From: Escherichia phage SP27
Length of the DNA stretch: 64,000 nucleotides
Sequence record: LC494302.1
Reading direction: 5' to 3' (one strand)
Part shown: positions 1 through 64,000 of the stretch, one piece after another
How the letters are laid out: the number at the start of each line of letters is the position of its first letter
Position numbering within the stretch: the stretch's first letter is position 1
Notes under the pieces: generated by a model
The model's database searches: none
What the model was told of the DNA's origin: nothing
The model's input: the letters and a program-made list of their open reading frames with translations, nothing else
Made by a program: the position numbers and the translations under genes

Positions 1-94
1 CAGGTACAATATTTCCGTACTTAACCATTCTTGTAAAAGGTAACATAAATCCCTCCTTATTCATTATATCATATTTACCCCATAAAGAAAACCC

Positions 95-123
95 TTGACA
101 TCCTTTCAGTACTGGTGTACTAT
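95..123 (+). promoter_or_regulatory. sigma70-like promoter upstream of family A array
   Basis: TTGACA 95-100, 17 bp spacer, TACTAT 118-123; AAGGAG RBS before ATG 149. Confidence 0.45.
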
Positions 124-148
124 AGAAGGAATATAAGGAGAACTACAC

Positions 149-376
149 ATGACAAATACTCTTAAGTACTACCTCAATACTCTAAATGAACTAGAGTACG
201 GGGAATTTCTCGCGGATAGTTCGTGGCTAATTGAGCTAAAAAATTATAATAGTCCAGGATGCACCCTTATGATGAACAATGCAATTGATACCCTCATTGT
301 GAGTATTTTACACAGCAACATCTGCGGGGATAGCAATAAACAATTATCAAAAATCTTAGTACTGCTATCTATATGA
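149..376 (+). CDS. hypothetical small protein, paralog family A (divergent first member)
   Basis: ORF with RBS; N-term KYYLNTL and NNAIDTL core resemble later copies. Confidence 0.55.
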   Translation: MTNTLKYYLNTLNELEYGEFLADSSWLIELKNYNSPGCTLMMNNAIDTLIVSILHSNICGDSNKQLSKILVLLSI

Positions 377-576
377 ATATCGAACAGTACTACATCGATG
401 CACTACCAACAAAAGGTCTACGTGAAAGCCTACTGCATACACAAACTAATTTCAAACACCTCAAACGTAGCCCTAAACTCCTGAACTCGTACAGGAATAA
501 TAACATAAGAAATGCTTTACAAGGGGTAGAATGTATGCAATACTATTACATCCTTACCCTATTAATTGAGTACTAA
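373..576 (+). CDS. hypothetical small protein, paralog family A
   Basis: ATGA overlap with upstream gene; C-term LTLLIEY tail. Confidence 0.6.
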   Translation: MNIEQYYIDALPTKGLRESLLHTQTNFKHLKRSPKLLNSYRNNNIRNALQGVECMQYYYILTLLIEY

Positions 577-577
577 T

Positions 578-787
578 ATGAATACTGAACATAAAGAATT
601 CTACACCAAATACCTTAGCAACGAAGAACAATTGTTTCTAAGGAGTGTATCACCTGTAAGTACCAATACTCAATTCGGTAGAGATTGCTTTAATAATTGT
701 ATACGTAGTACTCTAGAAGCAATCGAATGCAATAACAAAAATATTATGTACTCAGGTTTAATAGGACTAATATATTTCTATGAATAA
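578..787 (+). CDS. hypothetical small protein, paralog family A
   Basis: start moved to ATG 578 (MNTEHKEFY) by paralog alignment; FNNCIRSTLEA core. Confidence 0.6.
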   Translation: MNTEHKEFYTKYLSNEEQLFLRSVSPVSTNTQFGRDCFNNCIRSTLEAIECNNKNIMYSGLIGLIYFYE

Positions 788-974
788 TCATAAAGATTTC
801 TATTGTAGTAAACTACCCAAACAAGAACAGCTATCATTCTCTTTAGCACCACCTATGAGAAAGGATAATCTGTATTATAATTACGATTTCAGGATGGTGA
901 CACGTTATGCAATAGAACATCAGTTCCCTGAAACTAAGTACCGCTCTATCCTGAACCTCATCTTTAAGTTCTAA
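780..974 (+). CDS. hypothetical small protein, paralog family A
   Basis: MNNHKDFY N-terminus; overlaps neighbour. Confidence 0.6.
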   Translation: MNNHKDFYCSKLPKQEQLSFSLAPPMRKDNLYYNYDFRMVTRYAIEHQFPETKYRSILNLIFKF

Positions 975-1026
975 AAGGTACACCAGGGACCGAGTACTTT
1001 AATATAGTAAGGCTAATTACATTATA

Positions 1027-1212
1027 ATGAATCATATAAGCTACTACTACCAACAACTATCCGACAGAGACAAGTACAGTCACAACTCCCATGTGTGGTA
1101 CTACAAACGCGGCAGTATAAGAGACAAACAACATTACTTCTGTATTTCTATTAAAGAAGCACTGACAACTAAGTACACGTACCGAGCAGTACTTAAACTT
1201 ATTGAAATGTAA
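1027..1212 (+). CDS. hypothetical small protein, paralog family A (VLKLI subgroup)
   Basis: C-term YTYRAVLKLIEM shared with next 4 genes. Confidence 0.6.
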   Translation: MNHISYYYQQLSDRDKYSHNSHVWYYKRGSIRDKQHYFCISIKEALTTKYTYRAVLKLIEM

Positions 1213-1222
1213 AGAGAATACT

Positions 1223-1405
1223 ATGAACATTGAATTGTACTTAAGTAAATTACAGCCTGGCGATAGATTCATCTACAATAAGTTCGAATTCAACTACAAG
1301 AACGGGAGCAACAAATATCGTCGAGGATACCTATATACAAGCACAAGAGATGCACAAAACGAAAAGTACACATACAGAGAAGTACTTAAACTAATCTCTA
1401 TTTGA
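1223..1405 (+). CDS. hypothetical small protein, paralog family A (VLKLI subgroup)
   Basis: track ORF uses TTG at 1202; ATG 1223 (MNIELY) preferred; C-term YTYREVLKLISI. Confidence 0.55.
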   Translation: MNIELYLSKLQPGDRFIYNKFEFNYKNGSNKYRRGYLYTSTRDAQNEKYTYREVLKLISI

Positions 1406-1413
1406 GGTAATAT

Positions 1414-1599
1414 ATGAATACATTTGAGTACTATACCAATAAACTATCTATGCCTGAAAGATCTCATCTCTATGTGTGGAGAAATGCGTATAAAAGCGGC
1501 AATAAACTTATACAAAGAAATTCCCTTACAGTGTGTACAAATTTAATTAAAGCAGAGTACCGCACATATATTGAAGTACTCAAACTGATAGCAATATAA
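1414..1599 (+). CDS. hypothetical small protein, paralog family A (VLKLI subgroup)
   Basis: MNTFEYY N-term; C-term IEVLKLIAI. Confidence 0.6.
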   Translation: MNTFEYYTNKLSMPERSHLYVWRNAYKSGNKLIQRNSLTVCTNLIKAEYRTYIEVLKLIAI

Positions 1600-1607
1600 G
1601 GTACTCT

Positions 1608-1787
1608 ATGCAAGAATTCTATATCTATAACCTCCAGCACAAAGATAGATACAACTATAATAAATTCCAAAGGTACTACACAGTCGGGAACAAAAGAGAT
1701 AAAAAACGTTATCTACTCTCGTGTACAGTAGAAGCACAAAACGAAAAGTACACGTACAGAGAAGTACTTAAACTAATCTCAATCTAA
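1608..1787 (+). CDS. hypothetical small protein, paralog family A (59 aa, below ORF-track cutoff)
   Basis: read by hand: MQEFYIYNLQ...EKYTYREVLKLISI; fills gap between neighbours. Confidence 0.55.
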   Translation: MQEFYIYNLQHKDRYNYNKFQRYYTVGNKRDKKRYLLSCTVEAQNEKYTYREVLKLISI

Positions 1788-1794
1788 GGTAGAC

Positions 1795-1983
1795 ATGAAC
1801 ACTTTTGAGTACTACTTCAATAAACTAAACCACATAGAACAAAGTATGCACAACTCATTTATTCAGCACCATCAATCATCTGCACATGGAATTAAAAATA
1901 TATCGATTGAGATTATCACTACCCGTGTACAGTCATCTGAACGTTATATGTATATTGATGTACTGAAACTCATCTCTATGTAA
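1795..1983 (+). CDS. hypothetical small protein, paralog family A (VLKLI subgroup)
   Basis: MNTFEYYFNKL; C-term YMYIDVLKLISM. Confidence 0.6.
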   Translation: MNTFEYYFNKLNHIEQSMHNSFIQHHQSSAHGIKNISIEIITTRVQSSERYMYIDVLKLISM

Positions 1984-1991
1984 GGAATAAT

Positions 1992-2171
1992 ATGCAAGAA
2001 TACTATATAGAACACATAAGCATTAAAGACCGTTTCATGTACGACACCTTCGTGAAGTACTACAACCTGGCAACTAACAGTACTAAAAATATTAATCTCA
2101 ATAGCTGCATTCATCACGCACTAACAAAAGATAATCCCTTCAGGGAAATCCTCGCACTAGCATCTGTATAA
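1992..2171 (+). CDS. hypothetical small protein, paralog family A (59 aa, below ORF-track cutoff)
   Basis: read by hand: MQEYYIEHIS...NSCIHHALTK...; fills gap. Confidence 0.5.
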   Translation: MQEYYIEHISIKDRFMYDTFVKYYNLATNSTKNINLNSCIHHALTKDNPFREILALASV

Positions 2172-2181
2172 AGGAAACCAA

Positions 2182-2841
2182 ATGAAACTTAATGCACACA
2201 GCAAACAATACCTTAAGCACTTTAAGTACCTCAACAGTATTCAAGCAGAATCTATTACATCTGCATATACGTATCACCCAAATGTACTAAAGAAACGAAA
2301 TAAAAAGAAAAAATCCAGAAATGTTCTCGTATCTAAGAACCTCAAATCGTACTTGAAGAAAAATAATATAGCTCTTGCTTTTATTAATATCTATAATACT
2401 GATTTAAAAGTATTGAGTACTAATACCAGCACAAAAGCACTAAAGAATGCATCTATCTATATACACATGGATAATATCCCGTGCACTATAATTCTATCTT
2501 TCGGGAATGTATACTTCTTCGGGAATTGTAATAGCACCCATGATATCAGTACTGCACAATTCCAAATCGGCGATATGTACTGCATGGGTTCAGAAAAAAT
2601 ACACGATAACATGCACTTCTTCCAAAAGCAACGTACTAACGAAACTGATACAGTACTGCAATTCCTCAAAGAATTACAAGGCAAAGAATTATCAGAAGAA
2701 GATCTATTCATGTACAGTACTGTAATCGATAATCCAGAACTCTATAAAAACGCGTACAATCTAACAAAACATGTACAGGAACTTATCAGTACTGATAAGA
2801 AATTTCATCACCTCATTACGTATATTTCAAACTATGTATAA
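2182..2841 (+). CDS. hypothetical protein, family C-like member embedded in family A array
   Basis: 219 aa; contains EEDLFMYSTVID resembling the family C motif. Confidence 0.55.
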   Translation: MKLNAHSKQYLKHFKYLNSIQAESITSAYTYHPNVLKKRNKKKKSRNVLVSKNLKSYLKKNNIALAFINIYNTDLKVLSTNTSTKALKNASIYIHMDNIPCTIILSFGNVYFFGNCNSTHDISTAQFQIGDMYCMGSEKIHDNMHFFQKQRTNETDTVLQFLKELQGKELSEEDLFMYSTVIDNPELYKNAYNLTKHVQELISTDKKFHHLITYISNYV

Positions 2842-3016
2842 AGAATACTACAAAGATAAAATCCCAATGCATCTACAACACCATATACCAAACGTTGCAT
2901 TGGGTATCAAAGATCACGCAAAGATAATGTTCCAACAATGTACTAAGTACACGCTCATATACGATGATAATCCATATATGCTGTACTACGTAGTAATGCT
3001 AACATTCAGGTACTAA
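2834..3016 (+). CDS. hypothetical small protein, paralog family A
   Basis: start placed at ATG 2834 (MYKEYY); C-term VVMLTFRY. Confidence 0.55.
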   Translation: MYKEYYKDKIPMHLQHHIPNVALGIKDHAKIMFQQCTKYTLIYDDNPYMLYYVVMLTFRY

Positions 3017-3017
3017 T

Positions 3018-3197
3018 ATGAATACTTATAAAGAATTCTACCTCTCGTACCTTAATTCCGATATAGTAACATCCAATACATTCAGTACTAAAATTATCTA
3101 TAATGAATTAATGAAAGAATGTATTAAAGGTGCTATTAACCCTAAAGATACGTATGACTTGTACTATGCAGTACTAACCCTTGTTTTCACGAAATAA
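3018..3197 (+). CDS. hypothetical small protein, paralog family A (59 aa, below ORF-track cutoff)
   Basis: read by hand: MNTYKEFYLSYL...; fills gap. Confidence 0.5.
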   Translation: MNTYKEFYLSYLNSDIVTSNTFSTKIIYNELMKECIKGAINPKDTYDLYYAVLTLVFTK

Positions 3198-3205
3198 CAC
3201 ATAAT

Positions 3206-3397
3206 ATGAATAACCACAAAGAATACTACATAGAGAAACTCCCAATGTATCTCCAACACCTTGTACCAACAGAACCATTGGGTATAGAAAAAAACTACGA
3301 AAAAGACTACTTCATTCAGTGCACTAAATCCTCGATATATATTGAAGACTATAATCGAGTACTGTATCACATCCTTTTACTAATATATAGGTACTAA
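3206..3397 (+). CDS. hypothetical small protein, paralog family A
   Basis: MNNHKEYYIEKLP; C-term ILLLIYRY. Confidence 0.6.
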   Translation: MNNHKEYYIEKLPMYLQHLVPTEPLGIEKNYEKDYFIQCTKSSIYIEDYNRVLYHILLLIYRY

Positions 3398-3398
3398 T

Positions 3399-3581
3399 AT
3401 GCACAAAGAATACTACACACAATTTCTCCCCAGCATTTTTGAACACTACGCCAGATACAAAGTCCCTATGGATAACGATTTGGCAGTACTGGGATTCAAT
3501 AACTGCATAGAACGAAGTATAGAAAATAGTAGTAGTTATGACCAGCTATATAACACTATCCTACTTATATTCAGGTACTAA
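3399..3581 (+). CDS. hypothetical small protein, paralog family A
   Basis: MHKEYYTQFLP; FNNCIERSIEN; ILLIFRY. Confidence 0.6.
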   Translation: MHKEYYTQFLPSIFEHYARYKVPMDNDLAVLGFNNCIERSIENSSSYDQLYNTILLIFRY

Positions 3582-3582
3582 C

Positions 3583-3771
3583 ATGCATAAAGAATACTAC
3601 ACAAAATATTTCCCAATGTACCTCAGAACTAATCTATTAGATAAACCTCGCGGTATCAATGCACAAAATGATAAAGTGTATTTTACTATGTGCACTAAAG
3701 CATGTATACTAGATTTTGACAGCTACCATCGAGTACTGTATCATACCCTGTACCTAGCTTTCGTATTCTAA
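3583..3771 (+). CDS. hypothetical small protein, paralog family A
   Basis: start at ATG 3583 (MHKEYYTKYFP), 1 nt after upstream stop as at other junctions. Confidence 0.6.
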   Translation: MHKEYYTKYFPMYLRTNLLDKPRGINAQNDKVYFTMCTKACILDFDSYHRVLYHTLYLAFVF

Positions 3772-3780
3772 GAGAACAAT

Positions 3781-3966
3781 ATGCATAAAGAATTCTACTT
3801 AAGCCATCTGGATCTAAACTCCCAAATGCTTATACCACTAATCCCAATAGATATCAAGGATAAGAAAAATACCGAACAATTCATTTACCATACACAGTGT
3901 GCGATCACCCCAAATTACATTCCATATGAATTGTACTACATTATCGCCCTAATATATAGGTACTAA
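3781..3966 (+). CDS. hypothetical small protein, paralog family A
   Basis: MHKEFYLSHL; C-term IIALIYRY. Confidence 0.6.
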   Translation: MHKEFYLSHLDLNSQMLIPLIPIDIKDKKNTEQFIYHTQCAITPNYIPYELYYIIALIYRY

Positions 3967-3967
3967 T

Positions 3968-4153
3968 ATGCATAGAGAATACTACACACAATTTGTTAAA
4001 GGGAACTACAAACATGCCGTACCCAGAACCCCTTTAAATTCTCATGACCCAAGTACTATATTCTTGTTTAATGACGCAATACGTACAGTACTCAATACTA
4101 AAGATGAAGATGTGCAGTACGTATTCTTACTATTACTTATATACAGACACTAA
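3968..4153 (+). CDS. hypothetical small protein, paralog family A
   Basis: MHREYYTQF; FNDAIRTVLN; LLLLIYRH. Confidence 0.6.
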   Translation: MHREYYTQFVKGNYKHAVPRTPLNSHDPSTIFLFNDAIRTVLNTKDEDVQYVFLLLLIYRH

Positions 4154-4158
4154 CTAAT

Positions 4159-4341
4159 ATGAATAAAGAACATAAAGAATTCTATATACGAAAACTAACA
4201 TTCGTCCCCGTAAGAATATATAAAGAATGCGACCCAAGATTATACCTATGGCACTTCAATGAGTGCATAAAAGATTCTATATACCATAAGAACTATAAAG
4301 AACAATTGTGCTCAGTACTAACACTAGTACTATCATATTAA
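4159..4341 (+). CDS. hypothetical small protein, paralog family A
   Basis: MNKEHKEFYIRKL; FNECIKDSIYH. Confidence 0.6.
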   Translation: MNKEHKEFYIRKLTFVPVRIYKECDPRLYLWHFNECIKDSIYHKNYKEQLCSVLTLVLSY

Positions 4342-4356
4342 TTAATAGAGAATACT

Positions 4357-4548
4357 ATGTATAAAAACTTCTATATAAGTAAACTAAAAGAAAATGAACA
4401 AGTATGGATTAGATCTATAATTCCACTGGCATTTAATAGATATGCATTTAACAGATGTACCGAGATTGCTATAGACCCTTATAATATTAAAGAGAATGTA
4501 CAGTATAATCAGTACTACTATATCTTAATGCTTATATATAGAAAGTAA
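4357..4548 (+). CDS. hypothetical small protein, paralog family A
   Basis: MYKNFYISKL; FNRCTEIAID; ILMLIYRK. Confidence 0.6.
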   Translation: MYKNFYISKLKENEQVWIRSIIPLAFNRYAFNRCTEIAIDPYNIKENVQYNQYYYILMLIYRK

Positions 4549-5185
4549 TTAAACACATAGAGACAGGGGAAGCTCCTAGTGAACAACCTTTATGTACAGG
4601 CGAATTGTTAAAATTCAGCCTGGACAAATGCGATCACTAGGATTCTCCCCAGGCTAAACCCCGTAATCATAGGTAGTCATAAGTAATCATATATAAACAT
4701 TTATATGAGCACCGTAGAATCACAGAATGATTATATATGATTCAGTACTGATTAGTATAGACAAGAATGCTCAAGAATGCACGGGAAGGATTCAGAATGA
4801 TTCAGTACTGATATGCCACTAAGTAGGCAGAGGAAGTCTGCCGTACTTTGTAGTTTCCAAGCTCCTTTTCCATTTTGCAAATTACATCAAATGTAATCAA
4901 AAGTAATCACGCAATGATTAGTACTGAATTATTACTTTCACCTTAATTTCAATTACCCCTTTACCCTTCGGGGTAAAATTCAATTACCCCTTGAGGCTCC
5001 AGCAAAAAGTTGGTTAGTACTCCATCCTAAATCTGGATCGTAAAAAATTTGGAGTACCTATGAAATAAAAGTTGGATCTTCGAAAGTTGAAATTTACGTT
5101 GGGACATATAGGATTTGTGGGATATAATGAGTTTTGTAGCGATACAGATTATACGATTTCAGTACTGAATAATGAAAGAAAGCTA

Positions 5186-5213
5186 TTGACATTATGATTC
5201 AGTACTGTATAAT
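5186..5213 (+). promoter_or_regulatory. orphan sigma70-like promoter with no downstream ORF
   Basis: TTGACA 5186-5191, 16 bp spacer containing AGTACTG, TATAAT 5208-5213. Confidence 0.5.
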
Positions 5214-5549
5214 GTTCTACATAGGGTGATGAGTTGCTGCGAACAATTCATTTACTCTACCTCCTGTCGTGAGACAGTACAGAAAAGATAGTTCCTCCTG
5301 TGGTGGTACATCTTTTTGAACCTCATATGAAAATCGTAATAACAGTACTGATATTAACAGAATGGTGTCAGTACTGATTTTAATCTAAAGCATTATGCCA
5401 CCAGCACAAGTTGGTGGATTCCCTCTAACAGTATTCAGTACTACATGATAGTCTTCATCCTCCTAGGGTAACATAGTGAGGGCTATGATGGCAGTACTGA
5501 ATACTCCCTTTCAAAAGATAGATCTATGGTATAGTACTGACGGATTTTG

Positions 5550-5745
5550 GGTGTAGTTACCCTGGATGGATTTTGGACGTAGATATGTCTAGCCCTCCAG
5601 AAGTCTGGAAGTAAAGATGGCTATCCATCTAGACGGCTAAACGGATAGATTTCTGGATGGCTGGATGGCTAGACGTTTGGACGGCTAAACGGCTAGATGG
5701 TTACACGTCTGGAAGTATAGACGGCTAAATCAAAATTTTATTTTG
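5550..5745. repeat. cluster of short direct repeats (iteron-like)
   Basis: GACGGCTAAA x3, TCTGGAAGTA x2, several GGATGG/CCATCC and CTAGACG motifs within about 200 bp, locally GC-richer. Confidence 0.5.
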
Positions 5746-5950
5746 TTTTTTCCAATAGTTCCCCTACCGCGTGGGGATAGTTTCCCCGCAGTATCTGGAG
5801 TTAGATTTTTCTGAATCTGGAATCATTATCTTATAAACTGGGGGCAATGTCAACGGCCTGGACGGATATTTTTAAAAATTTTTTCAGTACTGAATTTTGG
5901 GCGTAACTATGCACCCGGTGGGCTTGAGTCTTTCTCGACTTGATGGAACT

Positions 5951-5978
5951 ATTATACAGTACTGAAAAAATAAAGCAA
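5951..5978 (-). promoter_or_regulatory. minus-strand sigma70-like promoter
   Basis: reverse complement reads TTGCTT-16-TATAAT; transcribes leftward through a GCACCCGGTGGG element. Confidence 0.4.
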
Positions 5979-6166
5979 TACCCTGGAAGCAAAAAAGTTT
6001 TAATTAATTTGCTTGCTATCCTGGGCCGGACTATGGTACTATATTTCAGTACTGAGAAAGTGCGTTTACCTGCTAGGGTGCGGGAGTGTATCCTTTTTTT
6101 ATATCTTGAATTTTGGGCGTAATTCCGCACCCTCTGGGGTTTCCGCTTTCTCGCGTCTATGTAGTA

Positions 6167-6194
6167 ATTATACGCTTTTTCAGGATCAAGTCAA
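6167..6194 (-). promoter_or_regulatory. minus-strand sigma70-like promoter
   Basis: reverse complement reads TTGACT-16-GCGTATAAT. Confidence 0.45.
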
Positions 6195-6349
6195 TACCTA
6201 AAAACAAAATAATTGAAAATAATTTAACGCGTTTAAACGGCCCGTAACGCCCTGGAATGATTAGAATGGTGCAAATGTATAGCTTAGGTGTATTAATGCG
6301 TTAGAATGCGTCTGAGGCCGTTTTATGGGGTGTAGTAGTGATTTGGTTG

Positions 6350-6440
6350 ATTCAGTACTGAATAATAGTACTCCTATATAGAAAGATAGTTCCCCTGGAT
6401 GGTTGCAGTACTGAATAATAGTACTCCTATATAGAAAGAA
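6350..6440. repeat. direct repeat of about 34 bp, two copies
   Basis: CAGTACTGAATAATAGTACTCCTATATAGAAAGA occurs twice about 55 bp apart. Confidence 0.7.
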
Positions 6441-6470
6441 AACTATTTTAAAAGTATTTGTAGAAAGTAC

Positions 6471-6530
6471 TTGCACCGTACTGATAAAAGCGTATAATGT
6501 TTTACATCGAGAGCGGGAACACTTCCCGCT
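6471..6530 (+). promoter_or_regulatory. class I early promoter plus 5' stem-loop cassette
   Basis: TTGCAC 6471-6476, TATAAT 6493-6498, GTTTTACATC; hairpin AGCGGGAAcacTTCCCGCT 6512-6530. Confidence 0.65.
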
Positions 6531-6553
6531 ACACATTAAGAGAGATTAAAACG

Positions 6554-6916
6554 ATGGCGACTCAAATCAATAAAATCATGCTTAACCTGGTAAACTTCCG
6601 CGATGAGATGAAAGGTCTTCCGGCTGAAACTGTAAAAATTCACATTGCAGCTTATCGGGAACTTATTGCAATGTTGCCGCTTAAGCGTGAACAATACGCC
6701 GCTACTTTGATGCTGGATTCAATGATCCATATAATGATCTCAAATGATTTAACGATGGTTTATCAGTACATGGGCGAAAATTTCGCGGTGTGTAGTAAGC
6801 CAGTACCAGGGATGGCAACAACTGAGGAATTGCACGGCTTAAACTTAAAACAAGATGCATGGGATAATATGCCTCGTTTCCTGGTATGGGCTGACAGTGG
6901 CAAAATTTACAAATAA
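6554..6916 (+). CDS. hypothetical protein
   Basis: start at ATG 6554 (MATQINK) downstream of cassette; 120 aa. Confidence 0.6.
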   Translation: MATQINKIMLNLVNFRDEMKGLPAETVKIHIAAYRELIAMLPLKREQYAATLMLDSMIHIMISNDLTMVYQYMGENFAVCSKPVPGMATTEELHGLNLKQDAWDNMPRFLVWADSGKIYK

Positions 6917-6930
6917 GTTTAATAAAGTAC

Positions 6931-6989
6931 TTGCAAACTATGTTTAATGGCGTATAATGTTTTACATCAGGTGGGGAATAGTTCCCCAC
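6931..6989 (+). promoter_or_regulatory. class I early promoter plus 5' stem-loop cassette
   Basis: AAAGTACTTGCAA -35, GCGTATAAT -10 at 6953-6958; hairpin GTGGGGAAtagTTCCCCAC 6971-6989. Confidence 0.7.
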
Positions 6990-7008
6990 TATATAAGAGG
7001 ATTAAAAA

Positions 7009-7248
7009 ATGGCTAAATCAAAAATGTTCTTAGGTCACAAAAACAAAACTCATTGGAATGTAAGCCTGTGGATTAATAACGATGAGGGATTGTATCGGTT
7101 GGCCCTGGACTTTATTGCCGCCAATACTAATCGCAATGATGCGGCCCGTCATATGATGTTATTTTTAGAACAGACTGGACAAGATAAAACACCGGACGGA
7201 TTCAAATATAGCACTACTGCGATCCGTGCGGCGATGGTTGGAATGTAA
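7009..7248 (+). CDS. hypothetical protein, paralog of 9050..9289
   Basis: shares HKNKTHWNVSLWINN and TPDGFKYSTTAIRAAMVGM with the 9050 gene. Confidence 0.65.
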   Translation: MAKSKMFLGHKNKTHWNVSLWINNDEGLYRLALDFIAANTNRNDAARHMMLFLEQTGQDKTPDGFKYSTTAIRAAMVGM

Positions 7249-7334
7249 TAGAATTTATTTAAAGTACTATCATTTTTTTGCGATAGTACTTTATAATAGT
7301 GTTTTATTCATACACCAACGATAAGGGCAACAGC

Positions 7335-7601
7335 ATGAATATTAAGTATTTTGCGACGCGTGAACAAGCTCGGATCGCCGCACGCCAGGACGGGGCAACG
7401 TTTAAAGATATGGGAGCGGGATCGGCAAGTGGTGAACGTTGGGCCATTGTAAAGCGTAGTACGGCCAGATCTTTACAGTACTGGTTAGCGGCCTTAAAAA
7501 GTCCCGATAGTGTATCGCGTCGAGTGGTAGAAATAAAGCTCGACCGAAAGGGCAACCGCGTGACCGTGTACCGTACTAAAAAGATTGCAGTACTTGAATA
7601 A
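7335..7601 (+). CDS. hypothetical protein, paralog of 20376..20771
   Basis: shares FATREQARIAAR..GETFKDMG and DRKGNRVTVY; start at ATG 7335. Confidence 0.6.
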   Translation: MNIKYFATREQARIAARQDGATFKDMGAGSASGERWAIVKRSTARSLQYWLAALKSPDSVSRRVVEIKLDRKGNRVTVYRTKKIAVLE

Positions 7602-7608
7602 AAAGTAC

Positions 7609-7667
7609 TTGCAAACTATGTTTAATGGCGTATAATGTTTTACATCGAGAGCGGGAACACTTCCCGC
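7609..7667 (+). promoter_or_regulatory. class I early promoter plus 5' stem-loop cassette
   Basis: TTGCAA 7609-7614, TATAAT 7631-7636; hairpin GCGGGAAcacTTCCCGC 7651-7667. Confidence 0.7.
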
Positions 7668-7688
7668 CTATAACCTGGAGTAATAAAA

Positions 7689-7919
7689 ATGACTAATATG
7701 TATATGACTGAAGTTAAAACCGTAAAAGATACTACCACGAATAAAACTACTTACTTACAGCGGATCTGTGGTGTATGGCAACGTATCAGCAAATCAAAGT
7801 ACTTTAAATTAACATCATATGCAAATCGTTCGGATTCATTCAGTACTGAAATAAAAGGTAATAAAGTACACCAATACGGCACTTATTATTATTATAGCCT
7901 GGACGCGATTGCAGTATAA
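7689..7919 (+). CDS. hypothetical protein
   Basis: GGAG RBS; 76 aa. Confidence 0.55.
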   Translation: MTNMYMTEVKTVKDTTTNKTTYLQRICGVWQRISKSKYFKLTSYANRSDSFSTEIKGNKVHQYGTYYYYSLDAIAV

Positions 7920-7957
7920 GCAGTTTACAAATCTTTACAATTGCCGGTATTGACTTA

Positions 7958-7988
7958 TTTTGTCAGTACTGGCATAATGTATTCATTG
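7958..7988 (+). promoter_or_regulatory. class II promoter (TTGACT ... AGTACTGGCATAAT)
   Basis: ATTGACTtattttgtcAGTACTGGCATAAT; no ORF downstream; faces a minus-strand promoter. Confidence 0.45.
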
Positions 7989-8093
7989 GCAGATAAGCCG
8001 TAGCCCATAGGGTGCGGGAGTGTATCTATAGAAAAAGTAGTTTAGTATAGTTACAATTGTGCACCCGGTGGGTTAGCTGTTGTCATGGGGTAT

Positions 8094-8122
8094 ATTATGC
8101 CAGTACTTGATAATGCTGTCAA
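8094..8122 (-). promoter_or_regulatory. minus-strand class II promoter, convergent with the 7958 promoter
   Basis: reverse complement reads ATTGACAgcattatcaAGTACTGGCATAAT. Confidence 0.45.
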
Positions 8123-8168
8123 TACTTTTTTTTTAATATTCAGTACTGAAAACTATTTTTAAAAAGTA

Positions 8169-8196
8169 CTTGCAAACTATGTTTAAAGGCGTATAA
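8169..8196 (+). promoter_or_regulatory. class I early promoter
   Basis: AAAAGTACTTGCAAactatgtttaaaGGCGTATAATGTTTTACATC. Confidence 0.65.
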
Positions 8197-8205
8197 TGTT
8201 TTACA

Positions 8206-8277
8206 TCAGGACGGGGAACGAAATAAGTAACTTCCCGTTAAGTAGCCCAGGAGTAAGGCACACGAAAAACTCCCCTG
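8206..8277 (+). other. conserved structured RNA-like element, copy 1
   Basis: CAGG-ACGGGGAA...TTCCCGT...CTCCCCTG nested complementarity; near-identical copy at 19183-19251. Confidence 0.4.
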
Positions 8278-8287
8278 ATAAAATAGT

Positions 8288-8315
8288 TTGACAATTGTTT
8301 TTAAAAGCGTATAAT
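8288..8315 (+). promoter_or_regulatory. sigma70-like promoter
   Basis: TTGACA 8288-8293, 16 bp spacer, TATAAT 8310-8315. Confidence 0.6.
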
Positions 8316-8347
8316 ACTTACATCAACTACTGAATGAGGGTTACAAA

Positions 8348-8959
8348 ATGAAAACTATCACTACTACTACTTATGTTATGGCTTTTTCTGAATTGAACGC
8401 AGAACAACAAACGTCAGCTATCGAACTGGTTCGGGAACGTGAAAAAAACTTAAACGATGATTATTTTTCTGAAAGTGAAATTGAATACTATAAAGAAACA
8501 GTACTACCGGAATATGGCATTAATGACGCTGAAATACAATTCAGTGGCTTTTGGTCCCAGGGTGACGGTGCATCAATCAGTACTGACCACGTTGACGCAG
8601 TGAAGTTTTTACGCAAGGTAAGAGCATTAACTAAGTATCGCTCAATCCGTCACTTGCTGAATGAAGATGATTTGGCGATGAGTGTAAAGCGTTCGCACTC
8701 CCACTACTCGCATGAGAATACTGTAAGCGGGTACATTGAATCGGCTTACACTGATTTAACCGCAAAACAAGAAACGTTAGTTAATGAGCTTGAGGAACTA
8801 CTCACTGAAACTATTCGTGAATTATCCCGCAAGTTGTACCGTGATTTAGAGAATGCATATGAGGATCAATTCACTACTGAAAACATTACGGCACTGATTG
8901 AGGGTAACGAATATCAATTCAATGTTATTGATGGAGTAGTAGAATCAATCGAATATTAA
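8348..8959 (+). CDS. hypothetical acidic protein
   Basis: 203 aa; GAGGG RBS; no family recognised. Confidence 0.6.
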   Translation: MKTITTTTYVMAFSELNAEQQTSAIELVREREKNLNDDYFSESEIEYYKETVLPEYGINDAEIQFSGFWSQGDGASISTDHVDAVKFLRKVRALTKYRSIRHLLNEDDLAMSVKRSHSHYSHENTVSGYIESAYTDLTAKQETLVNELEELLTETIRELSRKLYRDLENAYEDQFTTENITALIEGNEYQFNVIDGVVESIEY

Positions 8960-8971
8960 TTTAAAAAGTAC

Positions 8972-9031
8972 TTGCAAACTAAGTTTAAAAGCGTATAATA
9001 CTTTATATCGAGGCGGGGAGTGGTTCCCCGC
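8972..9031 (+). promoter_or_regulatory. class I early promoter plus 5' stem-loop cassette
   Basis: TTGCAA 8972-8977, TATAAT 8994-8999; hairpin GCGGGGAgtggTTCCCCGC 9013-9031. Confidence 0.65.
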
Positions 9032-9049
9032 TCAAACGAGGATTTAAAA

Positions 9050-9289
9050 ATGGCTAGTACTAAAACTTACAACGGACACAAAAACAAAACTCATTGGAAT
9101 GTAAGCCTTTGGATTAATAACGGTGAGTCATTGTATCGGCTTGCTCAAAGTTGCATCGCACAAAGTAGAACTAAAGATATTGCTGCGGAATGTATGTACC
9201 GCAGATTAAAAGCCAACGGTACTACTACAACGCCGGACGGCTTTAAGTATAGCACTACTGCGATCCGTGCTGCAATGGTTGGAATGTAA
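9050..9289 (+). CDS. hypothetical protein, paralog of 7009..7248
   Basis: start at ATG 9050 (MASTKTYNGHKNKTHWNVSLWINN); conserved C-term. Confidence 0.65.
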   Translation: MASTKTYNGHKNKTHWNVSLWINNGESLYRLAQSCIAQSRTKDIAAECMYRRLKANGTTTTPDGFKYSTTAIRAAMVGM

Positions 9290-9328
9290 TATTCAGTACT
9301 GAGATAATGGCGGGAACTATTACCCGCC
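9279..9328 (+). promoter_or_regulatory. promoter plus stem-loop
   Basis: TTGGAA 9279-9284, AGTACTGAGATAAT -10; hairpin GGCGGGaactattaCCCGCC 9309-9328. Confidence 0.4.
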
Positions 9329-9346
9329 TTTACTGAGGGTTATCTA

Positions 9347-9634
9347 ATGAGTAAAGTAATAAAGTACAATGTGTTAAGCAAATCATTGTCTATCAGTGAA
9401 TGCACCGATGGTTTTTGGATGTACGATGAAACGCGTGGCATGAATTTAGCTATGCGTGCAAAAACTGCTGAGGCGGCGTATATTCAAGCACTGGAATACT
9501 ACCAGGAACGTTTGAAGGAAGTAGAAGAAGATTATAAAAGCCTCAAAGCGAAAGTAGATCATTTCGTCGGTCAATTCGTGGAAGACAACGACGAGGACGG
9601 GCACTACTGCGACCGTTGCGGATCTTACAGTTAA
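9347..9634 (+). CDS. hypothetical protein
   Basis: 95 aa; C-terminal CDRCGSYS. Confidence 0.55.
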   Translation: MSKVIKYNVLSKSLSISECTDGFWMYDETRGMNLAMRAKTAEAAYIQALEYYQERLKEVEEDYKSLKAKVDHFVGQFVEDNDEDGHYCDRCGSYS

Positions 9635-9651
9635 GTACTAAGGATTATATA

Positions 9652-9864
9652 ATGAGTGATTTAATTGAACGTATCAAAGAGCTTGAAGAAAAAGAATTGC
9701 AGTTGATCGGGTTACGGAATAAAGTATTCCATGATTTAGGTGGCTTTATTAATGCCTGGGATAGTGGCGATCCTGATGCGTTACCTGCTAACCGCCAGGC
9801 GATGATCAATGATGTGCGTGGTGTCTTTGATTATGTTTTAAAAGTACTAGACACTAAGCAATAA
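9652..9864 (+). CDS. hypothetical protein
   Basis: start at ATG 9652 (MSDLIERIKELEEKE). Confidence 0.55.
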   Translation: MSDLIERIKELEEKELQLIGLRNKVFHDLGGFINAWDSGDPDALPANRQAMINDVRGVFDYVLKVLDTKQ

Positions 9865-9925
9865 AGGCGTATAATACTTTATATTGGTACTGACAAACAT
9901 TATAAGCGATGCAGGAGCTTTAATC

Positions 9926-10111
9926 ATGACAACATTATCTGAGGTTATCCGCGATCAAGCTGCAAAGGCTGGAATGACTGTTATCAATGTAGGGATCAAG
10001 ATTGAGATCTCCCCTAACGAGTTGCAAGGGATTCCCGATCCTACTAGCTGGGATCGTGCTGGGCGAATGATGAGTAATGCTTCATTACTGGACGGTACAA
10101 AATTTAATTAA
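9926..10111 (+). CDS. hypothetical protein
   Basis: start at ATG 9926 after AGGAG RBS (MTTLSEVIRDQ). Confidence 0.5.
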   Translation: MTTLSEVIRDQAAKAGMTVINVGIKIEISPNELQGIPDPTSWDRAGRMMSNASLLDGTKFN

Positions 10112-10118
10112 AAAGTAC

Positions 10119-10178
10119 TTGCAATTAGTTTTCAGTACTGTATAATGGTTTACATCAAAGGGAGAAATGGTTCTCCCT
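10119..10178 (+). promoter_or_regulatory. class I early promoter plus 5' stem-loop cassette
   Basis: TTGCAA 10119-10124, TATAAT 10141-10146; hairpin AGGGAGAAatggTTCTCCCT 10159-10178. Confidence 0.65.
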
Positions 10179-10196
10179 GGTAATGAGGAAAATACA

Positions 10197-10418
10197 ATGG
10201 CTAATATCACTACTCTTTCCCAACTGGAAGCACTGGTTAAATCTATGCGGGAACATGCCGACAAAATCGGCGTACAAGATCCAGCCGTTTGCTTCTGCGA
10301 CGAATTGAATGATGATACACTGGTAATAGCAGAAGTCCAGGACGTTTCTAACTATTCCTCGCGTTACACTGGCGGCGTAGCAAATAAAGGTGACTTCTGT
10401 TTATACCTTACAAAATAA
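10197..10418 (+). CDS. hypothetical protein
   Basis: start at ATG 10197 (MANITTLSQ) after GAGGA RBS. Confidence 0.55.
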   Translation: MANITTLSQLEALVKSMREHADKIGVQDPAVCFCDELNDDTLVIAEVQDVSNYSSRYTGGVANKGDFCLYLTK

Positions 10419-10453
10419 CAACGCGGGGAGATAATAACTCCCCGTTACTTTTT
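10419..10453 (+). terminator. intrinsic terminator
   Basis: AACGCGGGGAGataataaCTCCCCGTT stem followed by T-run. Confidence 0.5.
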
Positions 10454-10524
10454 CAGTACTGAATCATTTAATAGACGGATCTCGGCACCCGGTGGGTTAG
10501 TGACTGTTTCGTCTTGATGTAGTA

Positions 10525-10553
10525 ATTATGCCAGTACTGGATGCACTTGTCAA
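10525..10553 (-). promoter_or_regulatory. minus-strand class II promoter
   Basis: reverse complement reads TTGACAagtgcatccAGTACTGGCATAAT; transcribes leftward through GCACCCGGTGGG element. Confidence 0.45.
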
Positions 10554-10586
10554 CAACTATTTTTCAAATACTTTTTATTAAAATAC

Positions 10587-10640
10587 TTGCAATTAGTTTT
10601 TAAACGCGTATAATGTTTTGCATAGGGGGAGCGGTTCCCC
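10587..10640 (+). promoter_or_regulatory. class I early promoter plus 5' stem-loop cassette
   Basis: TTGCAA 10587-10592, TATAAT 10609-10614; hairpin GGGGGAgcggTTCCCC. Confidence 0.6.
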
Positions 10641-10661
10641 TGGTAACTAAGGAATAATAAA

Positions 10662-10898
10662 ATGCTTGAACAAATCAAATCAACGTCTGCGAATGTAACG
10701 GGAACGGTTGTACACTTTACTAGTGATGAATCGCGGGGCGTTCCCTATTGTGCTGTACATGTAAACACTGATGGCAACTACTGGTTTACGGTTTACGGAT
10801 CATATTCATTTGGACGGCCAGGGCATCAAAAAATTCTGGATAAAGTACAACCAACGGGTAAAAATATCACTGCCGAAATGTTTTATAAAAAATCATAA
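10662..10898 (+). CDS. hypothetical protein
   Basis: 78 aa downstream of cassette. Confidence 0.55.
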   Translation: MLEQIKSTSANVTGTVVHFTSDESRGVPYCAVHVNTDGNYWFTVYGSYSFGRPGHQKILDKVQPTGKNITAEMFYKKS

Positions 10899-10903
10899 AG
10901 TAC

Positions 10904-10962
10904 TTGCAATTAGTTTTTAGTACTGTATAATATTTTACATCGCAAGGGGAAACGGTTTCCCC
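10904..10962 (+). promoter_or_regulatory. class I early promoter plus 5' stem-loop cassette
   Basis: TTGCAA 10904-10909, TATAAT 10926-10931; hairpin GGGGAAacggTTTCCCC 10946-10962. Confidence 0.65.
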
Positions 10963-10982
10963 TGGTAACTAAGGATAATCAA

Positions 10983-11282
10983 ATGAAAATTGCAATCATC
11001 GCCCTGGCTTTATCTGTTTCCTCTTTCGCTGTTAATGCGTCGTTAGATGTAAGTAGTGAAAAATTCATTCAGTGCACTGTTGCAATGACCGATGAAAGAA
11101 CTGGCGAGATTGTATTAAAGGATTTAGAGATCCAGCCGGAAGCATTTAAAAACGGCCCGTTCCATGAAGAAGACGAAAACGGTAGCACGACAATTTATTA
11201 TGATGCCAGTTCCAAGCGTGGATCGGTCACTGTAATGGATACTGAGAAAGTAACACACACAGGCGTTATTAATTGCCGTTGA
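10983..11282 (+). CDS. small secreted or periplasmic protein (predicted signal peptide)
   Basis: N-terminus MKIAIIALALSVSSFAVNAS is signal-peptide-like (basic start, hydrophobic core, A-x-A-like site). Confidence 0.55.
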   Translation: MKIAIIALALSVSSFAVNASLDVSSEKFIQCTVAMTDERTGEIVLKDLEIQPEAFKNGPFHEEDENGSTTIYYDASSKRGSVTVMDTEKVTHTGVINCR

Positions 11283-11303
11283 TAGATACTACGGGGTAAC
11301 ATC

Positions 11304-11534
11304 ATGACTAAGCGAATTGTTTTACTTAACGAAAGCAGTACTACACAACTACTTAACGCCGTGCATTATGATATTGAAACGAGCGTTAATCTTATCAGTA
11401 CTGTAGTACTGTTGGACACTGGAAAGGTCGCCAATGATAAAGCGATTGCAGGTATATTAACGGATCTTGAGCCTGGTAGCAGTGCACCCATAACGTTAAA
11501 TGGTAAAGTGTTTAATATTTTACTCACTGATTAA
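11304..11534 (+). CDS. hypothetical protein
   Basis: 76 aa; followed by terminator. Confidence 0.55.
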   Translation: MTKRIVLLNESSTTQLLNAVHYDIETSVNLISTVVLLDTGKVANDKAIAGILTDLEPGSSAPITLNGKVFNILLTD

Positions 11535-11540
11535 GTACAT

Positions 11541-11568
11541 AGCCCACCAGGTGGGCTTTTTTGTTTTT
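11541..11568 (+). terminator. intrinsic terminator
   Basis: AGCCCACCaGGTGGGCT hairpin followed by TTTTTTGTTTTT. Confidence 0.75.
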
Positions 11569-11767
11569 ATAGTATCGTAGTACTGAGATACTTTGAAAAT
11601 AGTTTTAAGAAAGTAGTTGACATTACCACAGAAAAGCGTAGAATGTATTACATCAAGACGGGGAGCACTAAGTAGACCGCCAGTAAGTCGAACGAAAAAC
11701 TGGACACGTCGAGAAAACTTTGATACACTAATAAACGTAAACTAAACTTTAATTGAGGATTTATAAA

Positions 11768-12250
11768 ATGGCTAATGTAAAATCATTCATCAAAGCACTG
11801 GTAGCAAATGAAACTAACGTCGCGGCTGAGATCCTGGCTGAACTGGATAACGATACCATGAAAGCGGTACGCAATAATTTTAACATCGCGTACAGTACTG
11901 CGAAAGAACTACAAGCAAATAAAGCGGCAGAAATTGAAGCGGCAAAGGCGGCCCGTGAAGCAGAACTACAAGCAACAATCGAAAGTATCCAGGCGGCGGT
12001 GTCTGGATTGGATCTGGAAGTGGTTGTGGAAATGGCACATAAAGCCCTGGCGGTTAAGTATGGTGAAGATAAGCCAGAATCTAAACCTAAAAAATGGATT
12101 CAAGAACGTGTTACTGTAGTACTTGATAACGGGGAAGAACATATGATTCCTGTACGCGGTAACTGCATTGCGGTAGTACTGGACGCTATCAAAGAAAGCG
12201 GTATGACTCGCGAGGAATGGATCGAAGCTCATCGCAAAGTTGAAGCATAA
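11768..12250 (+). CDS. hypothetical protein
   Basis: start at ATG 11768 (MANVKSF) after GAGGA RBS; Ala/Glu-rich central helix. Confidence 0.55.
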   Translation: MANVKSFIKALVANETNVAAEILAELDNDTMKAVRNNFNIAYSTAKELQANKAAEIEAAKAAREAELQATIESIQAAVSGLDLEVVVEMAHKALAVKYGEDKPESKPKKWIQERVTVVLDNGEEHMIPVRGNCIAVVLDAIKESGMTREEWIEAHRKVEA

Positions 12251-12271
12251 CAATTAAAGTACTGAATCACT

Positions 12272-12300
12272 AGCCCACCTTAAACAGTGGGCTTTTTTGT
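12272..12300 (+). terminator. intrinsic terminator
   Basis: AGCCCACcttaaacaGTGGGCT followed by TTTTTTGT. Confidence 0.7.
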
Positions 12301-12453
12301 GTCTGTAGTATTCCAGTCCACCAGCACCGCCTAGAATCGATTCTAACGCATTAAACTGATTATCTGATGCATTGCCCTAGCTGGTGGCGTGAAGGTCGTT
12401 AGAATGCGATTGAGAGCGTTTAAAGTATTTTGCAAAAAGTAATAAAAAGTACT

Positions 12454-12512
12454 TGCACGATTAAGAGATTAGCGTATAATGTTTTACATCGAGAGGGGGA
12501 AACGGTTCTCCT
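12454..12512 (+). promoter_or_regulatory. class I early promoter plus 5' stem-loop cassette
   Basis: TTGCAC 12454-12459, GCGTATAAT 12475-12480; hairpin GGGGGAAacggTTCTCC. Confidence 0.6.
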
Positions 12513-12535
12513 TCCAAATCAAAGGAATCAAAACA

Positions 12536-12763
12536 ATGGCTATTATCATTACTCGCGTATCTGGTACTACTGGCAACGAACAAGTAGTTGCAGTCATTAC
12601 CAACAAGGAAGGTGCGGAATTGCAAAATGCAATGAATACCTGGGCCGTTAATGAGTTCGGTCAGTGGGCAAGTGTAGCATACATTGAAACCTATCAAGTG
12701 CCGTCGATTAGTTTAACTGATTTGGGCGTTGAGCGTATCCTTTGCCTGGATGAATTAAATTAA
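12536..12763 (+). CDS. hypothetical protein
   Basis: start at ATG 12536 (MAIIITRVSG). Confidence 0.55.
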   Translation: MAIIITRVSGTTGNEQVVAVITNKEGAELQNAMNTWAVNEFGQWASVAYIETYQVPSISLTDLGVERILCLDELN

Positions 12764-12772
12764 AAAAGTACT

Positions 12773-12832
12773 TGCAAAGTAAATCGAATAAAGTATAATA
12801 CATTACATCAAGGGGAGAAATGGTTCTCCCCA
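12773..12832 (+). promoter_or_regulatory. class I early promoter plus 5' stem-loop cassette
   Basis: TTGCAA 12773-12778, TATAAT 12794-12799; hairpin GGGGAGAAatggTTCTCCCC 12813-12832. Confidence 0.65.
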
Positions 12833-12848
12833 CTACAAGGAAACTAAA

Positions 12849-12992
12849 ATGAAAACTTGTCAATGTGGTCAGAAATCTATTACGGGTTTAAAGCGGGGCG
12901 TTGCTCTTTGCCAGTACCATTATAATTTACAAGTATGGGGTAAAGAATGGGCCGACCAGGTGGAAGCAGCAAAGAAAGCAAAAAGTAAGTAA
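12849..12992 (+). CDS. hypothetical small Cys-containing protein (47 aa, below ORF-track cutoff)
   Basis: read by hand: MKTCQCGQKSITGLKRGVALCQYHYN...; own cassette and RBS. Confidence 0.45.
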   Translation: MKTCQCGQKSITGLKRGVALCQYHYNLQVWGKEWADQVEAAKKAKSK

Positions 12993-13011
12993 AAATATTA
13001 TCACAGTACTA

Positions 13012-13040
13012 TTGACATAGTTTGATAGTACTGGCATAAT
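13012..13040 (+). promoter_or_regulatory. class II promoter
   Basis: CAGTACTATTGACAtagtttgatAGTACTGGCATAAT; no 5' hairpin. Confidence 0.6.
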
Positions 13041-13073
13041 AGATTTTATCAAGACAACTAAGAGGAAATTAAA

Positions 13074-13418
13074 ATGGCTAACATCAATACTATAGCAGCA
13101 CAAAATATCAACCTGTCTTCTGTTGAAGTTGTACACATTGCCGCCCGGCGTTGGTTCCAGGCGTCTTATGGTAATACTTATTTCTCTTTAACGGTAGATG
13201 TTGAAATCAATGGCGAATTTATTGAAGTAGTAAACGTGCCGTTCCAATATGGCTACGGGGATCATTTTGACACTGTAGCAATGGAAGAATTTAGCAAGGT
13301 TATTAATATGGAAGGTAAAGAGTTTTTACGCGGTTCTTATCTTTCCCGTTTTTGCCGTGATAATAATATCACTGTTTATAGTTCGGTAACTGATGTTAAA
13401 CGCAAAAAAGATCTTTAA
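13074..13418 (+). CDS. hypothetical protein, paralog of 19957..20280
   Basis: shares GNTY, YGYG and C-terminal DVKRKKD with the 19957 gene. Confidence 0.6.
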   Translation: MANINTIAAQNINLSSVEVVHIAARRWFQASYGNTYFSLTVDVEINGEFIEVVNVPFQYGYGDHFDTVAMEEFSKVINMEGKEFLRGSYLSRFCRDNNITVYSSVTDVKRKKDL

Positions 13419-13498
13419 TTAGCTTTACTTTATGCAGATACTTTGATATAGTGTCTGCATAGGGGAAAGAAATTAAATTAACTTAAGAGGATAGTATA

Positions 13499-13768
13499 AT
13501 GAAAAATATCAGTACTTTAATCGATGCAGGTACACATGTTCGGCGGTCTATGGTTGCAACCAGTACTACAAAACAAGTAGCGAGCGGTTATCTTGTATTT
13601 GTGCACGATGGAAAACTCCTGGAACGTTCAATCAATTTTGATGTTAAAAACAATTGCCGTTTTATTATCTTTAAGCGTGAGCAATATAAAATTGATTTAC
13701 CAGCAAAGCCCATTAGTGGGGCGTACAACGTGCAATCAATGTTTGAACGTCAACCATACACCTATTAA
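13499..13768 (+). CDS. hypothetical protein
   Basis: 89 aa. Confidence 0.5.
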   Translation: MKNISTLIDAGTHVRRSMVATSTTKQVASGYLVFVHDGKLLERSINFDVKNNCRFIIFKREQYKIDLPAKPISGAYNVQSMFERQPYTY

Positions 13769-13819
13769 TCAAAACATCGTTAGCGGTCGATTCAGGCCGC
13801 TTATATTGGGGATTATACC

Positions 13820-14092
13820 ATGAACGTTAATCAAGTACTGAATGAGATCGAAAGCATCATTAAACCGATGAAGCGTACTGATGCTATGTTAACACCGGAA
13901 GAATGCCGCCTTTATGAGCGTTACAGCGTCGAACAAGTCCAGGCAATGGCTATGGCTACCCCAGCCGTTAAACCGCCTGAGAATGCGTTACAGGACGTTA
14001 CAGGGGATTATATCATCAATCCAGTACTAGGGAAGATGGCTGCAATCACCGAAGATCAACAAGACTACTTAAGCCAGTACTTAAAAGGTTAA
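13820..14092 (+). CDS. hypothetical protein
   Basis: 90 aa. Confidence 0.5.
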   Translation: MNVNQVLNEIESIIKPMKRTDAMLTPEECRLYERYSVEQVQAMAMATPAVKPPENALQDVTGDYIINPVLGKMAAITEDQQDYLSQYLKG

Positions 14093-14097
14093 TTAAT

Positions 14098-14307
14098 ATG
14101 CTTACTGTACAGGATAAGATCGACATCTTAAAGGTTAATATGTATGTGATTGATGCAGTACCTGGTAAAGTATTTGCATACGATGATAGTACTGTAAGCG
14201 ATTTCTACTATAGCCAGGCCGTGGGGGATCTTTCTGTACAGTCGGTTATTGAAAACGTAGTTAATGCAGCGTATGAGCATTTACTTTCAAATAGTACTTG
14301 CAATTAG
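14098..14307 (+). CDS. hypothetical protein
   Basis: 69 aa immediately after previous gene. Confidence 0.5.
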   Translation: MLTVQDKIDILKVNMYVIDAVPGKVFAYDDSTVSDFYYSQAVGDLSVQSVIENVVNAAYEHLLSNSTCN

Positions 14308-14357
14308 TTTTTAAACGCGTATAATGTTTTACATGAAGGGGAGAAATGATTCTCCCC
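14298..14357 (+). promoter_or_regulatory. class I early promoter plus 5' stem-loop cassette
   Basis: TTGCAA 14298-14303, TATAAT 14320-14325; hairpin GGGGAGAAatgaTTCTCCCC 14338-14357. Confidence 0.65.
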
Positions 14358-14376
14358 ACTAATTAAGGAATATGAA

Positions 14377-14523
14377 ATGAAAGCATCAAAAAAGAGTACT
14401 AACAAGAAAGCACGTTCAACCTTAGATGGGGTATTCCCTTTACGTTTCGTTGATGAAGTGGTTTCCTACCCGCCTGGCCTTACTCCTGAGATGGTAGAAA
14501 GTTTGCGTAAATCTAAAAAATAG
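14377..14523 (+). CDS. hypothetical small basic protein (48 aa, below ORF-track cutoff)
   Basis: read by hand: MKASKKSTNKKARSTLDG...; AAGGA RBS. Confidence 0.4.
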   Translation: MKASKKSTNKKARSTLDGVFPLRFVDEVVSYPPGLTPEMVESLRKSKK

Positions 14524-14526
14524 TAC

Positions 14527-14586
14527 TTGCAATTAGTTTTTAGTACTGTATAATGTTTTACATAGAGGGGGGAAATGGTTCTCCCC
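14527..14586 (+). promoter_or_regulatory. class I early promoter plus 5' stem-loop cassette
   Basis: TTGCAA 14527-14532, TATAAT 14549-14554; hairpin GGGGGGAAatggTTCTCCCC. Confidence 0.65.
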
Positions 14587-14604
14587 AATAACAGGAGAAA
14601 CAAA

Positions 14605-14757
14605 ATGAAACAATACAACGCTCGGTTTGATGTTACTATCGGCAACGGTAAAGGTCAATTCTCTTTCAGTACTCGACGCAGTTATACAGAAAACTTCCTG
14701 CGTAATTGTGCACTGACCGCCGCACAAATTAAACATTACTTTCAGGCTAAAAAATGA
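14605..14757 (+). CDS. hypothetical small protein (50 aa)
   Basis: start at ATG 14605 (MKQYNARFDV) after AGGAGA RBS. Confidence 0.45.
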   Translation: MKQYNARFDVTIGNGKGQFSFSTRRSYTENFLRNCALTAAQIKHYFQAKK

Positions 14758-14843
14758 GATCATTAGCTTATTACAGTTCGGCCCTGGTCGGTGCATTGAT
14801 CGCGGCGTTGTTAGTAACCTATCTATTCTTTATGGTGATTTAA
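14754..14843 (+). CDS. possible small hydrophobic peptide (29 aa)
   Basis: read by hand: MRSLAYYSSALVGALIAALLVTYLFFMVI; ATGA overlap. Confidence 0.3.
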   Translation: MRSLAYYSSALVGALIAALLVTYLFFMVI

Positions 14844-14981
14844 ATGAATCCTAACGGTATAATTTACAGTACTCCTAAAACGAAAGCAGACAAGGTAAAC
14901 GCTAAAAAAGCGAAAGTAAAGGAGTACATCAAGCAAGGCATGACGCGAAAGGCGGCGATTCTAAAAGCTAAAAATAAATGA
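14844..14981 (+). CDS. possible small Lys-rich protein (45 aa)
   Basis: read by hand: MNPNGIIYSTPKTKADKVNAKKAKVKEY... Confidence 0.3.
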   Translation: MNPNGIIYSTPKTKADKVNAKKAKVKEYIKQGMTRKAAILKAKNK

Positions 14982-14987
14982 AAAAAG

Positions 14988-15009
14988 TGGTTGACTTCGG
15001 TCAGCCATT
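14988..15009 (+). terminator. intrinsic terminator (first part of repeated intergenic module)
   Basis: GGTTGAC-TTCG-GTCAGCC hairpin with tetraloop, then TTTTGC. Confidence 0.5.
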
Positions 15010-15112
15010 TTGCTATTATATATTCATTGAGAGATAGCTCACTAGCCCACAGGGTGCAGGAGTGTATCTATTGTATAATGTTTGAGTACTTAAAACTATT
15101 TTTAAAAAAGTA

Positions 15113-15172
15113 CTTGCAAACTATCTCAATAAGCGTATAATGTTTTACATCGCAAGGGGAAACGGTTTCCCC
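15113..15172 (+). promoter_or_regulatory. class I early promoter plus 5' stem-loop cassette
   Basis: TTGCAA 15113-15118, TATAAT 15135-15140; hairpin GGGGAAacggTTTCCCC 15156-15172. Confidence 0.65.
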
Positions 15173-15192
15173 TAGTAATAAGGAAACAAATC

Positions 15193-15534
15193 ATGACTAT
15201 CTCAATTGCTCAATCTAACTTTGAAAACGAAATCATCGCCCAGGCACTGCGTTTAAATGATGGTCGGGCCGAAATCAATTACGGTTTCAATTCAGGCGGT
15301 TGTGAAAAATATCAGTACTTTATAACTGCTGATGGCTGTGTCCTGGGCATCAATACAGTTATTGTAAACATCCAAAAAATTAATTTCAATGATCCAGACG
15401 ATAGCCAGTTTTACATCACTGGCGTAGACGTGAACTATGAGGATGACTCACTAACTGATGATCACACTGGCGAGCGGTTAGAAAGTGCATACGGTGAAGA
15501 TGATTATCAGTCCGGTCCAGAAGATTTCGAATAA
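15193..15534 (+). CDS. hypothetical acidic protein
   Basis: 113 aa. Confidence 0.55.
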   Translation: MTISIAQSNFENEIIAQALRLNDGRAEINYGFNSGGCEKYQYFITADGCVLGINTVIVNIQKINFNDPDDSQFYITGVDVNYEDDSLTDDHTGERLESAYGEDDYQSGPEDFE

Positions 15535-15547
15535 TATAAAAAAATAG

Positions 15548-15606
15548 TTTGACAATAGATTATAGTACTGTATAATGTTTTACATGAAGGGGAGAATAGT
15601 TCTCCC
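15548..15606 (+). promoter_or_regulatory. promoter plus 5' stem-loop cassette (TTGACA variant)
   Basis: TTGACA 15548-15553, TAGTACTGTATAAT -10; hairpin GGGGAGAAtagTTCTCCCC. Confidence 0.65.
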
Positions 15607-15627
15607 CACTAACAGAGAGAAAACAAA

Positions 15628-15840
15628 ATGGCTAATATCCGGTCGAAATTAAAAAATGCAAAACAAGTTTTATTTTCAGATCATGAATACTTTAATAAAG
15701 ATATTACAGGAGTTACAAGTATCAAGGAAGTAAAAGAAAAAACCGGCGTTTTGTGTGATGTGCGATTAGTTGGAACATTTGGGAATAACGTGCTATATCG
15801 CTGCGGTGATTACAATTTTACACTGACTATCATTAACTAA
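15628..15840 (+). CDS. hypothetical protein
   Basis: 70 aa. Confidence 0.55.
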   Translation: MANIRSKLKNAKQVLFSDHEYFNKDITGVTSIKEVKEKTGVLCDVRLVGTFGNNVLYRCGDYNFTLTIIN

Positions 15841-15868
15841 AAATATTATCACAGTACTATCAAAGCTA

Positions 15869-15897
15869 TTGACAATGATTGATAGTACTGGCATAAT
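15869..15897 (+). promoter_or_regulatory. class II promoter
   Basis: CAGTACTATcaaagctATTGACAatgattgatAGTACTGGCATAAT. Confidence 0.6.
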
Positions 15898-15932
15898 AAC
15901 TTTTATCAACTACACTACTAAGGAATTAAAAA

Positions 15933-16112
15933 ATGGCTATCATCGCAAAAACTGAAATCGTTGGTCTGGATTCTATCATCATGACGTTTGAAGATCAAAA
16001 AGGTATGTATGTAGTTTCCTATGGTGATTATGTTCGGGAGTATGAAACGGTAGACGAAGCCTTTGAAAGTTATATTCGCCAGGTGAATAAAGCATACGAC
16101 GACTACCGCTAA
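15933..16112 (+). CDS. hypothetical small protein (59 aa, below ORF-track cutoff)
   Basis: read by hand: MAIIAKTEIVGLDSIIMTFEDQKG...; AAGGA RBS. Confidence 0.45.
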   Translation: MAIIAKTEIVGLDSIIMTFEDQKGMYVVSYGDYVREYETVDEAFESYIRQVNKAYDDYR

Positions 16113-16139
16113 AATATATTACCAGTACTATTAAATCTA

Positions 16140-16168
16140 TTGACAATGTTTGATAGTACTGTATAATA
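16140..16168 (+). promoter_or_regulatory. class II promoter
   Basis: CAGTACTATtaaatctATTGACAatgtttgatAGTACTGTATAAT. Confidence 0.6.
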
Positions 16169-16211
16169 AGTTTTATAAACAGTAGTTAACTTAACCTAAG
16201 AGAGAAATAAA

Positions 16212-16355
16212 ATGATCGCACTGGATTCATTCATCGACGCAGTACTGGCAAAAACTGGCGAGGATCTGACCGCAGAACAATACGCGATGATCGAACAATG
16301 TCAACAGGACGGTAAATCGGTGAAAGATACTGTTAAGATTATCCGCAAGATGTAA
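16212..16355 (+). CDS. hypothetical small protein (47 aa, below ORF-track cutoff)
   Basis: read by hand: MIALDSFIDAVLAKTGEDLTAEQYAMIEQCQQDG...; followed by terminator. Confidence 0.45.
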   Translation: MIALDSFIDAVLAKTGEDLTAEQYAMIEQCQQDGKSVKDTVKIIRKM

Positions 16356-16361
16356 GATTAT

Positions 16362-16390
16362 AGCCCACTGGTTAACGCTGGTGGGCTTTA
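16362..16390 (+). terminator. intrinsic terminator
   Basis: AGCCCACtggttaacgctgGTGGGCT hairpin, weak T-run. Confidence 0.5.
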
Positions 16391-16460
16391 ATTCATCACC
16401 CTATACAATGCCAGTACTCAACCGTTTATCTCGTTAGAATGCGTTACAGGACGTTTAACA

Positions 16461-16658
16461 ATGATTAGCATGAAATCAGTACAAAAACAAATAGAAACAT
16501 TATCAAAAATTAAACGTAAACAGTACTCCTTAGAATATACAATCAATGGTAACTATCATCTAATGAAAGAGAATAATTTTATAGTCATTGATGAATCATT
16601 GCAAATCATTAGTATAGTACTGAAAGCATTAATCAATGACAGAAAAAAATTAAAATAA
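16461..16658 (+). CDS. hypothetical protein
   Basis: 65 aa. Confidence 0.45.
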   Translation: MISMKSVQKQIETLSKIKRKQYSLEYTINGNYHLMKENNFIVIDESLQIISIVLKALINDRKKLK

Positions 16659-16662
16659 TCTA

Positions 16663-16691
16663 TTGACAATATCATCCAGTACTGGCATAAT
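16663..16691 (+). promoter_or_regulatory. class II promoter
   Basis: ATTGACAatatcatccAGTACTGGCATAAT; followed by about 300 nt leader with TGATCA repeats. Confidence 0.55.
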
Positions 16692-16989
16692 ACTTACACC
16701 AAGACGAGAACGTCACTAACCCATAGGGTGCACAAATGTAACTGTATAATATTGATCAAAAAATGATCTGATCAATACTTGATCAATTTGCGTAAAGTAG
16801 TATAATTCTATGCAGTTGGTTAGACGAAAGGTTATGATTAGTAGTGCAAGTGTATAAAAATTTTCATGGTGTATCGTTCCGCACATATGGGGATGAATAT
16901 GTGGTATCATGTGGATTGGAAAAAGTAAGAACAAGTAATATTATTGTCGCATTACAGTACTATAGTATTTTTATAATGAGGTTAAAATA

Positions 16990-17247
16990 ATGGCTGTAGG
17001 ATTCGCGAAAGATGGGGCCGAACAAGACGAGATTAACGCAGTGATTCAGGCTGCCGTTAACCACGCTAGAAAGCAAATTAACGCACAAATAGAATCACTG
17101 ATACATTGCCTCGACTGCGGCGATATAATCCCTGAGAAACGACGCCAGGCCGTTAAGGGATGTAAGTACTGCATAACTTGCCAGGAGGATCATGATAGTA
17201 CTTTTAAACGTCCCCCGCGTAATTGTTGGCATAGATCTATGAGATAA
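16990..17247 (+). CDS. TraR/DksA-family C4 zinc-finger protein
   Basis: INAQ...CLDCGDIIPEKRRQAVKGCKYCITCQ matches the TraR core INAH...CEACGNPIPEARRKIFPGVTLCVECQ as I recall it. Confidence 0.75.
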   Translation: MAVGFAKDGAEQDEINAVIQAAVNHARKQINAQIESLIHCLDCGDIIPEKRRQAVKGCKYCITCQEDHDSTFKRPPRNCWHRSMR

Positions 17248-17253
17248 AAAGTA

Positions 17254-17281
17254 TTGACAGTACTGAAAGATAGTTTATAAT
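17254..17281 (+). promoter_or_regulatory. sigma70-like promoter
   Basis: TTGACAgtactgaaagatagttTATAAT. Confidence 0.55.
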
Positions 17282-17310
17282 ATTTTATATCTTAACTGAG
17301 GATTGAAATC

Positions 17311-17667
17311 ATGGGAATACAACATATCACGCGTACTACTGACAATGGCGAGATCACTGGCTATCAAGTACAGGGCAAAGTAGCACAATTGCAGTACTGG
17401 TTTGTTAAACGTGGAATCATTGCACCGGATCTTGATTATGACCGTGTAGCGTTTATTGATTCTCTTTATGTTGATCCTGATAGTCGGGGCAATGGTGAAG
17501 GTAACGAATTAATGAATGCCTTTATTGATGCCGCCGATGATTCAGATTGTATCATCTTAGAATGCGATACGGGAGAAGATAACGCCTTTAATCTTAAAGA
17601 ATGGTACGAAGGTTTCGGATTCGAGGTATTGATAGATAGTGAATATCCTATCATGATTTTATCATAG
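17311..17667 (+). CDS. GNAT-family acetyltransferase-like protein
   Basis: LYVDPDSRGNGEGNELMNAF resembles the acetyl-CoA-binding R/Q-x-x-G-x-G/A motif of GNAT enzymes; 118 aa. Confidence 0.45.
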   Translation: MGIQHITRTTDNGEITGYQVQGKVAQLQYWFVKRGIIAPDLDYDRVAFIDSLYVDPDSRGNGEGNELMNAFIDAADDSDCIILECDTGEDNAFNLKEWYEGFGFEVLIDSEYPIMILS

Positions 17668-17669
17668 TA

Positions 17670-17727
17670 CTTGCATTTAGTTTTCAGTACTGTTATAGTA
17701 CTTACATCAAGGGGAAACATCTTCCCC
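17670..17727 (+). promoter_or_regulatory. class I early promoter plus 5' stem-loop cassette
   Basis: TTGCAT 17670-17675, TATAGT -10; hairpin GGGGAAacatcTTCCCC 17711-17727. Confidence 0.55.
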
Positions 17728-17745
17728 TACTAAGAGGAAATGAAA

Positions 17746-17934
17746 ATGGAAAACTTATCAAGTATTTTAGTACAAGATGATTTCGGTAATCCTGGAAGTG
17801 CTATCATTGTTCGGGGCAATAAAGCAACGTTTGTTATTGCTGGTGGACCCGTACAGCGTAGCATTAAAAATAATGCTGTTACCATTAATAATGTACGCTA
17901 TCGCTTAGATAAAGAATTAATTCATAAACTGTAA
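17746..17934 (+). CDS. hypothetical protein
   Basis: start at second ATG (MENLSS), 7 nt after GAGGA. Confidence 0.5.
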   Translation: MENLSSILVQDDFGNPGSAIIVRGNKATFVIAGGPVQRSIKNNAVTINNVRYRLDKELIHKL

Positions 17935-17961
17935 TATTAATTTAATAGAGGATAACAATAA

Positions 17962-18285
17962 ATGTACATTCATACTACTATCACAAAGGAAGTCCGTTGC
18001 CAGTTCGAAAGTATTCCGGGCGTATGTTTCATCACTGGTACGTTTTCCCCTGGTGATCGTGATAATCCAGTACTGTTACAATTACGCCATCCATCATGGG
18101 ATAAAGCATTTGATCTACCGTTGAATGAATTCGCAACTACTGCTGAAAAGTACATTAAAAATATTCGCGAGAATGATCGACTATTCATTAATGCTTTTAG
18201 TGATTCCGCGTTAAGCGAGATCCACGGCGTATTGGTTGCAATCATGGAATCAATGCAGAAAACTAAATTCAAACAAGGTGAATAA
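17962..18285 (+). CDS. hypothetical protein
   Basis: 107 aa; GAGGATAA RBS region. Confidence 0.55.
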   Translation: MYIHTTITKEVRCQFESIPGVCFITGTFSPGDRDNPVLLQLRHPSWDKAFDLPLNEFATTAEKYIKNIRENDRLFINAFSDSALSEIHGVLVAIMESMQKTKFKQGE

Positions 18286-18291
18286 AAACTA

Positions 18292-18351
18292 TTGACAATA
18301 GATTATAGTACTGTATAATAAGTTACATGAAGGGGAGAAATGATTCTCCCC
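18292..18351 (+). promoter_or_regulatory. promoter plus 5' stem-loop cassette (TTGACA variant)
   Basis: TTGACA 18292-18297, TATAAT 18314-18319; hairpin GGGGAGAAatgaTTCTCCCC 18332-18351. Confidence 0.65.
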
Positions 18352-18368
18352 ACTGAGAGGAAAGAAAA

Positions 18369-18581
18369 ATGCAAGGTCAACTAATCGTTCGTAAATGGTC
18401 TGATACTAACGAAAAACCGTGGGATGTACAATACATCGGACCGGATGGGGTATCACGTTATCAGCCTGGCGTAACGCATAGTACTGAGCAATATGCCGCC
18501 GCTCACCGCGAACGCCTGTTAGAATCCATGAAACAGGGATTCTGTGAAAAATTCATTCAAGATCATTGGCTGAAAGATTAA
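18369..18581 (+). CDS. hypothetical protein
   Basis: 70 aa. Confidence 0.55.
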   Translation: MQGQLIVRKWSDTNEKPWDVQYIGPDGVSRYQPGVTHSTEQYAAAHRERLLESMKQGFCEKFIQDHWLKD

Positions 18582-18598
18582 TAGAAGGAGTACAGCTT

Positions 18599-18691
18599 AT
18601 GCAAATGAATCCGATGATTATTGTTTTAGCTGTACTTATGATCATTCATGCAATTGTAGAAGTATTAACGCAATCAGGAGTAATAAAATGA
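18599..18691 (+). CDS. possible small membrane peptide (30 aa)
   Basis: read by hand: MQMNPMIIVLAVLMIIHAIVEVLTQSGVIK; AAGGAG RBS 8 nt upstream. Confidence 0.4.
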   Translation: MQMNPMIIVLAVLMIIHAIVEVLTQSGVIK

Positions 18692-18861
18692 TTCAAGTAG
18701 AATTATCAGTACTGAAAGATCTGTTTTATCGGTTAGGTACTACTGGAGAGTATCCTAAAAGTGATACCGCAAAACTTTTTGTATCACTCGATTTATGGCA
18801 ACGCGAACAATTAGTAATGTCCTGGCGTAAAGGTAAAGCAGATAGCGAGGTGAAAGCATGA
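18688..18861 (+). CDS. hypothetical small protein (57 aa)
   Basis: ATGA overlap with previous; read by hand. Confidence 0.4.
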   Translation: MIQVELSVLKDLFYRLGTTGEYPKSDTAKLFVSLDLWQREQLVMSWRKGKADSEVKA

Positions 18862-19007
18862 AAGAATTCTTATTCGAAGTAGTGTTTCAAGGTGTCGGTA
18901 GTAATCAATTGATTCGCTCAAGTGGTTACAATGTTAACCAGGCATGGAATAACATTAAACAAATGTACCCGAACGCTATCACATATCGCAACCCAAAAGA
19001 AGTTTAA
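18858..19007 (+). CDS. hypothetical small protein (49 aa)
   Basis: ATGA overlap with previous; read by hand. Confidence 0.4.
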   Translation: MKEFLFEVVFQGVGSNQLIRSSGYNVNQAWNNIKQMYPNAITYRNPKEV

Positions 19008-19021
19008 AAATAATTGAAAAA

Positions 19022-19043
19022 GGGATTGACTCCGGTCAGTCCC
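19022..19043 (+). terminator. intrinsic terminator (first part of repeated intergenic module)
   Basis: GGGATTGAC-TCCG-GTCAGTCCC hairpin preceded by A-run, followed by TTTGC. Confidence 0.55.
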
Positions 19044-19145
19044 TTTGCTATTATATACGCATAGAAACAAATCAGCCCACCGGGTGCATAAATGTATCTA
19101 TTGTTTGCTGGTGGCTAGTACTGAAAACTATTTTTAAAAAAGTAC

Positions 19146-19173
19146 TTGCATTGTACTTAGAATCAAGTATAAT
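19146..19173 (+). promoter_or_regulatory. class I early promoter
   Basis: AAAAAGTACTTGCATtgtacttagaatcaaGTATAATGTTTTACATC. Confidence 0.65.
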
Positions 19174-19182
19174 GTTTTACAT

Positions 19183-19251
19183 CAGGACGGGGAACGAAAC
19201 AAGTAACCCCGTTAAGTAGTCCAGGAGTAAGACATACGAAAAACTCCCCTG
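19183..19251 (+). other. conserved structured RNA-like element, copy 2
   Basis: near-identical to 8206-8277 with a few substitutions; same flanking promoter arrangement. Confidence 0.4.
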
Positions 19252-19261
19252 ATAAAATAGT

Positions 19262-19289
19262 TTGACAATAGAAAGTAAACGAGTATAAT
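19262..19289 (+). promoter_or_regulatory. sigma70-like promoter
   Basis: TTGACA 19262-19267, 16 bp spacer, TATAAT 19284-19289. Confidence 0.6.
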
Positions 19290-19322
19290 ACTTACATCAA
19301 CCACTGATAAGGAAACATAAAA

Positions 19323-19598
19323 ATGCGGATTCTACTGACAGCTAACGAAATCGAACAAGTACTGACTACTAACCTGGAAGACTGGAAACGTGAAGCAGAT
19401 ATCCAGGCGGTTCAATGGTTAAATGATAAGTTAACGCCGGATGACTTAAGCAAGATTGTAGATCCTCAATTCTACGAAGATATCCACGACACCGCGTTAA
19501 GCGTCGAGGATGTACTAGATAAGCACTTTATTGATACTGATTTGCAGGTTTACGGTCGTAAAAACTTTATCACTATTCACGACATTTACAATAATTAA
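19323..19598 (+). CDS. hypothetical acidic protein
   Basis: 91 aa. Confidence 0.55.
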   Translation: MRILLTANEIEQVLTTNLEDWKREADIQAVQWLNDKLTPDDLSKIVDPQFYEDIHDTALSVEDVLDKHFIDTDLQVYGRKNFITIHDIYNN

Positions 19599-19601
19599 GT
19601 A

Positions 19602-19664
19602 TTGACAAAGTATCTTAGTACTGTATAATAGTTTACATCGAGTGAGGGGAAACGGTTCCCCTCC
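19602..19664 (+). promoter_or_regulatory. promoter plus 5' stem-loop cassette
   Basis: TTGACA 19602-19607, TATAAT 19624-19629; hairpin GAGGGGAAacggTTCCCCTC. Confidence 0.65.
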
Positions 19665-19686
19665 TAACAAAGAGAGAGAAATAAAA

Positions 19687-19869
19687 ATGGCTAAGTGCAC
19701 TATCTGCAAGAAAGAAATAGTATTAGTTCCAAGTGCCCGTGAACGTGCCGCTCGGTTCGGTGGCAAAGCGTCAGACTATACAAAAATGTTTACTGCCCAT
19801 ACAGCTTGCCAGGTAGCAAAACGTTCACAAGAAAGCGTAGAATTAATGCGTAAACTTTCCAAAAAATAA
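19687..19869 (+). CDS. hypothetical small protein with CxxC...HxxC
   Basis: start at ATG 19687 (MAKCTICKK); possible zinc-binding residues. Confidence 0.5.
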   Translation: MAKCTICKKEIVLVPSARERAARFGGKASDYTKMFTAHTACQVAKRSQESVELMRKLSKK

Positions 19870-19871
19870 GT

Positions 19872-19933
19872 ATTGACAAAGTATCTTAGTACTGTATAAT
19901 AGTTTACATCAAGTGAGGGGAATGGTTCCCCTC
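19872..19933 (+). promoter_or_regulatory. promoter plus 5' stem-loop cassette (near-duplicate of the 19602 cassette)
   Basis: identical GTATTGACAAAGTATCTTAGTACTGTATAATAGTTTACATC; hairpin GAGGGGAAtggTTCCCCTC. Confidence 0.65.
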
Positions 19934-19956
19934 CTAACTAAAAGAGAGAAATAAAA

Positions 19957-20280
19957 ATGGCTATGATCCTTGCCCAGAAAGTAGAATTGAAAATTGTAAC
20001 CTCCTTTGACATTAACGTTAATCGGTGGACTGATTCACACGGCAATACTTACCACTCTTGCTACGTGTCTGCGTTAATTGGCGACCGCTGGGAAGACCTG
20101 GGACACGAAACCTTTACATACGGTTACGGTACACAAGGCGAATACACGGGCTTGGAGATCATTAAAGAAACCGTTATAGGTTTCAACCCGAAAGAAAAAG
20201 TTATTCACCGCATCGAGGAAGAGATCAACAAAGAAATAACAGTTCGCTACCACGATGTAAAACGTAAGAAAGACATGTAA
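19957..20280 (+). CDS. hypothetical protein, paralog of 13074..13418
   Basis: shares GNTY, YGYG and DVKRKKD. Confidence 0.6.
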   Translation: MAMILAQKVELKIVTSFDINVNRWTDSHGNTYHSCYVSALIGDRWEDLGHETFTYGYGTQGEYTGLEIIKETVIGFNPKEKVIHRIEEEINKEITVRYHDVKRKKDM

Positions 20281-20302
20281 TAGAATCCATTTAAAGTACT
20301 AT

Positions 20303-20331
20303 TTGACATTGCCCAGATAGTACTTTATAAT
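20303..20331 (+). promoter_or_regulatory. sigma70-like promoter
   Basis: TTGACAttgcccagatagtacttTATAAT. Confidence 0.5.
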
Positions 20332-20375
20332 AGACTCTAACTTGTAGTACTAACTCAACTAATAGGATGTATACC

Positions 20376-20771
20376 ATGATTACTAAATTCTACGCTACCC
20401 GTGAAGCTGCCCGTATTGTTGCACGCGAGGAAGGCGAAACATTTAAAGACATGGGCAAAGATGCACCGAAAGGTCAACGCTGGGCCGTACAGTTCAAAGA
20501 GATCTCTGATATTGTGAATTCACCGGAGCCAGTACTAACAGCAGCAGAACTAAAACGAGCGGATTTACTGGCGTCAATACTTGATGCACAAGATGAGTTT
20601 ATCGCTGATTCTGATATCAAAGTACAGACAAACCACACCGCTTGGACTCACGCGGATCACCTGGCAAACCTTAAGCGTCCAAGTGAACTGATTCGCAACC
20701 AGAAAGAGATCCGACACGACCGTAAGGGTAATCGTGTAACAGTATACAGTAAACGCCGCCAGGTTATCTAA
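20376..20771 (+). CDS. hypothetical protein, paralog of 7335..7601
   Basis: start at ATG 20376 (MITKFYATREAARIVAR); C-term HDRKGNRVTVY. Confidence 0.6.
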   Translation: MITKFYATREAARIVAREEGETFKDMGKDAPKGQRWAVQFKEISDIVNSPEPVLTAAELKRADLLASILDAQDEFIADSDIKVQTNHTAWTHADHLANLKRPSELIRNQKEIRHDRKGNRVTVYSKRRQVI

Positions 20772-20803
20772 TAACTTGCAGTACTAACAACACGGCGGGA
20801 TCA

Positions 20804-20829
20804 GTTCCCGCCTTTTTTATAGGACAAAC
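20804..20829 (+). terminator. intrinsic terminator
   Basis: GGCGGGAtcagTTCCCGCC followed by TTTTTT. Confidence 0.7.
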
Positions 20830-20832
20830 AAA

Positions 20833-21087
20833 ATGATTAAGGTTCAACTATATAAAGATAACATCTTACGGGTACACTATAAAGCACCTCAGAGAATCAT
20901 CACAAAGGCCGTACAGCTTGCAAATGAGTTTATTAATGGTAACCTATTACCTAGGAAGTTAAGCAACGGGAAACTGCGTGTAATCGACGTGGACACTAAC
21001 AACAGGATAGTAATCGAGAACACAGGAAAGATAAACCTTTATGAGCATCAACAATACAATAAGAAAATAAAACTAATATCACGTTGA
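20833..21087 (+). CDS. hypothetical protein
   Basis: 84 aa. Confidence 0.5.
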   Translation: MIKVQLYKDNILRVHYKAPQRIITKAVQLANEFINGNLLPRKLSNGKLRVIDVDTNNRIVIENTGKINLYEHQQYNKKIKLISR

Positions 21088-21140
21088 CAGTACTCAAATG
21101 TTTTAGTACTATATGTACATACCAACACGGGGGAAACAAA

Positions 21141-21383
21141 ATGATTACTTTAGAAAAACGTATCAAAGAAACTACATCGCTGGTGGAACTGTTAACAGTA
21201 CTCAAATGTAAAACAACACCATTCAGCACGCCGGACTTTATTAATATGGTTGATGTTAATGGTCGCTATCGTATCACGGTCGAACAAGGAGCGGCGAAAG
21301 TATTCAGTACTAAAAACACGAAGGAAGTGATCCACGCCGTTAATGTTAAAAAAGTAGTTGCCATTGATAGTAAAGTACTGTAA
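21141..21383 (+). CDS. hypothetical protein
   Basis: start at ATG 21141 (MITLEKRIKE). Confidence 0.5.
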   Translation: MITLEKRIKETTSLVELLTVLKCKTTPFSTPDFINMVDVNGRYRITVEQGAAKVFSTKNTKEVIHAVNVKKVVAIDSKVL

Positions 21384-21414
21384 GATAGTTACATTAACTC
21401 AAGGAGAACATGCA

Positions 21415-21999
21415 ATGCGTAATTATACTAAATTCATCCGTACACTGTCAGAAATGGAAACCAACAAAGAGATCCTTTCAGCTTGTCGGTTAGCTGGCCT
21501 GGAGATCATCGGTGCTGGTTCTTCCCGTATAGTTTTCGCTTTAAATGATCGGTTAGTGATTAAGGTCGCGAATTGTGATGCGGGTGTAGAACAAAATGAA
21601 ACTGAATGTAAGGTATGGAATTTTTTAGACTATGACCGCCCTCAGTTGAAACAGTACTTTGCAAAGGTGCATATGCATTTATGCGATCCTGATAATATGT
21701 TTATCGTTATGGATCGGTTGAGTACTGCAAGTAAAGGCAGTGTGAAGCACGTAAACGCGTGCAATGAATTAAAGTACAATATTAAACGTAATGCAATCGA
21801 CCGCCAGCACCGCTTTGCTGATGCACTACAACACGTTGATGATACATTATCAACACTAACGATAAGAGATATCAGAAAACAGAATATCGGCCAGGATCGT
21901 AATGGACTTATTAAAGTACTTGATTACGGTTTAACCAGCAATATCTGGAATCAGTACTATAAAAAGCGTGATGTGGCAGCAAGTAAGGTAACACGATAA
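21415..21999 (+). CDS. protein-kinase-like protein (putative small Ser/Thr kinase)
   Basis: IGAGSSRIVF (Gly loop), VIKV (beta3 Lys), RDIRKQNIG (catalytic-loop-like) and KVLDYG (DFG-like) in canonical order; start at ATG 21415 after AAGGAG. Confidence 0.5.
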   Translation: MRNYTKFIRTLSEMETNKEILSACRLAGLEIIGAGSSRIVFALNDRLVIKVANCDAGVEQNETECKVWNFLDYDRPQLKQYFAKVHMHLCDPDNMFIVMDRLSTASKGSVKHVNACNELKYNIKRNAIDRQHRFADALQHVDDTLSTLTIRDIRKQNIGQDRNGLIKVLDYGLTSNIWNQYYKKRDVAASKVTR

Positions 22000-22013
22000 A
22001 AAAGATTAAAAAA

Positions 22014-22035
22014 GGGATTGACTCCGGTCAGTCCC
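22014..22035 (+). terminator. intrinsic terminator (first part of repeated intergenic module)
   Basis: GGGATTGAC-TCCG-GTCAGTCCC hairpin, identical to copies at 19022 and 24270. Confidence 0.55.
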
Positions 22036-22140
22036 TTTGCTATTATATATCCATTGAGAGATAACTCACTGACCCATAGGGTGCGGAAGTGTATCTATTA
22101 TATAAGTATTCAGTACTGAAAACTATTTTTAAAAAAGTAC

Positions 22141-22202
22141 TTGCATTGTACTTAGAATCAAGTATAATGTTTTATATCGAGAGGGGAAATGGTTCTCCCT
22201 GG
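22141..22202 (+). promoter_or_regulatory. class I early promoter plus 5' stem-loop cassette
   Basis: TTGCAT 22141-22146, TATAAT 22163-22168; hairpin AGGGGAAatggTTCTCCCT. Confidence 0.6.
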
Positions 22203-22219
22203 CAATAAGGAATAAAATC

Positions 22220-22441
22220 ATGACTACAATGACTTGCATTTACGCTTCCAATCTACTGAATGATGCGGCCTTTAATGTTGATTCAGAATATCAATGTTAT
22301 CGGGATGAAAATAAAAAAGTTTTTGTAGTTGATAATAATGGTTTCCATATTGAATTACAATCCGGCTTCACTGGTGTTGATGGTAAATCAGTATGGGGCG
22401 TACAGGATGATAAAGGCACATATCATTTTAAACGTAATTAA
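22220..22441 (+). CDS. hypothetical protein
   Basis: 73 aa. Confidence 0.55.
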   Translation: MTTMTCIYASNLLNDAAFNVDSEYQCYRDENKKVFVVDNNGFHIELQSGFTGVDGKSVWGVQDDKGTYHFKRN

Positions 22442-22444
22442 GTA

Positions 22445-22503
22445 TTGACAAAGTATACCAGTACTGTATAATAGTTTACATCAAGGGGAGAATAGTTCTC
22501 CCC
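22445..22503 (+). promoter_or_regulatory. promoter plus 5' stem-loop cassette
   Basis: TTGACA 22445-22450, TATAAT 22467-22472; hairpin GGGGAGAAtagTTCTCCCC 22485-22503. Confidence 0.65.
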
Positions 22504-22525
22504 GATACTAAAAGGAAACAAAATT

Positions 22526-22798
22526 ATGTCCAGCTACTCCGCTACTATGATCATTAAAGATATGAACGGTAATCCTACTTCTGCTGGTGGATCATTTGGA
22601 AACATTAATTTAGATGGTCGGTTATCCATGCAATCAGCAATCGATGCAGCGAAAGAAGTTTTTAAGAATGAATGTACTGTTAGTAAGCTGGATTATATGG
22701 GATTTGCTATCGAAAAAACTAATCGTTTTGTGGACTACAAAAAACCACTGATGATTGATACTAACCTGAAAGCAAACGAAGTGGAGTACTTATTATGA
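22526..22798 (+). CDS. hypothetical protein
   Basis: 90 aa. Confidence 0.55.
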   Translation: MSSYSATMIIKDMNGNPTSAGGSFGNINLDGRLSMQSAIDAAKEVFKNECTVSKLDYMGFAIEKTNRFVDYKKPLMIDTNLKANEVEYLL

Positions 22799-22986
22799 CA
22801 GTTGAAGAAGTTAAAAAAGTACTGGCAGTACTACGCTATCATAATCATTGTAAGGTGAAGAATGATCCTGATTATCTTGATTCATCCCTGGAAGAGGATA
22901 CACTACAAGCAATAAGCCATATGCAAACATTAGCAAAGCGTATGACCGAAAAGAATAGACCGGACTATATCGGAAATAAAATTTAA
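22795..22986 (+). CDS. hypothetical protein
   Basis: ATGA overlap with previous gene. Confidence 0.5.
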   Translation: MTVEEVKKVLAVLRYHNHCKVKNDPDYLDSSLEEDTLQAISHMQTLAKRMTEKNRPDYIGNKI

Positions 22987-22993
22987 AAAGTAC

Positions 22994-23054
22994 TTGCATT
23001 GTAGTTAGATTAACGTATAATGTTTTACATAGAGCGGGGGAATAGTTCTCCCGC
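22994..23054 (+). promoter_or_regulatory. class I early promoter plus 5' stem-loop cassette
   Basis: TTGCAT 22994-22999, TATAAT 23016-23021; hairpin GCGGGGGAAtagTTCTCCCGC. Confidence 0.65.
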
Positions 23055-23072
23055 CAGTCCAGGAGATACACC

Positions 23073-23336
23073 ATGAACACTATCGAAATCACTATCAATG
23101 CACACGTATACGACAACGTAATCATGCAAACTACTATGACCGCTAATGATACCAGTACTTTGCGGAATACTGTTATTAGTGCCGTATGTGCCGCTATCGG
23201 TGATGTCGCCCTGGAAAATGCAGAACATATCAACAACGGTTTCACTATGTGCAAGCGTGATAACGCAAAACATATCATCGTAGAAGGTTACGGCGGTGTA
23301 GAATTTAATGTTTATATGAAAAAAGTACTTGCATAA
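23073..23336 (+). CDS. hypothetical protein
   Basis: 87 aa. Confidence 0.55.
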   Translation: MNTIEITINAHVYDNVIMQTTMTANDTSTLRNTVISAVCAAIGDVALENAEHINNGFTMCKRDNAKHIIVEGYGGVEFNVYMKKVLA

Positions 23337-23385
23337 TAACTAAAACAAAGTATAATGTTTTGCATAGGGGGAGATATCCTCCCCC
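23329..23385 (+). promoter_or_regulatory. class I early promoter plus 5' stem-loop cassette
   Basis: TTGCAT 23329-23334, TATAAT 23351-23356; hairpin GGGGGAGatatcCTCCCCC. Confidence 0.6.
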
Positions 23386-23403
23386 ACTAAAAGGAGTAAT
23401 AAA

Positions 23404-23628
23404 ATGGCTAACTTTGATGAACTGATGCGGGAAGTAGCTAACCTGGCAGAAGAGAAGAAATCATTCGATTCTATCTATAACACCGCTCATCGTGATTCAG
23501 TACTGGCATGTACTCAGGATCAAAAAGATGAACTAATCGCCACCTATCATGAAGCATGGAAGTACTACCGACAATGGGAGAAAGAAGAAAGAGAGTCTAC
23601 CATTGACGGCCTCAACAATCTAATCTAA
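23404..23628 (+). CDS. hypothetical protein
   Basis: 74 aa. Confidence 0.55.
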   Translation: MANFDELMREVANLAEEKKSFDSIYNTAHRDSVLACTQDQKDELIATYHEAWKYYRQWEKEERESTIDGLNNLI

Positions 23629-23647
23629 AAGTTTTATTTCAGTACTA

Positions 23648-23676
23648 TTGACATAGCTTGATAGTACTGATGTAAT
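23648..23676 (+). promoter_or_regulatory. class II promoter
   Basis: CAGTACTATTGACAtagcttgatAGTACTGATGTAAT. Confidence 0.5.
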
Positions 23677-23704
23677 AACTTTACTAACTACAAGGGGAAA
23701 CATA

Positions 23705-23962
23705 ATGGAACAGTTCACACAATATCGGGTAAATCCTCAAGCTATGGCCTACGTAGAAGACCATAAAACATTACCAGTACTAACACCAATTAAAGGCCAT
23801 ATCTATCGTGCAATGTCATGGAATACCGCCCAGGATGGATATACTACCGCTGGCGTGGGTATGTATTGCGGGAATGGTGAATGGTTTGATCCAAATAATC
23901 CGGTAGCCATTGACAGTACTGAAAAAATGAAATGGGCCGACTACATCGAAGATATTTCATAA
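23705..23962 (+). CDS. hypothetical protein
   Basis: 85 aa. Confidence 0.55.
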   Translation: MEQFTQYRVNPQAMAYVEDHKTLPVLTPIKGHIYRAMSWNTAQDGYTTAGVGMYCGNGEWFDPNNPVAIDSTEKMKWADYIEDIS

Positions 23963-23968
23963 AACTAT

Positions 23969-24029
23969 TTGACAGTACTAACCAGTAATGTATAATGTTT
24001 TACATAGAGCGGGGGAATAGTTCTCCCGC
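23969..24029 (+). promoter_or_regulatory. promoter plus 5' stem-loop cassette
   Basis: TTGACA 23969-23974, TATAAT 23991-23996; hairpin GCGGGGGAAtagTTCTCCCGC, identical to the one at 23034. Confidence 0.65.
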
Positions 24030-24051
24030 CAATAGTTTGGAGTAAAACATT

Positions 24052-24252
24052 ATGTCTATCGCTATCGCCCTGGTTGAAGTACTGAAAGAAGCTAAAGCCA
24101 ACCAGATCGACGTAAAGATCCAGGAACTACAAAACGGCGTAATCGGCTGTACTTGTACCGCTGGTGGAGCGGCAGACTATCGAGAACACGAATCACTCGA
24201 ATCACTGGTTCGGTATCTTACCATGATCGTTGATGATTGGAGAATCATCTAA
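24052..24252 (+). CDS. hypothetical protein
   Basis: 66 aa. Confidence 0.55.
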   Translation: MSIAIALVEVLKEAKANQIDVKIQELQNGVIGCTCTAGGAADYREHESLESLVRYLTMIVDDWRII

Positions 24253-24269
24253 CAAAAAAGAATAAAAAA

Positions 24270-24291
24270 GGGATTGACTCCGGTCAGTCCC
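24270..24291 (+). terminator. intrinsic terminator (first part of repeated intergenic module)
   Basis: GGGATTGAC-TCCG-GTCAGTCCC hairpin. Confidence 0.55.
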
Positions 24292-24414
24292 TTTGCTATT
24301 ATATACGCATAGACAAAAACTAGCCCACAGGGTGCATAGGTGTATCTAAAATATATGGTTAATAACGGTGAGTAACTATCTGCTGGTGGAGTGAAAACTA
24401 TTAATAAAAAAGTA

Positions 24415-24443
24415 TTGACAAAGTATATCAGTACTGCGATAAT
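24415..24443 (+). promoter_or_regulatory. class II-like promoter
   Basis: TTGACAaagtatatcAGTACTGCGATAAT; downstream variant hairpin GGGCGGCaatggtgcgacGGCCC. Confidence 0.5.
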
Positions 24444-24496
24444 GTATCTCGTAGGGCGGCAATGGTGCGACGGCCCACAAAGTTAGGAGATTCAAA

Positions 24497-24829
24497 ATGA
24501 GTACTTCAATCGCTATCGTTAAAGCTTTCATCCGTACCAATGTTTCATCTGTATTCATCGACGGTATGGATCGGGAAGTAGAATACTCAATCATTATCGC
24601 ACAGACTGCAAACGGTGCTCGGTATATCCTCAATGATAGTGAAGCAAATCACTACTACTTCACTAAAGCTACTGGCTTTAAACGCATCGATGCCGATGTA
24701 GTATACGCTAAGATGAATAAGCTGGTAGACAAGATTAACGCTAAAGGCACTATTGATTTACAGTACTGGACCGAAACCGATCCAGAATATGGATCTCACC
24801 GCTACCTGAATCCAGGTATTAAAATGTAA
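24497..24829 (+). CDS. hypothetical protein
   Basis: 110 aa; AGGAGA RBS. Confidence 0.55.
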   Translation: MSTSIAIVKAFIRTNVSSVFIDGMDREVEYSIIIAQTANGARYILNDSEANHYYFTKATGFKRIDADVVYAKMNKLVDKINAKGTIDLQYWTETDPEYGSHRYLNPGIKM

Positions 24830-24836
24830 AAAGTAC

Positions 24837-24898
24837 TTGCATAGTACTTAGATTCATGTATAATGTTTTACATAGAGAGGGGGAAATGGTTCTCCCTC
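24837..24898 (+). promoter_or_regulatory. class I early promoter plus 5' stem-loop cassette
   Basis: TTGCAT 24837-24842, TATAAT 24859-24864; hairpin GAGGGGGAAatggTTCTCCCTC. Confidence 0.65.
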
Positions 24899-24918
24899 CT
24901 AAATTAAGGAGTTTTATC

Positions 24919-25320
24919 ATGACCTTCTCAATCACTTCCTTCGCTGACGTTTTAGTACTGGCTCGGACTTTTGGTAAAGATGCACTGGAGTACGCTGTAA
25001 GTAATGGCACTATCCAACCGGAACAGTGCCGCATCATTGGAAACTGCAAACGTTGGGCGGTATCCAATACTATTGCACTGGAAAACTTCCACGATGGCAA
25101 CAATGAATATTCTGTTGATGTAGTATTCGAAGCCGTTGATCTCGGCGGTATCTATAATACTAACCTGAATGATGTGCGTATCGTTCGCACGGGGTTCGGT
25201 GCTTATGATGTATCTATCCGTGAAGCTATGAACACCGGATACATTAGCAAGGACTTACTTGCTCACATCATGCAGCTGTGTACGGAACGTAACGAAGCAC
25301 GTACTATCTTAGGGCTGTAA
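24919..25320 (+). CDS. hypothetical protein
   Basis: start at ATG 24919 (MTFSITSF) after AAGGAG. Confidence 0.55.
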   Translation: MTFSITSFADVLVLARTFGKDALEYAVSNGTIQPEQCRIIGNCKRWAVSNTIALENFHDGNNEYSVDVVFEAVDLGGIYNTNLNDVRIVRTGFGAYDVSIREAMNTGYISKDLLAHIMQLCTERNEARTILGL

Positions 25321-25344
25321 GCAATACACATCACCAAACATCAT

Positions 25345-25365
25345 AGGCCGCTCTCTAGCGGCCTT
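25345..25365 (+). terminator. possible terminator hairpin
   Basis: AGGCCGCtctctaGCGGCCT; no clear T-run. Confidence 0.35.
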
Positions 25366-25388
25366 AACTATATCAGGAGTACATACAC

Positions 25389-25598
25389 ATGATCTATACA
25401 GTATACAGCGTCCTAGGCACTATTGCAGGCGTACATGATAACGTCGATAGTGCTATGCGTACAGTACTGCAACAGGTTCCACTAAAGCCTAAGACCATTA
25501 AGCAGATGACAGCACGACTAACCAGGGCGACCGATGGCGTGGAAGTATGGCAGGACTACGGGGATACACAGATAATCGTTAGCGTAACGAAGGATTAA
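25389..25598 (+). CDS. hypothetical protein
   Basis: 69 aa; AGGAG RBS. Confidence 0.55.
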   Translation: MIYTVYSVLGTIAGVHDNVDSAMRTVLQQVPLKPKTIKQMTARLTRATDGVEVWQDYGDTQIIVSVTKD

Positions 25599-25626
25599 TG
25601 CGTAAAGGGATCTAGTACTGATTCAG

Positions 25627-25692
25627 AAAAAAGTCAAGGCGTTTTTAAAATTATGCGTTAAAAAAATGCATAGGTAATCCCTTGACTTTTTT
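25627..25692. terminator. long imperfect hairpin, possible bidirectional terminator
   Basis: AAAAAAGTCAAGG ... CCTTGACTTTTTT arms enclosing about 40 nt, at the boundary before family B array. Confidence 0.45.
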
Positions 25693-25789
25693 GAAATAAA
25701 AGGGATTGGACTATGGCAAAATGCGTAGGGGGCTAAAGGGCGGGTAACCTTAGCGACTTCGATAAAGGGGTATTACGAATAAAATGTTA

Positions 25790-25818
25790 TTGATTTTTTA
25801 TACGAATCGTATATTATA
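25790..25818 (+). promoter_or_regulatory. putative promoter for family B array
   Basis: TTGATT then about 17 bp then TATATTAT; GGAG RBS before ATG 25848. Confidence 0.4.
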
Positions 25819-25847
25819 GGATTGATATTATTTTTAATGGAGTCCCT

Positions 25848-26045
25848 ATGCGTATTTTAACTAAAGAACAGCACCACGAAAGACTTATCAATAACATGGC
25901 TATGATAATGTATAAGTCCCATGACCGTGGTATTGCCTATAAGCGTGAATTAATTATGGCACTATTCATTGGAACTAACTTTCAGGAAAGGTATGTCAAC
26001 GATTGGATTTGGTATTTAATTGAAGATATAACGAGTAAACTATGA
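25848..26045 (+). CDS. hypothetical small protein, paralog family B
   Basis: motif FIGTNFQERYVNDWIWYLIEDI. Confidence 0.6.
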   Translation: MRILTKEQHHERLINNMAMIMYKSHDRGIAYKRELIMALFIGTNFQERYVNDWIWYLIEDITSKL

Positions 26046-26242
26046 AAATGCGTATTTTAAATAAAGAAGAATATCAATCACTGTTACGTAAAAACTTCAC
26101 AAAGATTTATAATACAGACACACACGTAGAACGAATGGAGTTATACCTTTTGATTACTTTGGGAACTAACTATCAGGAAAGATGGGTGATTCAATATATG
26201 GATACATTGAAAAATAAAATATTGTCCACGAGGAAACAATGA
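26042..26242 (+). CDS. hypothetical small protein, paralog family B
   Basis: motif LGTNYQERWV; ATGA overlap. Confidence 0.6.
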   Translation: MKMRILNKEEYQSLLRKNFTKIYNTDTHVERMELYLLITLGTNYQERWVIQYMDTLKNKILSTRKQ

Positions 26243-26448
26243 AAACTATAACACGAACCCAATCATACGGTCTTATCTTGAAATACATGGACTTAATGGT
26301 GGATATCAGCAAAGACCTTCCTAAAACTGAAATTGAAGTTGCAAGAGCAGAGATCCGCATGTTGGCTGTACTGAACACAAACCATCAGGAAGATTATGTT
26401 GAAGAATGGATTCGATTTTTAATTCAAGATATAAAGAGTAAATTATGA
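26239..26448 (+). CDS. hypothetical small protein, paralog family B
   Basis: motif LNTNHQEDYVEEWIRFLIQDI. Confidence 0.6.
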   Translation: MKTITRTQSYGLILKYMDLMVDISKDLPKTEIEVARAEIRMLAVLNTNHQEDYVEEWIRFLIQDIKSKL

Positions 26449-26657
26449 TTTTTTTAACACCAGAAGAATATAAGAAACGTTTCAATTCCGCACAGGGTGA
26501 AATCTTACTTATATACCTTTCAAATGCAGACCTTAACTTATCAAGGGTATTAGAAAAAGATTTACTTATGGGTGCATTCCTTGATACAGACTTTCAGGTG
26601 TATTATGTAGGGGAATACTTAATTGCACTCCAGAATTACATTAAGAGTAAACTATGA
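26445..26657 (+). CDS. hypothetical small protein, paralog family B
   Basis: motif LDTDFQVYYVGEYLIALQNYIKSKL. Confidence 0.6.
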   Translation: MIFLTPEEYKKRFNSAQGEILLIYLSNADLNLSRVLEKDLLMGAFLDTDFQVYYVGEYLIALQNYIKSKL

Positions 26658-26866
26658 ATAGCATTAACTCAAATCTATATACCGAACGCGTCGCGGCCAG
26701 ACAACTTGAAATTCTCATAGTATATGAAGAGACTGATGATTTAAACTTAGCATTAGTATTGGAAAATGATATACTATTGGGTGCATTCCTCGGCACAGAC
26801 TATCAGGAGCACTTCTTGAATGAGTATATAATTGCACTCCAGAAATACATTAAGAGCAAACTATGA
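26654..26866 (+). CDS. hypothetical small protein, paralog family B
   Basis: motif LGTDYQEHFLNEYIIALQKYIKSKL. Confidence 0.6.
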   Translation: MNSINSNLYTERVAARQLEILIVYEETDDLNLALVLENDILLGAFLGTDYQEHFLNEYIIALQKYIKSKL

Positions 26867-27081
26867 AACATTTAAGTAATTACGAGAAGAATAAAATTAT
26901 CGTTGCTGCAATAAACAAATATTTTACACTTCCTCACACAGAAGGTTTATGTGTAAGGGAACACAGGATAAACACCACCGATATACGCATGATGGCTGTA
27001 CTGGGGACGAACTTTCAGGAAGAGTATGTTGTTGCACACATAGTTGCCCTCACTGATCTAATAAGGGACAAATGTAAATGA
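26863..27081 (+). CDS. hypothetical small protein, paralog family B
   Basis: motif LGTNFQEEYV. Confidence 0.6.
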   Translation: MKHLSNYEKNKIIVAAINKYFTLPHTEGLCVREHRINTTDIRMMAVLGTNFQEEYVVAHIVALTDLIRDKCK

Positions 27082-27335
27082 AACACTTAACTGATGATGA
27101 ATTTGAAACTATAATTCGTAAACTAACCCCCATCACAAGGATAGTCTACGGTGACCCCAGCCTTACATGGAACCAAATGCGAGCTAAAGTTAATGAGCTA
27201 TGGTTGCTGTACTTTATGGGGACTCAATATCAAGATAAGTTTTGCACAGAATATATCGAACAATTAACGAATGTTATACAGGATAAACTAGATGATTATT
27301 TGCTCACAAAACATGAAGACTTTATCAGGAGTTGA
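27078..27335 (+). CDS. hypothetical small protein, paralog family B
   Basis: motif MGTQYQDKF. Confidence 0.6.
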   Translation: MKHLTDDEFETIIRKLTPITRIVYGDPSLTWNQMRAKVNELWLLYFMGTQYQDKFCTEYIEQLTNVIQDKLDDYLLTKHEDFIRS

Positions 27336-27564
27336 GTATCAAACTGCCCTATTCTCTTTAATCCATGCCCTTAGAAAAAACAATGCCTTATATGGTGCAC
27401 CTGAAGTGGATGTTATCAACGGTGAACTTTATCTTATGAAATTCATTGGAACAAACTATCAAGATCTGTTCATTCAACGATACTTATCAGCATTAAGAAA
27501 CCAAATCCAATATAAAACCATCAAGGCCAAAAAAGAATGGAATAAACAATGCGACACAGACTAA
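27313..27564 (+). CDS. hypothetical small protein, paralog family B
   Basis: motif IGTNYQDLF; start uncertain (track 27292, ATG 27313 also possible). Confidence 0.5.
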   Translation: MKTLSGVEYQTALFSLIHALRKNNALYGAPEVDVINGELYLMKFIGTNYQDLFIQRYLSALRNQIQYKTIKAKKEWNKQCDTD

Positions 27565-27797
27565 ATCACAAAATGTATTGTAAACTATTGCAGACATTGG
27601 CACAGAAACACTATGACACGGTATCTGGAATATTACCCTATGATATCATGCGTTTACTTCACTGTGAGGCCGAGATGCTTGTACTGATGACAGGCACTGA
27701 TAAAAACGCAATTGCCAAATCAATAGATATGTTCATCGAAGCACACTGCCAACACATGAGAACCGAAATCTGGAGGAAAGAGAATGATAATCCTTAA
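27549..27797 (+). CDS. hypothetical small protein, paralog family B (divergent)
   Basis: degenerate motif MTGTDKNAIAKSIDMFIEAH. Confidence 0.5.
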   Translation: MRHRLNHKMYCKLLQTLAQKHYDTVSGILPYDIMRLLHCEAEMLVLMTGTDKNAIAKSIDMFIEAHCQHMRTEIWRKENDNP

Positions 27798-27999
27798 TGA
27801 GTATCAGTATCATTGGAGGTTACAAACTATCAAATCAAAAGTGTATAGTATTGTGTTAAACAAATCTATTGCACAAGAGGACAAATGTGTTATAATAGCT
27901 GAAATGAAGTTGGGTGTATTCGTAGGGACAAACTATCAAAACATCTACACTGACGTATTGTTAAGTGCCTTACGTAACAAGGTGGTATCCAAAATATGA
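27784..27999 (+). CDS. hypothetical small protein, paralog family B
   Basis: motif VGTNYQNIY. Confidence 0.6.
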   Translation: MIILNEYQYHWRLQTIKSKVYSIVLNKSIAQEDKCVIIAEMKLGVFVGTNYQNIYTDVLLSALRNKVVSKI

Positions 28000-28214
28000 G
28001 AAATTTACAAGGCTTTGAATACATCAGACTCCTGAAAACATGTGGAAGCAGAAGGAGAATGATATCAAGCGATAAGAGCATCCAAGCTAACCTTAAGCAC
28101 GCACTAGTAACTGAACTCTATGTAGGTGCACTCTTAGGCACAAACTATCAACAAATGTATGTAGATCTATGGATTGACGCTCTACAGAAAGAGGTTAAAA
28201 GTAAATGCAAATGA
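27996..28214 (+). CDS. hypothetical small protein, paralog family B
   Basis: motif LGTNYQQMYV. Confidence 0.6.
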   Translation: MRNLQGFEYIRLLKTCGSRRRMISSDKSIQANLKHALVTELYVGALLGTNYQQMYVDLWIDALQKEVKSKCK

Positions 28215-28423
28215 TTAATTTAAGTAAAGACGAATTTTATGTTATACTGGCGAAAACTTATCCAGCACGTAAGGCCGTTTATGATAGTCACATTATTGAA
28301 CCCTCAAAGAAGTTGATTTTAGTAAATGAGATAAAGATGCTTTCAGTCTTAGGAACAAACTATCAAGAGAATGCTGTACTGATGTTAATTGATGCCCTCC
28401 AGAGAGAGGTTAAACGTAAATGA
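28205..28423 (+). CDS. hypothetical small protein, paralog family B
   Basis: motif LGTNYQENAV. Confidence 0.6.
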   Translation: MQMINLSKDEFYVILAKTYPARKAVYDSHIIEPSKKLILVNEIKMLSVLGTNYQENAVLMLIDALQREVKRK

Positions 28424-28650
28424 AAATGATTAATTTAACTTACCATGAATATCAAAAACGTTTAAATGCATCCAGAGATATAAGGATTCAAATATTCAAT
28501 AACAAAAAATTGAAACCTGATACCAGAAGAATCAAAATCATAGAAGCCGTGTTGTGTAACTTCCTAGGGACTAACTATCAGGAAGGTAAGGTAGAAAACT
28601 ATCTTATAGAACTCATGAATAGTATTGAAAATAAATGTAAGGGTAATTAA
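28420..28650 (+). CDS. hypothetical small protein, paralog family B
   Basis: motif LGTNYQEGKV; C-terminal ...SIENKCKGN. Confidence 0.6.
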   Translation: MKMINLTYHEYQKRLNASRDIRIQIFNNKKLKPDTRRIKIIEAVLCNFLGTNYQEGKVENYLIELMNSIENKCKGN

Positions 28651-28651
28651 C

Positions 28652-28891
28652 ATGAAAATGATTAAATTATCTCAAGCAAAATATAAAGAACGCCTGGTAA
28701 AAATTGCACCTGGACTTAATGAAATCCATCACGGAGAAGTCATTAAACACGGAAATAAGATGATTATGAAACTTGAGTTAAAGGTGGGTGCATTCATAGG
28801 AACAAACTATCAGGAGTATTATGTAGATGAATACATAATCGCACTTAAGAGATACATTGGAAGAAAACTATATCTACAAACTAAAGAATAG
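28652..28891 (+). CDS. hypothetical small protein, paralog family B
   Basis: start at ATG 28652 (MKMIKLSQ); motif IGTNYQEYYV. Confidence 0.6.
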   Translation: MKMIKLSQAKYKERLVKIAPGLNEIHHGEVIKHGNKMIMKLELKVGAFIGTNYQEYYVDEYIIALKRYIGRKLYLQTKE

Positions 28892-28920
28892 TATTGAAAA
28901 TAAATGTAAGGGTAATTAAC

Positions 28921-29184
28921 ATGCAAATGATCAATTTAAGTAAAGATGAATATACCGAGCGTATGACAAAAATTACGCACAAACGTAATACAATCTATCA
29001 CAACCCAGAAATTCAACACAGTAAGAAAATGATTATGATGCGTGAGTTAAAGATGGGTGTATTCTTAGGAACAAACTATCAAGATACAGAAGTAAATCGC
29101 TTAATCGCGGAGTTACTACTGGAAATCAGAGGTAAGCTGTACTTTCATCAAATGACCCAACCACTGAGGTGTACTGATCGATGA
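28921..29184 (+). CDS. hypothetical small protein, paralog family B (recent duplicate)
   Basis: start at ATG 28921 (MQMINLSKDEY); preceded by a 38-nt exact copy of the 28420 gene end. Confidence 0.6.
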   Translation: MQMINLSKDEYTERMTKITHKRNTIYHNPEIQHSKKMIMMRELKMGVFLGTNYQDTEVNRLIAELLLEIRGKLYFHQMTQPLRCTDR

Positions 29185-29432
29185 ATGCGATGAATATTGT
29201 GAATAACATCAGATTAGCAGAAAGATTTGATAGAATTGGGGAAGCACTGAGAAGATACGATAAAGAATATGGTCATTTGAGCTTTTCTATAGAAAAGAGA
29301 TATGAACTTGAAGCAGAGTTTAAAATGCAGAGTCTCTTAGGCACACAGTATCAAAACCAATATATTCAAACTTGGATTGATTGTTTAATCCAGACAATTT
29401 ACGTAAGAAACATTAAATGCAAAATGAAATGA
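29181..29432 (+). CDS. hypothetical small protein, paralog family B
   Basis: motif LGTQYQNQYI. Confidence 0.6.
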   Translation: MNAMNIVNNIRLAERFDRIGEALRRYDKEYGHLSFSIEKRYELEAEFKMQSLLGTQYQNQYIQTWIDCLIQTIYVRNIKCKMK

Positions 29433-29671
29433 TATACTTAACACATGATGAGTTAACAGAAAGACTAGATAAATCCAAAAGACTTACAAATAAACTTCCT
29501 CACAACACAAATCAAACCCCAGCAGAAAGGAGTGCAGAAGTTTTATTCCAAAGATTACCATACCTTCTTGGAACTGATAGGCAAGAGTATCACATTGAAC
29601 GTATAATTAAATATCTCAAAATTACTATTAAGGAAAAAGTAAATGCAAATGAAATACTTAACAGACGATGA
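29417..29671 (+). CDS. hypothetical small protein, paralog family B
   Basis: motif LGTDRQEYHIERIIKYLKITIKEK; close paralog of next gene. Confidence 0.6.
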   Translation: MQNEMIYLTHDELTERLDKSKRLTNKLPHNTNQTPAERSAEVLFQRLPYLLGTDRQEYHIERIIKYLKITIKEKVNANEILNRR

Positions 29672-29894
29672 GTTAAAAGAACGACTAATTAAATCCAGAA
29701 AACTTACAAATCAACTTCCAAACGACACAAACAAGTCACATGCCGAAAGGAGTGCAGAAGTTTTATACATTCAACTCATGTACTTTCTTGGCACTGACAG
29801 ACAAGAGTATTACATTGAAAGTATGCTTCGATATCTTAAATTCTCTATAAAGGAAAAGATACATGCTCAAGAATTTAAAAATCCTAACAGTTAA
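29643..29894 (+). CDS. hypothetical small protein, paralog family B
   Basis: motif LGTDRQEYYIESMLRYLKFSIKEK. Confidence 0.6.
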   Translation: MQMKYLTDDELKERLIKSRKLTNQLPNDTNKSHAERSAEVLYIQLMYFLGTDRQEYYIESMLRYLKFSIKEKIHAQEFKNPNS

Positions 29895-30105
29895 TGAATA
29901 TCATACGATTGTAATGAAAACTAATAGTGCAATTTCTAAAAAATCAAACCCCAAGTACATACTGGAACACACATTTGAAGAACGTCAATTAGCTTTAGTT
30001 GAAGCAAAACTTCTTGCACTCCTAGGGACTAACTATCAAGAAGAATACATCAGAAAACTAATATACCTTTTAACTAAACATATAAGAAAAAGAAAAAATG
30101 CATGA
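29863..30105 (+). CDS. hypothetical small protein, paralog family B
   Basis: motif LGTNYQEEYI. Confidence 0.6.
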   Translation: MLKNLKILTVNEYHTIVMKTNSAISKKSNPKYILEHTFEERQLALVEAKLLALLGTNYQEEYIRKLIYLLTKHIRKRKNA

Positions 30106-30332
30106 AACACTTGACAGATGATGAACATGGGCTTATAGTAATGGATGTAATCAACATCGAATACAAAAAGTTGATACGCTACCGTTGTTATGAAGATAAG
30201 CAACTCGTTCTAGCAGAACAGAAGTTGTTTCGACTCTTAAACACAAACTTCCAAGCACAATACGAAGAATCGTATATGTACCTTTTGGCGAGGAAAGCAA
30301 AAAGAGATTATGAAAATTTTAAGCAAAGGTGA
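30102..30332 (+). CDS. hypothetical small protein, paralog family B
   Basis: motif LNTNFQAQY. Confidence 0.55.
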   Translation: MKHLTDDEHGLIVMDVINIEYKKLIRYRCYEDKQLVLAEQKLFRLLNTNFQAQYEESYMYLLARKAKRDYENFKQR

Positions 30333-30525
30333 TTCAGTAATATTACTTATAGAGAGTTCAAGTAAATTCTTAAACATAACACTGTCTGATATAGATGAAG
30401 ATGACAAAGAAGTACTGAGAGCAGATTTAAGAGTACTGTTACATATCGGAACAAACCTACAAGAAGAATATGTAGAATGCTACATCAATGAACTTAAAGA
30501 ATCAGTACTGAGAAAATGCAAATGA
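30310..30525 (+). CDS. hypothetical small protein, paralog family B
   Basis: motif IGTNLQEEYV. Confidence 0.6.
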   Translation: MKILSKGDSVILLIESSSKFLNITLSDIDEDDKEVLRADLRVLLHIGTNLQEEYVECYINELKESVLRKCK

Positions 30526-30743
30526 AAATCATTACCGATGCAGAATACCTAACAATCATAAATGGACTGTTTTTGAAGCTCTTCGTCATTAACACATCAG
30601 ATATACCAGATATGGATAAAATTATTAAGAGAAATGAAGTCTATGTTCTAGCTACCCTTGGAACGAACTATCAAGAACACGACATTAAAGATTATATTAA
30701 TACACTTAAACGAGCGATTGAACTAAAATGCCAAAACCACTAG
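30516..30743 (+). CDS. hypothetical small protein, paralog family B
   Basis: motif LGTNYQEHDI. Confidence 0.6.
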   Translation: MQMKIITDAEYLTIINGLFLKLFVINTSDIPDMDKIIKRNEVYVLATLGTNYQEHDIKDYINTLKRAIELKCQNH

Positions 30744-30943
30744 GAACAGCAGAATACATTGAACTAATGGCATTACACTTCTCATCCTTTCAGAAACTTA
30801 GGCGAGAATCAAAGAATGATTTAGAATATACCATCAGAGGTTCCGATTTAAGAATGCTTCTCACCCTAGACACAGATTCCCAAGAGCGATTTGTCAATGA
30901 GCATATTAGAGCACTTTTAATGGAAATTCAAAGTAAACTATGA
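30728..30943 (+). CDS. hypothetical small protein, paralog family B
   Basis: motif LDTDSQERFV. Confidence 0.55.
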   Translation: MPKPLGTAEYIELMALHFSSFQKLRRESKNDLEYTIRGSDLRMLLTLDTDSQERFVNEHIRALLMEIQSKL

Positions 30944-31155
30944 AGATAATATCAAACCAAGAGTACTTGGCACTATTCAGGAAGAATAATCACAAATATA
31001 TGGCACTTGATTCAAGAACTGATATAAGTGAACTTGAAAAAAATCTTTTGCGTTCAGAGATGATAGTACTGACACTCTTAGGAACACAGCATCAAGAGAG
31101 AACTGTTAATTCACACATAGGTATTCTTATACAGATTGTACTGGAAAAGATATGA
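30940..31155 (+). CDS. hypothetical small protein, paralog family B
   Basis: motif LGTQHQERTV. Confidence 0.6.
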   Translation: MKIISNQEYLALFRKNNHKYMALDSRTDISELEKNLLRSEMIVLTLLGTQHQERTVNSHIGILIQIVLEKI

Positions 31156-31373
31156 GAATCATAACACAACAAGATATTCTTAAGTTCACAAGGGTTCATG
31201 CATCTGAATTTGATGCTATATTATCAAAAAGTTACAACAACCCTTATACAGAAGATGTACATTACAGTGAATTATGGATGTATATACTTTTAGGTACAAA
31301 TAAACAAGAGCAAGCAGTACAGAAGTATTTGACAGCTTTACGTGATGCTACTGCTAATGGAGTATGTGTTTAA
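31152..31373 (+). CDS. hypothetical small protein, paralog family B
   Basis: motif LGTNKQEQAV. Confidence 0.6.
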   Translation: MRIITQQDILKFTRVHASEFDAILSKSYNNPYTEDVHYSELWMYILLGTNKQEQAVQKYLTALRDATANGVCV

Positions 31374-31374
31374 T

Positions 31375-31617
31375 ATGAAAGTACTGACAGAACTAGAAAT
31401 GTATCATAGATTTAATAAGTACTATCATTTACTTAAGCCTATACAGAGGATTAAATGTCCATTTGAAGAGAAACAGGTTTTAATCTATGAGCACAAGTTC
31501 TTTGTATCATTAGGTACAGATCAACAAGAGTACTATTTGACGTTGTACTTGATTACATTAATAGATTTAATTCACTATAAAACAAAACAAGCTAATAAAG
31601 AGAAATATGAAAACTAA
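31375..31617 (+). CDS. hypothetical small protein, paralog family B
   Basis: start at ATG 31375 (MKVLTELEMY); motif LGTDQQEYYL. Confidence 0.55.
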   Translation: MKVLTELEMYHRFNKYYHLLKPIQRIKCPFEEKQVLIYEHKFFVSLGTDQQEYYLTLYLITLIDLIHYKTKQANKEKYEN

Positions 31618-31951
31618 TATACAACTCAAGGTATATAAATCATTTGAACATACATATATCAAAAGTAGTCTATGTAGAGATGTAATGGATTACAAGGGTA
31701 AGCCATTCACAATTACCTATGATTCTTATGTTAGTGATTTATATATATCATTTGTTAATTACGAAAATAAAATATACAAGCACGTTGATATTAAAGATTT
31801 AAGTACTTTATCTGAAGAGGAATACTTTCAGGAATCATTAGTATGGGATTTAGAGTTTCCTATGCCATTAGTACATAAGATGATAGTACTAATGAAAGAA
31901 TCTAAACAGGAGCCTAATGGTGATTATGAAGAACACACAGTTGAGTATTAA
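31607..31951 (+). CDS. hypothetical protein, paralog family C
   Basis: motif EEEYFQESLVWD. Confidence 0.6.
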   Translation: MKTNIQLKVYKSFEHTYIKSSLCRDVMDYKGKPFTITYDSYVSDLYISFVNYENKIYKHVDIKDLSTLSEEEYFQESLVWDLEFPMPLVHKMIVLMKESKQEPNGDYEEHTVEY

Positions 31952-32321
31952 AAGTACTGATAATATTAAGAGTTATACAAGCTCAAGTACTGTGACAATC
32001 GAAGTGAATTCTCTTAATGCTGGTAATACAGTAGATAAGTTCTTTATTGCTCAAGGGTACAGGAAAGATATTCATCAATATTGTTCAGTATATGGGGAGT
32101 ACAATAGTACTGAAGATATAATTTATTGGTCAACACATCAAGATTATCTAACTAAAATTGGCGTTCCAGATGTTAGTACTTTATCTGAAGAAGAATACTT
32201 TCAGTACAGCTTAGTACATGATTTACATATACCTTTAGGGTTAATCAAGGGTATGCAGGAAGAGGTTCATAAGCTTAAATCCATGAGTAAAGGTACTTTC
32301 ATTAGAACAGTGCAATACTAG
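31917..32321 (+). CDS. hypothetical protein, paralog family C
   Basis: motif EEEYFQYSLVHD; start uncertain (overlaps previous gene). Confidence 0.5.
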   Translation: MVIMKNTQLSIKSTDNIKSYTSSSTVTIEVNSLNAGNTVDKFFIAQGYRKDIHQYCSVYGEYNSTEDIIYWSTHQDYLTKIGVPDVSTLSEEEYFQYSLVHDLHIPLGLIKGMQEEVHKLKSMSKGTFIRTVQY

Positions 32322-32322
32322 C

Positions 32323-32351
32323 TTGACAGTACTTTTCTTTAGTGCTATAGT
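32323..32351 (+). promoter_or_regulatory. internal sigma70-like promoter
   Basis: TTGACAgtacttttctttagtgcTATAGT. Confidence 0.55.
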
Positions 32352-32380
32352 ACCTGTACGTTAATCATAGGGTAGAAATT

Positions 32381-32626
32381 ATGTTAAATTTTTTAAATTT
32401 TCTTATCGTCTTGTGTATTGTTCTTGGGATTGCACCATTTGTATTGTATTTCATGGATTCAGATGAAATGCAGAAGATGAATTGCACAAGGACAGGACAG
32501 AGTAGAGTAGAGACGATTCTTATGCCTGTTACGGTTATTGTTAACAACATGCCCATTACGAACATGGTCCCTACCCTAACGACAACGTACCAGTACTCTT
32601 GTACAGACGGAGAGAGGTGGAGATGA
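32381..32626 (+). CDS. small membrane protein (predicted N-terminal transmembrane helix)
   Basis: N-term MLNFLNFLIVLCIVLGIAPFVLYFM is hydrophobic; downstream of internal promoter. Confidence 0.45.
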   Translation: MLNFLNFLIVLCIVLGIAPFVLYFMDSDEMQKMNCTRTGQSRVETILMPVTVIVNNMPITNMVPTLTTTYQYSCTDGERWR

Positions 32627-32943
32627 AATTTAATATAGCAAAAACATCGAGTATATGTATTTTTGGTTATGCAGAAGAGTTAGGTGATATTGACATTCTT
32701 TTGTACAAAAAGGATGGTGTTATGCATTTCAAGTACCAGGATGAAGAGGCAGACAATTATCTTTTACCTAATTTAGTACAAATGCAGGAAGAGGAATTAT
32801 TCCAGTACAGCTTAATATACGACATTGTTATTTGCACGATGCCAGTACTAATTAGTATTCAAAAAGTGATGCTCGATATGTATGATAAGCTAATACAAGG
32901 TACATCAGGGAGAATCATTGAAATCGATATACAAGACAATTAA
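32623..32943 (+). CDS. hypothetical protein, paralog family C
   Basis: start at ATG 32623 (MKFNIAK) after GGTGGAG; motif EEELFQYSLIYD. Confidence 0.55.
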   Translation: MKFNIAKTSSICIFGYAEELGDIDILLYKKDGVMHFKYQDEEADNYLLPNLVQMQEEELFQYSLIYDIVICTMPVLISIQKVMLDMYDKLIQGTSGRIIEIDIQDN

Positions 32944-33136
32944 TCAAGAATGGAAGACCCAAAAGTACAGGGAATTCAACAGGAATTTTACAAAAGATGC
33001 ATTGAATTTAAAAACAACAGAGTTTGATATGTTTATTTTTCTTGGAACACGTTCACAAGAACAATTTGTTCATTATTATATAAATTCGTTGCGAACGGAG
33101 ATAGTATGCAAAACACAGGGTATTATAAAAAGGTAA
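32918..33136 (+). CDS. hypothetical small protein, paralog family B
   Basis: motif LGTRSQEQFVHYYINSLRTEI. Confidence 0.55.
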   Translation: MKSIYKTINQEWKTQKYREFNRNFTKDALNLKTTEFDMFIFLGTRSQEQFVHYYINSLRTEIVCKTQGIIKR

Positions 33137-33372
33137 ACCAATATTTGTACGCTACAAAGTACAGGGATTTTTGTTTAAAGGGTGGTGATGAAGATTTTTC
33201 TTTGCGATTATCAGAATTTAATCTGTTATTTTATCTTGGTACAAAAGAACAAGAAGAAATGGCACAGAAATTTATCAAGCACCTTTTACAAAAAATTAAT
33301 ATGCAAATTTTGATGCTTAAGTTACAGAATGAGATAAATGAATATGAATCCAGAAATAGTTCAGGATCTTAA
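33106..33372 (+). CDS. hypothetical small protein, paralog family B
   Basis: motif LGTKEQEEMAQKFIKHLLQKI. Confidence 0.55.
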   Translation: MQNTGYYKKVNQYLYATKYRDFCLKGGDEDFSLRLSEFNLLFYLGTKEQEEMAQKFIKHLLQKINMQILMLKLQNEINEYESRNSSGS

Positions 33373-33730
33373 AAAAGTAATATTTCTTTTGAATACCAGA
33401 AGTGAATTGTATACAGAGTTAAAAGAGATTAATGCATTTTATCAGAATTTTGTAATCCAAGAGATCAGTGATTTAATTACAGATGCATTATTTGAATTCT
33501 CGGAGAAATACAAAGGTTCAGAGTTCAGTGTTAAGAATGTTATTCGTCCAAGTGCAAGGAAAATTATATTATCACATTTTACATTTGACAATAAAGATTT
33601 ATTCAGTCATAATCCAAGTACAGCTTTATATTTTATTCCTGATTCAGACAAAAATCATCCTATTCATTACGGATGGATTTTGTCATATATAGTACAAGGA
33701 AAGGAGTATCCTATTAAATGGAAAGATTAG
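33338..33730 (+). CDS. hypothetical protein
   Basis: 130 aa; no family motif recognised. Confidence 0.5.
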   Translation: MNMNPEIVQDLKKVIFLLNTRSELYTELKEINAFYQNFVIQEISDLITDALFEFSEKYKGSEFSVKNVIRPSARKIILSHFTFDNKDLFSHNPSTALYFIPDSDKNHPIHYGWILSYIVQGKEYPIKWKD

Positions 33731-33878
33731 GGCGATTAGATTATTACACAATTAATACAAATTATTTGTTGCGTAATATAAAATCCGATTACAAAATATG
33801 GATAAAGAACAGAGATAGCATGTGTTATGAATTTTATTTAGATTATGCTATCAAACGATTTTTAAGAGAAGAACATTA

Positions 33879-34082
33879 ATGCAAAAGATTAATACGATAA
33901 CATTAAATGCATTACAGGATTCATTATTAGATAGTATTAAGATGTATTACAATATACATTTGAAGGGTGGTATTGATAATTACGATTATTATTTGAGTTT
34001 AATTACATTTGAGCACCTTTCAGTACAGGACAGGATTTTACATCCTACAAATCCTAGGTATCCATCGATAGGTAAATTATGA
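33879..34082 (+). CDS. hypothetical protein
   Basis: 67 aa; no family motif recognised. Confidence 0.4.
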   Translation: MQKINTITLNALQDSLLDSIKMYYNIHLKGGIDNYDYYLSLITFEHLSVQDRILHPTNPRYPSIGKL

Positions 34083-34627
34083 ATGAGATAAAGTTATTAG
34101 CACACAAGATAAGTACAATAATGCTTATCCTCAATAACAACCATCCTATATCGCATATAGATGGAATCCTGAGTCAGAGGACAGGTGGTAGTTTATATTT
34201 GTCCATAAACGCGGATATCGCAAGGAAATACATTGATATTGATGTTGAAATCGAATATGATACAACGGGGATTGTTGATGTAGGTGCATTAATCAGTTCA
34301 AATCCAGTATCAGCATCCCCATTGACCAAAGATGTTAGTACAGGATTCGAAGGATATTTGTGGTACAATACCAATGATGATTATTTTATATATCAGCATT
34401 CCAATACAAATTATGATGAAGACAAATTTCAGTTCATAGACCCTTATGATGAAGCTGAAGTATTTCAAAAATCATTAATCACAAAACCGCATGAGATGAT
34501 GTATCTAATGTTATTCAGTACAATGCATTTGAATCCATTAATTAAAGGTTTAAAATTTTATATTCAATTAAATTTAGTCCATGTAGTTTATGATTTATTA
34601 ATGCAAGGATATAGTTATGAAGTATAA
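34079..34627 (+). CDS. hypothetical protein, paralog family C
   Basis: motif EAEVFQKSLITK. Confidence 0.55.
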   Translation: MNEIKLLAHKISTIMLILNNNHPISHIDGILSQRTGGSLYLSINADIARKYIDIDVEIEYDTTGIVDVGALISSNPVSASPLTKDVSTGFEGYLWYNTNDDYFIYQHSNTNYDEDKFQFIDPYDEAEVFQKSLITKPHEMMYLMLFSTMHLNPLIKGLKFYIQLNLVHVVYDLLMQGYSYEV

Positions 34628-34928
34628 AATGATGTATACCCCAGATATGATTTATGTTGAATTAGAAGATGATGACGATGGGTGGAATTTGATTTATTCA
34701 AGAAGTTCAGGTTGGTACATGGCACATTTAAATGATTCGATAGTTACAGATTATTTTGTAGATTTCAATACATTATCCGATGAAGAATTGTTCCAACAGC
34801 AATTAGTGATTGACACGGGTGGTTATGATGTCTTATTATTAAAAAAGATACAGAAAGCTGTTATTGATTTTAAGCCCATGATATGGCAAAGGAAATATTA
34901 TGACCTCGAAGTACCATACCAGCAATGA
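34617..34928 (+). CDS. hypothetical protein, paralog family C
   Basis: motif DEELFQQQLVID. Confidence 0.55.
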   Translation: MKYKMMYTPDMIYVELEDDDDGWNLIYSRSSGWYMAHLNDSIVTDYFVDFNTLSDEELFQQQLVIDTGGYDVLLLKKIQKAVIDFKPMIWQRKYYDLEVPYQQ

Positions 34929-35466
34929 AATTCAGTACACCTACGCTAATGCAATCCTTATGGGACAAAAGTTAGCTTGTATTGTTGCAGCCTTATATAA
35001 TGCCCAGAAATATCACAAGCGTCATTTCCACAAATGTATTGGTATTATTCCATCGAAGTACAATACATATATTGCGTGCACGAGTCATTTTGATAAACGA
35101 TTCAATACACCAGATATACCAAATGCCCGTAGTGTTATTGGTCTTTTGGATTTCGCACCTGGTGCTGTTATTGGAAAGAATGATTTAGAGTACGCATGGT
35201 ATAATAAAAATGCCCCGTTAGTAATGGTAACATATGATAAAGAAACGAACAACGCAATAGAGTACAATACATATAAATCAGAGGAAGAATTTTTTCAAGG
35301 TTCAATGCTTGTACCAGTGCGTTTGTTATTTTATAATGTCATAATGAGTACAGTACACAATAGTCCATTACACAAGAATCACAAAATTAATTTCAATTTT
35401 TGTGCTTATGCGATTGATGGTGTGTATGAGTGTTTAATGGAGGTATTGAGTTATGAAGCTGAATAA
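34900..35466 (+). CDS. hypothetical protein, paralog family C
   Basis: motif EEEFFQGSMLVP. Confidence 0.55.
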   Translation: MTSKYHTSNEIQYTYANAILMGQKLACIVAALYNAQKYHKRHFHKCIGIIPSKYNTYIACTSHFDKRFNTPDIPNARSVIGLLDFAPGAVIGKNDLEYAWYNKNAPLVMVTYDKETNNAIEYNTYKSEEEFFQGSMLVPVRLLFYNVIMSTVHNSPLHKNHKINFNFCAYAIDGVYECLMEVLSYEAE

Positions 35467-35794
35467 TACATTTGATATTAATAAGTTAAGAGAATGGTTT
35501 TATAGTATTGAAATTGAAGCCATCCCGTATCATAGATATGAACAATATAATTTAACCAGTATTGATATCAGTGAGTTGTACGCGTATTATCAAAGTGCAT
35601 TAGAGATGCATAAGTTATTTTTGAGTACAGATTTTGTTCTAAATTACAATTTTGAGGAATTTAAAAATTATAATTTAGTACAGAAATATGTAGTAGCAAA
35701 GTACATGTACCTTCAAGGAATTACAAGTATAGTGGAATTCAATACAGTCCTTGCTTTAGTTGAGGTAATTTTATGCAGTACATGTATGATTTAG
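35453..35794 (+). CDS. hypothetical protein, possibly degenerate family C
   Basis: degenerate motif SELYAYYQSALEMH. Confidence 0.45.
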   Translation: MKLNNTFDINKLREWFYSIEIEAIPYHRYEQYNLTSIDISELYAYYQSALEMHKLFLSTDFVLNYNFEEFKNYNLVQKYVVAKYMYLQGITSIVEFNTVLALVEVILCSTCMI

Positions 35795-36279
35795 AGTTCA
35801 GCTTAGATGCTGCATTTAAATATGTTCACAAGATAGAAACAATATACAGTACATTATGTGCAATAAAATCAGTAACAGAAGAGCTTGATGTTGGTGAAAA
35901 ATATCAGGTATGGAATAATACATTTTTAAATAAAGAACGTTGCTCTACGGGGTTTAATATTTTAACATTTAATCCCAGCAATTGTTACCCAGAGAAGCAT
36001 GAACGTTATCCGAATGACGACATGTGGTTTGAGTACAAAGAAGATTGTGATATGTCGTTCATTGAAGTTCCTGATGATTTTAATGCACAAGATTTAACAG
36101 ACGAGTGGTGGTTCCAGCAGAATTTAGTCCACGATGATATTGATTTATTTTTTTATGTAGTATTTAAAATGCTTTATCACAACAATATAGTACAAGATAG
36201 TGTATTTTTTTCATGTCTATATATTGATGATTTGTACAATGAAATTCAAATCAACATGCCCAGAACGCCTGTATCGTAA
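35773..36279 (+). CDS. hypothetical protein, paralog family C
   Basis: motif DEWWFQQNLVHD. Confidence 0.55.
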   Translation: MQYMYDLEFSLDAAFKYVHKIETIYSTLCAIKSVTEELDVGEKYQVWNNTFLNKERCSTGFNILTFNPSNCYPEKHERYPNDDMWFEYKEDCDMSFIEVPDDFNAQDLTDEWWFQQNLVHDDIDLFFYVVFKMLYHNNIVQDSVFFSCLYIDDLYNEIQINMPRTPVS

Positions 36280-36304
36280 GATATGGGCTTTTTTCGTTTT
36301 GGTA

Positions 36305-36333
36305 TTGACATAGAAGACCAAAGCTGTTATCAT
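36305..36333 (+). promoter_or_regulatory. internal sigma70-like promoter
   Basis: TTGACAtagaagaccaaagctgtTATCAT. Confidence 0.45.
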
Positions 36334-36874
36334 GTGTATTCATTTTAAAGGAGAATATATAGTGAGTTTCATAATCCCAAGTACATACGAAGATGCATCA
36401 AGTGCAGTTCATAAGATTCATTATATTTTTAATTTAATTATTAGATCTGCAAAAATTAAAATGTATGCACCTCTTGTGACAAATAATCGAAATGAAGAAA
36501 TTTTTATTAGCACAGACAAAATTATTTTTCCATATTTCAATGAAGATAGATTGTGGTTCATACATTTAGCTGCATTACAAAAATATAAGATGTCAATTCG
36601 TAATAATTTGGTTATACCGTTATATCATCCCGATATTGGAGAGGATGAGTATTTTCAGTACAGCACAGTACACCGCCATGAAGATATCTTTGCTGCTATG
36701 CTTATTGCTAAATTGAACACCGTTGATTTGGAGCAGTACAAATACAATAATAAATCATGTAAGATCATAATCCCTGCATTCATAGCTCTTTATGATTATG
36801 TGGTGCATAACAAAAAAGATGATACATATGCTTTCAATGAAGAGTATTTGGATTTTTTTAAGGATAACATATGA
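36332..36874 (+). CDS. hypothetical protein, paralog family C
   Basis: motif EDEYFQYSTVHR. Confidence 0.55.
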   Translation: MCIHFKGEYIVSFIIPSTYEDASSAVHKIHYIFNLIIRSAKIKMYAPLVTNNRNEEIFISTDKIIFPYFNEDRLWFIHLAALQKYKMSIRNNLVIPLYHPDIGEDEYFQYSTVHRHEDIFAAMLIAKLNTVDLEQYKYNNKSCKIIIPAFIALYDYVVHNKKDDTYAFNEEYLDFFKDNI

Positions 36875-37410
36875 GCAGTACAACAGTATCAAAAGTACAG
36901 AAAGCAATGTCATTCAATGAAATTGGTACATTTAAAGATAAGATCATTGATTGCCTTGAATACATGATTTGTAGTAATATCGAAAGTATCGAGATATTTA
37001 ACAAGACAAATCGCTCTTACCATATGATGTACATTGCAAACAATAATGGTATCATTCCATTTATTTCGGATAGTACAATATGGTACGCATGTGATACGAA
37101 AAAAACCACAATAGGTTTACATTTATTTGAGACACATTATGATCTAATTATTCCTGAGCATTGTATGCAAGAAGAAGAATATTTTCAAATGCAATGTATA
37201 CATTCACCATTAGTGTTGTTTAGTTTATATATTATACCTTATATCACCAAATGTGTTCATGAGAATAAAGCTCCGTGGAATCATGAATTTGTATCGTTGA
37301 AGTTATTGTATAATGTATTAGTAGAATATTATGATTACAGGCACAATGGTACAATCAGTGATGTATGGGATTTTGAATCGCTAAGGGTGAAAACATACAC
37401 AGGTGAATGA
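36871..37410 (+). CDS. hypothetical protein, paralog family C
   Basis: motif EEEYFQMQCIHS. Confidence 0.55.
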   Translation: MSSTTVSKVQKAMSFNEIGTFKDKIIDCLEYMICSNIESIEIFNKTNRSYHMMYIANNNGIIPFISDSTIWYACDTKKTTIGLHLFETHYDLIIPEHCMQEEEYFQMQCIHSPLVLFSLYIIPYITKCVHENKAPWNHEFVSLKLLYNVLVEYYDYRHNGTISDVWDFESLRVKTYTGE

Positions 37411-38026
37411 TATGACCAGAATTAAAATGTATGATTTGATGCAGTACAGTAAAATTGCCATTCCAGTGCTTAATAAAGTGCTGGATGCATTCATTGCCAA
37501 ATACCCTGAGAATTCAGTGTTATGTATTCCATTTAGTGTTCCAGATAAAGATGATATATTCCAAGTGAATGTCAGTACACGTGGTATTACATTACAGCAG
37601 AAATACATGGATACGGAATATTATGGAATAAAGTTGGATTCAGTACAGGGTTCAAAATCAGCCTATGATTTTTTTGTTCCTAATAATATAGAGTCATGGG
37701 AAACAAACATTTCAAAGAAAGATGAAAATGATGTTCCTATTAGTGGTGTGTTCAACAATAAAGTTTTTTATTATTACGAAACCGACAAATTCCCTGAAGA
37801 GTTATATTACAATTCAGAAATGAATGAAGATGTAGATGCATTCATGTTTCAATTATCTTTAGTACATGATATCATTGATGTTAAAGAGTTAAGAGCAGAA
37901 ATCAATTTAGCTAAAGAGTTATCGGACATGCTGCCACCGTTTAGTATGCTTTTTTGTGAAGGTGGTTATTTTTCAAAAGAAGTGTTTGAACATTTCGTAG
38001 ATGTTGTAAAAGGGTTGGATATATAG
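37403..38026 (+). CDS. hypothetical protein, paralog family C
   Basis: motif DAFMFQLSLVHD. Confidence 0.55.
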   Translation: MNDMTRIKMYDLMQYSKIAIPVLNKVLDAFIAKYPENSVLCIPFSVPDKDDIFQVNVSTRGITLQQKYMDTEYYGIKLDSVQGSKSAYDFFVPNNIESWETNISKKDENDVPISGVFNNKVFYYYETDKFPEELYYNSEMNEDVDAFMFQLSLVHDIIDVKELRAEINLAKELSDMLPPFSMLFCEGGYFSKEVFEHFVDVVKGLDI

Positions 38027-38027
38027 T

Positions 38028-38222
38028 ATGCTTACAGTTGATGTTAAACAAAAATACCGTAAGTTTGATTGGTTCACCGACAGTTTCCAGCTTGAATTAT
38101 TACATTTGAATATCTGTGAAACATTATGTGCAGAAACACAAGATGAATTTGATGATAGAGTGATGAACATAGTAATGCTTTCTTGCTTTAAACATTTTGG
38201 TTATTTTTTCGGACAGAATTGA
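38028..38222 (+). CDS. hypothetical small protein
   Basis: 64 aa; weak motif DSFQLELLHL. Confidence 0.4.
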   Translation: MLTVDVKQKYRKFDWFTDSFQLELLHLNICETLCAETQDEFDDRVMNIVMLSCFKHFGYFFGQN

Positions 38223-38230
38223 GGTAAAAA

Positions 38231-38749
38231 ATGCATCAACACAAGCATCATTCATATGATTTTGCAATTAACATTATGAAGTTCATTCGAGCGTTGGAGG
38301 ATGGGAAGCTTAGTCATAAGTACAGAAAAGAGGGTAACAATTGGTTCAGAAATGATGATGATGAGTTCAGAAGTCATAAGATTGTTTACAGCAATAATTA
38401 CAGTGCCAATTACCTACAAGATGTAGTGATGTGTTTTGAATACGTGTTGCAGTTCAGGGGTTCAATCCAGGATGAGTTGATGGAGCACATGTACATCAGA
38501 TACCTTCCAATGCTCAAAGATGAAAATGTATTATTAAATTCAATATACCAACGAGTTCGTGAAATTGAGTGCAGGGATATATTAGATACAGAAGAATCGT
38601 ATTTCCAGCAATCCCTGATTTATGCACCTGATTTATTACAGGTACATAATTTGTTTAATACATTACGTCAAAACATCAGTACAGACATATTTTTGTCATT
38701 ATCGGATTATGATACATTTGTCAAAGATTTAGAGGAAATAGGTTTATGA
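38231..38749 (+). CDS. hypothetical protein, paralog family C
   Basis: motif EESYFQQSLIYA. Confidence 0.55.
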   Translation: MHQHKHHSYDFAINIMKFIRALEDGKLSHKYRKEGNNWFRNDDDEFRSHKIVYSNNYSANYLQDVVMCFEYVLQFRGSIQDELMEHMYIRYLPMLKDENVLLNSIYQRVREIECRDILDTEESYFQQSLIYAPDLLQVHNLFNTLRQNISTDIFLSLSDYDTFVKDLEEIGL

Positions 38750-39090
38750 GTATATTTTCGGTTTATATAGTAAACGTCAGTAAAGATGGTAGTTTAATTG
38801 AATTTGATGTAGTTGATAACAATGATAATTCATATGGTATTAAGGTACAGGACAATGATGTACAGTTCAGTACAAGGACAAATTTTGAGAATCCAGTCCA
38901 AGTTCCGAATTTCATAGAAGATGAAGCTGCACGATTCCAATACGAAACGGCATATGACAATGTACATATGCATATTATTATGCAAACGAGTTTAGTTCAA
39001 TTAGTTCCTTTGTTCAGACAAAATATATATGTACATGAAGTGTCGATTAATGGCATTCAAAGTTCCGTTTTGTTCGGTACAAATATGTAA
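38746..39090 (+). CDS. hypothetical protein, paralog family C
   Basis: motif EAARFQYETAYD. Confidence 0.5.
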   Translation: MSIFSVYIVNVSKDGSLIEFDVVDNNDNSYGIKVQDNDVQFSTRTNFENPVQVPNFIEDEAARFQYETAYDNVHMHIIMQTSLVQLVPLFRQNIYVHEVSINGIQSSVLFGTNM

Positions 39091-39100
39091 GGAAAGTACA

Positions 39101-39652
39101 ATGAGTTCAATGAGTTTATTAGATACATTAGAAAAAGACAGAAGTGCAATTAAGCGTTTAAAAGAGCAAGTACAAAAGATTGTATACAACGTTGATAAGT
39201 TTGAAGTCCCAGGAAGATTTGGTGATATTTCCCATACGGAGATCAAATCCCTTAAGTCAGATTTGTTGATTAAAAATAAAAATGGGTTGATTTTAGTTTT
39301 GAGTTCAGATATGATGGGGGCAACACATAGTTATAATGCAGTATCGGTGCGTTCAGAGTGTGAAGGTATATATCTATCACAGGGTTTCAATAGCGAGACA
39401 CAGGTTTGTTTTTGTGATGCAGTACATGACCCTATGAAGTTCACGAGAAGTGAAGCCCAAGCGTTATTAGAGCTATCAGACGAGAGTTTGTTTCAGTACA
39501 GTACAATGTATGACAATGATAAGCTTCGTTGTATGTACGCTGTAAAGCATTATACACATGAGTTCTCTGGATTTGCATACCTTTTAGTTAGAACCAATAC
39601 CAGATATATTGATATGTTAGAAGATTACATCGATAAAGTTGTTAATGTATGA
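39101..39652 (+). CDS. hypothetical protein, paralog family C
   Basis: start at ATG 39101 (MSSMSLLD) after AAGGAAAG; motif DESLFQYSTMYD. Confidence 0.55.
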   Translation: MSSMSLLDTLEKDRSAIKRLKEQVQKIVYNVDKFEVPGRFGDISHTEIKSLKSDLLIKNKNGLILVLSSDMMGATHSYNAVSVRSECEGIYLSQGFNSETQVCFCDAVHDPMKFTRSEAQALLELSDESLFQYSTMYDNDKLRCMYAVKHYTHEFSGFAYLLVRTNTRYIDMLEDYIDKVVNV

Positions 39653-39834
39653 TGTATGATTATGTGATGGGATAATGCTGATGAAAGAGTTATTTGAAGA
39701 TCAGTTCAATGCATATGTGGATAATATTCTTTATTCCAGTCGTGCCAGTCAACGAGGAAATCGTGCTTACAACATAGATTACCTATTAACGGTGCTGAGT
39801 TCACAGTACACCTACGCTGTACAGAGGACATATT

Positions 39835-40038
39835 ATGAATAATTTTAGAGATGTTGCTAAGGAGAAGTTCAAGTGCAGTTTAGATTACGGTTTAAATGAT
39901 TTTCTTACATGCACAATGTACAGGAATGATGATTATGAGCAATCCGTAATTTCGTTGCACAGATATTTCGAAATAATTTACGCAAGATATCTTAGAAGGT
40001 TAGATGGGATAGGGGATTGGAATTATGATTACGTTTGA
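39835..40038 (+). CDS. hypothetical small protein
   Basis: AGAGGA RBS; 67 aa. Confidence 0.45.
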   Translation: MNNFRDVAKEKFKCSLDYGLNDFLTCTMYRNDDYEQSVISLHRYFEIIYARYLRRLDGIGDWNYDYV

Positions 40039-40234
40039 AGAGCCGGAAGTGTTAAGTTCGCATAGTATTAAGGGTTTTGAATACATGATGGATTTGATTT
40101 TGAAGGATACATATTTGGTTCAGAGTGTAGATAATACGGTACACCGAGTATTGAATTTATACGAGATGACGAGTCGAAGGCTTTGTGCTATGAAAAGGAT
40201 TGAAGAAATCAAGCTTTCTAGGCTGAATAAATAG
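40025..40234 (+). CDS. hypothetical small protein
   Basis: 69 aa; overlaps previous. Confidence 0.4.
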   Translation: MITFEEPEVLSSHSIKGFEYMMDLILKDTYLVQSVDNTVHRVLNLYEMTSRRLCAMKRIEEIKLSRLNK

Positions 40235-40433
40235 AGACGTTTCATTTTTACAGGCCGCTGGGGGGGGTCAAAAAAATTTCCGCTGAAAAACATGCTAAGG
40301 TATATGTTTAATATAAAGTTTTATATTGTGTTTTTCAGAGTACAGTTCATGTTTCCTGAAACAAAAAATACCCCGCCCCCGCAACGTGCTCCTTATATTG
40401 GAGTTTACCTTATTAATTATAGTAGAGATTAAG

Positions 40434-40811
40434 ATGGAAATAAAATATAATGAATTTTGTGCAAGGACATGGATGTACACTGGTGAGTTAGTTACGCACT
40501 CTAACTTATACAAGGGTGATTTAAACTACGCTAGGGACAAGATTTTAAAGTACTGGAATGCTGACTTTTATTTGATGGATTTTAGTACTGGGTTTCATGG
40601 GATATCTATCGAGATGCCGGACTATACAGTACTTGATGATGCTGCACTGTTCCAGGAGGCATTAGTATTTGATAAGAAGTACATCTGTACATTAGAAGAG
40701 ATGATTGAATTACAGCGTAGAATTAAATGTATTCACAGGGAATGTATAGATATCTGGTGCAGTACTGGTGAGGCCGATTTCTGGAAATTTTTTAATCTAG
40801 GAGAAGAGTGA
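40434..40811 (+). CDS. hypothetical protein, paralog family C
   Basis: start at ATG 40434 (MEIKYNEF); motif DAALFQEALVFDKKY. Confidence 0.55.
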   Translation: MEIKYNEFCARTWMYTGELVTHSNLYKGDLNYARDKILKYWNADFYLMDFSTGFHGISIEMPDYTVLDDAALFQEALVFDKKYICTLEEMIELQRRIKCIHRECIDIWCSTGEADFWKFFNLGEE

Positions 40812-41167
40812 TGGAATTTGATTTTTTAATATCAGTACATACTTTCAAGCACAGTTATCAGTACTTTTGTAATTTAAACAAAGGTGATTTAATGCACAGT
40901 GCGAATGAGTATATTCATTACACTCAGGGTAAATTTACATTCATTGATTACAGTTCATTACAGTATCCACACCAAGATATGCCGGACTATACATTAATGG
41001 ATACCGCAGAACTATTCCAAGAATCATTAGTATTTGATAAGAAGTACTTGTGTACATTTGAAGAAGTTATTGCAATACAAAATGAAATGAAAGAGTATGC
41101 TGCTTTGCATAAACCCAATTCAAGTATTAATCAAGAATACAAATTCAATTTAGGAATTCAAGAATGA
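40808..41167 (+). CDS. hypothetical protein, paralog family C
   Basis: motif TAELFQESLVFDKKY. Confidence 0.6.
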   Translation: MMEFDFLISVHTFKHSYQYFCNLNKGDLMHSANEYIHYTQGKFTFIDYSSLQYPHQDMPDYTLMDTAELFQESLVFDKKYLCTFEEVIAIQNEMKEYAALHKPNSSINQEYKFNLGIQE

Positions 41168-41523
41168 CATATGATTATTCTATGTACTATTATAAGTTAC
41201 CTAAAGGATGGGACTTGTGCTGTAATCTTATTAAGGGCGACTCGGAACATGAGTTGAGTTTATATATGCATTACAAAGATTCTTGTTTTAAATTTATTCA
41301 TGTATCACATGACGACTATGACTATGAATCTGAGAGTCTTATAGATTATACAGTACTGGACGATGGCGAACTATTTCAGGCTGCATTAGTGTTTGATAAG
41401 AATAAGTACTCCTGTACATTTGAAGAAATGGTTTCTTTGCAAAATGAAATGAAGAGATTTGAAAAAGAAAACGTATTTAATCCATCCCCATCAAGAACGA
41501 ATAATTATTATTTCAATATATGA
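41164..41523 (+). CDS. hypothetical protein, paralog family C
   Basis: motif DGELFQAALVFDKNKY. Confidence 0.6.
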   Translation: MTYDYSMYYYKLPKGWDLCCNLIKGDSEHELSLYMHYKDSCFKFIHVSHDDYDYESESLIDYTVLDDGELFQAALVFDKNKYSCTFEEMVSLQNEMKRFEKENVFNPSPSRTNNYYFNI

Positions 41524-41532
41524 GATTATAAA

Positions 41533-42024
41533 ATGACATTACAGAGTTCATTGGAAAAAGCAAAGAAGATTCATGAGTACATGAATATGGCAAAAGAAGG
41601 TTCAGTTTACGGTGTTTTCAAAGACACAAGTACTCAATATTATGTACCGGATAACCTCCTTTATAATGACTGCTCAGATACAGAAACGTGCGTACTGGAT
41701 ACAGAAACGTGTGTACTGGATACCGACCCTAATGATTATGAATGCTACATTAATATGCATAATGAGTACATGGTCTATATTAATGATACAGATACCATCA
41801 ACAGTACTGACAGCGATTCCAATGACATTATAATTCCGAGTGAAGTACTGGAAGGTCCGTGGGATAGTGAAGAGTATTACTTCCAACAAAGTACTGTATA
41901 TGATAATGAAGTACTTGATGTTATTATAATTATGTGGTACTTTAAAAGTATTGGTTCTGGGAACTTCTATTTCGATTACAAATACGTAAAGAAAACTGTA
42001 GATAACGGTATTAACAGGGGTTGA
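41533..42024 (+). CDS. hypothetical protein, paralog family C (EEYYFQ subgroup)
   Basis: VLEGPWDSEEYYFQQSTVYDNEVLDVIIIMWYFKSIGSGNFYFDYKYV. Confidence 0.65.
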   Translation: MTLQSSLEKAKKIHEYMNMAKEGSVYGVFKDTSTQYYVPDNLLYNDCSDTETCVLDTETCVLDTDPNDYECYINMHNEYMVYINDTDTINSTDSDSNDIIIPSEVLEGPWDSEEYYFQQSTVYDNEVLDVIIIMWYFKSIGSGNFYFDYKYVKKTVDNGINRG

Positions 42025-42025
42025 A

Positions 42026-42496
42026 ATGAGTTTAGAAAGAGCATTAGAGATTGCGAAGTTAATTGATTTATGCAGCAAAGAAATTGTAGCAAATTGTCTT
42101 AATGGATATCTATTCAAGGAAGGTAAATCTTATTGTCGAATGAGATACGATGACAGTAGTGAGTACATTCACATGTATGAAGAAAACTTAGATTCTTCTG
42201 AAACAACACTCAATGGGTGTGATGTTAATTTGGAAGATAATTACATGTACTTCTGTCGTGATGCTGATATTTTAATACAAGATTCTGACATTATATCTGG
42301 TGCAGCAGAGAAACATCTTCCGTATTCAGTACTGGATAATGACTGGGGAAGTGAAGAGTTCTACTTCCAGCAGAATACTATCTACGAGGAATATGTGCTT
42401 GACAAGCTTGTCATTCTGTGGTACTTTAATAATACCGATTGTCCTAGCTTCTATCTGGACTTGGATCTACTACGAGTTATTAAAGAGGATATATGA
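42026..42496 (+). CDS. hypothetical protein, paralog family C (EEYYFQ subgroup)
   Basis: VLDNDWGSEEFYFQQNTIYEEYVLDKLVILWYF. Confidence 0.65.
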   Translation: MSLERALEIAKLIDLCSKEIVANCLNGYLFKEGKSYCRMRYDDSSEYIHMYEENLDSSETTLNGCDVNLEDNYMYFCRDADILIQDSDIISGAAEKHLPYSVLDNDWGSEEFYFQQNTIYEEYVLDKLVILWYFNNTDCPSFYLDLDLLRVIKEDI

Positions 42497-42936
42497 GTTT
42501 AGCAAGTGCACTTAAACTGGCACACAAAATACATCACTTCCACGATAACATAAAAAGTGGTTTCTATGGTGATAAAGTAAGTGCATTTGGTAATGAGTAT
42601 TATCTATCAGGTATAAAGACATACTCTGATGATATTTTACTTATGGGCCATGATAAAGACAATACTATACAGTACTCTTCATGTAGTCAATATACTAGTT
42701 TTTTTGTATATATTCCAGGTACTAAGATTACGTTTGACACATCAAATACACCTGTTGACTTCGGGGTACTTGATGGCCCGTGGGGTACTGAAGAGTATTA
42801 CTTCCAACAGAGTCTTATTTTTAACCAAGAAATGCTTGATTCCTTGGTTGTTTTGTGGTACTTTAAGGAATTGAAGTTTGAACCATTTTTTCTTGACTGG
42901 GGAGCATGTGAATATTTAAGTACAGGGGATTTGTAA
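42493..42936 (+). CDS. hypothetical protein, paralog family C (EEYYFQ subgroup)
   Basis: VLDGPWGTEEYYFQQSLIFNQEMLDSLVVLWYF. Confidence 0.65.
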   Translation: MSLASALKLAHKIHHFHDNIKSGFYGDKVSAFGNEYYLSGIKTYSDDILLMGHDKDNTIQYSSCSQYTSFFVYIPGTKITFDTSNTPVDFGVLDGPWGTEEYYFQQSLIFNQEMLDSLVVLWYFKELKFEPFFLDWGACEYLSTGDL

Positions 42937-43427
42937 TGTCGTTACAAAGTGCATTGAAAGAAGCAAAGAAGATTCATGAGTACATGATTATGGTACAGGA
43001 AGGTTCAGTACCTGGGGTGTATAAAACATCTGATACTGAATTTTTTGTAAAAGACCGTGACGATTATGACGAGTCCGAGATATGTGCAGAAACATTAGTA
43101 CTGCACACTGATACTGGTGACAGTGATAACTGTGAATATCATATGTACAATCAGTACATTAGTTATTGCCGTAATGAAGATATTACCATCTACAACACAG
43201 ATAGTGATGCTGATGACACTATCATTCCTTATTCAGTACTGGAAGGACCGTGGGATAGTGAAGAATATTACTTCCAGAATAGTACGTTGTACAATGAAGA
43301 AGAACTGGATGTTATTGTGATTATGTGGTACTTTAAAAGTATTGGTTCTGATAGTTTCTATTTCGATTATGAATACGTAGAGAATACTGTAGGGGAAGAT
43401 AATGTCATTACAAAGTGCACTGGATAA
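42936..43427 (+). CDS. hypothetical protein, paralog family C (EEYYFQ subgroup)
   Basis: VLEGPWDSEEYYFQNSTLYNEEELDVIVIMWYFKSIGSDSFYFDYEYV. Confidence 0.65.
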   Translation: MSLQSALKEAKKIHEYMIMVQEGSVPGVYKTSDTEFFVKDRDDYDESEICAETLVLHTDTGDSDNCEYHMYNQYISYCRNEDITIYNTDSDADDTIIPYSVLEGPWDSEEYYFQNSTLYNEEELDVIVIMWYFKSIGSDSFYFDYEYVENTVGEDNVITKCTG

Positions 43428-43845
43428 AGCAAAAGAACTACAGGTATATATTGAAGATATCAAGGCTGGGAAGTTCGAAGAAGTATACAAAGCCGAGAAT
43501 GGTAACTACTACAAGGATAGTGATTTTACCACAACTACAGTTATTCTTGGGCTGAATTCCAAAAGTCCCGCAGATTTTTCACAATACAATCCAGATGCAG
43601 AATTTATCAGTTATGCTTATGGTGGTGAAATCCGTTTTTATAATCGCAGCAGACCTTTAAAATTGAACTTTGAAGTACTGAAAGGTCCGTGGGATAGTGA
43701 AGAGTATTACTTTCAGAATAGTACTTTGTATGATGATGAAGTACTAGATACTTTAGTTATTATGTGGTACTTTAAAAGTATTGATAGTACAAGATTTTAT
43801 TTGGATTATGAATATGTACGTGAAGCATATAAGGGCAAACGATGA
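43402..43845 (+). CDS. hypothetical protein, paralog family C (EEYYFQ subgroup)
   Basis: VLKGPWDSEEYYFQNSTLYDDEVLDTLVIMWYFKSIDSTRFYLDYEYV. Confidence 0.65.
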   Translation: MSLQSALDKAKELQVYIEDIKAGKFEEVYKAENGNYYKDSDFTTTTVILGLNSKSPADFSQYNPDAEFISYAYGGEIRFYNRSRPLKLNFEVLKGPWDSEEYYFQNSTLYDDEVLDTLVIMWYFKSIDSTRFYLDYEYVREAYKGKR

Positions 43846-44156
43846 AATTCTTATACAGTATTCAGTACATTCCTGGTACAATTAGTTTAATGTATTTCTT
43901 CGATCATGATAATTTCCAGCACCTTGCCGTTAGAAGATGTAATGAATCTTTAATGATTGAATATCTTCACGATTGTGATTATATTCCTGACTTCCTTGAA
44001 TGTGATTACAGAGATGATCATGAAACATTTCTTTTTCAGGAATCACTTGTATGGGATAAGAGAATTAATTTTTATGCTTTACTTGAGATACAAAAACAAG
44101 TGAAGTACTACTGGGATTACTTAATTACCCAAGAATATATAGAGATTGAAATATAA
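43842..44156 (+). CDS. hypothetical protein, paralog family C
   Basis: motif HETFLFQESLVWD. Confidence 0.55.
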   Translation: MKFLYSIQYIPGTISLMYFFDHDNFQHLAVRRCNESLMIEYLHDCDYIPDFLECDYRDDHETFLFQESLVWDKRINFYALLEIQKQVKYYWDYLITQEYIEIEI

Positions 44157-44629
44157 TGTACGAAAGTGATCTTAAGCACGCTGAGGAATTAGTTAATATA
44201 GTAAAGTTCTTTCAAAATAATGTAAAGTACTTAGACGACAAAGGGGCATATATTAGTACTATAAGTGTTGGTACAGATATTCTAGGATTAGGTAATGAAT
44301 ATAAGTACGAGTCCCATGATTATGATTTGGAATTCAAGTACTTCGAATGGAATCCTGGAACTTTCTATTCAATCGATGAAAGTGGGAAATATTTTGAATT
44401 CACCGAAGAAGACGTACTATTCTTAAATTCAGAAGATGCTTACTTCCAGTACAGTACTATATACCCAAATAGTGCATTAAGAGCTTTAGTAGTTTTTAAT
44501 GCATTTCTGAAAGAGAACTTTAATAATTCTATATTCATTGATTTAAATTATGTATATGAACTAAATCAGGTGATATATATGGAGTCCAGAAAAAATGAGT
44601 TACGAAAGTGCAATCAAGAAAGCAAATGA
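44156..44629 (+). CDS. hypothetical protein, paralog family C
   Basis: motif EDAYFQYSTIYP. Confidence 0.55.
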   Translation: MYESDLKHAEELVNIVKFFQNNVKYLDDKGAYISTISVGTDILGLGNEYKYESHDYDLEFKYFEWNPGTFYSIDESGKYFEFTEEDVLFLNSEDAYFQYSTIYPNSALRALVVFNAFLKENFNNSIFIDLNYVYELNQVIYMESRKNELRKCNQESK

Positions 44630-45041
44630 TATTCTAAAAGTTGTTAAGTTCTTCAAAGAAAATCCTGAATACGTAGATGATGAACGAAGAGAAGTTTCTA
44701 ATGGCACGAAGATTACAATTGATTCTTTATTTGACACTAGCAACAACAACTGTAGTACTATTGAATTAGCATACGATTATATTTCATTGAACAGAAAATA
44801 TGATGAAGTTACGATAGAGCGTCATGAGAATGAAGAATCTTTTAAAATTTCTGATATTTTATCTCTGAGTACAGAAGAAGGGTACTTCCAGGGAAGTACT
44901 GTTTATAATGAAGGAACACTAGACAATCTATGTACATTTAGTGTACTATATCAGAAGTCAGTACTGGATATATTTTATCTAGACACTGAAAAACTTGATA
45001 GGTTAGTTGATTTCGTTACTATAGAAGAGGCATCCGTTTGA
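44595..45041 (+). CDS. hypothetical protein, paralog family C
   Basis: motif EEGYFQGSTVYN. Confidence 0.55.
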   Translation: MSYESAIKKANDILKVVKFFKENPEYVDDERREVSNGTKITIDSLFDTSNNNCSTIELAYDYISLNRKYDEVTIERHENEESFKISDILSLSTEEGYFQGSTVYNEGTLDNLCTFSVLYQKSVLDIFYLDTEKLDRLVDFVTIEEASV

Positions 45042-45574
45042 GAAAAATTAACATTAATGATTATGATGCATTACAAGATTTATCAAAAAAGATTCGCACT
45101 ATCGTACCAGTACTGAAGAAATGCAGTACTGGATTAATCGATCCTAGTACTGTTGTTAATGAGAAGTACAATTTTCATTATGTATTACAGGGTACTGGGG
45201 CATTCCAGAAGTGTGAGGTGCGTGAGAAACACGTAATTGATACATCATTGTTTTCTATTGGTGCACCTATGTCGAATAATACTATTTTCCTGGATGACGC
45301 AGGAAATATTCAACAATTAACATTTAAGAAAAGGAAAAAGAACAATAACATTGGTGTGTACGCGATGAAGTGGGGTCAACCTGATTTGAAGCGTGAAATT
45401 CACATCCCTAAGTACAATTACAATTCATTTGAAGAACAGTGCTTTCAACTATCGTGTACTGACCCTGACTATGCTATCATTCAGTTCTATATGGAATTGC
45501 AGATAGCATTTAACAGTAATTTGTATATTAACTTATTGGCGATTAACATTGATGAAGTATTCAAAAACATTTAA
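45038..45574 (+). CDS. hypothetical protein, paralog family C
   Basis: motif EEQCFQLSCTDP. Confidence 0.5.
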   Translation: MRKININDYDALQDLSKKIRTIVPVLKKCSTGLIDPSTVVNEKYNFHYVLQGTGAFQKCEVREKHVIDTSLFSIGAPMSNNTIFLDDAGNIQQLTFKKRKKNNNIGVYAMKWGQPDLKREIHIPKYNYNSFEEQCFQLSCTDPDYAIIQFYMELQIAFNSNLYINLLAINIDEVFKNI

Positions 45575-45770
45575 TCGAATTGAATACATGAGAACTGTGA
45601 GTGCAGTGTGGGACATATGGTTCACTACTAAACCAAAAATGGATTACCATGACTTTAAGCTCTTGTTCTTCGTTGGCTCTAACAAACAGGATGTTGCAAT
45701 GAAGGGTTATATTCAGCACTTACAGGAACTAATCCAGAAGAGAATATATGAAAATAATAGACCAAAATGA
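45549..45770 (+). CDS. hypothetical small protein, family B-like, embedded in family C array
   Basis: FFVGSNKQDVAMKGYIQHLQELIQKRI resembles family B core. Confidence 0.5.
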   Translation: MMKYSKTFNRIEYMRTVSAVWDIWFTTKPKMDYHDFKLLFFVGSNKQDVAMKGYIQHLQELIQKRIYENNRPK

Positions 45771-45939
45771 CATTGCTAAACTATTCAATATATATTCTAC
45801 TAGAATGATGCAAACAGACTCATATAGTACTGAATTCAAAGAGTTGAAAGTACTGATGTACTTAGGAACCCAATACCAAGAACAAGTTATTTTAGAATAT
45901 ATTAATTCGTTGAAGAAGGATATCCGTTATGTACGATGA
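45748..45939 (+). CDS. hypothetical small protein, family B-like, embedded in family C array
   Basis: motif LGTQYQEQVILEYINSLKKDI. Confidence 0.55.
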   Translation: MKIIDQNDIAKLFNIYSTRMMQTDSYSTEFKELKVLMYLGTQYQEQVILEYINSLKKDIRYVR

Positions 45940-46489
45940 TTTAGATCTTGCGTTTGAACGTATGGTAATTTTAATGCAATGCAATGAAATGCATGAAACA
46001 ATCCGTCGCACCAAAGGGATTGAATATACAAGTAAACTATTCTCATACGAAAGTCGTCGAGGGATGGATCATTTTTACTGCACTGATTGTTCAAAGTTTT
46101 CAGTACTGAAATATTATCATCCTACTGTTTCCAATAATAGTTTAATATCCACATATGACGGTGATCTGTTTAGTGTAATGTATGACACATTACATCCATC
46201 AATTTCAATCTATAAAGATTGCGATAGTAGTTTATCGTATATAATTGAAGATTACTTATCTCCTAATACTGAAGAGAATATTTTTCAGAACAGTGTGTTG
46301 CATGATGAATTAAGTATAAAATGCATCTATATGTTCAATAAGTTAAAAGAGTACGCCGATAATAATTACTTCATTGATGATTTAGCGGTATTGTCTGTTT
46401 CCGTTTTTAATACAAATGATATTGATATGAAATACTATAATGAGATTTGTAAAGTACATAATATGTATAAGGAACTATTATGCCAATAA
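45929..46489 (+). CDS. hypothetical protein, paralog family C
   Basis: motif EENIFQNSVLHD. Confidence 0.55.
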   Translation: MYDDLDLAFERMVILMQCNEMHETIRRTKGIEYTSKLFSYESRRGMDHFYCTDCSKFSVLKYYHPTVSNNSLISTYDGDLFSVMYDTLHPSISIYKDCDSSLSYIIEDYLSPNTEENIFQNSVLHDELSIKCIYMFNKLKEYADNNYFIDDLAVLSVSVFNTNDIDMKYYNEICKVHNMYKELLCQ

Positions 46490-47082
46490 ATGCAAATAAA
46501 TGTTGTAGTGCAGATGTGCATTTGTTTTTTAAGAAATTAGTAAATGATATTATCTATATGCAAGAAATCATTTATCACAAAAGAATGGACTTAGAAAAAG
46601 CATTAGTTCAGTTCTCTTTTATGCTGGATGGGATTATTACTCTAGATGGTGATGGATTGCGTATAGCATTTGACGGTAATTCAAATAGGGTTTTCTATTG
46701 GATGAATAATAAATTATGTTCCTCAATTTGCCGCACTTTTTATAACCCTATTTCGGACTTATATCAATTGGTGTATTCTAAAGGTGCAGTAGAAGCATCA
46801 TATGGTGATAGTTATGCCCTAGGAAAGAGTATTCCATATATGCAATCATTTGATATTGAATTAGTCAGTACTGATGAAGATGCAATGTTCACAAATGATT
46901 TAACGATGGAACGTGAATCTGCAATGAGATATATTACAAATTCTATGCATACATTCTTTCAACGAGTAGAATTTGATAATGTATATATAGCAAATGTAAA
47001 TATTTTTACTGACCTGTGTCAGTACTTGAGAAGTGTTTGTGATTTTGATGAAAGCTATTGTAAGCTTTATACTGAGGTATAA
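46480..47082 (+). CDS. hypothetical protein, possibly degenerate family C
   Basis: degenerate motif DEDAMFTNDLTME; 200 aa. Confidence 0.45.
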   Translation: MPINANKCCSADVHLFFKKLVNDIIYMQEIIYHKRMDLEKALVQFSFMLDGIITLDGDGLRIAFDGNSNRVFYWMNNKLCSSICRTFYNPISDLYQLVYSKGAVEASYGDSYALGKSIPYMQSFDIELVSTDEDAMFTNDLTMERESAMRYITNSMHTFFQRVEFDNVYIANVNIFTDLCQYLRSVCDFDESYCKLYTEV

Positions 47083-47087
47083 AACAA

Positions 47088-47450
47088 ATGAACACATTAA
47101 GTATTACATACTATACAACTAAAAAATTAGTTACTTGTTTAATATCATTGAAGACAAACCATGATGATATGTTTGATATGGCTGCATATGAATTAGAATT
47201 ATCAGAAGATGGCTTCAAGAGCTATGAAGTATATAGCTATGTTCGTGAAGATGTAATTGACACTACACTAATGCAAGAGGATGAGTTATTCCAAGAAAGT
47301 TTAGTATGGGATAATAAGTACGATTGTAACTTTGATTTCTTATGTTTAATCCAGAAAGAAATGAAAAGAATCTTTGATAATTATCCAGTGAAGAGATTGA
47401 GTACTGGACCGGAGCAGTACAGGAGAATTTTATTCCGTTATGAAGACTGA
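47088..47450 (+). CDS. hypothetical protein, paralog family C
   Basis: motif EDELFQESLVWDNKY. Confidence 0.6.
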   Translation: MNTLSITYYTTKKLVTCLISLKTNHDDMFDMAAYELELSEDGFKSYEVYSYVREDVIDTTLMQEDELFQESLVWDNKYDCNFDFLCLIQKEMKRIFDNYPVKRLSTGPEQYRRILFRYED

Positions 47451-47775
47451 ATTAGTGAAAGTAATGTACGCTACTCATATTAAACTACTACTTGTGAAAT
47501 TTGATTATAATAAAAAACATAATGATTTCTATACTTTAATTCGTGATGAAAATACATTCTCCTTGCGATGCAACAATATACCGTTGAAGATAAATGATTT
47601 TACTTCACTTGACGAGGGTGAATTATTTCAAGAATCATTAGTTTTTAATAGTAATATAAAAATTGATATAGAAGTTATTAAAAAATACCAGATTTTATTG
47701 AACAAAATTATGAATTGTTATCCATGTGAAATAGGTGGTCATATGCAGTTCAAATCAAAAATGTATGAATTATGA
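47440..47775 (+). CDS. hypothetical protein, paralog family C
   Basis: motif EGELFQESLVFN. Confidence 0.6.
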   Translation: MKTELVKVMYATHIKLLLVKFDYNKKHNDFYTLIRDENTFSLRCNNIPLKINDFTSLDEGELFQESLVFNSNIKIDIEVIKKYQILLNKIMNCYPCEIGGHMQFKSKMYEL

Positions 47776-47782
47776 GGTTTAT

Positions 47783-48319
47783 ATGTTAGATGAAAAAATG
47801 AACAATGGAACACAATATAATCATCTTAAGTTAGATACATTCGAATCAGCTATCAGTACTGCACAAGATATAATTGATATTATCAAGTTCATTAAAGAAA
47901 ATAAGTTCAAATGTTTGAAAATACTAAATCGTTCAATGTACCGTGATAACAATATTCATGTATCAGTACGTAGACCGAAAGATAAAGAAAGTGGGAGAGA
48001 TTTCTATAACAACAGTGAGCAGTTCGAATGTGAATATGATCCAGAATTCAGAGGCGGTTTCATGTGTTACAGTATAAAGGATACCTCACACATTGAGATA
48101 CGTTCATCGAAAGGTGGCATACGTACATTAGAGTTCATTGATATAGTTTTAAATCAGGAATACTACTTTCAACTATCATTATTGTTTCCTGCATACGATT
48201 TAGGAGTTCTATTCATGTATAAGTACTTTTATGAGCACTGGAATGAAGACTTCTATCTGGACTTAGAAGATTACCAATTAGTTTGGAAAGAAATGGTAGA
48301 ACTTCGCAATCCCTCTTGA
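47783..48319 (+). CDS. hypothetical protein, paralog family C
   Basis: start at ATG 47783 (MLDEKMNNG); motif QEYYFQLSLLFP. Confidence 0.5.
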   Translation: MLDEKMNNGTQYNHLKLDTFESAISTAQDIIDIIKFIKENKFKCLKILNRSMYRDNNIHVSVRRPKDKESGRDFYNNSEQFECEYDPEFRGGFMCYSIKDTSHIEIRSSKGGIRTLEFIDIVLNQEYYFQLSLLFPAYDLGVLFMYKYFYEHWNEDFYLDLEDYQLVWKEMVELRNPS

Positions 48320-48368
48320 CACCCACCGATTCTTTGTGATATAATCCCTTTATATTAATTGTAAAGGG
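48316..48368 (+). promoter_or_regulatory. internal promoter plus stem-loop
   Basis: TTGACA 48316-48321, 18 bp spacer, TATAAT 48340-48345; hairpin CCCTTTAtattaattgTAAAGGG. Confidence 0.55.
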
Positions 48369-48378
48369 TTATAACACA

Positions 48379-48855
48379 ATGTCCAAAGACCTATCATTTA
48401 GCAATGCACAAAAAATAGCAAAAGACATTATCAGGGTTTATAAATTCCTTGCGAATGTTACTGAAGATTTTTCCGTGGGGGAACATAAAGTTATTAAACG
48501 AAATGGATACCTTTCATTTATGGATGGGTTACTCTATAGTTCAGATGAATCAACTTGTAGCATTAGAGTACTTGATGAAGTACCAAGTGGTGATTTTATT
48601 TCATACCATTTTCCAAGTTCAGATAATTTCAAATACTACAATCATCTTCTTATAAATGAAGCATTTAATACGATTGTAATTAACACTGAAGAAGAGTTCT
48701 TCCAGTACAGTACTGTGTATCCAGAGAGGATTGTTTTCAGTTCAGTGATTTTAACAGCCCTTAAAAATGAACTAAATTCCGATAGTGATCATTTCTACTT
48801 GGACCTGAACAATGTCGATTGTATTATTGAGTACCTGGAGAAAAATGGTTTATGA
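48379..48855 (+). CDS. hypothetical protein, paralog family C
   Basis: motif EEEFFQYSTVYP. Confidence 0.6.
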   Translation: MSKDLSFSNAQKIAKDIIRVYKFLANVTEDFSVGEHKVIKRNGYLSFMDGLLYSSDESTCSIRVLDEVPSGDFISYHFPSSDNFKYYNHLLINEAFNTIVINTEEEFFQYSTVYPERIVFSSVILTALKNELNSDSDHFYLDLNNVDCIIEYLEKNGL

Positions 48856-49337
48856 TTACTACAGAATATGATTACTATGGTGTTTTAGAATTTACAGAAA
48901 ATATCTATCGCATTGCAAAGGAGTTCAGAAGTCCTAAGCCTTTTGGTGGAATGCCTTTTGGTGGTATGTTTCAATACGATGAGTTCAGTTCATCTAAAGG
49001 AAGACTAGCATTTACTAATGGTAGAGGTAATCAAATCTACGCGGAGTACTTTGATGATAATGACTTTCATTACAAAGCCGAATACATTTCATATTGCCCT
49101 GGGTCTGATTTGAAGATTAATATTGATACATTTAGAGAAGCAGTATTTGTTCCGTATAATGATTTAGTCTTCATGTCAGAGGAAATGTACTTTCAGGGTT
49201 CTTGTATTCATGATGTAAAAGTACTTAATGCTATGTTATTTTATGGTGCACTACTTAATCATTACAAATACAATCAACGATTCTTTTTAGATTTAGCAGT
49301 CTACTATAAATGCGTGGATTATTTGAATGCAAAATAA
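48852..49337 (+). CDS. hypothetical protein, paralog family C
   Basis: motif EEMYFQGSCIHD. Confidence 0.6.
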   Translation: MITTEYDYYGVLEFTENIYRIAKEFRSPKPFGGMPFGGMFQYDEFSSSKGRLAFTNGRGNQIYAEYFDDNDFHYKAEYISYCPGSDLKINIDTFREAVFVPYNDLVFMSEEMYFQGSCIHDVKVLNAMLFYGALLNHYKYNQRFFLDLAVYYKCVDYLNAK

Positions 49338-49689
49338 GAAAACAATTCAGTACATGACGGATGGCAATGAATGCTTTGCTTCAAGATATGAATTCAACAA
49401 GAACCATTTCGTAACCTATATCCCTGAATATAATCAGTTTTATCTACAGATTTACCAAAATGATTCATATATGAATGAGATATATTCTGAAATAAAAATC
49501 CCGGATTATAGTACTTTATCAGAAGAGGAATTGTTTCAGCAGAGCACTATCAGTACTGAAGATGTGTATGAAATAATGGAATACCAGAAGGTACTTAAAT
49601 ATTTCCATGAAGTTCAGGATATACAAATGGATAGTGTTAAAGCGTGGAATTATAACACATACGAGGTAAATTATGTTCGAAATGATTAA
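49327..49689 (+). CDS. hypothetical protein, paralog family C
   Basis: motif EEELFQQSTIST. Confidence 0.55.
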   Translation: MQNKKTIQYMTDGNECFASRYEFNKNHFVTYIPEYNQFYLQIYQNDSYMNEIYSEIKIPDYSTLSEEELFQQSTISTEDVYEIMEYQKVLKYFHEVQDIQMDSVKAWNYNTYEVNYVRND

Positions 49690-50086
49690 AATTATGCAAC
49701 GATGTATTGTAGACCAACACGGGATATATGGATATCGTTTAAGTGCTCCTATTGACAAAAATAAAACAACCTATGTAAGCTATAATGCTGTACAAGGATT
49801 TGATATATTCATTGATGCCAACAATAAAATCAAACAAGCTAAGGATGTGTCTATAATGACCCCTGATGAGTTATTTCAGTACAGCTTAGTCTTTCCTACA
49901 TGTATCGATTTACAACGTCTAGGAGCGATACAGAAGGTTTTACGCGAACATAAAGTACAACCCAATAAAGTCACACACATTCCAGAAACAATCTTCAAAA
50001 CCATAGAAGTAGAAACTCCTGATTATATGTTAAGTGATGATGAGTACTACGAGAAACACTTCCCTGGTAAAGTTTGGAGAGACTAA
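49673..50086 (+). CDS. hypothetical protein, paralog family C
   Basis: motif PDELFQYSLVFP. Confidence 0.55.
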   Translation: MFEMIKIMQRCIVDQHGIYGYRLSAPIDKNKTTYVSYNAVQGFDIFIDANNKIKQAKDVSIMTPDELFQYSLVFPTCIDLQRLGAIQKVLREHKVQPNKVTHIPETIFKTIEVETPDYMLSDDEYYEKHFPGKVWRD

Positions 50087-50568
50087 TGAACCGAAAGTAC
50101 AGAGAAACTATGAAGTTCGCTAAGGAGTGTTTAGAGACATTTGATTTCATTTTCGATAACAAAGACTCACTGGGTCATCACTTCGTAATTACAAAGAAAG
50201 AAGATAAGAGATACAAGTGTGAAAGATTAGGATACAGTATTGAGTTCTCCTTAATGATTGATGGAATGATAAACTCCTTATATGAATGTGGTAAGACTGA
50301 TTACCTTTCATTTAGATCATGGAGTGAAGGTATCATGTTCTTGAGAACAAATGGAGTTTTATATCCGTTTCTTGATGATTTATCAGAAGAAAGTTACTTT
50401 CAAAATAGTTTAATTTACACAGAAAAAGAACTCAAGATGCTATTCATTATGTCGTACTTTAAAAAGTACTGCAATTTTAAATCATTATCTTTTGAGATCT
50501 CTGCAATGAAAGTATTCATTAAAAATGTAAAAGAATTAAAGAGGATTTACGATGTACATAGAAAATGA
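50074..50568 (+). CDS. hypothetical protein, paralog family C
   Basis: motif EESYFQNSLIYT. Confidence 0.55.
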   Translation: MERLMNRKYRETMKFAKECLETFDFIFDNKDSLGHHFVITKKEDKRYKCERLGYSIEFSLMIDGMINSLYECGKTDYLSFRSWSEGIMFLRTNGVLYPFLDDLSEESYFQNSLIYTEKELKMLFIMSYFKKYCNFKSLSFEISAMKVFIKNVKELKRIYDVHRK

Positions 50569-51094
50569 TAATGTAAAATGCATTGCCGACATTTGTATAA
50601 AATTAATGAAAATTTTCATTAACCCAAAATACAAGACTCGTTCTTTACGTCATAATATTGATGAGCATTGTACCATTAATATACTAGGTAGTATTCTTGA
50701 TGTAAAATATGATGGTAAAATGTTATTCGGTATAAGAGAAGAGAAGATAGATGATGCATTCTTTTCTTCTAAAGATAAATTTGAACCTTCTGATTATAAA
50801 GTGATTATTCGTGATGATAGCATCTATATTAGTAGTGATTATTCAAATTACTTCGATAAAATATACACTGAAAACGTTGACTACCATTATGAAATGATTG
50901 ATTTACCAGTAACAGACATTGATATGGAGAGAATCAAATTTTCATTATCAGATAATGAGTACTTAGGTATACAAACATATTATTCACTACAAGGAAAGAT
51001 TCCACCTGCTATGTATATAAGGATTGAGATTGGTAATGTATTCAATGATAAGGTTATATCAATTGCTGATAAAATATTGAGGGTTGAATTATGA
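50552..51094 (+). CDS. hypothetical protein, possibly degenerate family C
   Basis: weak motif ERIKFSLSDN; 180 aa. Confidence 0.45.
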   Translation: MYIENDNVKCIADICIKLMKIFINPKYKTRSLRHNIDEHCTINILGSILDVKYDGKMLFGIREEKIDDAFFSSKDKFEPSDYKVIIRDDSIYISSDYSNYFDKIYTENVDYHYEMIDLPVTDIDMERIKFSLSDNEYLGIQTYYSLQGKIPPAMYIRIEIGNVFNDKVISIADKILRVEL

Positions 51095-51654
51095 ATATCA
51101 ATGATTACCAATTTCATAGGCTTGAATTTCGTCATTGTGTTGCATTTGCAAAAACATTGATGTGCATCATTGACACTCTTTCATCCAAACAATTTCGTAA
51201 GGATAATGATTTATTTCTGAAAAAAGGTCGTGTAACATCATCCGATATCAGTGTTGAACTATTTGTTGATATCAGTGTTGATACCGGAGACAGTACAAGG
51301 GTTGGTTGTATAGGTCATATTGGTACACATTGCTTCACATGGAATCCAAATACAAGTCAAGTACGAATTGATTATAGAAATTCACGTTGGGTTGATCTTA
51401 GTACTGAATCCGATTTAGAATCAGCTATGTTCCAGCTAAGTTTAATTCACAATCCTAATGAACTTCTTTACATTATTACTTTCAGTTATCTGTTACAAAA
51501 CTACGATAATCCATCAGGGTTTTTCATAGAATCGGATATAGAAGAAATTATGGAAGAGTTTCCTAGTTTAAAGGATATTCTGGTAGAAAAAGATTTCTAT
51601 GAAGACTTCAGAGATTTATACGACATGCACTTGGAGTTATTTAAGAATGGATAA
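51091..51654 (+). CDS. hypothetical protein, paralog family C
   Basis: motif ESAMFQLSLIHN. Confidence 0.55.
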   Translation: MNINDYQFHRLEFRHCVAFAKTLMCIIDTLSSKQFRKDNDLFLKKGRVTSSDISVELFVDISVDTGDSTRVGCIGHIGTHCFTWNPNTSQVRIDYRNSRWVDLSTESDLESAMFQLSLIHNPNELLYIITFSYLLQNYDNPSGFFIESDIEEIMEEFPSLKDILVEKDFYEDFRDLYDMHLELFKNG

Positions 51655-52165
51655 AGATGATATTCTAATTAGACTAATTAAGAGTTTAATAAAGTTCTCA
51701 AATAATGATGTCGATACATACAAAGTAGGGGATATTGAATTCAAATCATTTGGTATGTACGGTGAGGACAAAACATATTATGCGTCAATGAAATTTCAAG
51801 ATTTTCACGAGATGTTAATATCGTTATCATATGAAGATGTTGATCCAAGATGGAGTTCCAGTATTTCACTATCGAGAATGGTAATTCGTAGTAAGCATCG
51901 TTACATTTCGTCAAAGAATACTCCTAACTTGATTAATATTGTGTTGAATGAAAATACCAATCCTATATCTAAACTTGATATCGTACCGTTAACCGATGAA
52001 GTACTTTTTCAATTGAGTACCATTTGTGATGAAGATGTGATATCATGTATGAAAATTTATGAGACGGTTGGGAGTGATATTCACATGAACTATTACCTAA
52101 CGATAGATGGAACATACCTCAGAGATGAAGCTCTAGCGTACATTGACAGTGTTTTACCAAAATAA
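51647..52165 (+). CDS. hypothetical protein, paralog family C
   Basis: start at ATG 51647 (MDKDDILIRL), uncertain; motif DEVLFQLSTICD. Confidence 0.5.
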   Translation: MDKDDILIRLIKSLIKFSNNDVDTYKVGDIEFKSFGMYGEDKTYYASMKFQDFHEMLISLSYEDVDPRWSSSISLSRMVIRSKHRYISSKNTPNLINIVLNENTNPISKLDIVPLTDEVLFQLSTICDEDVISCMKIYETVGSDIHMNYYLTIDGTYLRDEALAYIDSVLPK

Positions 52166-52190
52166 AGACCCTTATGGGTCTTTTTGTGTT
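52164..52190 (+). terminator. intrinsic terminator
   Basis: AAGACCCttatGGGTCTT followed by TTTTGTGTTT. Confidence 0.7.
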
Positions 52191-52196
52191 TATGTC

Positions 52197-52225
52197 TTTA
52201 CAGTAGCATTCAGATGTGTTATAAT
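52197..52225 (+). promoter_or_regulatory. possible promoter
   Basis: weak -35 TTTACA/TTACAG, -10 TATAAT 52220-52225. Confidence 0.3.
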
Positions 52226-52252
52226 CACTTTTAATAGAGGATAGGAGAAGAT

Positions 52253-52819
52253 ATGAGTACTGAATTAATTAAAGAAGTTACCTTACTTCTGAAGCATTGT
52301 TTTAAGTTCATTCCTGATACTGGTTCACGCCAGTACATTAAAGTTAATGAGAAATATAACATCAATATCCTTGTATCTGAAACTGCGAGCAGTTATGCTA
52401 ACATTGAGTTGGATTCTGAAGAAAAATATACAGTATTACAAATCATAGCAGATGTACAACGTAAACAAGATTACCGTTCTTCATTTTACAACGATTATCT
52501 GTGTGTTTGCTCAAACTTCAGTGAGAATAAAATTGTGTATAAGAATTTATACACACATGAAGTGATTGATACATATAATTATAAAATTTCATCTGATGAA
52601 TACAATGTGCTAATGTTCAACGCAAACCTTTTGTATGATGCCAGTACTGTACGCTGTTTAGAGTTAGCATATAAAATTCCAAAGATCATGGAAAGAAAAG
52701 ATTTGATTCACTTTAAAACTATTTTAAAATACAGTACAAAAGAATTAGAGGATTTAGTACAGGCTCTTAAGAATTTCATTAATGAACATGTACCTGTTAA
52801 ATTCGAGGATGCACAATGA
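52253..52819 (+). CDS. hypothetical protein, possibly degenerate family C
   Basis: weak motif DEYNVLMFNANLLYD; 188 aa. Confidence 0.45.
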   Translation: MSTELIKEVTLLLKHCFKFIPDTGSRQYIKVNEKYNINILVSETASSYANIELDSEEKYTVLQIIADVQRKQDYRSSFYNDYLCVCSNFSENKIVYKNLYTHEVIDTYNYKISSDEYNVLMFNANLLYDASTVRCLELAYKIPKIMERKDLIHFKTILKYSTKELEDLVQALKNFINEHVPVKFEDAQ

Positions 52820-53400
52820 ACCATATCAGAACTAAAATTTTGAGACTCATGCATGACATTGCAGAACTTTCAGAGATTCATGACATTACAGAAATTGTTG
52901 AATTTGATGATTATCGACTGAAAATTGAAAACAAATCCAAACATCGTTTTGGATCAGTTCAGTTGGATGTATATAAAACTTATGAATTTTCTAAAAAAAT
53001 TAAAAGTTCATGGGATACGATTACTATGTACATTCGCACATCCAGAAATCGTGAACGTATTGGTTCTATTTCTTCTAATATGGTATTTGCGAATGCATTA
53101 CATGAAAAAATGAATAAAATTGTAGAATCTGATTTCAGTGAAGATGATGGTTTTATTGGGTTGGATGTTCCACCAGAATTAGACCAAAGTGAAGATATTC
53201 GAGATGCATTCATTTTCCAGAAATCATTGTTGGACAATTACAAAGAATTCGAGTACTTAATGCTTTGTTACGATACTGCAAAAGTTCTTGATTGTGGTGA
53301 ACTAGTTATGTACAATGATTTTATCAATTACAAGACTGATGTTCTGAATACACTACTTCAAAATATAGAATCGGTTAAGGAAAAATATGAACGCTTATAG
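52816..53400 (+). CDS. hypothetical protein, paralog family C
   Basis: motif DAFIFQKSLLDN. Confidence 0.55.
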   Translation: MNHIRTKILRLMHDIAELSEIHDITEIVEFDDYRLKIENKSKHRFGSVQLDVYKTYEFSKKIKSSWDTITMYIRTSRNRERIGSISSNMVFANALHEKMNKIVESDFSEDDGFIGLDVPPELDQSEDIRDAFIFQKSLLDNYKEFEYLMLCYDTAKVLDCGELVMYNDFINYKTDVLNTLLQNIESVKEKYERL

Positions 53401-53965
53401 TTATATGACAGAACGCCATCAGTTATTATATGATATCAGTACAAAAATGTTATCAATTGTTAGTAGTGCAAAAGAAATTGAAAAACAATACCTCATCCGT
53501 GATGTAGCAATTTCATCTAAATGTTGGTCCAATGAATATTACGATCACGGTATTCTTACTATTTCTGGGGCTAGAAATATTTGTATTGTAAAAAATAAAA
53601 ATAAAAGTAATGAAGAGTGTGAGATTATAACCGATATACAAATTAAGGATGATGGAAGTTTTTCACACCACCCATTCCATATTAGTACTATTGGTGTTTT
53701 ATATAATATTAAAGTACTATTCGGTGATGAAGAGTATGTGTTAAAATCTATCAATCCAGAATCAAGTACAGTTGAAGAAGAACTGTTCCAGATGAGCACT
53801 GTTATACCTGAAGAGGTTCTTAGTACTGTTATTTTTTGTAGTTTAATTTATCATGAATACAAAAAGTACCAGTTCGATTTCCACATGTTAGGAACATACA
53901 TCTTCAATAATTTGAATGTAGATCGTTTAACAGCATTAAATGCAGCAATGGATAAGGTGCTATAA
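53387..53965 (+). CDS. hypothetical protein, paralog family C
   Basis: motif EEELFQMSTVIP. Confidence 0.55.
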   Translation: MNAYSYMTERHQLLYDISTKMLSIVSSAKEIEKQYLIRDVAISSKCWSNEYYDHGILTISGARNICIVKNKNKSNEECEIITDIQIKDDGSFSHHPFHISTIGVLYNIKVLFGDEEYVLKSINPESSTVEEELFQMSTVIPEEVLSTVIFCSLIYHEYKKYQFDFHMLGTYIFNNLNVDRLTALNAAMDKVL

Positions 53966-54393
53966 TGACAAGAGATGATTGTTTGTACATATGGGATATA
54001 ATTGAAACTACACTTTCAAATCCAGAAAATTATAAAACAAAAAAAAGACAACGACACAAAATATGGATAGATTTGTTCGTTGAGGGCATACACGCAGTGA
54101 CTATTTGGGATTCACCGAGGGCATCATCATCTACTCTGTTGGACAATGAATGCATTGATTGCATTAATTCCACTTTTCATCTCTACGGTACTACAATTTT
54201 TGGTACATTTCTGGATATTGAAAGTAAAGATGATATTGATTCACTTGCGTTACAATACCAAGTACTATATAATACTAAATTAATTTACGATTTAGTACTA
54301 GCTTCTTATGTGTATAAATTAATGATGAAATATAATCATATTTCTGTTTCAGTTTATACTAAGGATATTCTTTCATTAAGAGACAAAACATGA
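53965..54393 (+). CDS. hypothetical protein, possibly degenerate family C
   Basis: weak motif DSLALQYQVLYN. Confidence 0.45.
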   Translation: MTRDDCLYIWDIIETTLSNPENYKTKKRQRHKIWIDLFVEGIHAVTIWDSPRASSSTLLDNECIDCINSTFHLYGTTIFGTFLDIESKDDIDSLALQYQVLYNTKLIYDLVLASYVYKLMMKYNHISVSVYTKDILSLRDKT

Positions 54394-54899
54394 GTTTATT
54401 AAATGCACGCGAATTGGTTGAGATGTATGAGATTTTGTCTTCATATAAAAATTCTCCAAAAGATGTAATTCTAAACAAAAAGTTCCATGTCAGTGTTGAA
54501 CATATAACAAATATAGATATGATTTCTTTGGTGGAAAGTAATAAGTCAGGTCTGGAGCGTGATATCATGCGTTTGATTTATATTCCTAAACCATCATATA
54601 CTAATGATAGTACTATTAGCAATGAGACATTCATGTATAGTCCTGGTACGGATTCTACTATAGTATCGCTGTCCAATAAATCAATGGATACTTTCCAATT
54701 CATCTATACCAGTACTGATAACATTGAAGAAATTGAATTTCAAAACAATACATTAAGTCCATGTAGTAGTGTTATAACCTTTATGTCATATCTATGGTCA
54801 ACTAAAACAAGTGCTGTTGTATATAGTTCAAATTATACACAAGATAGTATTGTTGAATCATATAAAGTTCTAAAGGAATACTATGAAAATAACAAATGA
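54390..54899 (+). CDS. hypothetical protein, possibly degenerate family C
   Basis: weak motif MDTFQFIYTSTD. Confidence 0.45.
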   Translation: MSLLNARELVEMYEILSSYKNSPKDVILNKKFHVSVEHITNIDMISLVESNKSGLERDIMRLIYIPKPSYTNDSTISNETFMYSPGTDSTIVSLSNKSMDTFQFIYTSTDNIEEIEFQNNTLSPCSSVITFMSYLWSTKTSAVVYSSNYTQDSIVESYKVLKEYYENNK

Positions 54900-55464
54900 T
54901 TTTATTAAAAGTGTAGTACACCCTATGCTTAGTATTATGAAAAAAATACAGAATCTACCGGAAGATAACGATTACAAGTTTAATCGTTTTGATTCAGATG
55001 TGTTTTGTATTGAAATTGAAATTAATAACAATCGTAATTTACATTTAAAATTCAAAGAATCTTCGAGTCCGTACTACAACTTTGATATGAATTTTAAAAT
55101 AGATACTGACATTGAAGAAAACGTAATATCAAATCATACTAGCAAAAATGGTTTTATGCATAGAACTACTATGTACAATAATAAAAATAGTATTATATCT
55201 AAATGGAATCAACAATTCACTAAAATTTGTGAAATTGAATATAATGATTTTGGTAAAGAACATTACTTTCAGTTAAGTACAATTCATGAACTTCCACCAT
55301 ATGATTATGTTAAAACATGGTTTGATATTCATAATATAATTGATGATGCAATCAAACTTCCATTTGGTGTGTCAATATCATATACTGCTCCTAAAACATT
55401 TGTTTTTACTGAAGATATGATTATGAAAAAGATATGGGCAATCATCCCACTTATGATGGATTAA
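54883..55464 (+). CDS. hypothetical protein, paralog family C
   Basis: motif KEHYFQLSTIHE. Confidence 0.55.
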   Translation: MKITNDFIKSVVHPMLSIMKKIQNLPEDNDYKFNRFDSDVFCIEIEINNNRNLHLKFKESSSPYYNFDMNFKIDTDIEENVISNHTSKNGFMHRTTMYNNKNSIISKWNQQFTKICEIEYNDFGKEHYFQLSTIHELPPYDYVKTWFDIHNIIDDAIKLPFGVSISYTAPKTFVFTEDMIMKKIWAIIPLMMD

Positions 55465-55470
55465 ATTTGT

Positions 55471-55496
55471 ACCAGGGGTTGACTCTGGTTTTTTTG
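55471..55496 (+). terminator. possible intrinsic terminator
   Basis: ACCAGgggttgactCTGGT short stem followed by TTTTTTTGT. Confidence 0.4.
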
Positions 55497-55525
55497 TATG
55501 ATACATTGTTCTCAAGGAGAATTTT

Positions 55526-56077
55526 ATGAACTACAATCATGATCTTTTTACATTATGTGCATCCAAATGTGTTGAAGGATGGGCAGATAAAATCAATATC
55601 ATAATTCATCGATATCTCGTCTTTAGTTCCCGTGCACGAAGTGAGGGGGCTATGGATTTCAAATATACACTATCTATTGATGGTGTAACTATCCATGCAG
55701 ACGAAGAACGTCTGAACATTAATTTGTATGATTCCTGTGTATTTGCTATTCACCAAAAGATGGGGAAAGGATGGGGTTGTAATAACATTAACTCCAAAGC
55801 TATCTTTTGGGTTGGTCACCATCAGACAGTACTTGATCCTTCAATCAAATCTAATCTTTTATCCGATAATATGGTTTATGATTTATTGTACTCCGAAGAA
55901 CAACATTTTCAGTTAAGTACATTGCATGTTCTGGCACAGTACGAGGATTGTTACAAAACATTAGAACTATGCCATTCCCTTGAACTTAAAGATAAATTAA
56001 TACAAGTTTACCCTTCATTCTTTCATGAAGAAGTCCAAAGTACACTAGATCATATTTTATATGGATACGATAAATGA
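55526..56077 (+). CDS. hypothetical protein, paralog family C
   Basis: motif EEQHFQLSTLHV; AAGGAGA RBS. Confidence 0.55.
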   Translation: MNYNHDLFTLCASKCVEGWADKINIIIHRYLVFSSRARSEGAMDFKYTLSIDGVTIHADEERLNINLYDSCVFAIHQKMGKGWGCNNINSKAIFWVGHHQTVLDPSIKSNLLSDNMVYDLLYSEEQHFQLSTLHVLAQYEDCYKTLELCHSLELKDKLIQVYPSFFHEEVQSTLDHILYGYDK

Positions 56078-56676
56078 GAAAAAGTTATCAAGAAGCTATT
56101 GACTTAATTCGTGAAGTTATCAAGGTGGCTCCTGCTGCTATTGAGTTCAAGAAGTCCATATACAAGAAGTATGGGTCAATGTCGAGTATGTGCTTTCAAA
56201 AGAAACGTAGAGCATTCACTACCCAGTACTGGAATGATTCTATCATCCTGAGCAATGAGACTCAGCGTATTTTAACACTAGAATCTGAACCTAATGAGTA
56301 CGGGGAAGGAAACATTTGTGTACCTGATTATGATGAAATTAACTTCAACTGCGGTGATTTTGAAACAACATTATTACTTCATGAGGGTTATCCAGAAGGT
56401 GATGTATTAGCTGAATACAATCCAAAAACTAAAATTCTCAAAAGAGGAATTCAGTTCACTATTAATAACAAAGATGATGTTGAAGCAGCACTGATGCAAC
56501 TGAGTACAAGTGAACCTATCACTATTAGTGTAGAAGAGTTATGGGGAATTATTTCAGTACTCAATGAGTGCTATAAAGTAAAATCATTGCGTAATCACAC
56601 CCTTATATTGCATACTAATATGGCAAATATAAAATGTAAGCACATTCAAGAAATGGTGGTTCCAGATGGACTTTAA
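56074..56676 (+). CDS. hypothetical protein, paralog family C
   Basis: motif EAALMQLSTSEP. Confidence 0.5.
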   Translation: MRKSYQEAIDLIREVIKVAPAAIEFKKSIYKKYGSMSSMCFQKKRRAFTTQYWNDSIILSNETQRILTLESEPNEYGEGNICVPDYDEINFNCGDFETTLLLHEGYPEGDVLAEYNPKTKILKRGIQFTINNKDDVEAALMQLSTSEPITISVEELWGIISVLNECYKVKSLRNHTLILHTNMANIKCKHIQEMVVPDGL

Positions 56677-57250
56677 AGAAATTGAAAGTAAATTAAAGTA
56701 CTTCAAAGATATCAAACTTCTTTGGGAAAAGTATAAAATTGATTACAATTTCAGTGATGATGAGACAATAAAATACATTGAGATTAATATCAAAATCAAG
56801 TTCAAGAATAATAATTATGGTGAAGTAAGCTTAAATCATGCTGGTATATCACTCAAGGACTATGATGGTTCAACACTCGCATATTTCGACTTCACACCAG
56901 AACCAGGTGAAACACTACTTAGTGAGATAAATTCCTATGACATGGAAGTGTTCGGCGGGAATCCGTTACTGTTCCGACTTTCTGAAGAGTGGAGTGAAGA
57001 ATACTACACTTACAAAGATGGTGTAGTACTTGACATTCATGGAGAAGTTGTGAATGACTTGGAAGAACGTTTGTTCCAAGAATTGTGTGTTTCAAATACT
57101 TCATATGCATACAATCATATCCTTGACATGTTTGATTTATATAGTAAAATAGATGCTGAAATGAATGCACATGGTATTCATTACCTTACAATTAACGACT
57201 ATGCTCAACTCGAAACCGCTGTGAAAGCATTGACTAAAGTACTGAAATAG
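56666..57250 (+). CDS. hypothetical protein, paralog family C
   Basis: motif EERLFQELCVSN. Confidence 0.5.
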   Translation: MDFKEIESKLKYFKDIKLLWEKYKIDYNFSDDETIKYIEINIKIKFKNNNYGEVSLNHAGISLKDYDGSTLAYFDFTPEPGETLLSEINSYDMEVFGGNPLLFRLSEEWSEEYYTYKDGVVLDIHGEVVNDLEERLFQELCVSNTSYAYNHILDMFDLYSKIDAEMNAHGIHYLTINDYAQLETAVKALTKVLK

Positions 57251-57259
57251 GAATGAAAT

Positions 57260-57673
57260 ATGAAACTGTATCATGCGAGTACTGTAAAAATTGATAACTT
57301 TTATATCCCGTATGGTGGCCTTCATATGGGAGGTAAACACAGTGCTTTAGAAGCTGCCTTACGCAAGCTGAGAAGCCCACTAAACGTTGTTGACGCATGT
57401 ACAGTATACTTGCATACCTTAGAAGTTGATGTTGATAACGTGCTTCTGTGTGAAGATTTAGGCAGTGATGATGAGTGGCGTTCACTTATTGAGAATTGCA
57501 CGGCTCAAGGTTATGATGCTGTTCAGTACAAAAATGATTACGAGCCAGACAATGTTCCTAGCTTTATGATTTGGGATACATCTAAAATTCGTATTATTGA
57601 AGTTGATGCGATGCATATGGATGAAGCTGAAATGATCATCGAAGATTTCCTTGATGAATATGAAGGTGTATAA
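57260..57673 (+). CDS. hypothetical acidic protein
   Basis: 137 aa; no family motif recognised. Confidence 0.5.
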   Translation: MKLYHASTVKIDNFYIPYGGLHMGGKHSALEAALRKLRSPLNVVDACTVYLHTLEVDVDNVLLCEDLGSDDEWRSLIENCTAQGYDAVQYKNDYEPDNVPSFMIWDTSKIRIIEVDAMHMDEAEMIIEDFLDEYEGV

Positions 57674-58191
57674 TGATTGAACCTATGACAGTACTAGCAC
57701 GTACTAAATTATTATTGAAGATTGCTGAAATATTCACTGTTCTTATGTACAATAATCAAGACATAACTGACTTAGGTATTAAGCAACCGTGGCAAATTAC
57801 AAAGTTCACGGCGTTCCACCGATTGTCATATAATGGTGAAACTGTTCTTGATTTTAATCCAAAAGCCACGTTCGTGAATTACGCTGCATTATATGGATGT
57901 AATGGTGGATTAACAAATGACTTCACTGAAATAAAAGTACAATCAGAATCATTAGAATTTAATGACTTAATATATCCAGAATTTAAGTTAACAGAAGAAA
58001 CACTATTTCAGTACTCACTAATTATAAAAGATGTATATGATCTTGAGTACTACAAAGAGTTAGTAGATATTTTTAAGAATACTCGACTTTCAAAAGATAT
58101 TGTGATATTCTGGTATGTTGAGTATGTTACAGAGGAATTGCTAGAAGAATTTCTTCTAAATATGACAGCTATAAAGGAGAAGTTATGTTAG
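57673..58191 (+). CDS. hypothetical protein, paralog family C
   Basis: motif EETLFQYSLIIK. Confidence 0.55.
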   Translation: MIEPMTVLARTKLLLKIAEIFTVLMYNNQDITDLGIKQPWQITKFTAFHRLSYNGETVLDFNPKATFVNYAALYGCNGGLTNDFTEIKVQSESLEFNDLIYPEFKLTEETLFQYSLIIKDVYDLEYYKELVDIFKNTRLSKDIVIFWYVEYVTEELLEEFLLNMTAIKEKLC

Positions 58192-58658
58192 ATATTTTAG
58201 GAAACATCGACACTGCAAATTATTTTATTCAAGATGCATTGTTTAATACAGTACAACAAGGTTTAGAAGTTCACCACAATGTTTATCAGGGTGATGGATA
58301 TTTTGTTGATATTATCGAGACACGTAAAAATACATTTAATGTTAACATTACGACGCTTGGAAGACAGAACATTGCACGAATTTTAGTAAGTAAAGATGAA
58401 ATAGTACTGAGATACAGTGCTAAGTTTATGTTGACTTATAAGAAAAAAACTGATATGTTCAGTACTAATTTATTTGATGAGCCATTTGACCTTGAAGATA
58501 TTGAAGCTACTTTCTTTACTCAAAGTACTATGGTAAAATACACTGATGTTCAATTTTCTGCTGATGTAATGTCAGAAACATTACAAATGATCAAGGTATT
58601 ATTTTATGCATTTGAGCAATTTAGAGAAGAAAGAAACAAGGTTAACAACCACAGATGA
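58185..58658 (+). CDS. hypothetical protein, paralog family C
   Basis: motif EATFFTQSTMVK. Confidence 0.5.
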   Translation: MLDILGNIDTANYFIQDALFNTVQQGLEVHHNVYQGDGYFVDIIETRKNTFNVNITTLGRQNIARILVSKDEIVLRYSAKFMLTYKKKTDMFSTNLFDEPFDLEDIEATFFTQSTMVKYTDVQFSADVMSETLQMIKVLFYAFEQFREERNKVNNHR

Positions 58659-59019
58659 ACTAATAGAGGCGATCACTAAGGAGTCAAAATACCATAAAGG
58701 GATTCGTCTATACTTTATAGATACTGGTTCGATGGAAGGTACATACATTTATGGTTCACAATCGTTGTCTTATGATGCAATGCCAAATAAACATGTTAAA
58801 ATCTTTTTAGGTTCAAGTAATAAAACTTTCTTGACAATTAATGATAAAAACGTTATTATGAATTCGTTGGGTCATGATAAGGTGGAAATTGATCTAAACA
58901 CGCTGGAGGATATTGATTTTTTTCAATACGAGTGTTTAGGTGTTGACTTACATGGCATTAGTAGCGATATGATAAAATCATTAATCAAATATTTCGAAGG
59001 TGTTCATAAATGTATCTAA
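58606..59019 (+). CDS. hypothetical protein, paralog family C
   Basis: motif DIDFFQYECLGV; start uncertain. Confidence 0.5.
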   Translation: MHLSNLEKKETRLTTTDELIEAITKESKYHKGIRLYFIDTGSMEGTYIYGSQSLSYDAMPNKHVKIFLGSSNKTFLTINDKNVIMNSLGHDKVEIDLNTLEDIDFFQYECLGVDLHGISSDMIKSLIKYFEGVHKCI

Positions 59020-59507
59020 CTAAATCAATGAAAAATTCATTTGATAAAATTAAGAGTTGTCTTGATGGAGAAAATATTACAAGTGTTACACAAACTGCTG
59101 ACCAAATTCAAAGCAGTTCAAGTGATTGCACTGTTATTTTTGGTTTACATAGTCTGCGTTTATCAATAGTAAATAATATTGACAACACTGCTATTGTAAT
59201 CACACCATGCAATATTCAAAATGAGAATGGTGTATATCTTCATCACATGGGAACAGTATTTCACATTTTCAATTCAAACGAAAACATTGTTAAGGAATAC
59301 AATACTCTTAATATTGATTCAGGTGAATTATTTCAAATGAGTACTTTGTACTCATGTAATTTTACAGATACTTCATGTATTTTGCCATTTTTCTTGGAAA
59401 TTATTAAGAAAATGGAAAATTTAAAACGTGAATACAATAAAGAAATGGTTCCTGAAGCTATATTAAATATTACTAATGCTATAGAGAAGTATAATGCAGT
59501 GACTTAA
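59010..59507 (+). CDS. hypothetical protein, paralog family C
   Basis: motif SGELFQMSTLYS. Confidence 0.55.
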   Translation: MYLTKSMKNSFDKIKSCLDGENITSVTQTADQIQSSSSDCTVIFGLHSLRLSIVNNIDNTAIVITPCNIQNENGVYLHHMGTVFHIFNSNENIVKEYNTLNIDSGELFQMSTLYSCNFTDTSCILPFFLEIIKKMENLKREYNKEMVPEAILNITNAIEKYNAVT

Positions 59508-59549
59508 TAAAAACGCACATGGAGTGCATTAGAAGATCAAGGATAGATC

Positions 59550-60023
59550 ATGGAGATTAAAACTGTTGAAAATGGGAAAATTGATGACATTTTAGAGTTG
59601 GACGCATTCAAAGTTCATGATATAATGTTTAATGTGAAGGACATTATTCAATGTCTATTTTTGTGTAGCAAGACAATGCATGATTTTTTTCACAACCCAA
59701 ATACTAACGTTTTTATACTAACAATCAGTACTGAAAACTCGTTTATCATGGGTATGCCTATGAGTACAAATGAACAATATATTGATTGTGTTATTCGTAA
59801 TAACGATAGTATTACGCCACAATCTGAAGTACGTAAAAAGAAAAACACCTACACAATCAAAGATGATAAAATTATGATGTGCTGTAGTAAAGGGTTTATA
59901 TTAGATAATTTTATCGTAAAAGACAGTTATCACGACTTTAAAGTATCTGAAAATCAATCCAATGTAGTTCTTTATGCGAGTGACATAGAAAGTCTAACAG
60001 TTAAAGATCCTAGTTTGGAGTAA
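59550..60023 (+). CDS. hypothetical protein
   Basis: 157 aa; no family motif recognised. Confidence 0.5.
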   Translation: MEIKTVENGKIDDILELDAFKVHDIMFNVKDIIQCLFLCSKTMHDFFHNPNTNVFILTISTENSFIMGMPMSTNEQYIDCVIRNNDSITPQSEVRKKKNTYTIKDDKIMMCCSKGFILDNFIVKDSYHDFKVSENQSNVVLYASDIESLTVKDPSLE

Positions 60024-60025
60024 TT

Positions 60026-60157
60026 ATGTCGAAGAAAGTTAACAATTTCGTACAGAAACATATGAATGAGTTTAATAAACCTCAGACACATGTGGATCGT
60101 AAAAAAGAAATGAAAAATGGTAAAGTAAAACACAAGTCGAGATTTATTCTCGACTAA
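60026..60157 (+). CDS. possible small Lys-rich protein (43 aa, below ORF-track cutoff)
   Basis: read by hand: MSKKVNNFVQKHMNEFNKPQTHVDRKKEMKNGKVKHKSRFILD; GGAG RBS. Confidence 0.35.
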   Translation: MSKKVNNFVQKHMNEFNKPQTHVDRKKEMKNGKVKHKSRFILD

Positions 60158-60166
60158 TTTTTTGTC
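60135..60166 (+). terminator. possible intrinsic terminator
   Basis: GTCGAGatttattCTCGAC followed by TAATTTTTTG. Confidence 0.45.
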
Positions 60167-60180
60167 TAAATTTATGAGGA

Positions 60181-61035
60181 TTGTATATGTTAGACATTTC
60201 AGATTTTCTTAATTTTAAAAAGTATTCAGTACTTGAACATATCAACGAATTTCTGAATTCTACTACACCATTTGGTATCAGTACATCAGATGCATACGAT
60301 GGATATACAATCTTCCCATACAATGACTTTCAAATTTCCGTCAAAAAAGGTTTTACAAAAGAAGTTGCAATTCGTGATGTAGTAATGTATAGCGATTCTT
60401 CTATTTCTTACTGTCATGATGTGAACAAGTTTGAATCTCTTGCAACACCTAATTGTTCATACTACAAATCACATGACACGATGATGTATAAAGAACAACA
60501 TATCAATGGTGTTTCGTTCTATAAAACTAGCAGTGATAAATCATATACATCTAGAGATGATTTTGGAAAATACACATGTACTATGCACACGGATAATGAA
60601 AAAACAAATTACACTCATTCATTCGAGTCCAAATTCCAAGAGAGTGAAGTTTCAAATATCACTATACAAGAACAGGTTTCAGAAGGCATTGTATATCGTA
60701 GCACTGCATTCTTTCGCATGAAAGATATTGCCACAGGCAGACCAATGATGTACAATATTGACATATACATGAAAGGTGATATATCCGAAGTAGTGATTAG
60801 TACTGGTTATCGTGAAAAATATACAGTTACAATGGAATCACCAGATGCATCATTAGTTCATCTCTTTAACAATTTATATACATTCCAATTCGAACTTAGT
60901 TTCGATCCAAATGAATATCAAATATTTGATATATTAAAAAGTAATATTATTAATAAGTTAGAATATTACTACAAGTTAGGTGGTAAGATGTGCATAGTTA
61001 ATACTATGTTACATAACATAAAAGAAACATTATAA
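60181..61035 (+). CDS. hypothetical protein
   Basis: 284 aa; GAGGA RBS; no family recognised. Confidence 0.6.
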   Translation: MYMLDISDFLNFKKYSVLEHINEFLNSTTPFGISTSDAYDGYTIFPYNDFQISVKKGFTKEVAIRDVVMYSDSSISYCHDVNKFESLATPNCSYYKSHDTMMYKEQHINGVSFYKTSSDKSYTSRDDFGKYTCTMHTDNEKTNYTHSFESKFQESEVSNITIQEQVSEGIVYRSTAFFRMKDIATGRPMMYNIDIYMKGDISEVVISTGYREKYTVTMESPDASLVHLFNNLYTFQFELSFDPNEYQIFDILKSNIINKLEYYYKLGGKMCIVNTMLHNIKETL

Positions 61036-61051
61036 ATCTGGAGGATTTGGT

Positions 61052-61345
61052 ATGGATACTAAATTCAAAATTATTTTTAAAACTAAGCCGTATATTCCAC
61101 ATACAGCAGAACGTTTTATACCACATGGTGCTGAGGAAATTATTCACCAAGATGGTACTAAGTTATACCTTGTTCCTTGTTCTTATGAACGTGCAGTAGA
61201 AATGTTACTAATGAATGCTAGACTATGCAAAAACAAGTACATTAGTTACCTATACAATGAACATATTTTAGATTTCAATGATGAAAATATGTTCATTCTA
61301 GCAATTGAGGATTTTGATAACTGGTACAATATTATTAAAATCTAA
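61052..61345 (+). CDS. hypothetical protein
   Basis: 97 aa; GGAGGA RBS. Confidence 0.6.
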   Translation: MDTKFKIIFKTKPYIPHTAERFIPHGAEEIIHQDGTKLYLVPCSYERAVEMLLMNARLCKNKYISYLYNEHILDFNDENMFILAIEDFDNWYNIIKI

Positions 61346-61353
61346 TGAAAATA

Positions 61354-61400
61354 ATGTGAACATATTAGATTCTTGTGATATAATGTTCACATCTTTTTTT
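61354..61400 (+). terminator. intrinsic terminator whose loop contains an extended -10 promoter element
   Basis: ATGTGAACAT ... ATGTTCACAT 10-bp stem followed by T9; loop holds TGATATAAT. Confidence 0.65.
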
Positions 61401-61417
61401 TGATAACGGAGATATAG

Positions 61418-61804
61418 ATGAATACAAGTTCAATCCTAAAAGCAATTGGTGGTGTTTTACTCATTGAAGTAAAAGGTGAACCAAAGCTATGCTGTTTAGA
61501 AGATATGAAGAATACAAAACACTTCAGTACTGGTCAGATTTTCAATGCCATTCGTATTCTAAATGACAAATCCATTGCTGATTATGGAAAAGTTTGGCCT
61601 GTATATCAAAATGCTGATGGTGATATCAGTACTGATTGGAAAACAATTGAGGCGGTACGACAAAGTTGTGAGAGTGATTGGGACTTCATTGTTGAAGTTT
61701 GTGATCAACTACAAGAAGATGTTCCAGAAATTGTCGAACGAAAAGAAGTCCTAGCACGACTTGAAAAATTCCGTCACGGAACACTACAGTATGACACAAT
61801 CTAA
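61418..61804 (+). CDS. hypothetical protein
   Basis: 128 aa; ACGGAGA RBS. Confidence 0.6.
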   Translation: MNTSSILKAIGGVLLIEVKGEPKLCCLEDMKNTKHFSTGQIFNAIRILNDKSIADYGKVWPVYQNADGDISTDWKTIEAVRQSCESDWDFIVEVCDQLQEDVPEIVERKEVLARLEKFRHGTLQYDTI

Positions 61805-61853
61805 TCTGCTTATTAAAAATATCTAATTAACATTATATAAAAGGAATTTAAAA

Positions 61854-62159
61854 ATGGAAGACAATGGAATGAAATTTGATATGTTTGAAGGTGTACCAGA
61901 GTTCGATTTCAATAAACTTGAAAATGGTGAAGAATCAGAACTAGTAAGTGTTACACTAAAATCAGATACCAAAAAGAAATATTCCCCATCAGTTCGTTCA
62001 CGTTCTCAAGAAGAATATGAAACCTTCATTGAGAGTATTCATTACGAAACGTTCCATCATGCAGATGGTACTCCGTATGAAGTTCGTGTTACAGTACTGA
62101 AGCCTGAAGTAAACCCAATGGAAAATCTACGTCCTGTTTACTGCTGGGCAAGCCACTAA
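61854..62159 (+). CDS. hypothetical protein
   Basis: 101 aa; AAGGAA RBS. Confidence 0.6.
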   Translation: MEDNGMKFDMFEGVPEFDFNKLENGEESELVSVTLKSDTKKKYSPSVRSRSQEEYETFIESIHYETFHHADGTPYEVRVTVLKPEVNPMENLRPVYCWASH

Positions 62160-62169
62160 TAAACCAAAG

Positions 62170-62198
62170 GACGGGATATAATATCTCGTCTTTTTTTT
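62170..62198 (+). terminator. intrinsic terminator
   Basis: GACGGGAtataataTCTCGTC followed by T8. Confidence 0.65.
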
Positions 62199-62210
62199 GT
62201 CTGGAGATAT

Positions 62211-63059
62211 ATGAAACTTTATCTAATCGTTGACTACAGTAAGGGTTATTATGACTACGCAGAAGAATCTGAAGGGTATTGCTCGTCTACTAATGTCAAT
62301 GTACGCACCAGTAGTACACATGAGCATGAATCTATTACAAACCTAAAAGATTTCATCGCATATCGAGCATTTGAAAAGAATTTCTGTCGTAGTAGATATT
62401 CGAAGTTTGAGTACCCGTTAATTGATGTTCCTGATGAATTGATGTTCCAGTTAATGCTCACTGGAGTACAAGATTATGATTACATCGCGTACAATCACAT
62501 TACTAAGAAAATTTATATCGGTACGTCAACACATGACATTTCTATGTATGCATCATGCCCCGATGATCGAATGAATGATAGAAAATCATACTATAGTGGT
62601 TCAGTTGGTTCAAATGATTCATTAAATGAAAATTTATTCTTTGAGTACGAGTTTGATAATCATCGAGGGAAAAAAGACCGAGAAGATTATTGTACTGAAA
62701 TTGATAGTACCAATGGATATGAAGAAGTGAAAGAAGCGATAATGCCATATATCCTTGACAAGTACTACAAAGATTTTCAGTACTGTAGTAATTTTCTAAT
62801 CCGAAATTCTATCATAATCGGTCGTCAAAGTACTGCATTCTCTAAGTACTACAATGATTCCCCTGTTGCTGAAAATGAAAACTGTAATATTCTCTCAATC
62901 CCACGTGAAGATATGGTATTCATGTTCACATCTTTCATTGAAGATGATGAGTTGTATGTAAAAAACAAGCACAGGTTCATGCCAAGTAAGATTGAGGTTA
63001 TGAGAAGCTTAAGTGCAGATATCTTAACTAATTTCACTGAAAAAACAGAATACAACTGA
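62211..63059 (+). CDS. hypothetical protein with family C-like motif
   Basis: 282 aa; contains DELMFQLMLTGV. Confidence 0.55.
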   Translation: MKLYLIVDYSKGYYDYAEESEGYCSSTNVNVRTSSTHEHESITNLKDFIAYRAFEKNFCRSRYSKFEYPLIDVPDELMFQLMLTGVQDYDYIAYNHITKKIYIGTSTHDISMYASCPDDRMNDRKSYYSGSVGSNDSLNENLFFEYEFDNHRGKKDREDYCTEIDSTNGYEEVKEAIMPYILDKYYKDFQYCSNFLIRNSIIIGRQSTAFSKYYNDSPVAENENCNILSIPREDMVFMFTSFIEDDELYVKNKHRFMPSKIEVMRSLSADILTNFTEKTEYN

Positions 63060-63088
63060 GACATACCATAAGTTTATGATATAATGTA

Positions 63089-63122
63089 AGGTGACAGCAG
63101 AATATGTTGTCGCCTTTTTTTT
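63089..63122 (+). terminator. intrinsic terminator
   Basis: GGTGACAGcagaatatgTTGTCGCC followed by T8. Confidence 0.6.
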
Positions 63123-63737
63123 AATCCTGAAAGGTTCCATATGGAAATGATTAAAGCCTAATCCACTCGAAAAGTAGAGGGTAGATGAGTAGTCCTTTCA
63201 GTACGAACAGCAAATGAAACCCGTTAGATGATGGCATAGTTTGAACCACTCACGGCAATGCGGCTGTATAAAGAACTCCAATAGGATAAAGAGAGTTCCT
63301 CGATAGACATATAAGGATCGCACCTTACCAATTATCTAAGGGAGATTTCATGAGAAATTTGCGGTCGGAATTATACAATATAGTTGCGTCCAAATTTTGT
63401 GAAATCAAATACAAGTACTGGTCATATGGTATTTGTATTATGTGTCGGGATGTTTAAGACCGACGACCGTTGCTACAAGAACCGCGATAGAGAGAAACAG
63501 AGCAACCCGCTTTCGTCTCGTAAGAGAATTCGTGATATGAACTATGTGAAGGCCACCAGCGTCAAACTTTTTTGTTCTTTCCCCTGCGGGGGGATGAAAT
63601 ATGCTCAAGCAAACCCCGTCAATATTAATTAAAAGAAAATAGTACTTGTAGAATTAGACATGCGTAGCATGGTAATTCTACTGATGTTGATGAAATCAAC
63701 GTCACGTATATTCATTGATGTTTCCATAGGAATAATG

Positions 63738-64000
63738 ATGGCATTTATTAGAAAAGAAAAAACTGTTACTTATAAAACTTTGAATTTTGATGATTGCATT
63801 AATCAATCACAAGACGAAGATATCTTTACTGGATATGTGGTTATTAAAGAAAAAGGATGCATTTCTTATATAAAGGAATTGCAAAATGGAATTGAAGTGA
63901 CTTCAGTTAAATTACTTCCTACTCAAAAACCAACAATATCAAAAGCCCAGTATGGTAATTATTTTGAAGAAAGATATAGTAATAATTCAATAAGTGTTAA
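63738..64000 (+). CDS. hypothetical protein, 3' end beyond window
   Basis: ATG 63738 (MAFIRKEKTV...) open to the window end. Confidence 0.45.
   Translation, partial: MAFIRKEKTVTYKTLNFDDCINQSQDEDIFTGYVVIKEKGCISYIKELQNGIEVTSVKLLPTQKPTISKAQYGNYFEERYSNNSISV

Follow-up and report, generated by a model that had tools for sequence, protein, structure and literature searches.

Interleaved paralog families in a jumbo coliphage genome: an old, conserved arrangement with single-gene turnover

The window analysed here, a stretch of 64,000 nucleotides from Escherichia phage SP27 (LC494302.1), is part of the genome of a PBECO4/121Q-like, 'Rak2-like' jumbo coliphage of the genus Asteriusvirus, and its DNA is 96-98% identical to that of CRJP21, E9.1 and ELP-22. 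All of its genes are read from the + strand. All-versus-all BLASTP and iterated HMMs were employed on the + strand ORFs to define three families, A, B and C, which together take up about half of the window and about a tenth of the 350-kb phage genome. Family A has 17 genes of ~60 aa each at 566-4548 (BLASTP and HMM), family B has 29 genes of ~70 aa at 25848-31617, 32918-33372 and 45549-45939, and family C has 40 genes of 103-207 aa, dispersed over 31607-59507. The layout is best explained by a window that spans the end of the unique region (the A array), one copy of a terminal repeat of ~21 kb, and then the beginning of the unique region (the B array followed by the C region). The features are as follows.

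566..2171, + strand: family A array, part 1, 8 genes of ~60 aa (BLAST clusters, iterated HMM, phrog_11711)
2182..2841, + strand: 219-aa gene within the A array, putative remote relative of family C via its C-terminal core (hhalign, motif, synteny)
2771..4548, + strand: family A array, part 2, 9 genes (BLAST clusters, iterated HMM)
4800..25750, + strand: stretch equivalent to the terminal repeat, with boundaries that we infer from coordinate mapping to CRJP21, E9.1 and fEgEco12
25848..31617, + strand: main array of family B, with one unclassified ORF (27549-27797) among 25 B genes of 65-96 aa (BLAST, HMM, alignment)
31607..31951, + strand: embedded C gene of 114 aa (C114) at the end of the B operon (BLAST/HMM, phrog_13866)
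31917..32321, + strand: embedded C gene of 134 aa (C134) in a polymorphic slot (BLAST/HMM)
32323..32351, + strand: promoter-like site, TTGACA-17-TATAGT with TG, upstream of the ORF at 32381 (promoter scan)
32381..32626, + strand: 81-aa ORF lying between embedded C genes and unrelated to them, kept even in JNE01 (61%)
32599..32943, + strand: embedded C gene, likely start ATG at 32623 (BLAST, PHROG, synteny)
32918..33372, + strand: two B genes, 32918-33136 and 33106-33372, directly downstream of embedded C genes and mutual best paralogs
34079..59507, + strand: family C region, 37 C genes and about 20 unclassified ORFs (HMM, alignment)
41533..43845, + strand: five long C genes in a row, closely related to one another and the most recent tandem duplicates (repeats D4 and D5; DNA at most 81% identical over 209 nt)
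45549..45770, + strand: embedded B gene of 73 aa within the C region (HMM E 1.7e-7, phrog_4148, alignment)
45748..45939, + strand: embedded B gene of 63 aa within the C region (BLAST E 1e-7 to 26042, phrog_4148, alignment)

The stretch at 4800..25750, which stands between the A and B arrays, is the counterpart of the ~21-kb direct terminal repeat of relatives, measured at 20,993 bp in fEgEco12 (PMC13070987). It holds single genes, each downstream of a repeated module of sigma-70-like promoter and hairpin (repeat families D1-D3); overall, the promoter scan gave no enrichment over shuffles. Genes overlap at 82 of 111 array junctions, and 30-41% of the genes in each family start with ATGAA. In the main B array, most junctions are ATGA stop/start overlaps. 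In the C region, short forms of 103-137 aa are intermixed with long ones of 147-207 aa and several operons are predicted. The 'C array' is not pure, with about 20 internal ORFs outside families A, B and C.

Window proteins match PHROGs with best E values down to 1e-117: PHROG 4148 corresponds to family B, 9317, 12674 and 13866 to family C, 11711 to family A and 29152 to the gene at 2182-2841, all annotated as 'unknown function'. PHROG divides family C among several groups, which were joined here by HMM iteration. AF2 models were obtained for one representative each of families B and C. Family B is predicted to form a 4-helix bundle (pLDDT 96.7), and its signature, hhLGTNYQE...Y(I/L)xxL, has Q and L invariant in all 29 members. 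Family C is confidently predicted (pLDDT 89.3) as an N-terminal helix, a beta-sheet, a helix bearing FQ and C-terminal helices; its motif is (S/T)EE(E)x(F/Y/L)FQxS(L/T), with F113 invariant and Q114 at least 90% conserved. No PDB structure matched the predicted C fold, and neither structure nor sequence linked this family to a protein of known function. Structural matches came from Rak2-like jumbo phages only. Among 1.84 billion proteins, the lineage-restriction search gave 162 clusters at 50% identity; by a wide margin, the named members of sampled clusters were Asteriusvirus or wrongly labelled E. coli contigs about 350 kb long, and two entries labelled Actinomadura were partial exceptions.

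An earlier sequence-only reading had placed two B-like genes inside the C array and three C genes inside the end of the B array, and both assignments are confirmed. The B genes 45549-45770 and 45748-45939 match phrog_4148 (E of 8e-4 and 1.2e-16) and carry the B signature as FVGSNKQD...YIQHL and YLGTQYQE...YINSL, respectively. The C genes 31607-31951, 31917-32321 and 32599-32943 match the C PHROGs 13866 and 12674 (E to phrog_13866 of 1e-8, 4e-7 and 2e-39) and carry the motif EExxFQxS as SEEEYFQES, SEEEYFQYS and QEEELFQYS.

The same reading had a C-like gene interrupting the A array; this stands for the location, while the kinship to family C is only remote. The gene at 2182-2841 lies between the A genes 1992-2171 and 2771-3016, is kept in position in 35 of 35 records and has a dN/dS of 0.26-0.47. 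Neither BLAST nor HMM gave it a link at 1e-3 within the ORF set. When a profile of five orthologs was compared with the C profile by hhalign, a match was obtained with a probability of 90.7% and an E value of 1.2e-6, over only 38 columns; the same profile scored 0.1% each against A and B. The motif, LSEEDLFMYSTVID, is found at aa 169-182, with the core reading SEEDLFMYST (M in place of Q), and the JNE01 homolog, 36% identical, carries YSEDEMFQWSTII, with the canonical FQ (SEDEMFQWST). Because the C match spans 38 columns and leaves the N-terminal ~165 aa unmatched, the gene is probably C-like in its conserved core only. A short convergent or shuffled motif in a gene that is no family C homolog, leaving just two of the three embeddings real, is a rather unlikely alternative in our estimate. 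It would account for the shortness of the match, the separate PHROG, the single-sequence HMM score of just 6.6 bits and the basic pI of 9.3 (versus a median of 4.8 for the acidic C proteins), but 30 control profiles of unclassified orthogroups from the same region reached at most 44.9% against family C, and the motif is kept across 36%-identical orthologs, with the canonical FQ back in the divergent one. The unmatched N-terminal part would also suit this alternative, yet bona fide C members are likewise mutually unalignable there.

The interleaving is real, but comparison with relatives shows it to be old and conserved. The embedded genes have a normalised similarity of 0.13-0.32 to any paralog and an amino acid identity that does not exceed about 45% in alignments of more than 35 residues, and there has therefore been no recent copying from array to array; the exception, 57% over a motif stretch of 33 residues, is between the neighbours C114 and C134, each other's best paralogs. 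The family-order string is identical in four relatives (ELP-22, PBECO4, ph0011 and UE-S1) and colinear in the very divergent JNE01, in which array proteins are 27-70% and flanking genes 96-98% identical. The embedded genes occupy the same positions in every relative examined, and positional orthologs were found in JNE01 for 2182, 32599 (L010 6502-6822), 33106 and 45748 (L010 16819-17028). The B gene 45549-45770 is 96-100% conserved in four relatives. In JNE01 its best match is found elsewhere in the array, ~5.5 kb upstream of the corresponding site, which could reflect a real relocation of the unit.

The arrays consist of real coding genes under purifying selection, and so do the embedded genes (dN/dS of 0.14 for 45748-45939 and 0.23 for C114). 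Values of dN/dS are 0.32-0.40 for B and 0.26-0.29 for C, compared with 0.14-0.16 for neighbouring genes, so that selection in the arrays is purifying on average with a raised dN/dS. The genomes are otherwise nearly identical, and the arrays are where they diverge most. Their alleles are mosaic, with 100%-identical slots adjoining slots at 42-75%, and dS in the arrays is 2-3 times higher than in the terminal repeat for ph0011; for UE-S1 and PBECO4 the two are similar, with a ratio of 1.2-1.3 or less.

Variation at the B/C border centres on a slot at 31952-32321, which holds the C gene alone in 20 records, a B gene of 71-74 aa (B71) alone in five and both in six; C134 is thus present in 26 records and absent from five, and B71 is present in 11. 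Since six genomes carry both, the apparent 'swap' is the presence or absence of two adjacent genes. The promoter-like site at 32323..32351 forms the right edge of the slot, where homology between genomes resumes. The border order is C C. C B B in the window, C B. C C B B in ph0011, C B. C B B in UE-S1, C C B C. C C B in fEgEco12 and. B C B in JNE01. In fEgEco12, C114 is duplicated and the B gene 32918-33136 is missing; the latter gene has two alleles that are just 42% identical.

Tandem duplication has left its trace in both families. In 14 of 29 B genes and 8 of 40 C genes the closest paralog is an immediate neighbour, where about 2 are expected, and similarity declines as genes lie further apart in the array (permutation p 0.003-0.005). 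Young duplicates also occupy 28590-29084. Whole-gene deletions, insertions and tandem duplications were found among close relatives in both B and C: ELP-22 has one extra B copy and one extra C copy, C188 is missing from ph0011 and UE-S1, C179 is missing from ph0011, and UE-S1 has an extra unit. Whether a given indel is a gain or a loss was judged from 6-10 genomes without a rooted tree, and the direction of each event is provisional.

Inspection of junctions for shared microhomology, proposed along with the earlier reading, gave a divided result. At four clearly readable indel junctions, the breakpoints fall on the start codon of neighbouring genes or within their first codons, with 2-9 nt of microhomology; two further junctions are less clean. 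The microhomologies at gene starts are AT/ATG, TGAATT, ACAA and ATGCAAATG, while the B71 and C134 breakpoints are blurred by divergence and microhomology there is merely suggestive. Where the family switches, the junctions showed no repeated DNA, and the repeats inside arrays are only motif-coding stretches within genes. A Pfam scan of 30 ORFs found no recombinase, HNH or transposase domain; 20 non-family ORFs had no Pfam domain at E <= 0.01, and 10 family members had nothing relevant. The arrays do not qualify as a dedicated cassette-exchange system (integron, shufflon, DGR or homing endonuclease). A common recombination mechanism for all three families had been suggested, and what survives of this is that single-gene units recombine alike in B and C, by indels, duplications and start-codon breakpoints; a special shared mechanism is not supported, with no repeats at family-switch junctions and no recombinase in the 30 ORFs scanned.

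The view that the embedded genes are immigrants, moved by active exchange of units among the A, B and C arrays through one shared mechanism such as cassette shuffling, builds on the sequence-only reading, and we now regard it as improbable. One slot may indeed be occupied by a B gene, by a C gene or by the two together, but with both present in six genomes this reduces to two adjacent genes that come and go. ATGAA-type starts and overlapping stop/start signals are common to the unit borders of all families, and the displaced JNE01 match of 45549 would also suit exchange; yet no donor can be identified at the low identities given above, the embedded positions are kept across the genus including the deep JNE01 split, the embedded genes are under purifying selection, and junction repeats and, in the ORFs scanned, a recombinase gene are lacking. 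The A array offers no evidence for exchange, the conserved position of gene 2182 being the one observation that bears on it. Segmental duplication of mixed blocks, for example a B-B-C or B-C module, in place of single-gene events is likewise doubtful. Two B-B pairs (32918-33372 and 45549-45939) are each followed by C genes, with cross-similarity of 45549 to 33106 and of 45748 to 32918, and the neighbours C114 and C134 are mutual best paralogs. These cross-similarities are, however, very weak (normalised 0.18-0.27) with the order of best pairs inverted, the flanking non-family ORFs 33338 and 45038 are unrelated, and every present-day polymorphism seen involves a single gene.

The arrangement is more probably a 'gene accordion' of fast-evolving early genes, shaped by gain and loss of single genes and not by ongoing traffic between arrays. 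A, B and C would be lineage-specific multigene families that grew by tandem duplication and then diverged strongly, the duplicated units being single, tightly packed, translationally coupled genes. Such units may be gained and lost singly, either by unequal crossing-over between neighbouring paralogs or by illegitimate, microhomology-mediated recombination with breakpoints in the first codons, giving 'start-to-start' units. Divergent alleles could then spread slot by slot through homologous recombination between co-infecting relatives. The interleaving of families would be an old, largely fixed product of this process, and the B/C border may reflect differential loss from a zone already mixed.

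Comparable arrangements exist in eukaryotic viruses, namely the 'gene accordions' of poxviruses and the MGF 110/360/505 genes, which occupy the variable ends of the African swine fever virus (ASFV) genome. These share with the phage arrays tandem, partly intermixed paralog families beside terminal repeats, copy numbers that differ among close isolates via unequal recombination, and dispensable, fast-evolving genes. They differ in having unrelated proteins with documented roles in host range and immune evasion, and the phage units, at 60-200 aa, are far smaller and show translational coupling. Among phages, T4-like and T5-like genomes have hyperplastic or accessory regions of small early genes near genome ends or between core modules, which are mosaic among relatives, often through gene-by-gene exchange at short conserved junctions. 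Those regions are mostly unrelated ORFans, whereas here there are 30-40 paralogs of one family, in proposed start-to-start units.

A tandem gene array in phage 121Q, and in phage G, was noted by Hua et al. (2017, mBio; PMC5646251), and the remark was echoed for phAPEC6 (PMC7247149). The 121Q array belongs to the same genus and evidently to the same region as the window. The account of Hua et al. is one sentence, without the split into three families, the interleaving, the unit-level polymorphism, the breakpoints or the folds; the genes of the array described here are very dissimilar, at 25-45% amino acid identity.

The three families of the window are nearly confined to one phage lineage, and they reveal no new kind of genetic mechanism. 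As for function and time of expression, the array proteins would most likely be dispensable early proteins for host takeover or anti-defence, caught in an arms race. A bolder and still speculative reading would have B and C, the latter with at least 40 paralogs per genome, as a diversifying early host-interaction or anti-defence repertoire, varied by start-to-start single-gene recombination. It would be a phage counterpart of ASFV MGFs and poxvirus accordions, most active at the mixed B/C border. The arrays change by whole-gene steps at start codons, which offers a testable picture of the way in which genomes of jumbo phages inflate, and they are a place to look for determinants of host range or anti-defence.

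The window is 96-98% identical to CRJP21, E9.1 and ELP-22 (megablast) and falls in the genus Asteriusvirus, which holds the PBECO4, 121Q, G17 and phAPEC6-like jumbo coliphages of ~350 kb. Essentially all of its plausible genes lie on the + strand, and no Rfam family and no tRNA was found across its length. Mapping onto records with determined ends identified ~4.8-25.75 kb as the counterpart of the ~21-kb direct terminal repeat, the boundaries in the window being taken from relatives; the repeat of fEgEco12 measures 20,993 bp (PMC13070987). This puts the A array (566-4548) at the end of the unique region, ahead of the repeat; the B array starts ~100 bp after the repeat ends. In relatives, two minus-strand RCC1-like genes precede the A array. 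Two small ORFs (149-376 and 373-576) head this array, and neither joins family A by HMM or hhalign.

The three paralog families were defined on + strand ORFs by BLASTP clustering and iterated HMMs, and PHROG profiles, which are independent of this clustering, agree with the result.

Families and embedded genes
Family A, + strand: 17 genes of ~60 aa; PHROG 11711
Family B, + strand: 29 genes of ~70 aa; signature LGTNYQE...YIxxL; PHROG 4148
Family C, + strand: 40 genes of 103-207 aa; motif (S/T)EEx(Y/L)FQxS(L/T), nearly invariant; PHROGs 9317/12674/13866
31607-32943, + strand: three family C genes at the end of the B array
32918-33372, + strand: two more family B genes, following these
45549-45939, + strand: two family B genes within the C region
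2182-2841: gene within the A array, with its own PHROG, 29152

The sequence-only reading had placed the genes at 31607-32943 in family C and those at 45549-45939 in family B, and both placements hold, with E values of 1e-7 to 1e-39, far beyond chance. The A, B and C profiles show no relation to one another. The possibilities that B is a domain of C, or that A is kin to either, were rejected at hhalign probabilities of 0.1-0.6%, and unclassified ORFs of the C region were likewise rejected as members of B or C, their orthogroup profiles reaching 44.9% at most.

The gene at 2182-2841, which had been read as a C-like gene interrupting the A array, is a different case. Its position stands: every one of the 35 records with this gene has it inside the A array. 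Neither BLAST nor HMM searches linked it to family C. It carries LSEEDLFMYSTVID, and its JNE01 homolog (36% identical) carries SEDEMFQWSTII. A profile of five orthologs matches the C profile at an hhalign probability of 90.7% (E 1.2e-6) over 38 C-core columns, and scores 0.1% against both A and B; as a control, 30 other unclassified orthogroup profiles of the region reach no more than 44.9% against C. On this profile-profile match, the gene is accepted as a putative remote and partial relative of family C.

To date the interleaving, the order of the families was compared among relatives. The order B array, C C. C, B B, ..., C run, B B, C run (the dot being an unrelated 81-aa ORF, 32381-32626) is common to ELP-22, PBECO4, ph0011 and UE-S1, with deviations of single units only. 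In the more divergent JNE01 (329000-355583, compared with window 24497-60000), proteins of the terminal-repeat genes that flank the arrays keep 96-98% identity and those of the arrays just 27-70%, yet gene order is still colinear. Positional orthologs there include the 81-aa ORF (61%), C 32599 (46%), B 33106 (31%), ORF 45038 (34%), B 45748 and C 45929. In Turkey5, identity is similarly low for the two genes compared, 2182 and one of the B genes. Against any window paralog, no embedded gene exceeds about 45% identity in alignments of more than 35 residues, the exception being the adjacent 31607 and 31917, with 57% over a 33-residue stretch. Their closest relatives are usually their own neighbours, and their dN/dS of 0.11-0.47 indicates purifying selection. 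Given this synteny, the JNE01 colinearity, the low paralog identity and the purifying selection, the embedding is for the most part older than the deepest genus split sampled. The arrays are either hypervariable islands or two ancient haplotypes exchanged as blocks.

The sequence-only reading had explained the embedding by exchange of gene units between arrays. This explanation is unsupported: no specific donor is identifiable among the window paralogs, the positions are conserved and paralog identity is low. Recombination of units is nevertheless evident within B and C. The best paralog is the adjacent gene in 14 of 29 B genes and 8 of 40 C genes (~2 expected), and paralog similarity drops with array distance (p 0.003-0.005), together a signature of tandem duplication. 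Numerous whole-gene differences were read from pairwise DNA comparison with relatives.

Unit gain and loss, and family order at the B/C border
ELP-22: one additional B copy and one additional C copy
C188 (34900-35466): missing in ph0011 and UE-S1
C179: missing in ph0011
UE-S1: additional unit at window 47450
44156 slot: other gene in PBECO4 and UE-S1
fEgEco12: C114 (31607-31951) duplicated, B72 (32918-33136) missing
Border order, window: C C. C B B
Border order, ph0011: C B. C C B B
Border order, UE-S1: C B. C B B
Border order, fEgEco12: C C B C. C C B
Border order, JNE01:. B C B

Variation peaks at the B/C border. Between the C114 stop (31951) and a promoter-like site at 32323, C134 (31917-32321) stands alone in 20 records, a 71-aa B gene (B71) alone in 5, and both together in 6; since 6 records hold both, the seeming swap of B for C comes down to two neighbouring genes that may each be present or absent. 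The first ~20 codons of C134 appear to be a hybrid left after loss of the neighbouring B71. Against its ELP-22 and PBECO4 orthologs, the dispensable C134 shows 12 nonsynonymous and 0 synonymous changes, which could reflect positive selection or relaxed constraint.

Readable breakpoints lie at the start codons of two adjacent genes or no more than a few codons downstream, so that an event adds or removes exactly one start-to-start unit, often leaving an in-frame hybrid N-terminus. Inspection of the junctions for microhomology, as had been proposed, found short ones at the readable breakpoints of B and C units: AT/ATG for the C107 unit, TGAATT for the extra unit of UE-S1, ATGCAAATG for the B duplication in ELP-22 and probably ACAA for the B71 loss in the window lineage. 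The junctions of C188 and C134 are less clean. Genes starting with ATGAA (30-41% in all families) and stop/start overlaps at 82 of 111 array junctions provide a short common sequence at the unit borders of every family, which is generic start-site sequence and not a dedicated recombination site. No DNA repeats were found at family-switch junctions; those within arrays are motif-coding stretches inside genes and a few young duplicates. Among 30 ORFs scanned, no HNH domain and no domain of a recombinase, integrase, transposase or reverse transcriptase was found. As to the common mechanism proposed for all three families, unit-level recombination is shared by B and C, and a special mechanism is unsupported. 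Overall, the interleaving is upheld as an observation, and its interpretation in that part only.

Among otherwise near-identical genomes, orthologous slots switch between ~100% and 42-75% aa identity. At 32918-33136, 29181-29432, 44156-44629 and 26654-26866, alleles are 27-74% identical and neighbouring genes 97-100%. Pooled dS in the arrays is 2-3 times that of the terminal repeat in the ph0011 comparison, and similar (at most 1.2-1.3 times) in those with UE-S1 and PBECO4. Slot-wise replacement of alleles, through homologous recombination between co-infecting relatives, could account for this pattern, as could faster divergence or the two combined. Terminal-repeat genes have a pooled dN/dS of 0.14-0.16, and the arrays have higher values, 0.32-0.40 in B and 0.26-0.29 in C; array members are real genes under weaker or more variable constraint.

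The promoter scan gave total counts no higher than shuffles, and only the high-scoring promoter-like sites in intergenic gaps, at 32323, 36305, 48316 and 52197, are worth considering. The terminal repeat holds a battery of predicted strong sigma-70-like promoters. A ~90-nt module recurs about 30 times in 5175-24900 (e.g. 6922-7011, 10110-10199, 14518-14607, 22132-22221). It is composed of AAAAAGTACTTGCA or TTGACA, 17 nt, TATAAT, a GC-rich hairpin (GGGGAGAAAnGGTTCTCCCC) and, last, a ribosome-binding site. The module precedes nearly every small terminal-repeat gene and is absent between genes of the B and C arrays. A ~95-nt element (GGGATTGACTCCGGTCAGTCCCTTTGCTATTATAT...CCCACAGGGTGCA...GTGTATCTA) has three copies (19006-19100, 21998-22092, 24254-24348), with shorter copies at 15035 and 16709; it has no Rfam match, and its layout suggests a promoter within a hairpin, with a conserved transcribed segment after it. 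Near the inferred left boundary of the terminal repeat, a run of 8/16-bp tandem repeats (GGATGGCT / AGACGGCT variants; 5567-5726) may be linked with packaging or with the physical end of the genome.

Pfam gave no above-threshold match for the family members or neighbours scanned. In the ph0011 record, the ortholog of 57260-57673 is a 'putative ADP-ribosyl transferase' (no Pfam match in the window gene) and that of 21358-21999 a 'protein kinase domain' (Pfam Pkinase E 0.005, below cutoff). AlphaFold2, fed with the window's own paralogs as alignment, gave confident models of one C representative (pLDDT 89.3) and one B representative (pLDDT 96.7, a 4-helix bundle). The C model matches only uncharacterised Rak2-like jumbo phage proteins in BFVD (121Q, RaK2, GAP32, Serratia BF, Yersinia fHe-Yen9-03). 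The invariant family C motif E-x-x-(Y/L)-F-Q-x-S was considered as a TEV/3C-like protease site and rejected, as it lies in a helix (residues 109-115) of the folded core (pLDDT 97), outside any exposed linker, with no protease nearby. Searched exhaustively by profile, 1.84 billion representatives yielded only 162 clusters; in those sampled, the great majority of named members come from Asteriusvirus or from ~350-kb contigs recorded as E. coli, with two partial sequences labelled Actinomadura. Family C is acidic (median pI 4.8), and A and B are basic (about 8.7-8.8). From the adjoining promoter-rich terminal repeat, the dispensable single units and the hypervariability, we infer that the arrays are probably early, dispensable host-interaction genes.

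The general phenomenon is akin to gene accordions, to the multigene families at the termini of large eukaryotic DNA viruses and to the hyperplastic regions of T-even phages. A literature search found no account of the three families or of how they interleave; it turned up a one-line remark by Hua et al. (PMC5646251) on a tandem gene array in 121Q, echoed by the phAPEC6 paper (PMC7247149). New here are the split into three unrelated families, the ancient and syntenic interleaving, the start-to-start indel units, the slot polymorphic for B and C genes, and the predicted folds. The arrays are a further, better-resolved example of a known genome architecture.

What the first reader, a model, noticed from the sequence alone, without database searches (positions are those of the whole stretch)
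4550..6500. About 2 kb ORF-poor region between family A array and the early genes, rich in hairpins and palindromes
No convincing ORF. It contains long-range complementarity at 4560-4665 (GGGGAAGCTCCTAGTG ... CACTAGGATTCTCCCC enclosing AGCCTGG/CCAGGCT), a hairpin TTACCC-TTCG-GGGTAA with a UUCG tetraloop at about 4950-4975, CTGTC-GTGA-GACAG at about 5270, numerous TTCAGTACTGA palindromes, an orphan promoter at 5186-5213 and the direct repeat at 6350-6440. It may encode several small RNAs or serve as a regulatory or structural hub.
Basis: seen in the sequence. Interest (0 to 1): 0.55.

Follow-up and report, generated by a model that had tools for sequence, protein, structure and literature searches.

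The report
Chromosome end and non-coding terminal leader
The gene-free 2 kb holds the physical left end of a jumbo coliphage chromosome and its conserved non-coding "leader", which carries the cut site, orphan promoters, small RNA-like units and a long array of sites that look like operators for the host methionine repressor MetJ.

Summary
In detail: window 4549-6554 has no conserved ORF, tRNA or Rfam match. Yet it is conserved as well as the flanking genes.

The window comes from an Asteriusvirus (PBECO4/121Q-like jumbo coliphage). Full-length records of relatives start at window 4822 and end at 25750. So a 20.9-kb direct terminal repeat (DTR) begins inside the finding. Bases 4549-4821 are the last unique DNA; 4822-6554 is a non-coding leader.

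The leader's layout is collinear across several jumbo-phage genera. It holds:
- a cut site, CTA^AG, at the foot of a hairpin, repeated in inverted orientation at the right boundary and in two other genera;
- one inward consensus sigma-70 promoter and three outward ones;
- 14-19 tandem 8-bp units that pass a published MetJ operator test (100 bits; natural operators 25-31);
- three of eleven DTR-only "promoter + small structured element" units.

Similar arrays lie near chromosome ends of T7-like and T5-like phages. Klebsiella relatives and T5 carry Fur-box-like repeats in the same position.

The terminus assignment is firm. The nick mechanism, MetJ binding and RNA products are inferences.

The parts
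4556..4662 (+). Long imperfect hairpin just after the last family-A gene, in the last unique DNA before the terminal repeat. The outer stem CTCCTAGTGA/TCACTAGGA is conserved and the interior is variable.
   Evidence: I10; z = -5.24, 0/200 shuffles
4803..4821 (+). Conserved block immediately outside the repeat, CAGTACTGATATGCCACTA, ending at the cut. Likely the recognition sequence for left-end formation.
   Evidence: Conserved in 7 of 8 Asteriusvirus relatives while the 100 nt upstream vary. 18 of 19 nt identical in RaK2, where it abuts the position homologous to Muenster's PhageTerm-defined start.
4817..4826 (+). Left chromosome end. The cut lies between 4821 and 4822, in CACTA^AGTAG.
   Evidence: ELP-22, fEgEco12 and G17 (reverse complement) all begin at window 4822. 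fEgEco12 termini come from PhageTerm plus restriction digests. The CTA^ motif is found at six boundaries.
4822..4847 (+). Terminal hairpin AGTAGGCAGA-GGAAG-TCTGCC(G)TACT, starting at the first base of the chromosome.
   Evidence: z = -3.35, 2/200. Kae01 also starts at the foot of a perfect 8-bp hairpin.
4822..25750 (.). Direct terminal repeat, 20,929 bp, present at both ends of the packaged chromosome. The finding covers its first 1.7 kb.
   Evidence: papers
5015..5062 (.). Deeply conserved inverted repeat AGTACTCCATCCTAAATC...TTGGAGTAC.
   Evidence: Most conserved 100 nt of the region. Homologues in XbC2, pEa_SNUABM_12 and GAP32 and in Kae01. Fold z = -2.4.
5186..5213 (+). Inward-facing consensus sigma-70 promoter (TTGACA-16-TATAAT) with no ORF downstream, 365 nt from the chromosome end.
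   Evidence: 12/12. Hexamers invariant in 9 genomes. Equivalent promoters in Muenster and Kae01 leaders.
5266..5279 (+). Small hairpin CTGTC-GTGA-GACAG (GNRA-type loop) inside the putative transcript from the 5186 promoter.
   Evidence: conserved in all 9; z = -2.5
5398..5417 (+). G+C-rich hairpin CCACCAGC-ACAA-GTTGGTGG. A possible 3' end for a roughly 200-nt RNA from the 5186 promoter.
   Evidence: Stem kept while the loop is inverted and a G.T pair becomes G-C in relatives. Annotated as a terminator in G17. Homologue in Kae01. z = -2.2.
5575..5726 (.). Array of 19 in-phase 8-bp units with consensus AGACGTCT. Fourteen adjacent units (5615-5726) qualify as MetJ operator boxes.
   Evidence: (D1). 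Indels among relatives come in multiples of 8.
5756..5787 (.). Overlapping hairpins TAGTTCCCC-TACCGCGT-GGGGATAGTTTCCCC following the array.
   Evidence: z = -1.8. The core CCTACCGCG is conserved in Kae01 and EJP2.
5825..5853 (-). Outward (leftward) sigma-70-like promoter TTGACA-17-GATAAT, aimed at the array and the chromosome end.
   Evidence: 11/12; hexamers conserved
5885..5978 (-). Unit 1 of the DTR-specific family: promoter TTGCTT-16-TATAAT (5978-5951), small hairpin GUC-GAGAAA-GAC, and core GCCCACCGGGTGC.
6013..6101 (+). Unit 2: promoter TTGCTA-18-TACTAT with a TG extension, a roughly 52-nt transcript with core ACCTGCTAGGGTGC, and a hairpin plus T7 terminator-like end (6075-6101).
   Evidence: 75.5% identical to Muenster over 147 nt.
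6105..6194 (-). Unit 3, convergent with unit 2: promoter TTGACT-16-TATAAT (6194-6167), hairpin CGC-GAGAAA-GCG, and core ACCCCAGAGGGTGC.
   Evidence: (11/12). 6107-6171 is 90.8% identical to XbC2. The convergent pair is also present in Muenster and Kae01.
6295..6330 (+). Motif GCGTTAGAATGCG-N7-CCGTTTTA, shared with the untranslated repeat regions of the T5 terminal repeat.
   Evidence: (E = 0.007)
6353..6439 (+). Two identical 34-nt direct repeats with a 53-nt period. Copy number varies among relatives.
   Evidence: (D4)
6471..6556 (+). First early promoter (TTGCAC-16-TATAAT), 5' stem-loop AGCGGGAA-CAC-TTCCCGCT, ribosome-binding site, and ATG of the first early gene (6554). This marks the end of the leader.
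   Evidence: gene annotated in relatives
25746..25755 (-). Right boundary of the terminal repeat. The cut lies between 25750 and 25751, and the bottom strand reads GTCGCTA^AGGTT.

Best explanation
The region is the junction between the unique DNA and the 20.9-kb direct terminal repeat (DTR) of an Asteriusvirus chromosome. Base 4822 is the first base of the packaged DNA. Bases 4822-6554 are a conserved, non-coding terminal leader present at both repeat copies.

Shown:
- the position of both repeat boundaries;
- the absence of genes;
- conservation as good as the flanking genes, and a collinear module order across several jumbo-phage genera.

Inferred, with my own probabilities:
1. Ends are made by a sequence-specific nick after CTA (CTA^AG). 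It falls on the top strand at the left boundary and on the bottom strand at the right boundary. Strand-displacement synthesis across the repeat then gives each daughter chromosome a full copy. The hairpin at the first base and the conserved 19 nt just outside the repeat are part of the recognition site. Probability about 0.5.
2. The 14-19 tandem 8-bp units bind the host methionine repressor MetJ with its corepressor SAM, as a long cooperative filament about 750-900 bp from the DNA end. It would act as a roadblock or end-proximal nucleoprotein mark, or as a repressor sink once the genome is amplified. Sister lineages use Fur-box-like repeats in the same position. Probability that MetJ binds: about 0.5.
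3. The consensus inward promoter, three outward promoters and three 'promoter + hairpin' units are fired by host RNA polymerase immediately after entry and give short non-coding RNAs. Probability about 0.5.
For: Terminus. ELP-22, fEgEco12 and G17 all start at window 4822, and fEgEco12 and G17 end at 25750. fEgEco12 termini were determined with PhageTerm and restriction digests, giving a 20,993-bp repeat. G17 showed doubled read coverage over about 20 kb.

Non-coding and selected. Identity to relatives is 0.85-0.97 in the leader against 0.78-0.91 in flanking genes. Collinear blocks occur in Alcyoneusvirus, Mimasvirus, Eneladusvirus and Kae01.

Cut site. All six boundaries with PhageTerm-defined ends in three genera read CTA^ on the strand whose 5' end becomes the chromosome end, and five of the six continue with AG. 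I proposed the motif from the window alone and then found it in Muenster and Kae01. The terminal hairpin folds with z = -3.35.

Array. With the published MetJ weight matrix and its criteria there are 14 adjacent boxes totalling 100.2 bits. Shuffles of the window give at most 3 boxes and 19.3 bits. The same script finds only the two true operators in 6.1 kb of E. coli DNA, at 31.2 and 24.9 bits. Base frequencies in 209 phage units mirror natural boxes, including the bases that never occur. Arrays of 8-36 boxes occur in T7-like, T5-like and other jumbo phages, mostly within 1 kb of a genome or contig end. Hosts match the taxonomic range of MetJ. No phage record encodes a MetJ homologue.

Slot swap. 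Fur-box-like repeats fill the same position in Muenster, Kae01 and T5.

Promoters and units. DTR-located non-coding RNAs are highly expressed in the related phage PA5oct.
Against: - The terminus is transferred by homology. No reads from this phage were available. The most divergent relative (EJP2) lacks the conserved cut context.
- The shared cut motif is only 3-5 nt. The boundaries of the three genera may be homologous, so they are not independent. The left end of Kae01 reads CTA^TA. The right boundary has no significant hairpin (z = 0.1).
- Half of the array units carry G at position 6, where natural MetJ boxes have T (10% in the mirrored natural profile). The repeat is therefore more asymmetric than a true operator.
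- One array-bearing phage is labelled as a Xanthomonas phage, a host order without MetJ.
- I recognised the MetJ match after seeing the array, not before.
- No known role requires MetJ at a phage end.
- Covariation support for the RNA elements is weak. The helix is kept mainly through G.U-compatible transitions, and 24 of 500 shuffles reach the observed score.
- There are no transcript data.
Confidence: 0.8

Rival explanations
1. The region is primarily a cluster of small-RNA genes or a purely transcriptional regulatory hub. Its position in the genome would be incidental.
For: Five ORF-less sigma-70-type promoters have conserved hexamers. Three units of an 11-member family of promoter-proximal structured elements lie here. 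The helix is 92.7% paired, with only G.U-compatible changes on its 3' side. PA5oct has abundant non-coding RNAs in its terminal repeat.
Against: This does not explain the exact coincidence with the chromosome end, the cut-site motif or the 8-bp array shared with unrelated phages at their ends. No Rfam or tRNA match was found. It is a component of the best explanation rather than an alternative.
Confidence: 0.15
2. The region is a replication origin. The iteron-like repeats would bind an initiator, the A+T-rich tracts would melt, and the orphan promoters would prime synthesis, as at T4 oriF/oriG or the T7 primary origin.
For: The cumulative G-C minimum of the whole window is at 5033. The region has a tandem short-repeat array, A+T-rich tracts at 5727-5755 and 5862-5885, and convergent and divergent promoters.
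Against: There are no DnaA boxes in the region. The same kind of array lies at the ends of T7-like phages and in the terminal-repeat untranslated region of T5-like phages. T5 origins map near the genome centre. The skew change coincides with a change of gene family, and genes on both sides share one strand. No initiator gene was identified.
Confidence: 0.1
3. The region is the functional equivalent of the T5 injection-stop signal. DNA entry would pause here while the early genes of the repeat are expressed.
For: It is an untranslated, repeat- and palindrome-rich region inside a long terminal repeat, like T5 Repeat Region 3. The metbox-type array sits in the homologous slot of Vibrio and Aeromonas T5-like phages, and the Fur-box-type repeat is shared by T5 and Klebsiella jumbo phages. 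The GCGTTAGAATGCG motif is shared with T5.
Against: Here the region lies at the outer (left) end of the left repeat, before the early genes. A stop there would leave no genes inside the cell. It contains none of the paired DnaA boxes that define the conserved T5 structure. Two-step transfer is not known for these phages. A1/A2 homologues were not looked for.
Confidence: 0.08
4. The 8-bp array binds a phage protein rather than host MetJ, for example the small terminase subunit or a ribbon-helix-helix protein. It would serve as the packaging recognition site.
For: The array is close to the cut site and to genome ends in several phage groups. The unit is asymmetric, with G at position 6 in half the units. 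Ribbon-helix-helix proteins and small terminases commonly bind short tandem repeats (general knowledge).
Against: The array type is shared by T7-like, T5-like and T4-related jumbo phages, which have unrelated terminases. Sister phages with the same leader layout replace it by Fur-box-like repeats. Per-box scores equal those of real E. coli operators.
Confidence: 0.25
5. The region is decayed or unrecognised coding DNA: a gene graveyard, or a spliced or frameshifted gene.
For: Some automatic annotations place small ORFs here. The 6353-6439 repeats resemble the 3' end of family-A genes (D4).
Against: All sizeable ORFs are interrupted in relatives. Indels are not in threes. Conservation is as high as in genes and the blocks are collinear across genera.
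Confidence: 0.03

Closest known systems
Untranslated 'Repeat Region 3' / injection-stop-signal region of the phage T5 terminal repeat
   Same: A roughly 1-1.7 kb gene-free stretch inside a long direct terminal repeat, within about 1 kb of a repeat boundary. [quoted passage not shown] T5-like phages of Vibrio and Aeromonas carry the same 8-bp array. T5 carries the Fur-box-like repeat found in Klebsiella jumbo phages. The GCGTTAGAATGCG motif is shared.
   Different: This region lies at the left end of the repeat, not the right. It has no DnaA-box pairs, no LexA box and no nick-site repeats. The phage is an unrelated jumbo myovirus. Two-step injection has not been shown for it.
Left end / concatemer junction of phage T7 (terminal repeat, short-repeat arrays SRL/SRR, early E. 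coli promoters; hairpin intermediate in repeat duplication). From established knowledge, not tested here.
   Same: The non-coding DNA at the entering end combines the cut site, arrays of short repeats and strong host-polymerase promoters ahead of the first early gene. The repeat must be duplicated from a single junction copy. The T7-like phage PGT2 carries the metbox-type array 38-109 nt from its end.
   Different: The repeat is 20.9 kb rather than 160 bp. The leader is about three times longer. The repeat unit sequence differs from that of T7. The terminase and replication machinery are unrelated.
E. coli MetJ operators (metF, metJ/metB and others)
   Same: Tandem 8-bp boxes without spacers, with consensus AGACGTCT. 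Per-box information is 7.2 bits against 6.2-7.8 bits in metF and metJ/B. The same bases are never seen at positions 3 and 6. T|A steps are frequent at box junctions.
   Different: There are 14-19 boxes rather than 2-5. The array does not overlap a methionine-gene promoter. G replaces T at position 6 in half the units. Binding has not been tested.
Non-coding RNAs in the terminal repeat of the related jumbo phage PA5oct
   Same: ORF-free, promoter-driven stretches inside a long terminal repeat that is transcribed early by host RNA polymerase.
   Different: No sequence similarity was claimed or found. The PA5oct RNAs are 236-451 nt, whereas the units here are about 50-70 nt and occur in 11 copies.
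Promoter-early stem-loop (PeSL) cassettes of T4-type phages. From established knowledge, not tested here.
   Same: Repeated intergenic cassettes combining a stem-loop and a sigma-70 early promoter between many small early genes. Orphan copies occur without genes.
   Different: The cassette sequences are unrelated. Here several units point away from the genes and form convergent pairs.

Membership tests
Boundary of a long direct terminal repeat (physical chromosome end) | Independently determined termini of close relatives map to one base | tested here: met
   Three records start at window 4822 and two end at 25750. Methods are given.
Boundary of a long direct terminal repeat (physical chromosome end) | The same sequence is present at both ends of full-length records | tested here: met
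   The leader is found both at the record start and about 21 kb from the other end in ELP-22, fEgEco12 and G17.
Boundary of a long direct terminal repeat (physical chromosome end) | Read-start pile-up and doubled coverage in this very phage | not testable with these tools
   No reads were available. The cut context is identical to that of the relatives.
MetJ operator | At least two adjacent 8-bp boxes, each at least 1/4 of the consensus bits, with a total at least equal to the consensus (criteria of PMC3228920) | tested here: met
   14 boxes and 100.2 bits at 5615-5726. Shuffles give at most 3 boxes and 19.3 bits. The method was benchmarked on E. coli.
MetJ operator | Host possesses MetJ | tested here: met
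   E. coli metJ was retrieved. MetJ is limited to five gammaproteobacterial orders, which include the hosts of all array-bearing phages except the one labelled Xanthomonas.
MetJ operator | Overlaps the promoter of a methionine-regulon gene | tested here: not met
   The array lies in gene-free phage DNA between orphan promoters.
MetJ operator | SAM-dependent binding by MetJ | not testable with these tools
   Needs a gel shift, footprint or ChIP experiment.
T5 injection-stop-signal region | Untranslated repeat- and palindrome-rich region within the terminal repeat | tested here: met
T5 injection-stop-signal region | Paired DnaA boxes in conserved inverted repeats | tested here: not met
   No TTWTNCACA in 4549-6554 on either strand.
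T5 injection-stop-signal region | Located at the inner (right) end of the left repeat, where first-step transfer stops | tested here: not met
   The region begins at the first base of the left repeat.
Known RNA families (Rfam) / tRNA | Covariance-model or tRNA match | tested here: not met
   0 matches at E<=1 in 3500-7500. 0 tRNA or tmRNA in the window.
Small-RNA gene (promoter, structured transcript, terminator) | Conserved promoter; conserved structure with compensatory change; defined 3' end; expression | tested here: inconclusive
   Promoters are conserved. The first hairpin differs between paralogues by compensatory pairs, judged by eye. The third helix is 92.7% paired but only 2 cells show double-sided changes. 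A clear terminator is seen only for unit 6013-6101. Expression was not testable.
Replication origin | Initiator boxes or iterons with a cognate initiator, a DNA-unwinding element, and a skew switch | tested here: inconclusive
   The skew minimum is at 5033 and A+T tracts are present. There are no DnaA boxes, and the array is better explained otherwise.

The most novel reading that the evidence does not exclude
Phages that package DNA with long or short exact terminal repeats place super-arrays of host-repressor operators within about 1 kb of a chromosome end. This holds for T7-like, T5-like and RaK2-like jumbo phages. The arrays have 9-36 MetJ boxes in some lineages and Fur-box repeats in sister lineages, next to DnaA and LexA boxes in T5-like phages.

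On this reading the phage recruits abundant host repressors as a structural nucleoprotein device at its DNA end. That device could be a roadblock or mark for end formation, for the pause in DNA entry, or for protection. Alternatively the arrays act as a decoy that derepresses methionine/SAM or iron regulons once the genome is amplified. Either way, infection would become sensitive to host SAM or iron status.
Probability: 0.35. Interest if true: 0.85.

Novelty: new variant of a known kind. Interest (0 to 1): 0.62.

Why it matters
It turns an unexplained gap into the chromosome end of a 350-kb phage and gives a base-level parts list for a class of cis-acting DNA that annotation pipelines ignore or fill with spurious ORFs.

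The CTA^AG motif, in inverted orientation at both repeat boundaries in three genera, gives a direct test of how 20-kb terminal repeats are duplicated.

The operator-like arrays link jumbo phages, T5-like phages and T7-like phages through a shared end-proximal element. They suggest that host repressors (MetJ, Fur) are used at phage DNA ends. This bears on the unresolved mechanism of the T5 injection stop and can be tested with simple binding and deletion experiments.

For phage engineering and therapy work, it marks DNA that should not be disturbed or used as an insertion site.

Tried and rejected
- tRNA/tmRNA scan: nothing.
- Rfam at permissive E-value: nothing.
- Protein-coding reading: all ORFs of at least 30 aa are broken in relatives except one implausible TTG ORF.
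- Generic terminator and promoter scans are barely above shuffle expectation: 25 promoter-like sites against 21.6, and 6 terminator-like against 3.1. Only sites with conserved hexamers were kept.
- DnaA, LexA and IHF consensus searches in the leader: none, none, and one chance-level IHF match.
- Fur-box search in the window's leader: none.
- BLAST of the array against 5,426 E. coli genomes: no meaningful hit, because the operators are too short. I replaced this with the published weight matrix.
- Search for a phage-encoded MetJ: none.
- Literature searches linking metboxes to phage ends: none in the held library.
- Covariation test of the CCC/GGG helix: uninformative, because the columns are invariant.
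- A hairpin at the right repeat boundary: not supported.
- The roughly 1-kb extra DNA in PBECO4 and the SD phages reported by the first search lies upstream of 4560, where the family-A array sits, not in the leader.
- I did not build a covariance model of the unit family. The motif search already gave 11 copies inside the repeat and none outside it.
Full report
**What the window is.** Window 4400-6700 matches 43 phage records at 80-99% identity. Nearly all are jumbo coliphages of the genus Asteriusvirus (PBECO4, 121Q, phAPEC6, G17, fEgEco12 and others).

**Checking the observation.** The gene-free stretch is real.
- It runs from the stop codon of the last small "family A" ORF (4548) to the ATG of the first early gene (6554).
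- The careful annotations of 121Q, G17 and phAPEC6 leave it empty.
- ARAGORN finds no tRNA in the window. Rfam finds nothing at E<=1 in 3500-7500.
- In an alignment with eight relatives, every ORF of at least 30 aa is interrupted in several genomes. The exception is a TTG-started ORF without a ribosome-binding site.
- Indels are not multiples of three.

These are the long complementarity at 4556-4662 (z = -5.2), the UUCG and GUGA hairpins, the 12/12 consensus promoter at 5186-5213, the identical 34-nt repeats at 6353-6439 and twelve CAGTACTG palindromes. Two qualifications apply. CAGTACTG is a genome-wide motif: 65 copies against 0.65 expected, at 6.0 per kb here and 0.6-1.3 per kb elsewhere. 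The UUCG hairpin is not conserved.

**The region is the chromosome end.** In several records of 366-384 kb this stretch lies about 20 kb from one record end, which suggested a terminal repeat.
- The first bases of ELP-22, of fEgEco12 and of the reverse complement of G17 are identical (AGTAGGCAGAGGAAGTCTGCC...) and map to window 4822.
- The last bases of fEgEco12 and G17 (...GGGCGGGTAACCT) map to window 25750.
- The fEgEco12 termini were determined with PhageTerm and confirmed by restriction digests, giving a 20,993-bp direct terminal repeat (PMC13070987).
- G17 showed doubled coverage over about 20 kb (PMC6563267).

The window therefore holds one copy of a 20,929-bp terminal repeat, 4822-25750. 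The finding consists of the last 273 nt of unique DNA plus the first 1,733 nt of the chromosome. This is transferred by homology, since no reads of this phage exist. However, the 45 nt around the cut are identical in most relatives.

**The leader is under selection and its plan is old.**
- Identity to the window across eight relatives is 0.85-0.97 in the leader, against 0.78-0.91 in the flanking genes. The only variable patches are just upstream of the cut (4700-4800) and in the 6350-6400 repeats.
- More distant jumbo phages also begin with 1.3-1.8 kb lacking credible genes. These are Muenster and RaK2 (Alcyoneusvirus), XbC2 and GAP32 (Mimasvirus), pEa_SNUABM_12, Serratia BF and fHe-Yen9-04 (Eneladusvirus), and fENko-Kae01.
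- They share collinear blocks with the window, in this order:
  1. the inverted repeat AGTACTCCATCC...TTGGAGTAC (5015-5062);
  2. an inward consensus promoter;
  3. the hairpin CCACCAGC...GCTGGTGG (5398-5417);
  4. ATTTTGGGTGTA;
  5. a repeat array;
  6. the CCTACCGCG hairpin region (5756-5787);
  7. a convergent pair of promoter units (6013-6194; 6107-6171 is 90.8% identical in XbC2);
  8. the first early promoter.

**Cut site.** At the left boundary the top strand reads GATATGCCACTA^AGTAGG. At the right boundary the bottom strand reads GAAGTCGCTA^AGGTTA. I proposed from this a shared CTA^AG in inverted orientation. I then tested it in two other genera whose termini were defined with PhageTerm.
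- Muenster/RaK2: left ...GATATGCCACTA^AGTCCG; right (bottom strand) ...AAAGTGCTA^AGCCTA.
- Kae01: left ...CCTTCCGCTA^TATCTT; right (bottom strand) ...GGTGGCTA^AGGCAT.

All six boundaries have CTA immediately 5' of the cut on the strand whose 5' end becomes the chromosome end. Five of the six continue with AG. The 19 nt just outside the repeat on the left are conserved between Asteriusvirus and Alcyoneusvirus, while the first bases inside differ. The chromosome starts at the foot of a hairpin in the window (z = -3.35) and in Kae01.

This arrangement is what the classical staggered-nick and strand-displacement scheme for duplicating a terminal repeat predicts. That scheme is established knowledge from T7 work. 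The inference is moderate for two reasons: the motif is short, and the boundaries of the three genera may share ancestry.

**The 8-bp array.** Window 5575-5726 is a run of 19 in-phase 8-bp units. Length differences among relatives are multiples of 8. The per-position consensus in the window is AGACGTCT, which is the consensus "metbox" of the E. coli methionine repressor MetJ. MetJ operators are tandem 8-bp boxes without spacers.

I applied the weight matrix and criteria published by Augustus and Spicer (PMC3228920).
- The window contains one outstanding site: 14 adjacent qualifying boxes totalling 100.2 bits at 5615-5726.
- A hundred shuffles of the window gave at most 3 boxes and 19.3 bits.
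- In 6.1 kb around E. coli metJ-metF, the same script found exactly the two known operators and nothing else: 4 boxes each, at 31.2 and 24.9 bits.
- Per box, the phage array (7.2 bits) is therefore as good as real operators, and it is three to four times longer.
- Pooled over 209 units from 13 phage arrays, base frequencies mirror natural boxes: A/G, G, A, C/T, G, T or G, C, T. T is never seen at position 3 and A never at position 6.
- The one systematic departure is G at position 6 in half the units.

**Where else the array occurs.** BLAST and pattern scans find the same kind of array in three unrelated phage groups.
- Other jumbo phages have it at 0-1.1 kb from the record start, with GAP32 at about 3.5 kb.
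- The T7-like phages PGT2 and phiKT have it. In PGT2 it lies 38-109 nt from the end and is present at both ends.
- T5-like phages of Vibrio, Aeromonas and Providencia have it. In Pontus and AhSzq-1 it sits in the untranslated terminal-repeat region that corresponds to the T5 "injection stop signal". There it lies just upstream of the CCTGCGC motif that marks a single-strand nick in T5, and of the short repeats that follow that motif. In Pontus a LexA-like box and DnaA-like boxes precede it.
- An IMG/VR scan returned nine arrays of 8-36 boxes, seven of them within 800 nt of a contig end.

Hosts of array-bearing phages fall in the orders that possess MetJ. The exception is one phage labelled Xanthomonas. 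No phage record encodes a MetJ homologue. I found no paper in the held library that connects metboxes with phage ends.

**A swapped slot.** In the collinear leaders of the Klebsiella phages Muenster, RaK2 and Kae01, the array position is occupied by repeats such as GATAATGATTCTCATTT.
- These match the Fur-box consensus GATAATGATAATCATTATC (quoted from memory) at 14-16 of 19 positions.
- Counts of strand-hits against shuffles: Muenster 12 against 0.18; Kae01 6 against 0.23.
- T5 has the same repeat in its stop-signal region: 7 against 0.06.
- The window's leader has none.

Two unrelated phage groups thus alternate between the same two kinds of host-operator-like array at an equivalent place. 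This argues that the slot is a landing pad for an abundant host repressor and that the repressor's identity is interchangeable. What the bound protein does is not shown. It could be a roadblock for the outward promoters or the packaging motor, a mark for end formation, a pause in entry, or a repressor sink after genome amplification.

**Promoters and small units.** The region has five sigma-70-type promoters with no ORF downstream.
- One points inward: 5186-5213 (12/12 match).
- Three point outward: 5853-5825, 5978-5951 and 6194-6167.
- One more points inward at 6013-6042.

Their hexamers are conserved while the spacers vary.

A motif search then revealed a family of eleven units, all inside the terminal repeat and none in the other 43 kb of the window. 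Plus-strand units are at 6068, 8003, 15045, 16719, 19075, 22072 and 24323. Minus-strand units are at 5923, 6140, 8073 and 10497. Kae01 has 10 in its repeat and Muenster 12. Each unit has:
- a strong promoter with an A-tract upstream;
- a short hairpin whose stem differs between copies by compensatory pairs (GGC/GCC, GACG/CGUC, UGAG/CUCA, AGCA/UGCU);
- the core (A/G)CCC-N3-4-GGGUGC;
- a second arm, typically UGUAUCU.

The helix GGGUGC/GUAUCU is paired in 92.7% of cells, against 30-66% when the partner columns are slid. Its 3' side varies only by changes that keep G.U or G-C pairs. This points to RNA on that strand, but strict covariation is weak. The CCC/GGG helix is invariant and uninformative.

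Three units lie in the finding. Two of them form a convergent pair that is conserved in four genera. In the related phage PA5oct, which uses host RNA polymerase, the terminal repeat is transcribed early and contains two abundant non-coding RNAs (PMC7318152). Short RNAs from these units are therefore plausible but untested.

**Rivals.**
- A replication origin is suggested by the cumulative G-C minimum at 5033 and by A+T tracts. However, there are no DnaA boxes, and the array is shared with phages whose origins lie elsewhere.
- A T5-type injection stop is unlikely here, because the region precedes the early genes and lacks the defining DnaA-box pairs.
- Binding of the array by a phage protein such as the small terminase subunit remains a serious alternative to MetJ.
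- Coding or decayed-gene readings are excluded.

**Verdict.** The finding is a true feature, and its main identity is now clear. It is the left chromosome end plus the conserved non-coding terminal leader of a RaK2-like jumbo phage. The terminus itself is already implicit in database records and in two papers. I did not find the following described anywhere: the anatomy of the leader, the inverted CTA^AG cut motif, the operator-like super-array and its Fur-type counterpart, and the repeat-specific unit family.

Noticed in passing
whole window (e.g. 107, 2547, 7476, 10133, 22459, 62778): CAGTACTG occurs 65 times against 0.65 expected, and AGTACT about 270 times. Density is highest in the leader, then in the terminal repeat and family-A array, and lowest after 25750. 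It sits in promoter spacers (often supplying the TG of an extended -10), just upstream of -35 boxes (AAAGTACTTGCA), 12-15 nt before the left cut in three genera, and also inside coding DNA. Such over-representation of a palindrome is unusual and remains unexplained.
   Followed up: partly
window 5923-24323 (11 sites); L026 and L025: The family of 'promoter + hairpin + (A/G)CCC-N3-4-GGGUGC' units is confined to the terminal repeat: 11 copies here, 10 in Kae01 and 12 in Muenster. It includes two convergent pairs (6068+/6140- and 8003+/8073-). Plus-strand copies sit just upstream of early promoters.
   Followed up: partly
L025 780-910, 1073-1097, 1306-1324; L026 690-800, 1040; L017 (T5) 9650-9720: Fur-box-like repeats (14-16 of 19 matches) are clustered in the terminal leaders of Klebsiella jumbo phages and in the T5 injection-stop region. 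They occupy the position that the metbox-like array has in the window.
   Followed up: partly
L040 7257-7544 (IMGVR_UViG_3300031658_004036); L016 2969-3192: An uncultivated viral contig carries 36 tandem metbox-like units (356 bits) 91 nt from its end. Aeromonas phage AhSzq-1 carries 28 (221 bits).
   Followed up: no
window 6298, 12396, 16431 (13975 variant); L017 (T5) 5281, 6290(-), 9349: The motif (G/T)CGTTAGAATGCG-N6-8-CGTTT(T/A)A recurs in the terminal repeat of this phage and in all three untranslated repeat regions of the T5 terminal repeat. Its function is unknown.
   Followed up: no
window 25700-25750; L026 19690-19736: The right repeat boundary has a conserved TTGGACTATG 36-45 nt inside the repeat (window and Kae01; GGACTGTT in Muenster). 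It resembles the -35 region of the GGGATTGACT promoters of the unit family.
   Followed up: no
window 5756-5782: TAGTTCCCC-TACCGCGT-GGGGATA resembles the E. coli type I-E CRISPR repeat (GAGTTCCCCGCGCCAGCGGGGATAAACCG, quoted from memory): 8 + 7 identical bases around an 8-nt centre. This may simply reflect the phage's own GGGGAA/TTCCCC hairpin family. The stem is only 4 bp, and EJP2 and Kae01 lack the flanks.
   Followed up: no
window 6512-6530, 6963-6983, 10160-10185, 17710-17730, 22490-22510: Early transcripts appear to start with ACATC followed at once by a stem-loop of the type GGGGAA-N3-TTCCCC and then the ribosome-binding site. This repeated early cassette is reminiscent of the promoter-stem-loop cassettes of T4-type phages.
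   Followed up: no
window 4400-4560 and relatives (H4-H6, H8-H10, H14): PBECO4, Ecwhy_1 and the Salmonella SD phages carry about 1-1.3 kb of extra DNA upstream of 4560. This is probably additional family-A gene copies next to the repeat boundary. The 6353-6439 repeats resemble the 3' end of a family-A gene (4513-4546).
   Followed up: no
window 6497-6556; records OR699282.2, PQ390715.1, MT708547.1: The mechanical ORF 6497..6916 starts inside the -10 box, so the real start is ATG 6554. Small CDSs that some records annotate inside the leader (for example ELP22_0002-0004, M2K_0219-0225 and perhaps CPT_Muenster_001) are probably spurious.
   Followed up: partly
window 1-4800 versus 4800-64000: G-C skew on the + strand is negative across the family-A array and positive from the leader onwards, although genes on both sides are on the + strand. 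The cumulative minimum is at 5033.
   Followed up: partly
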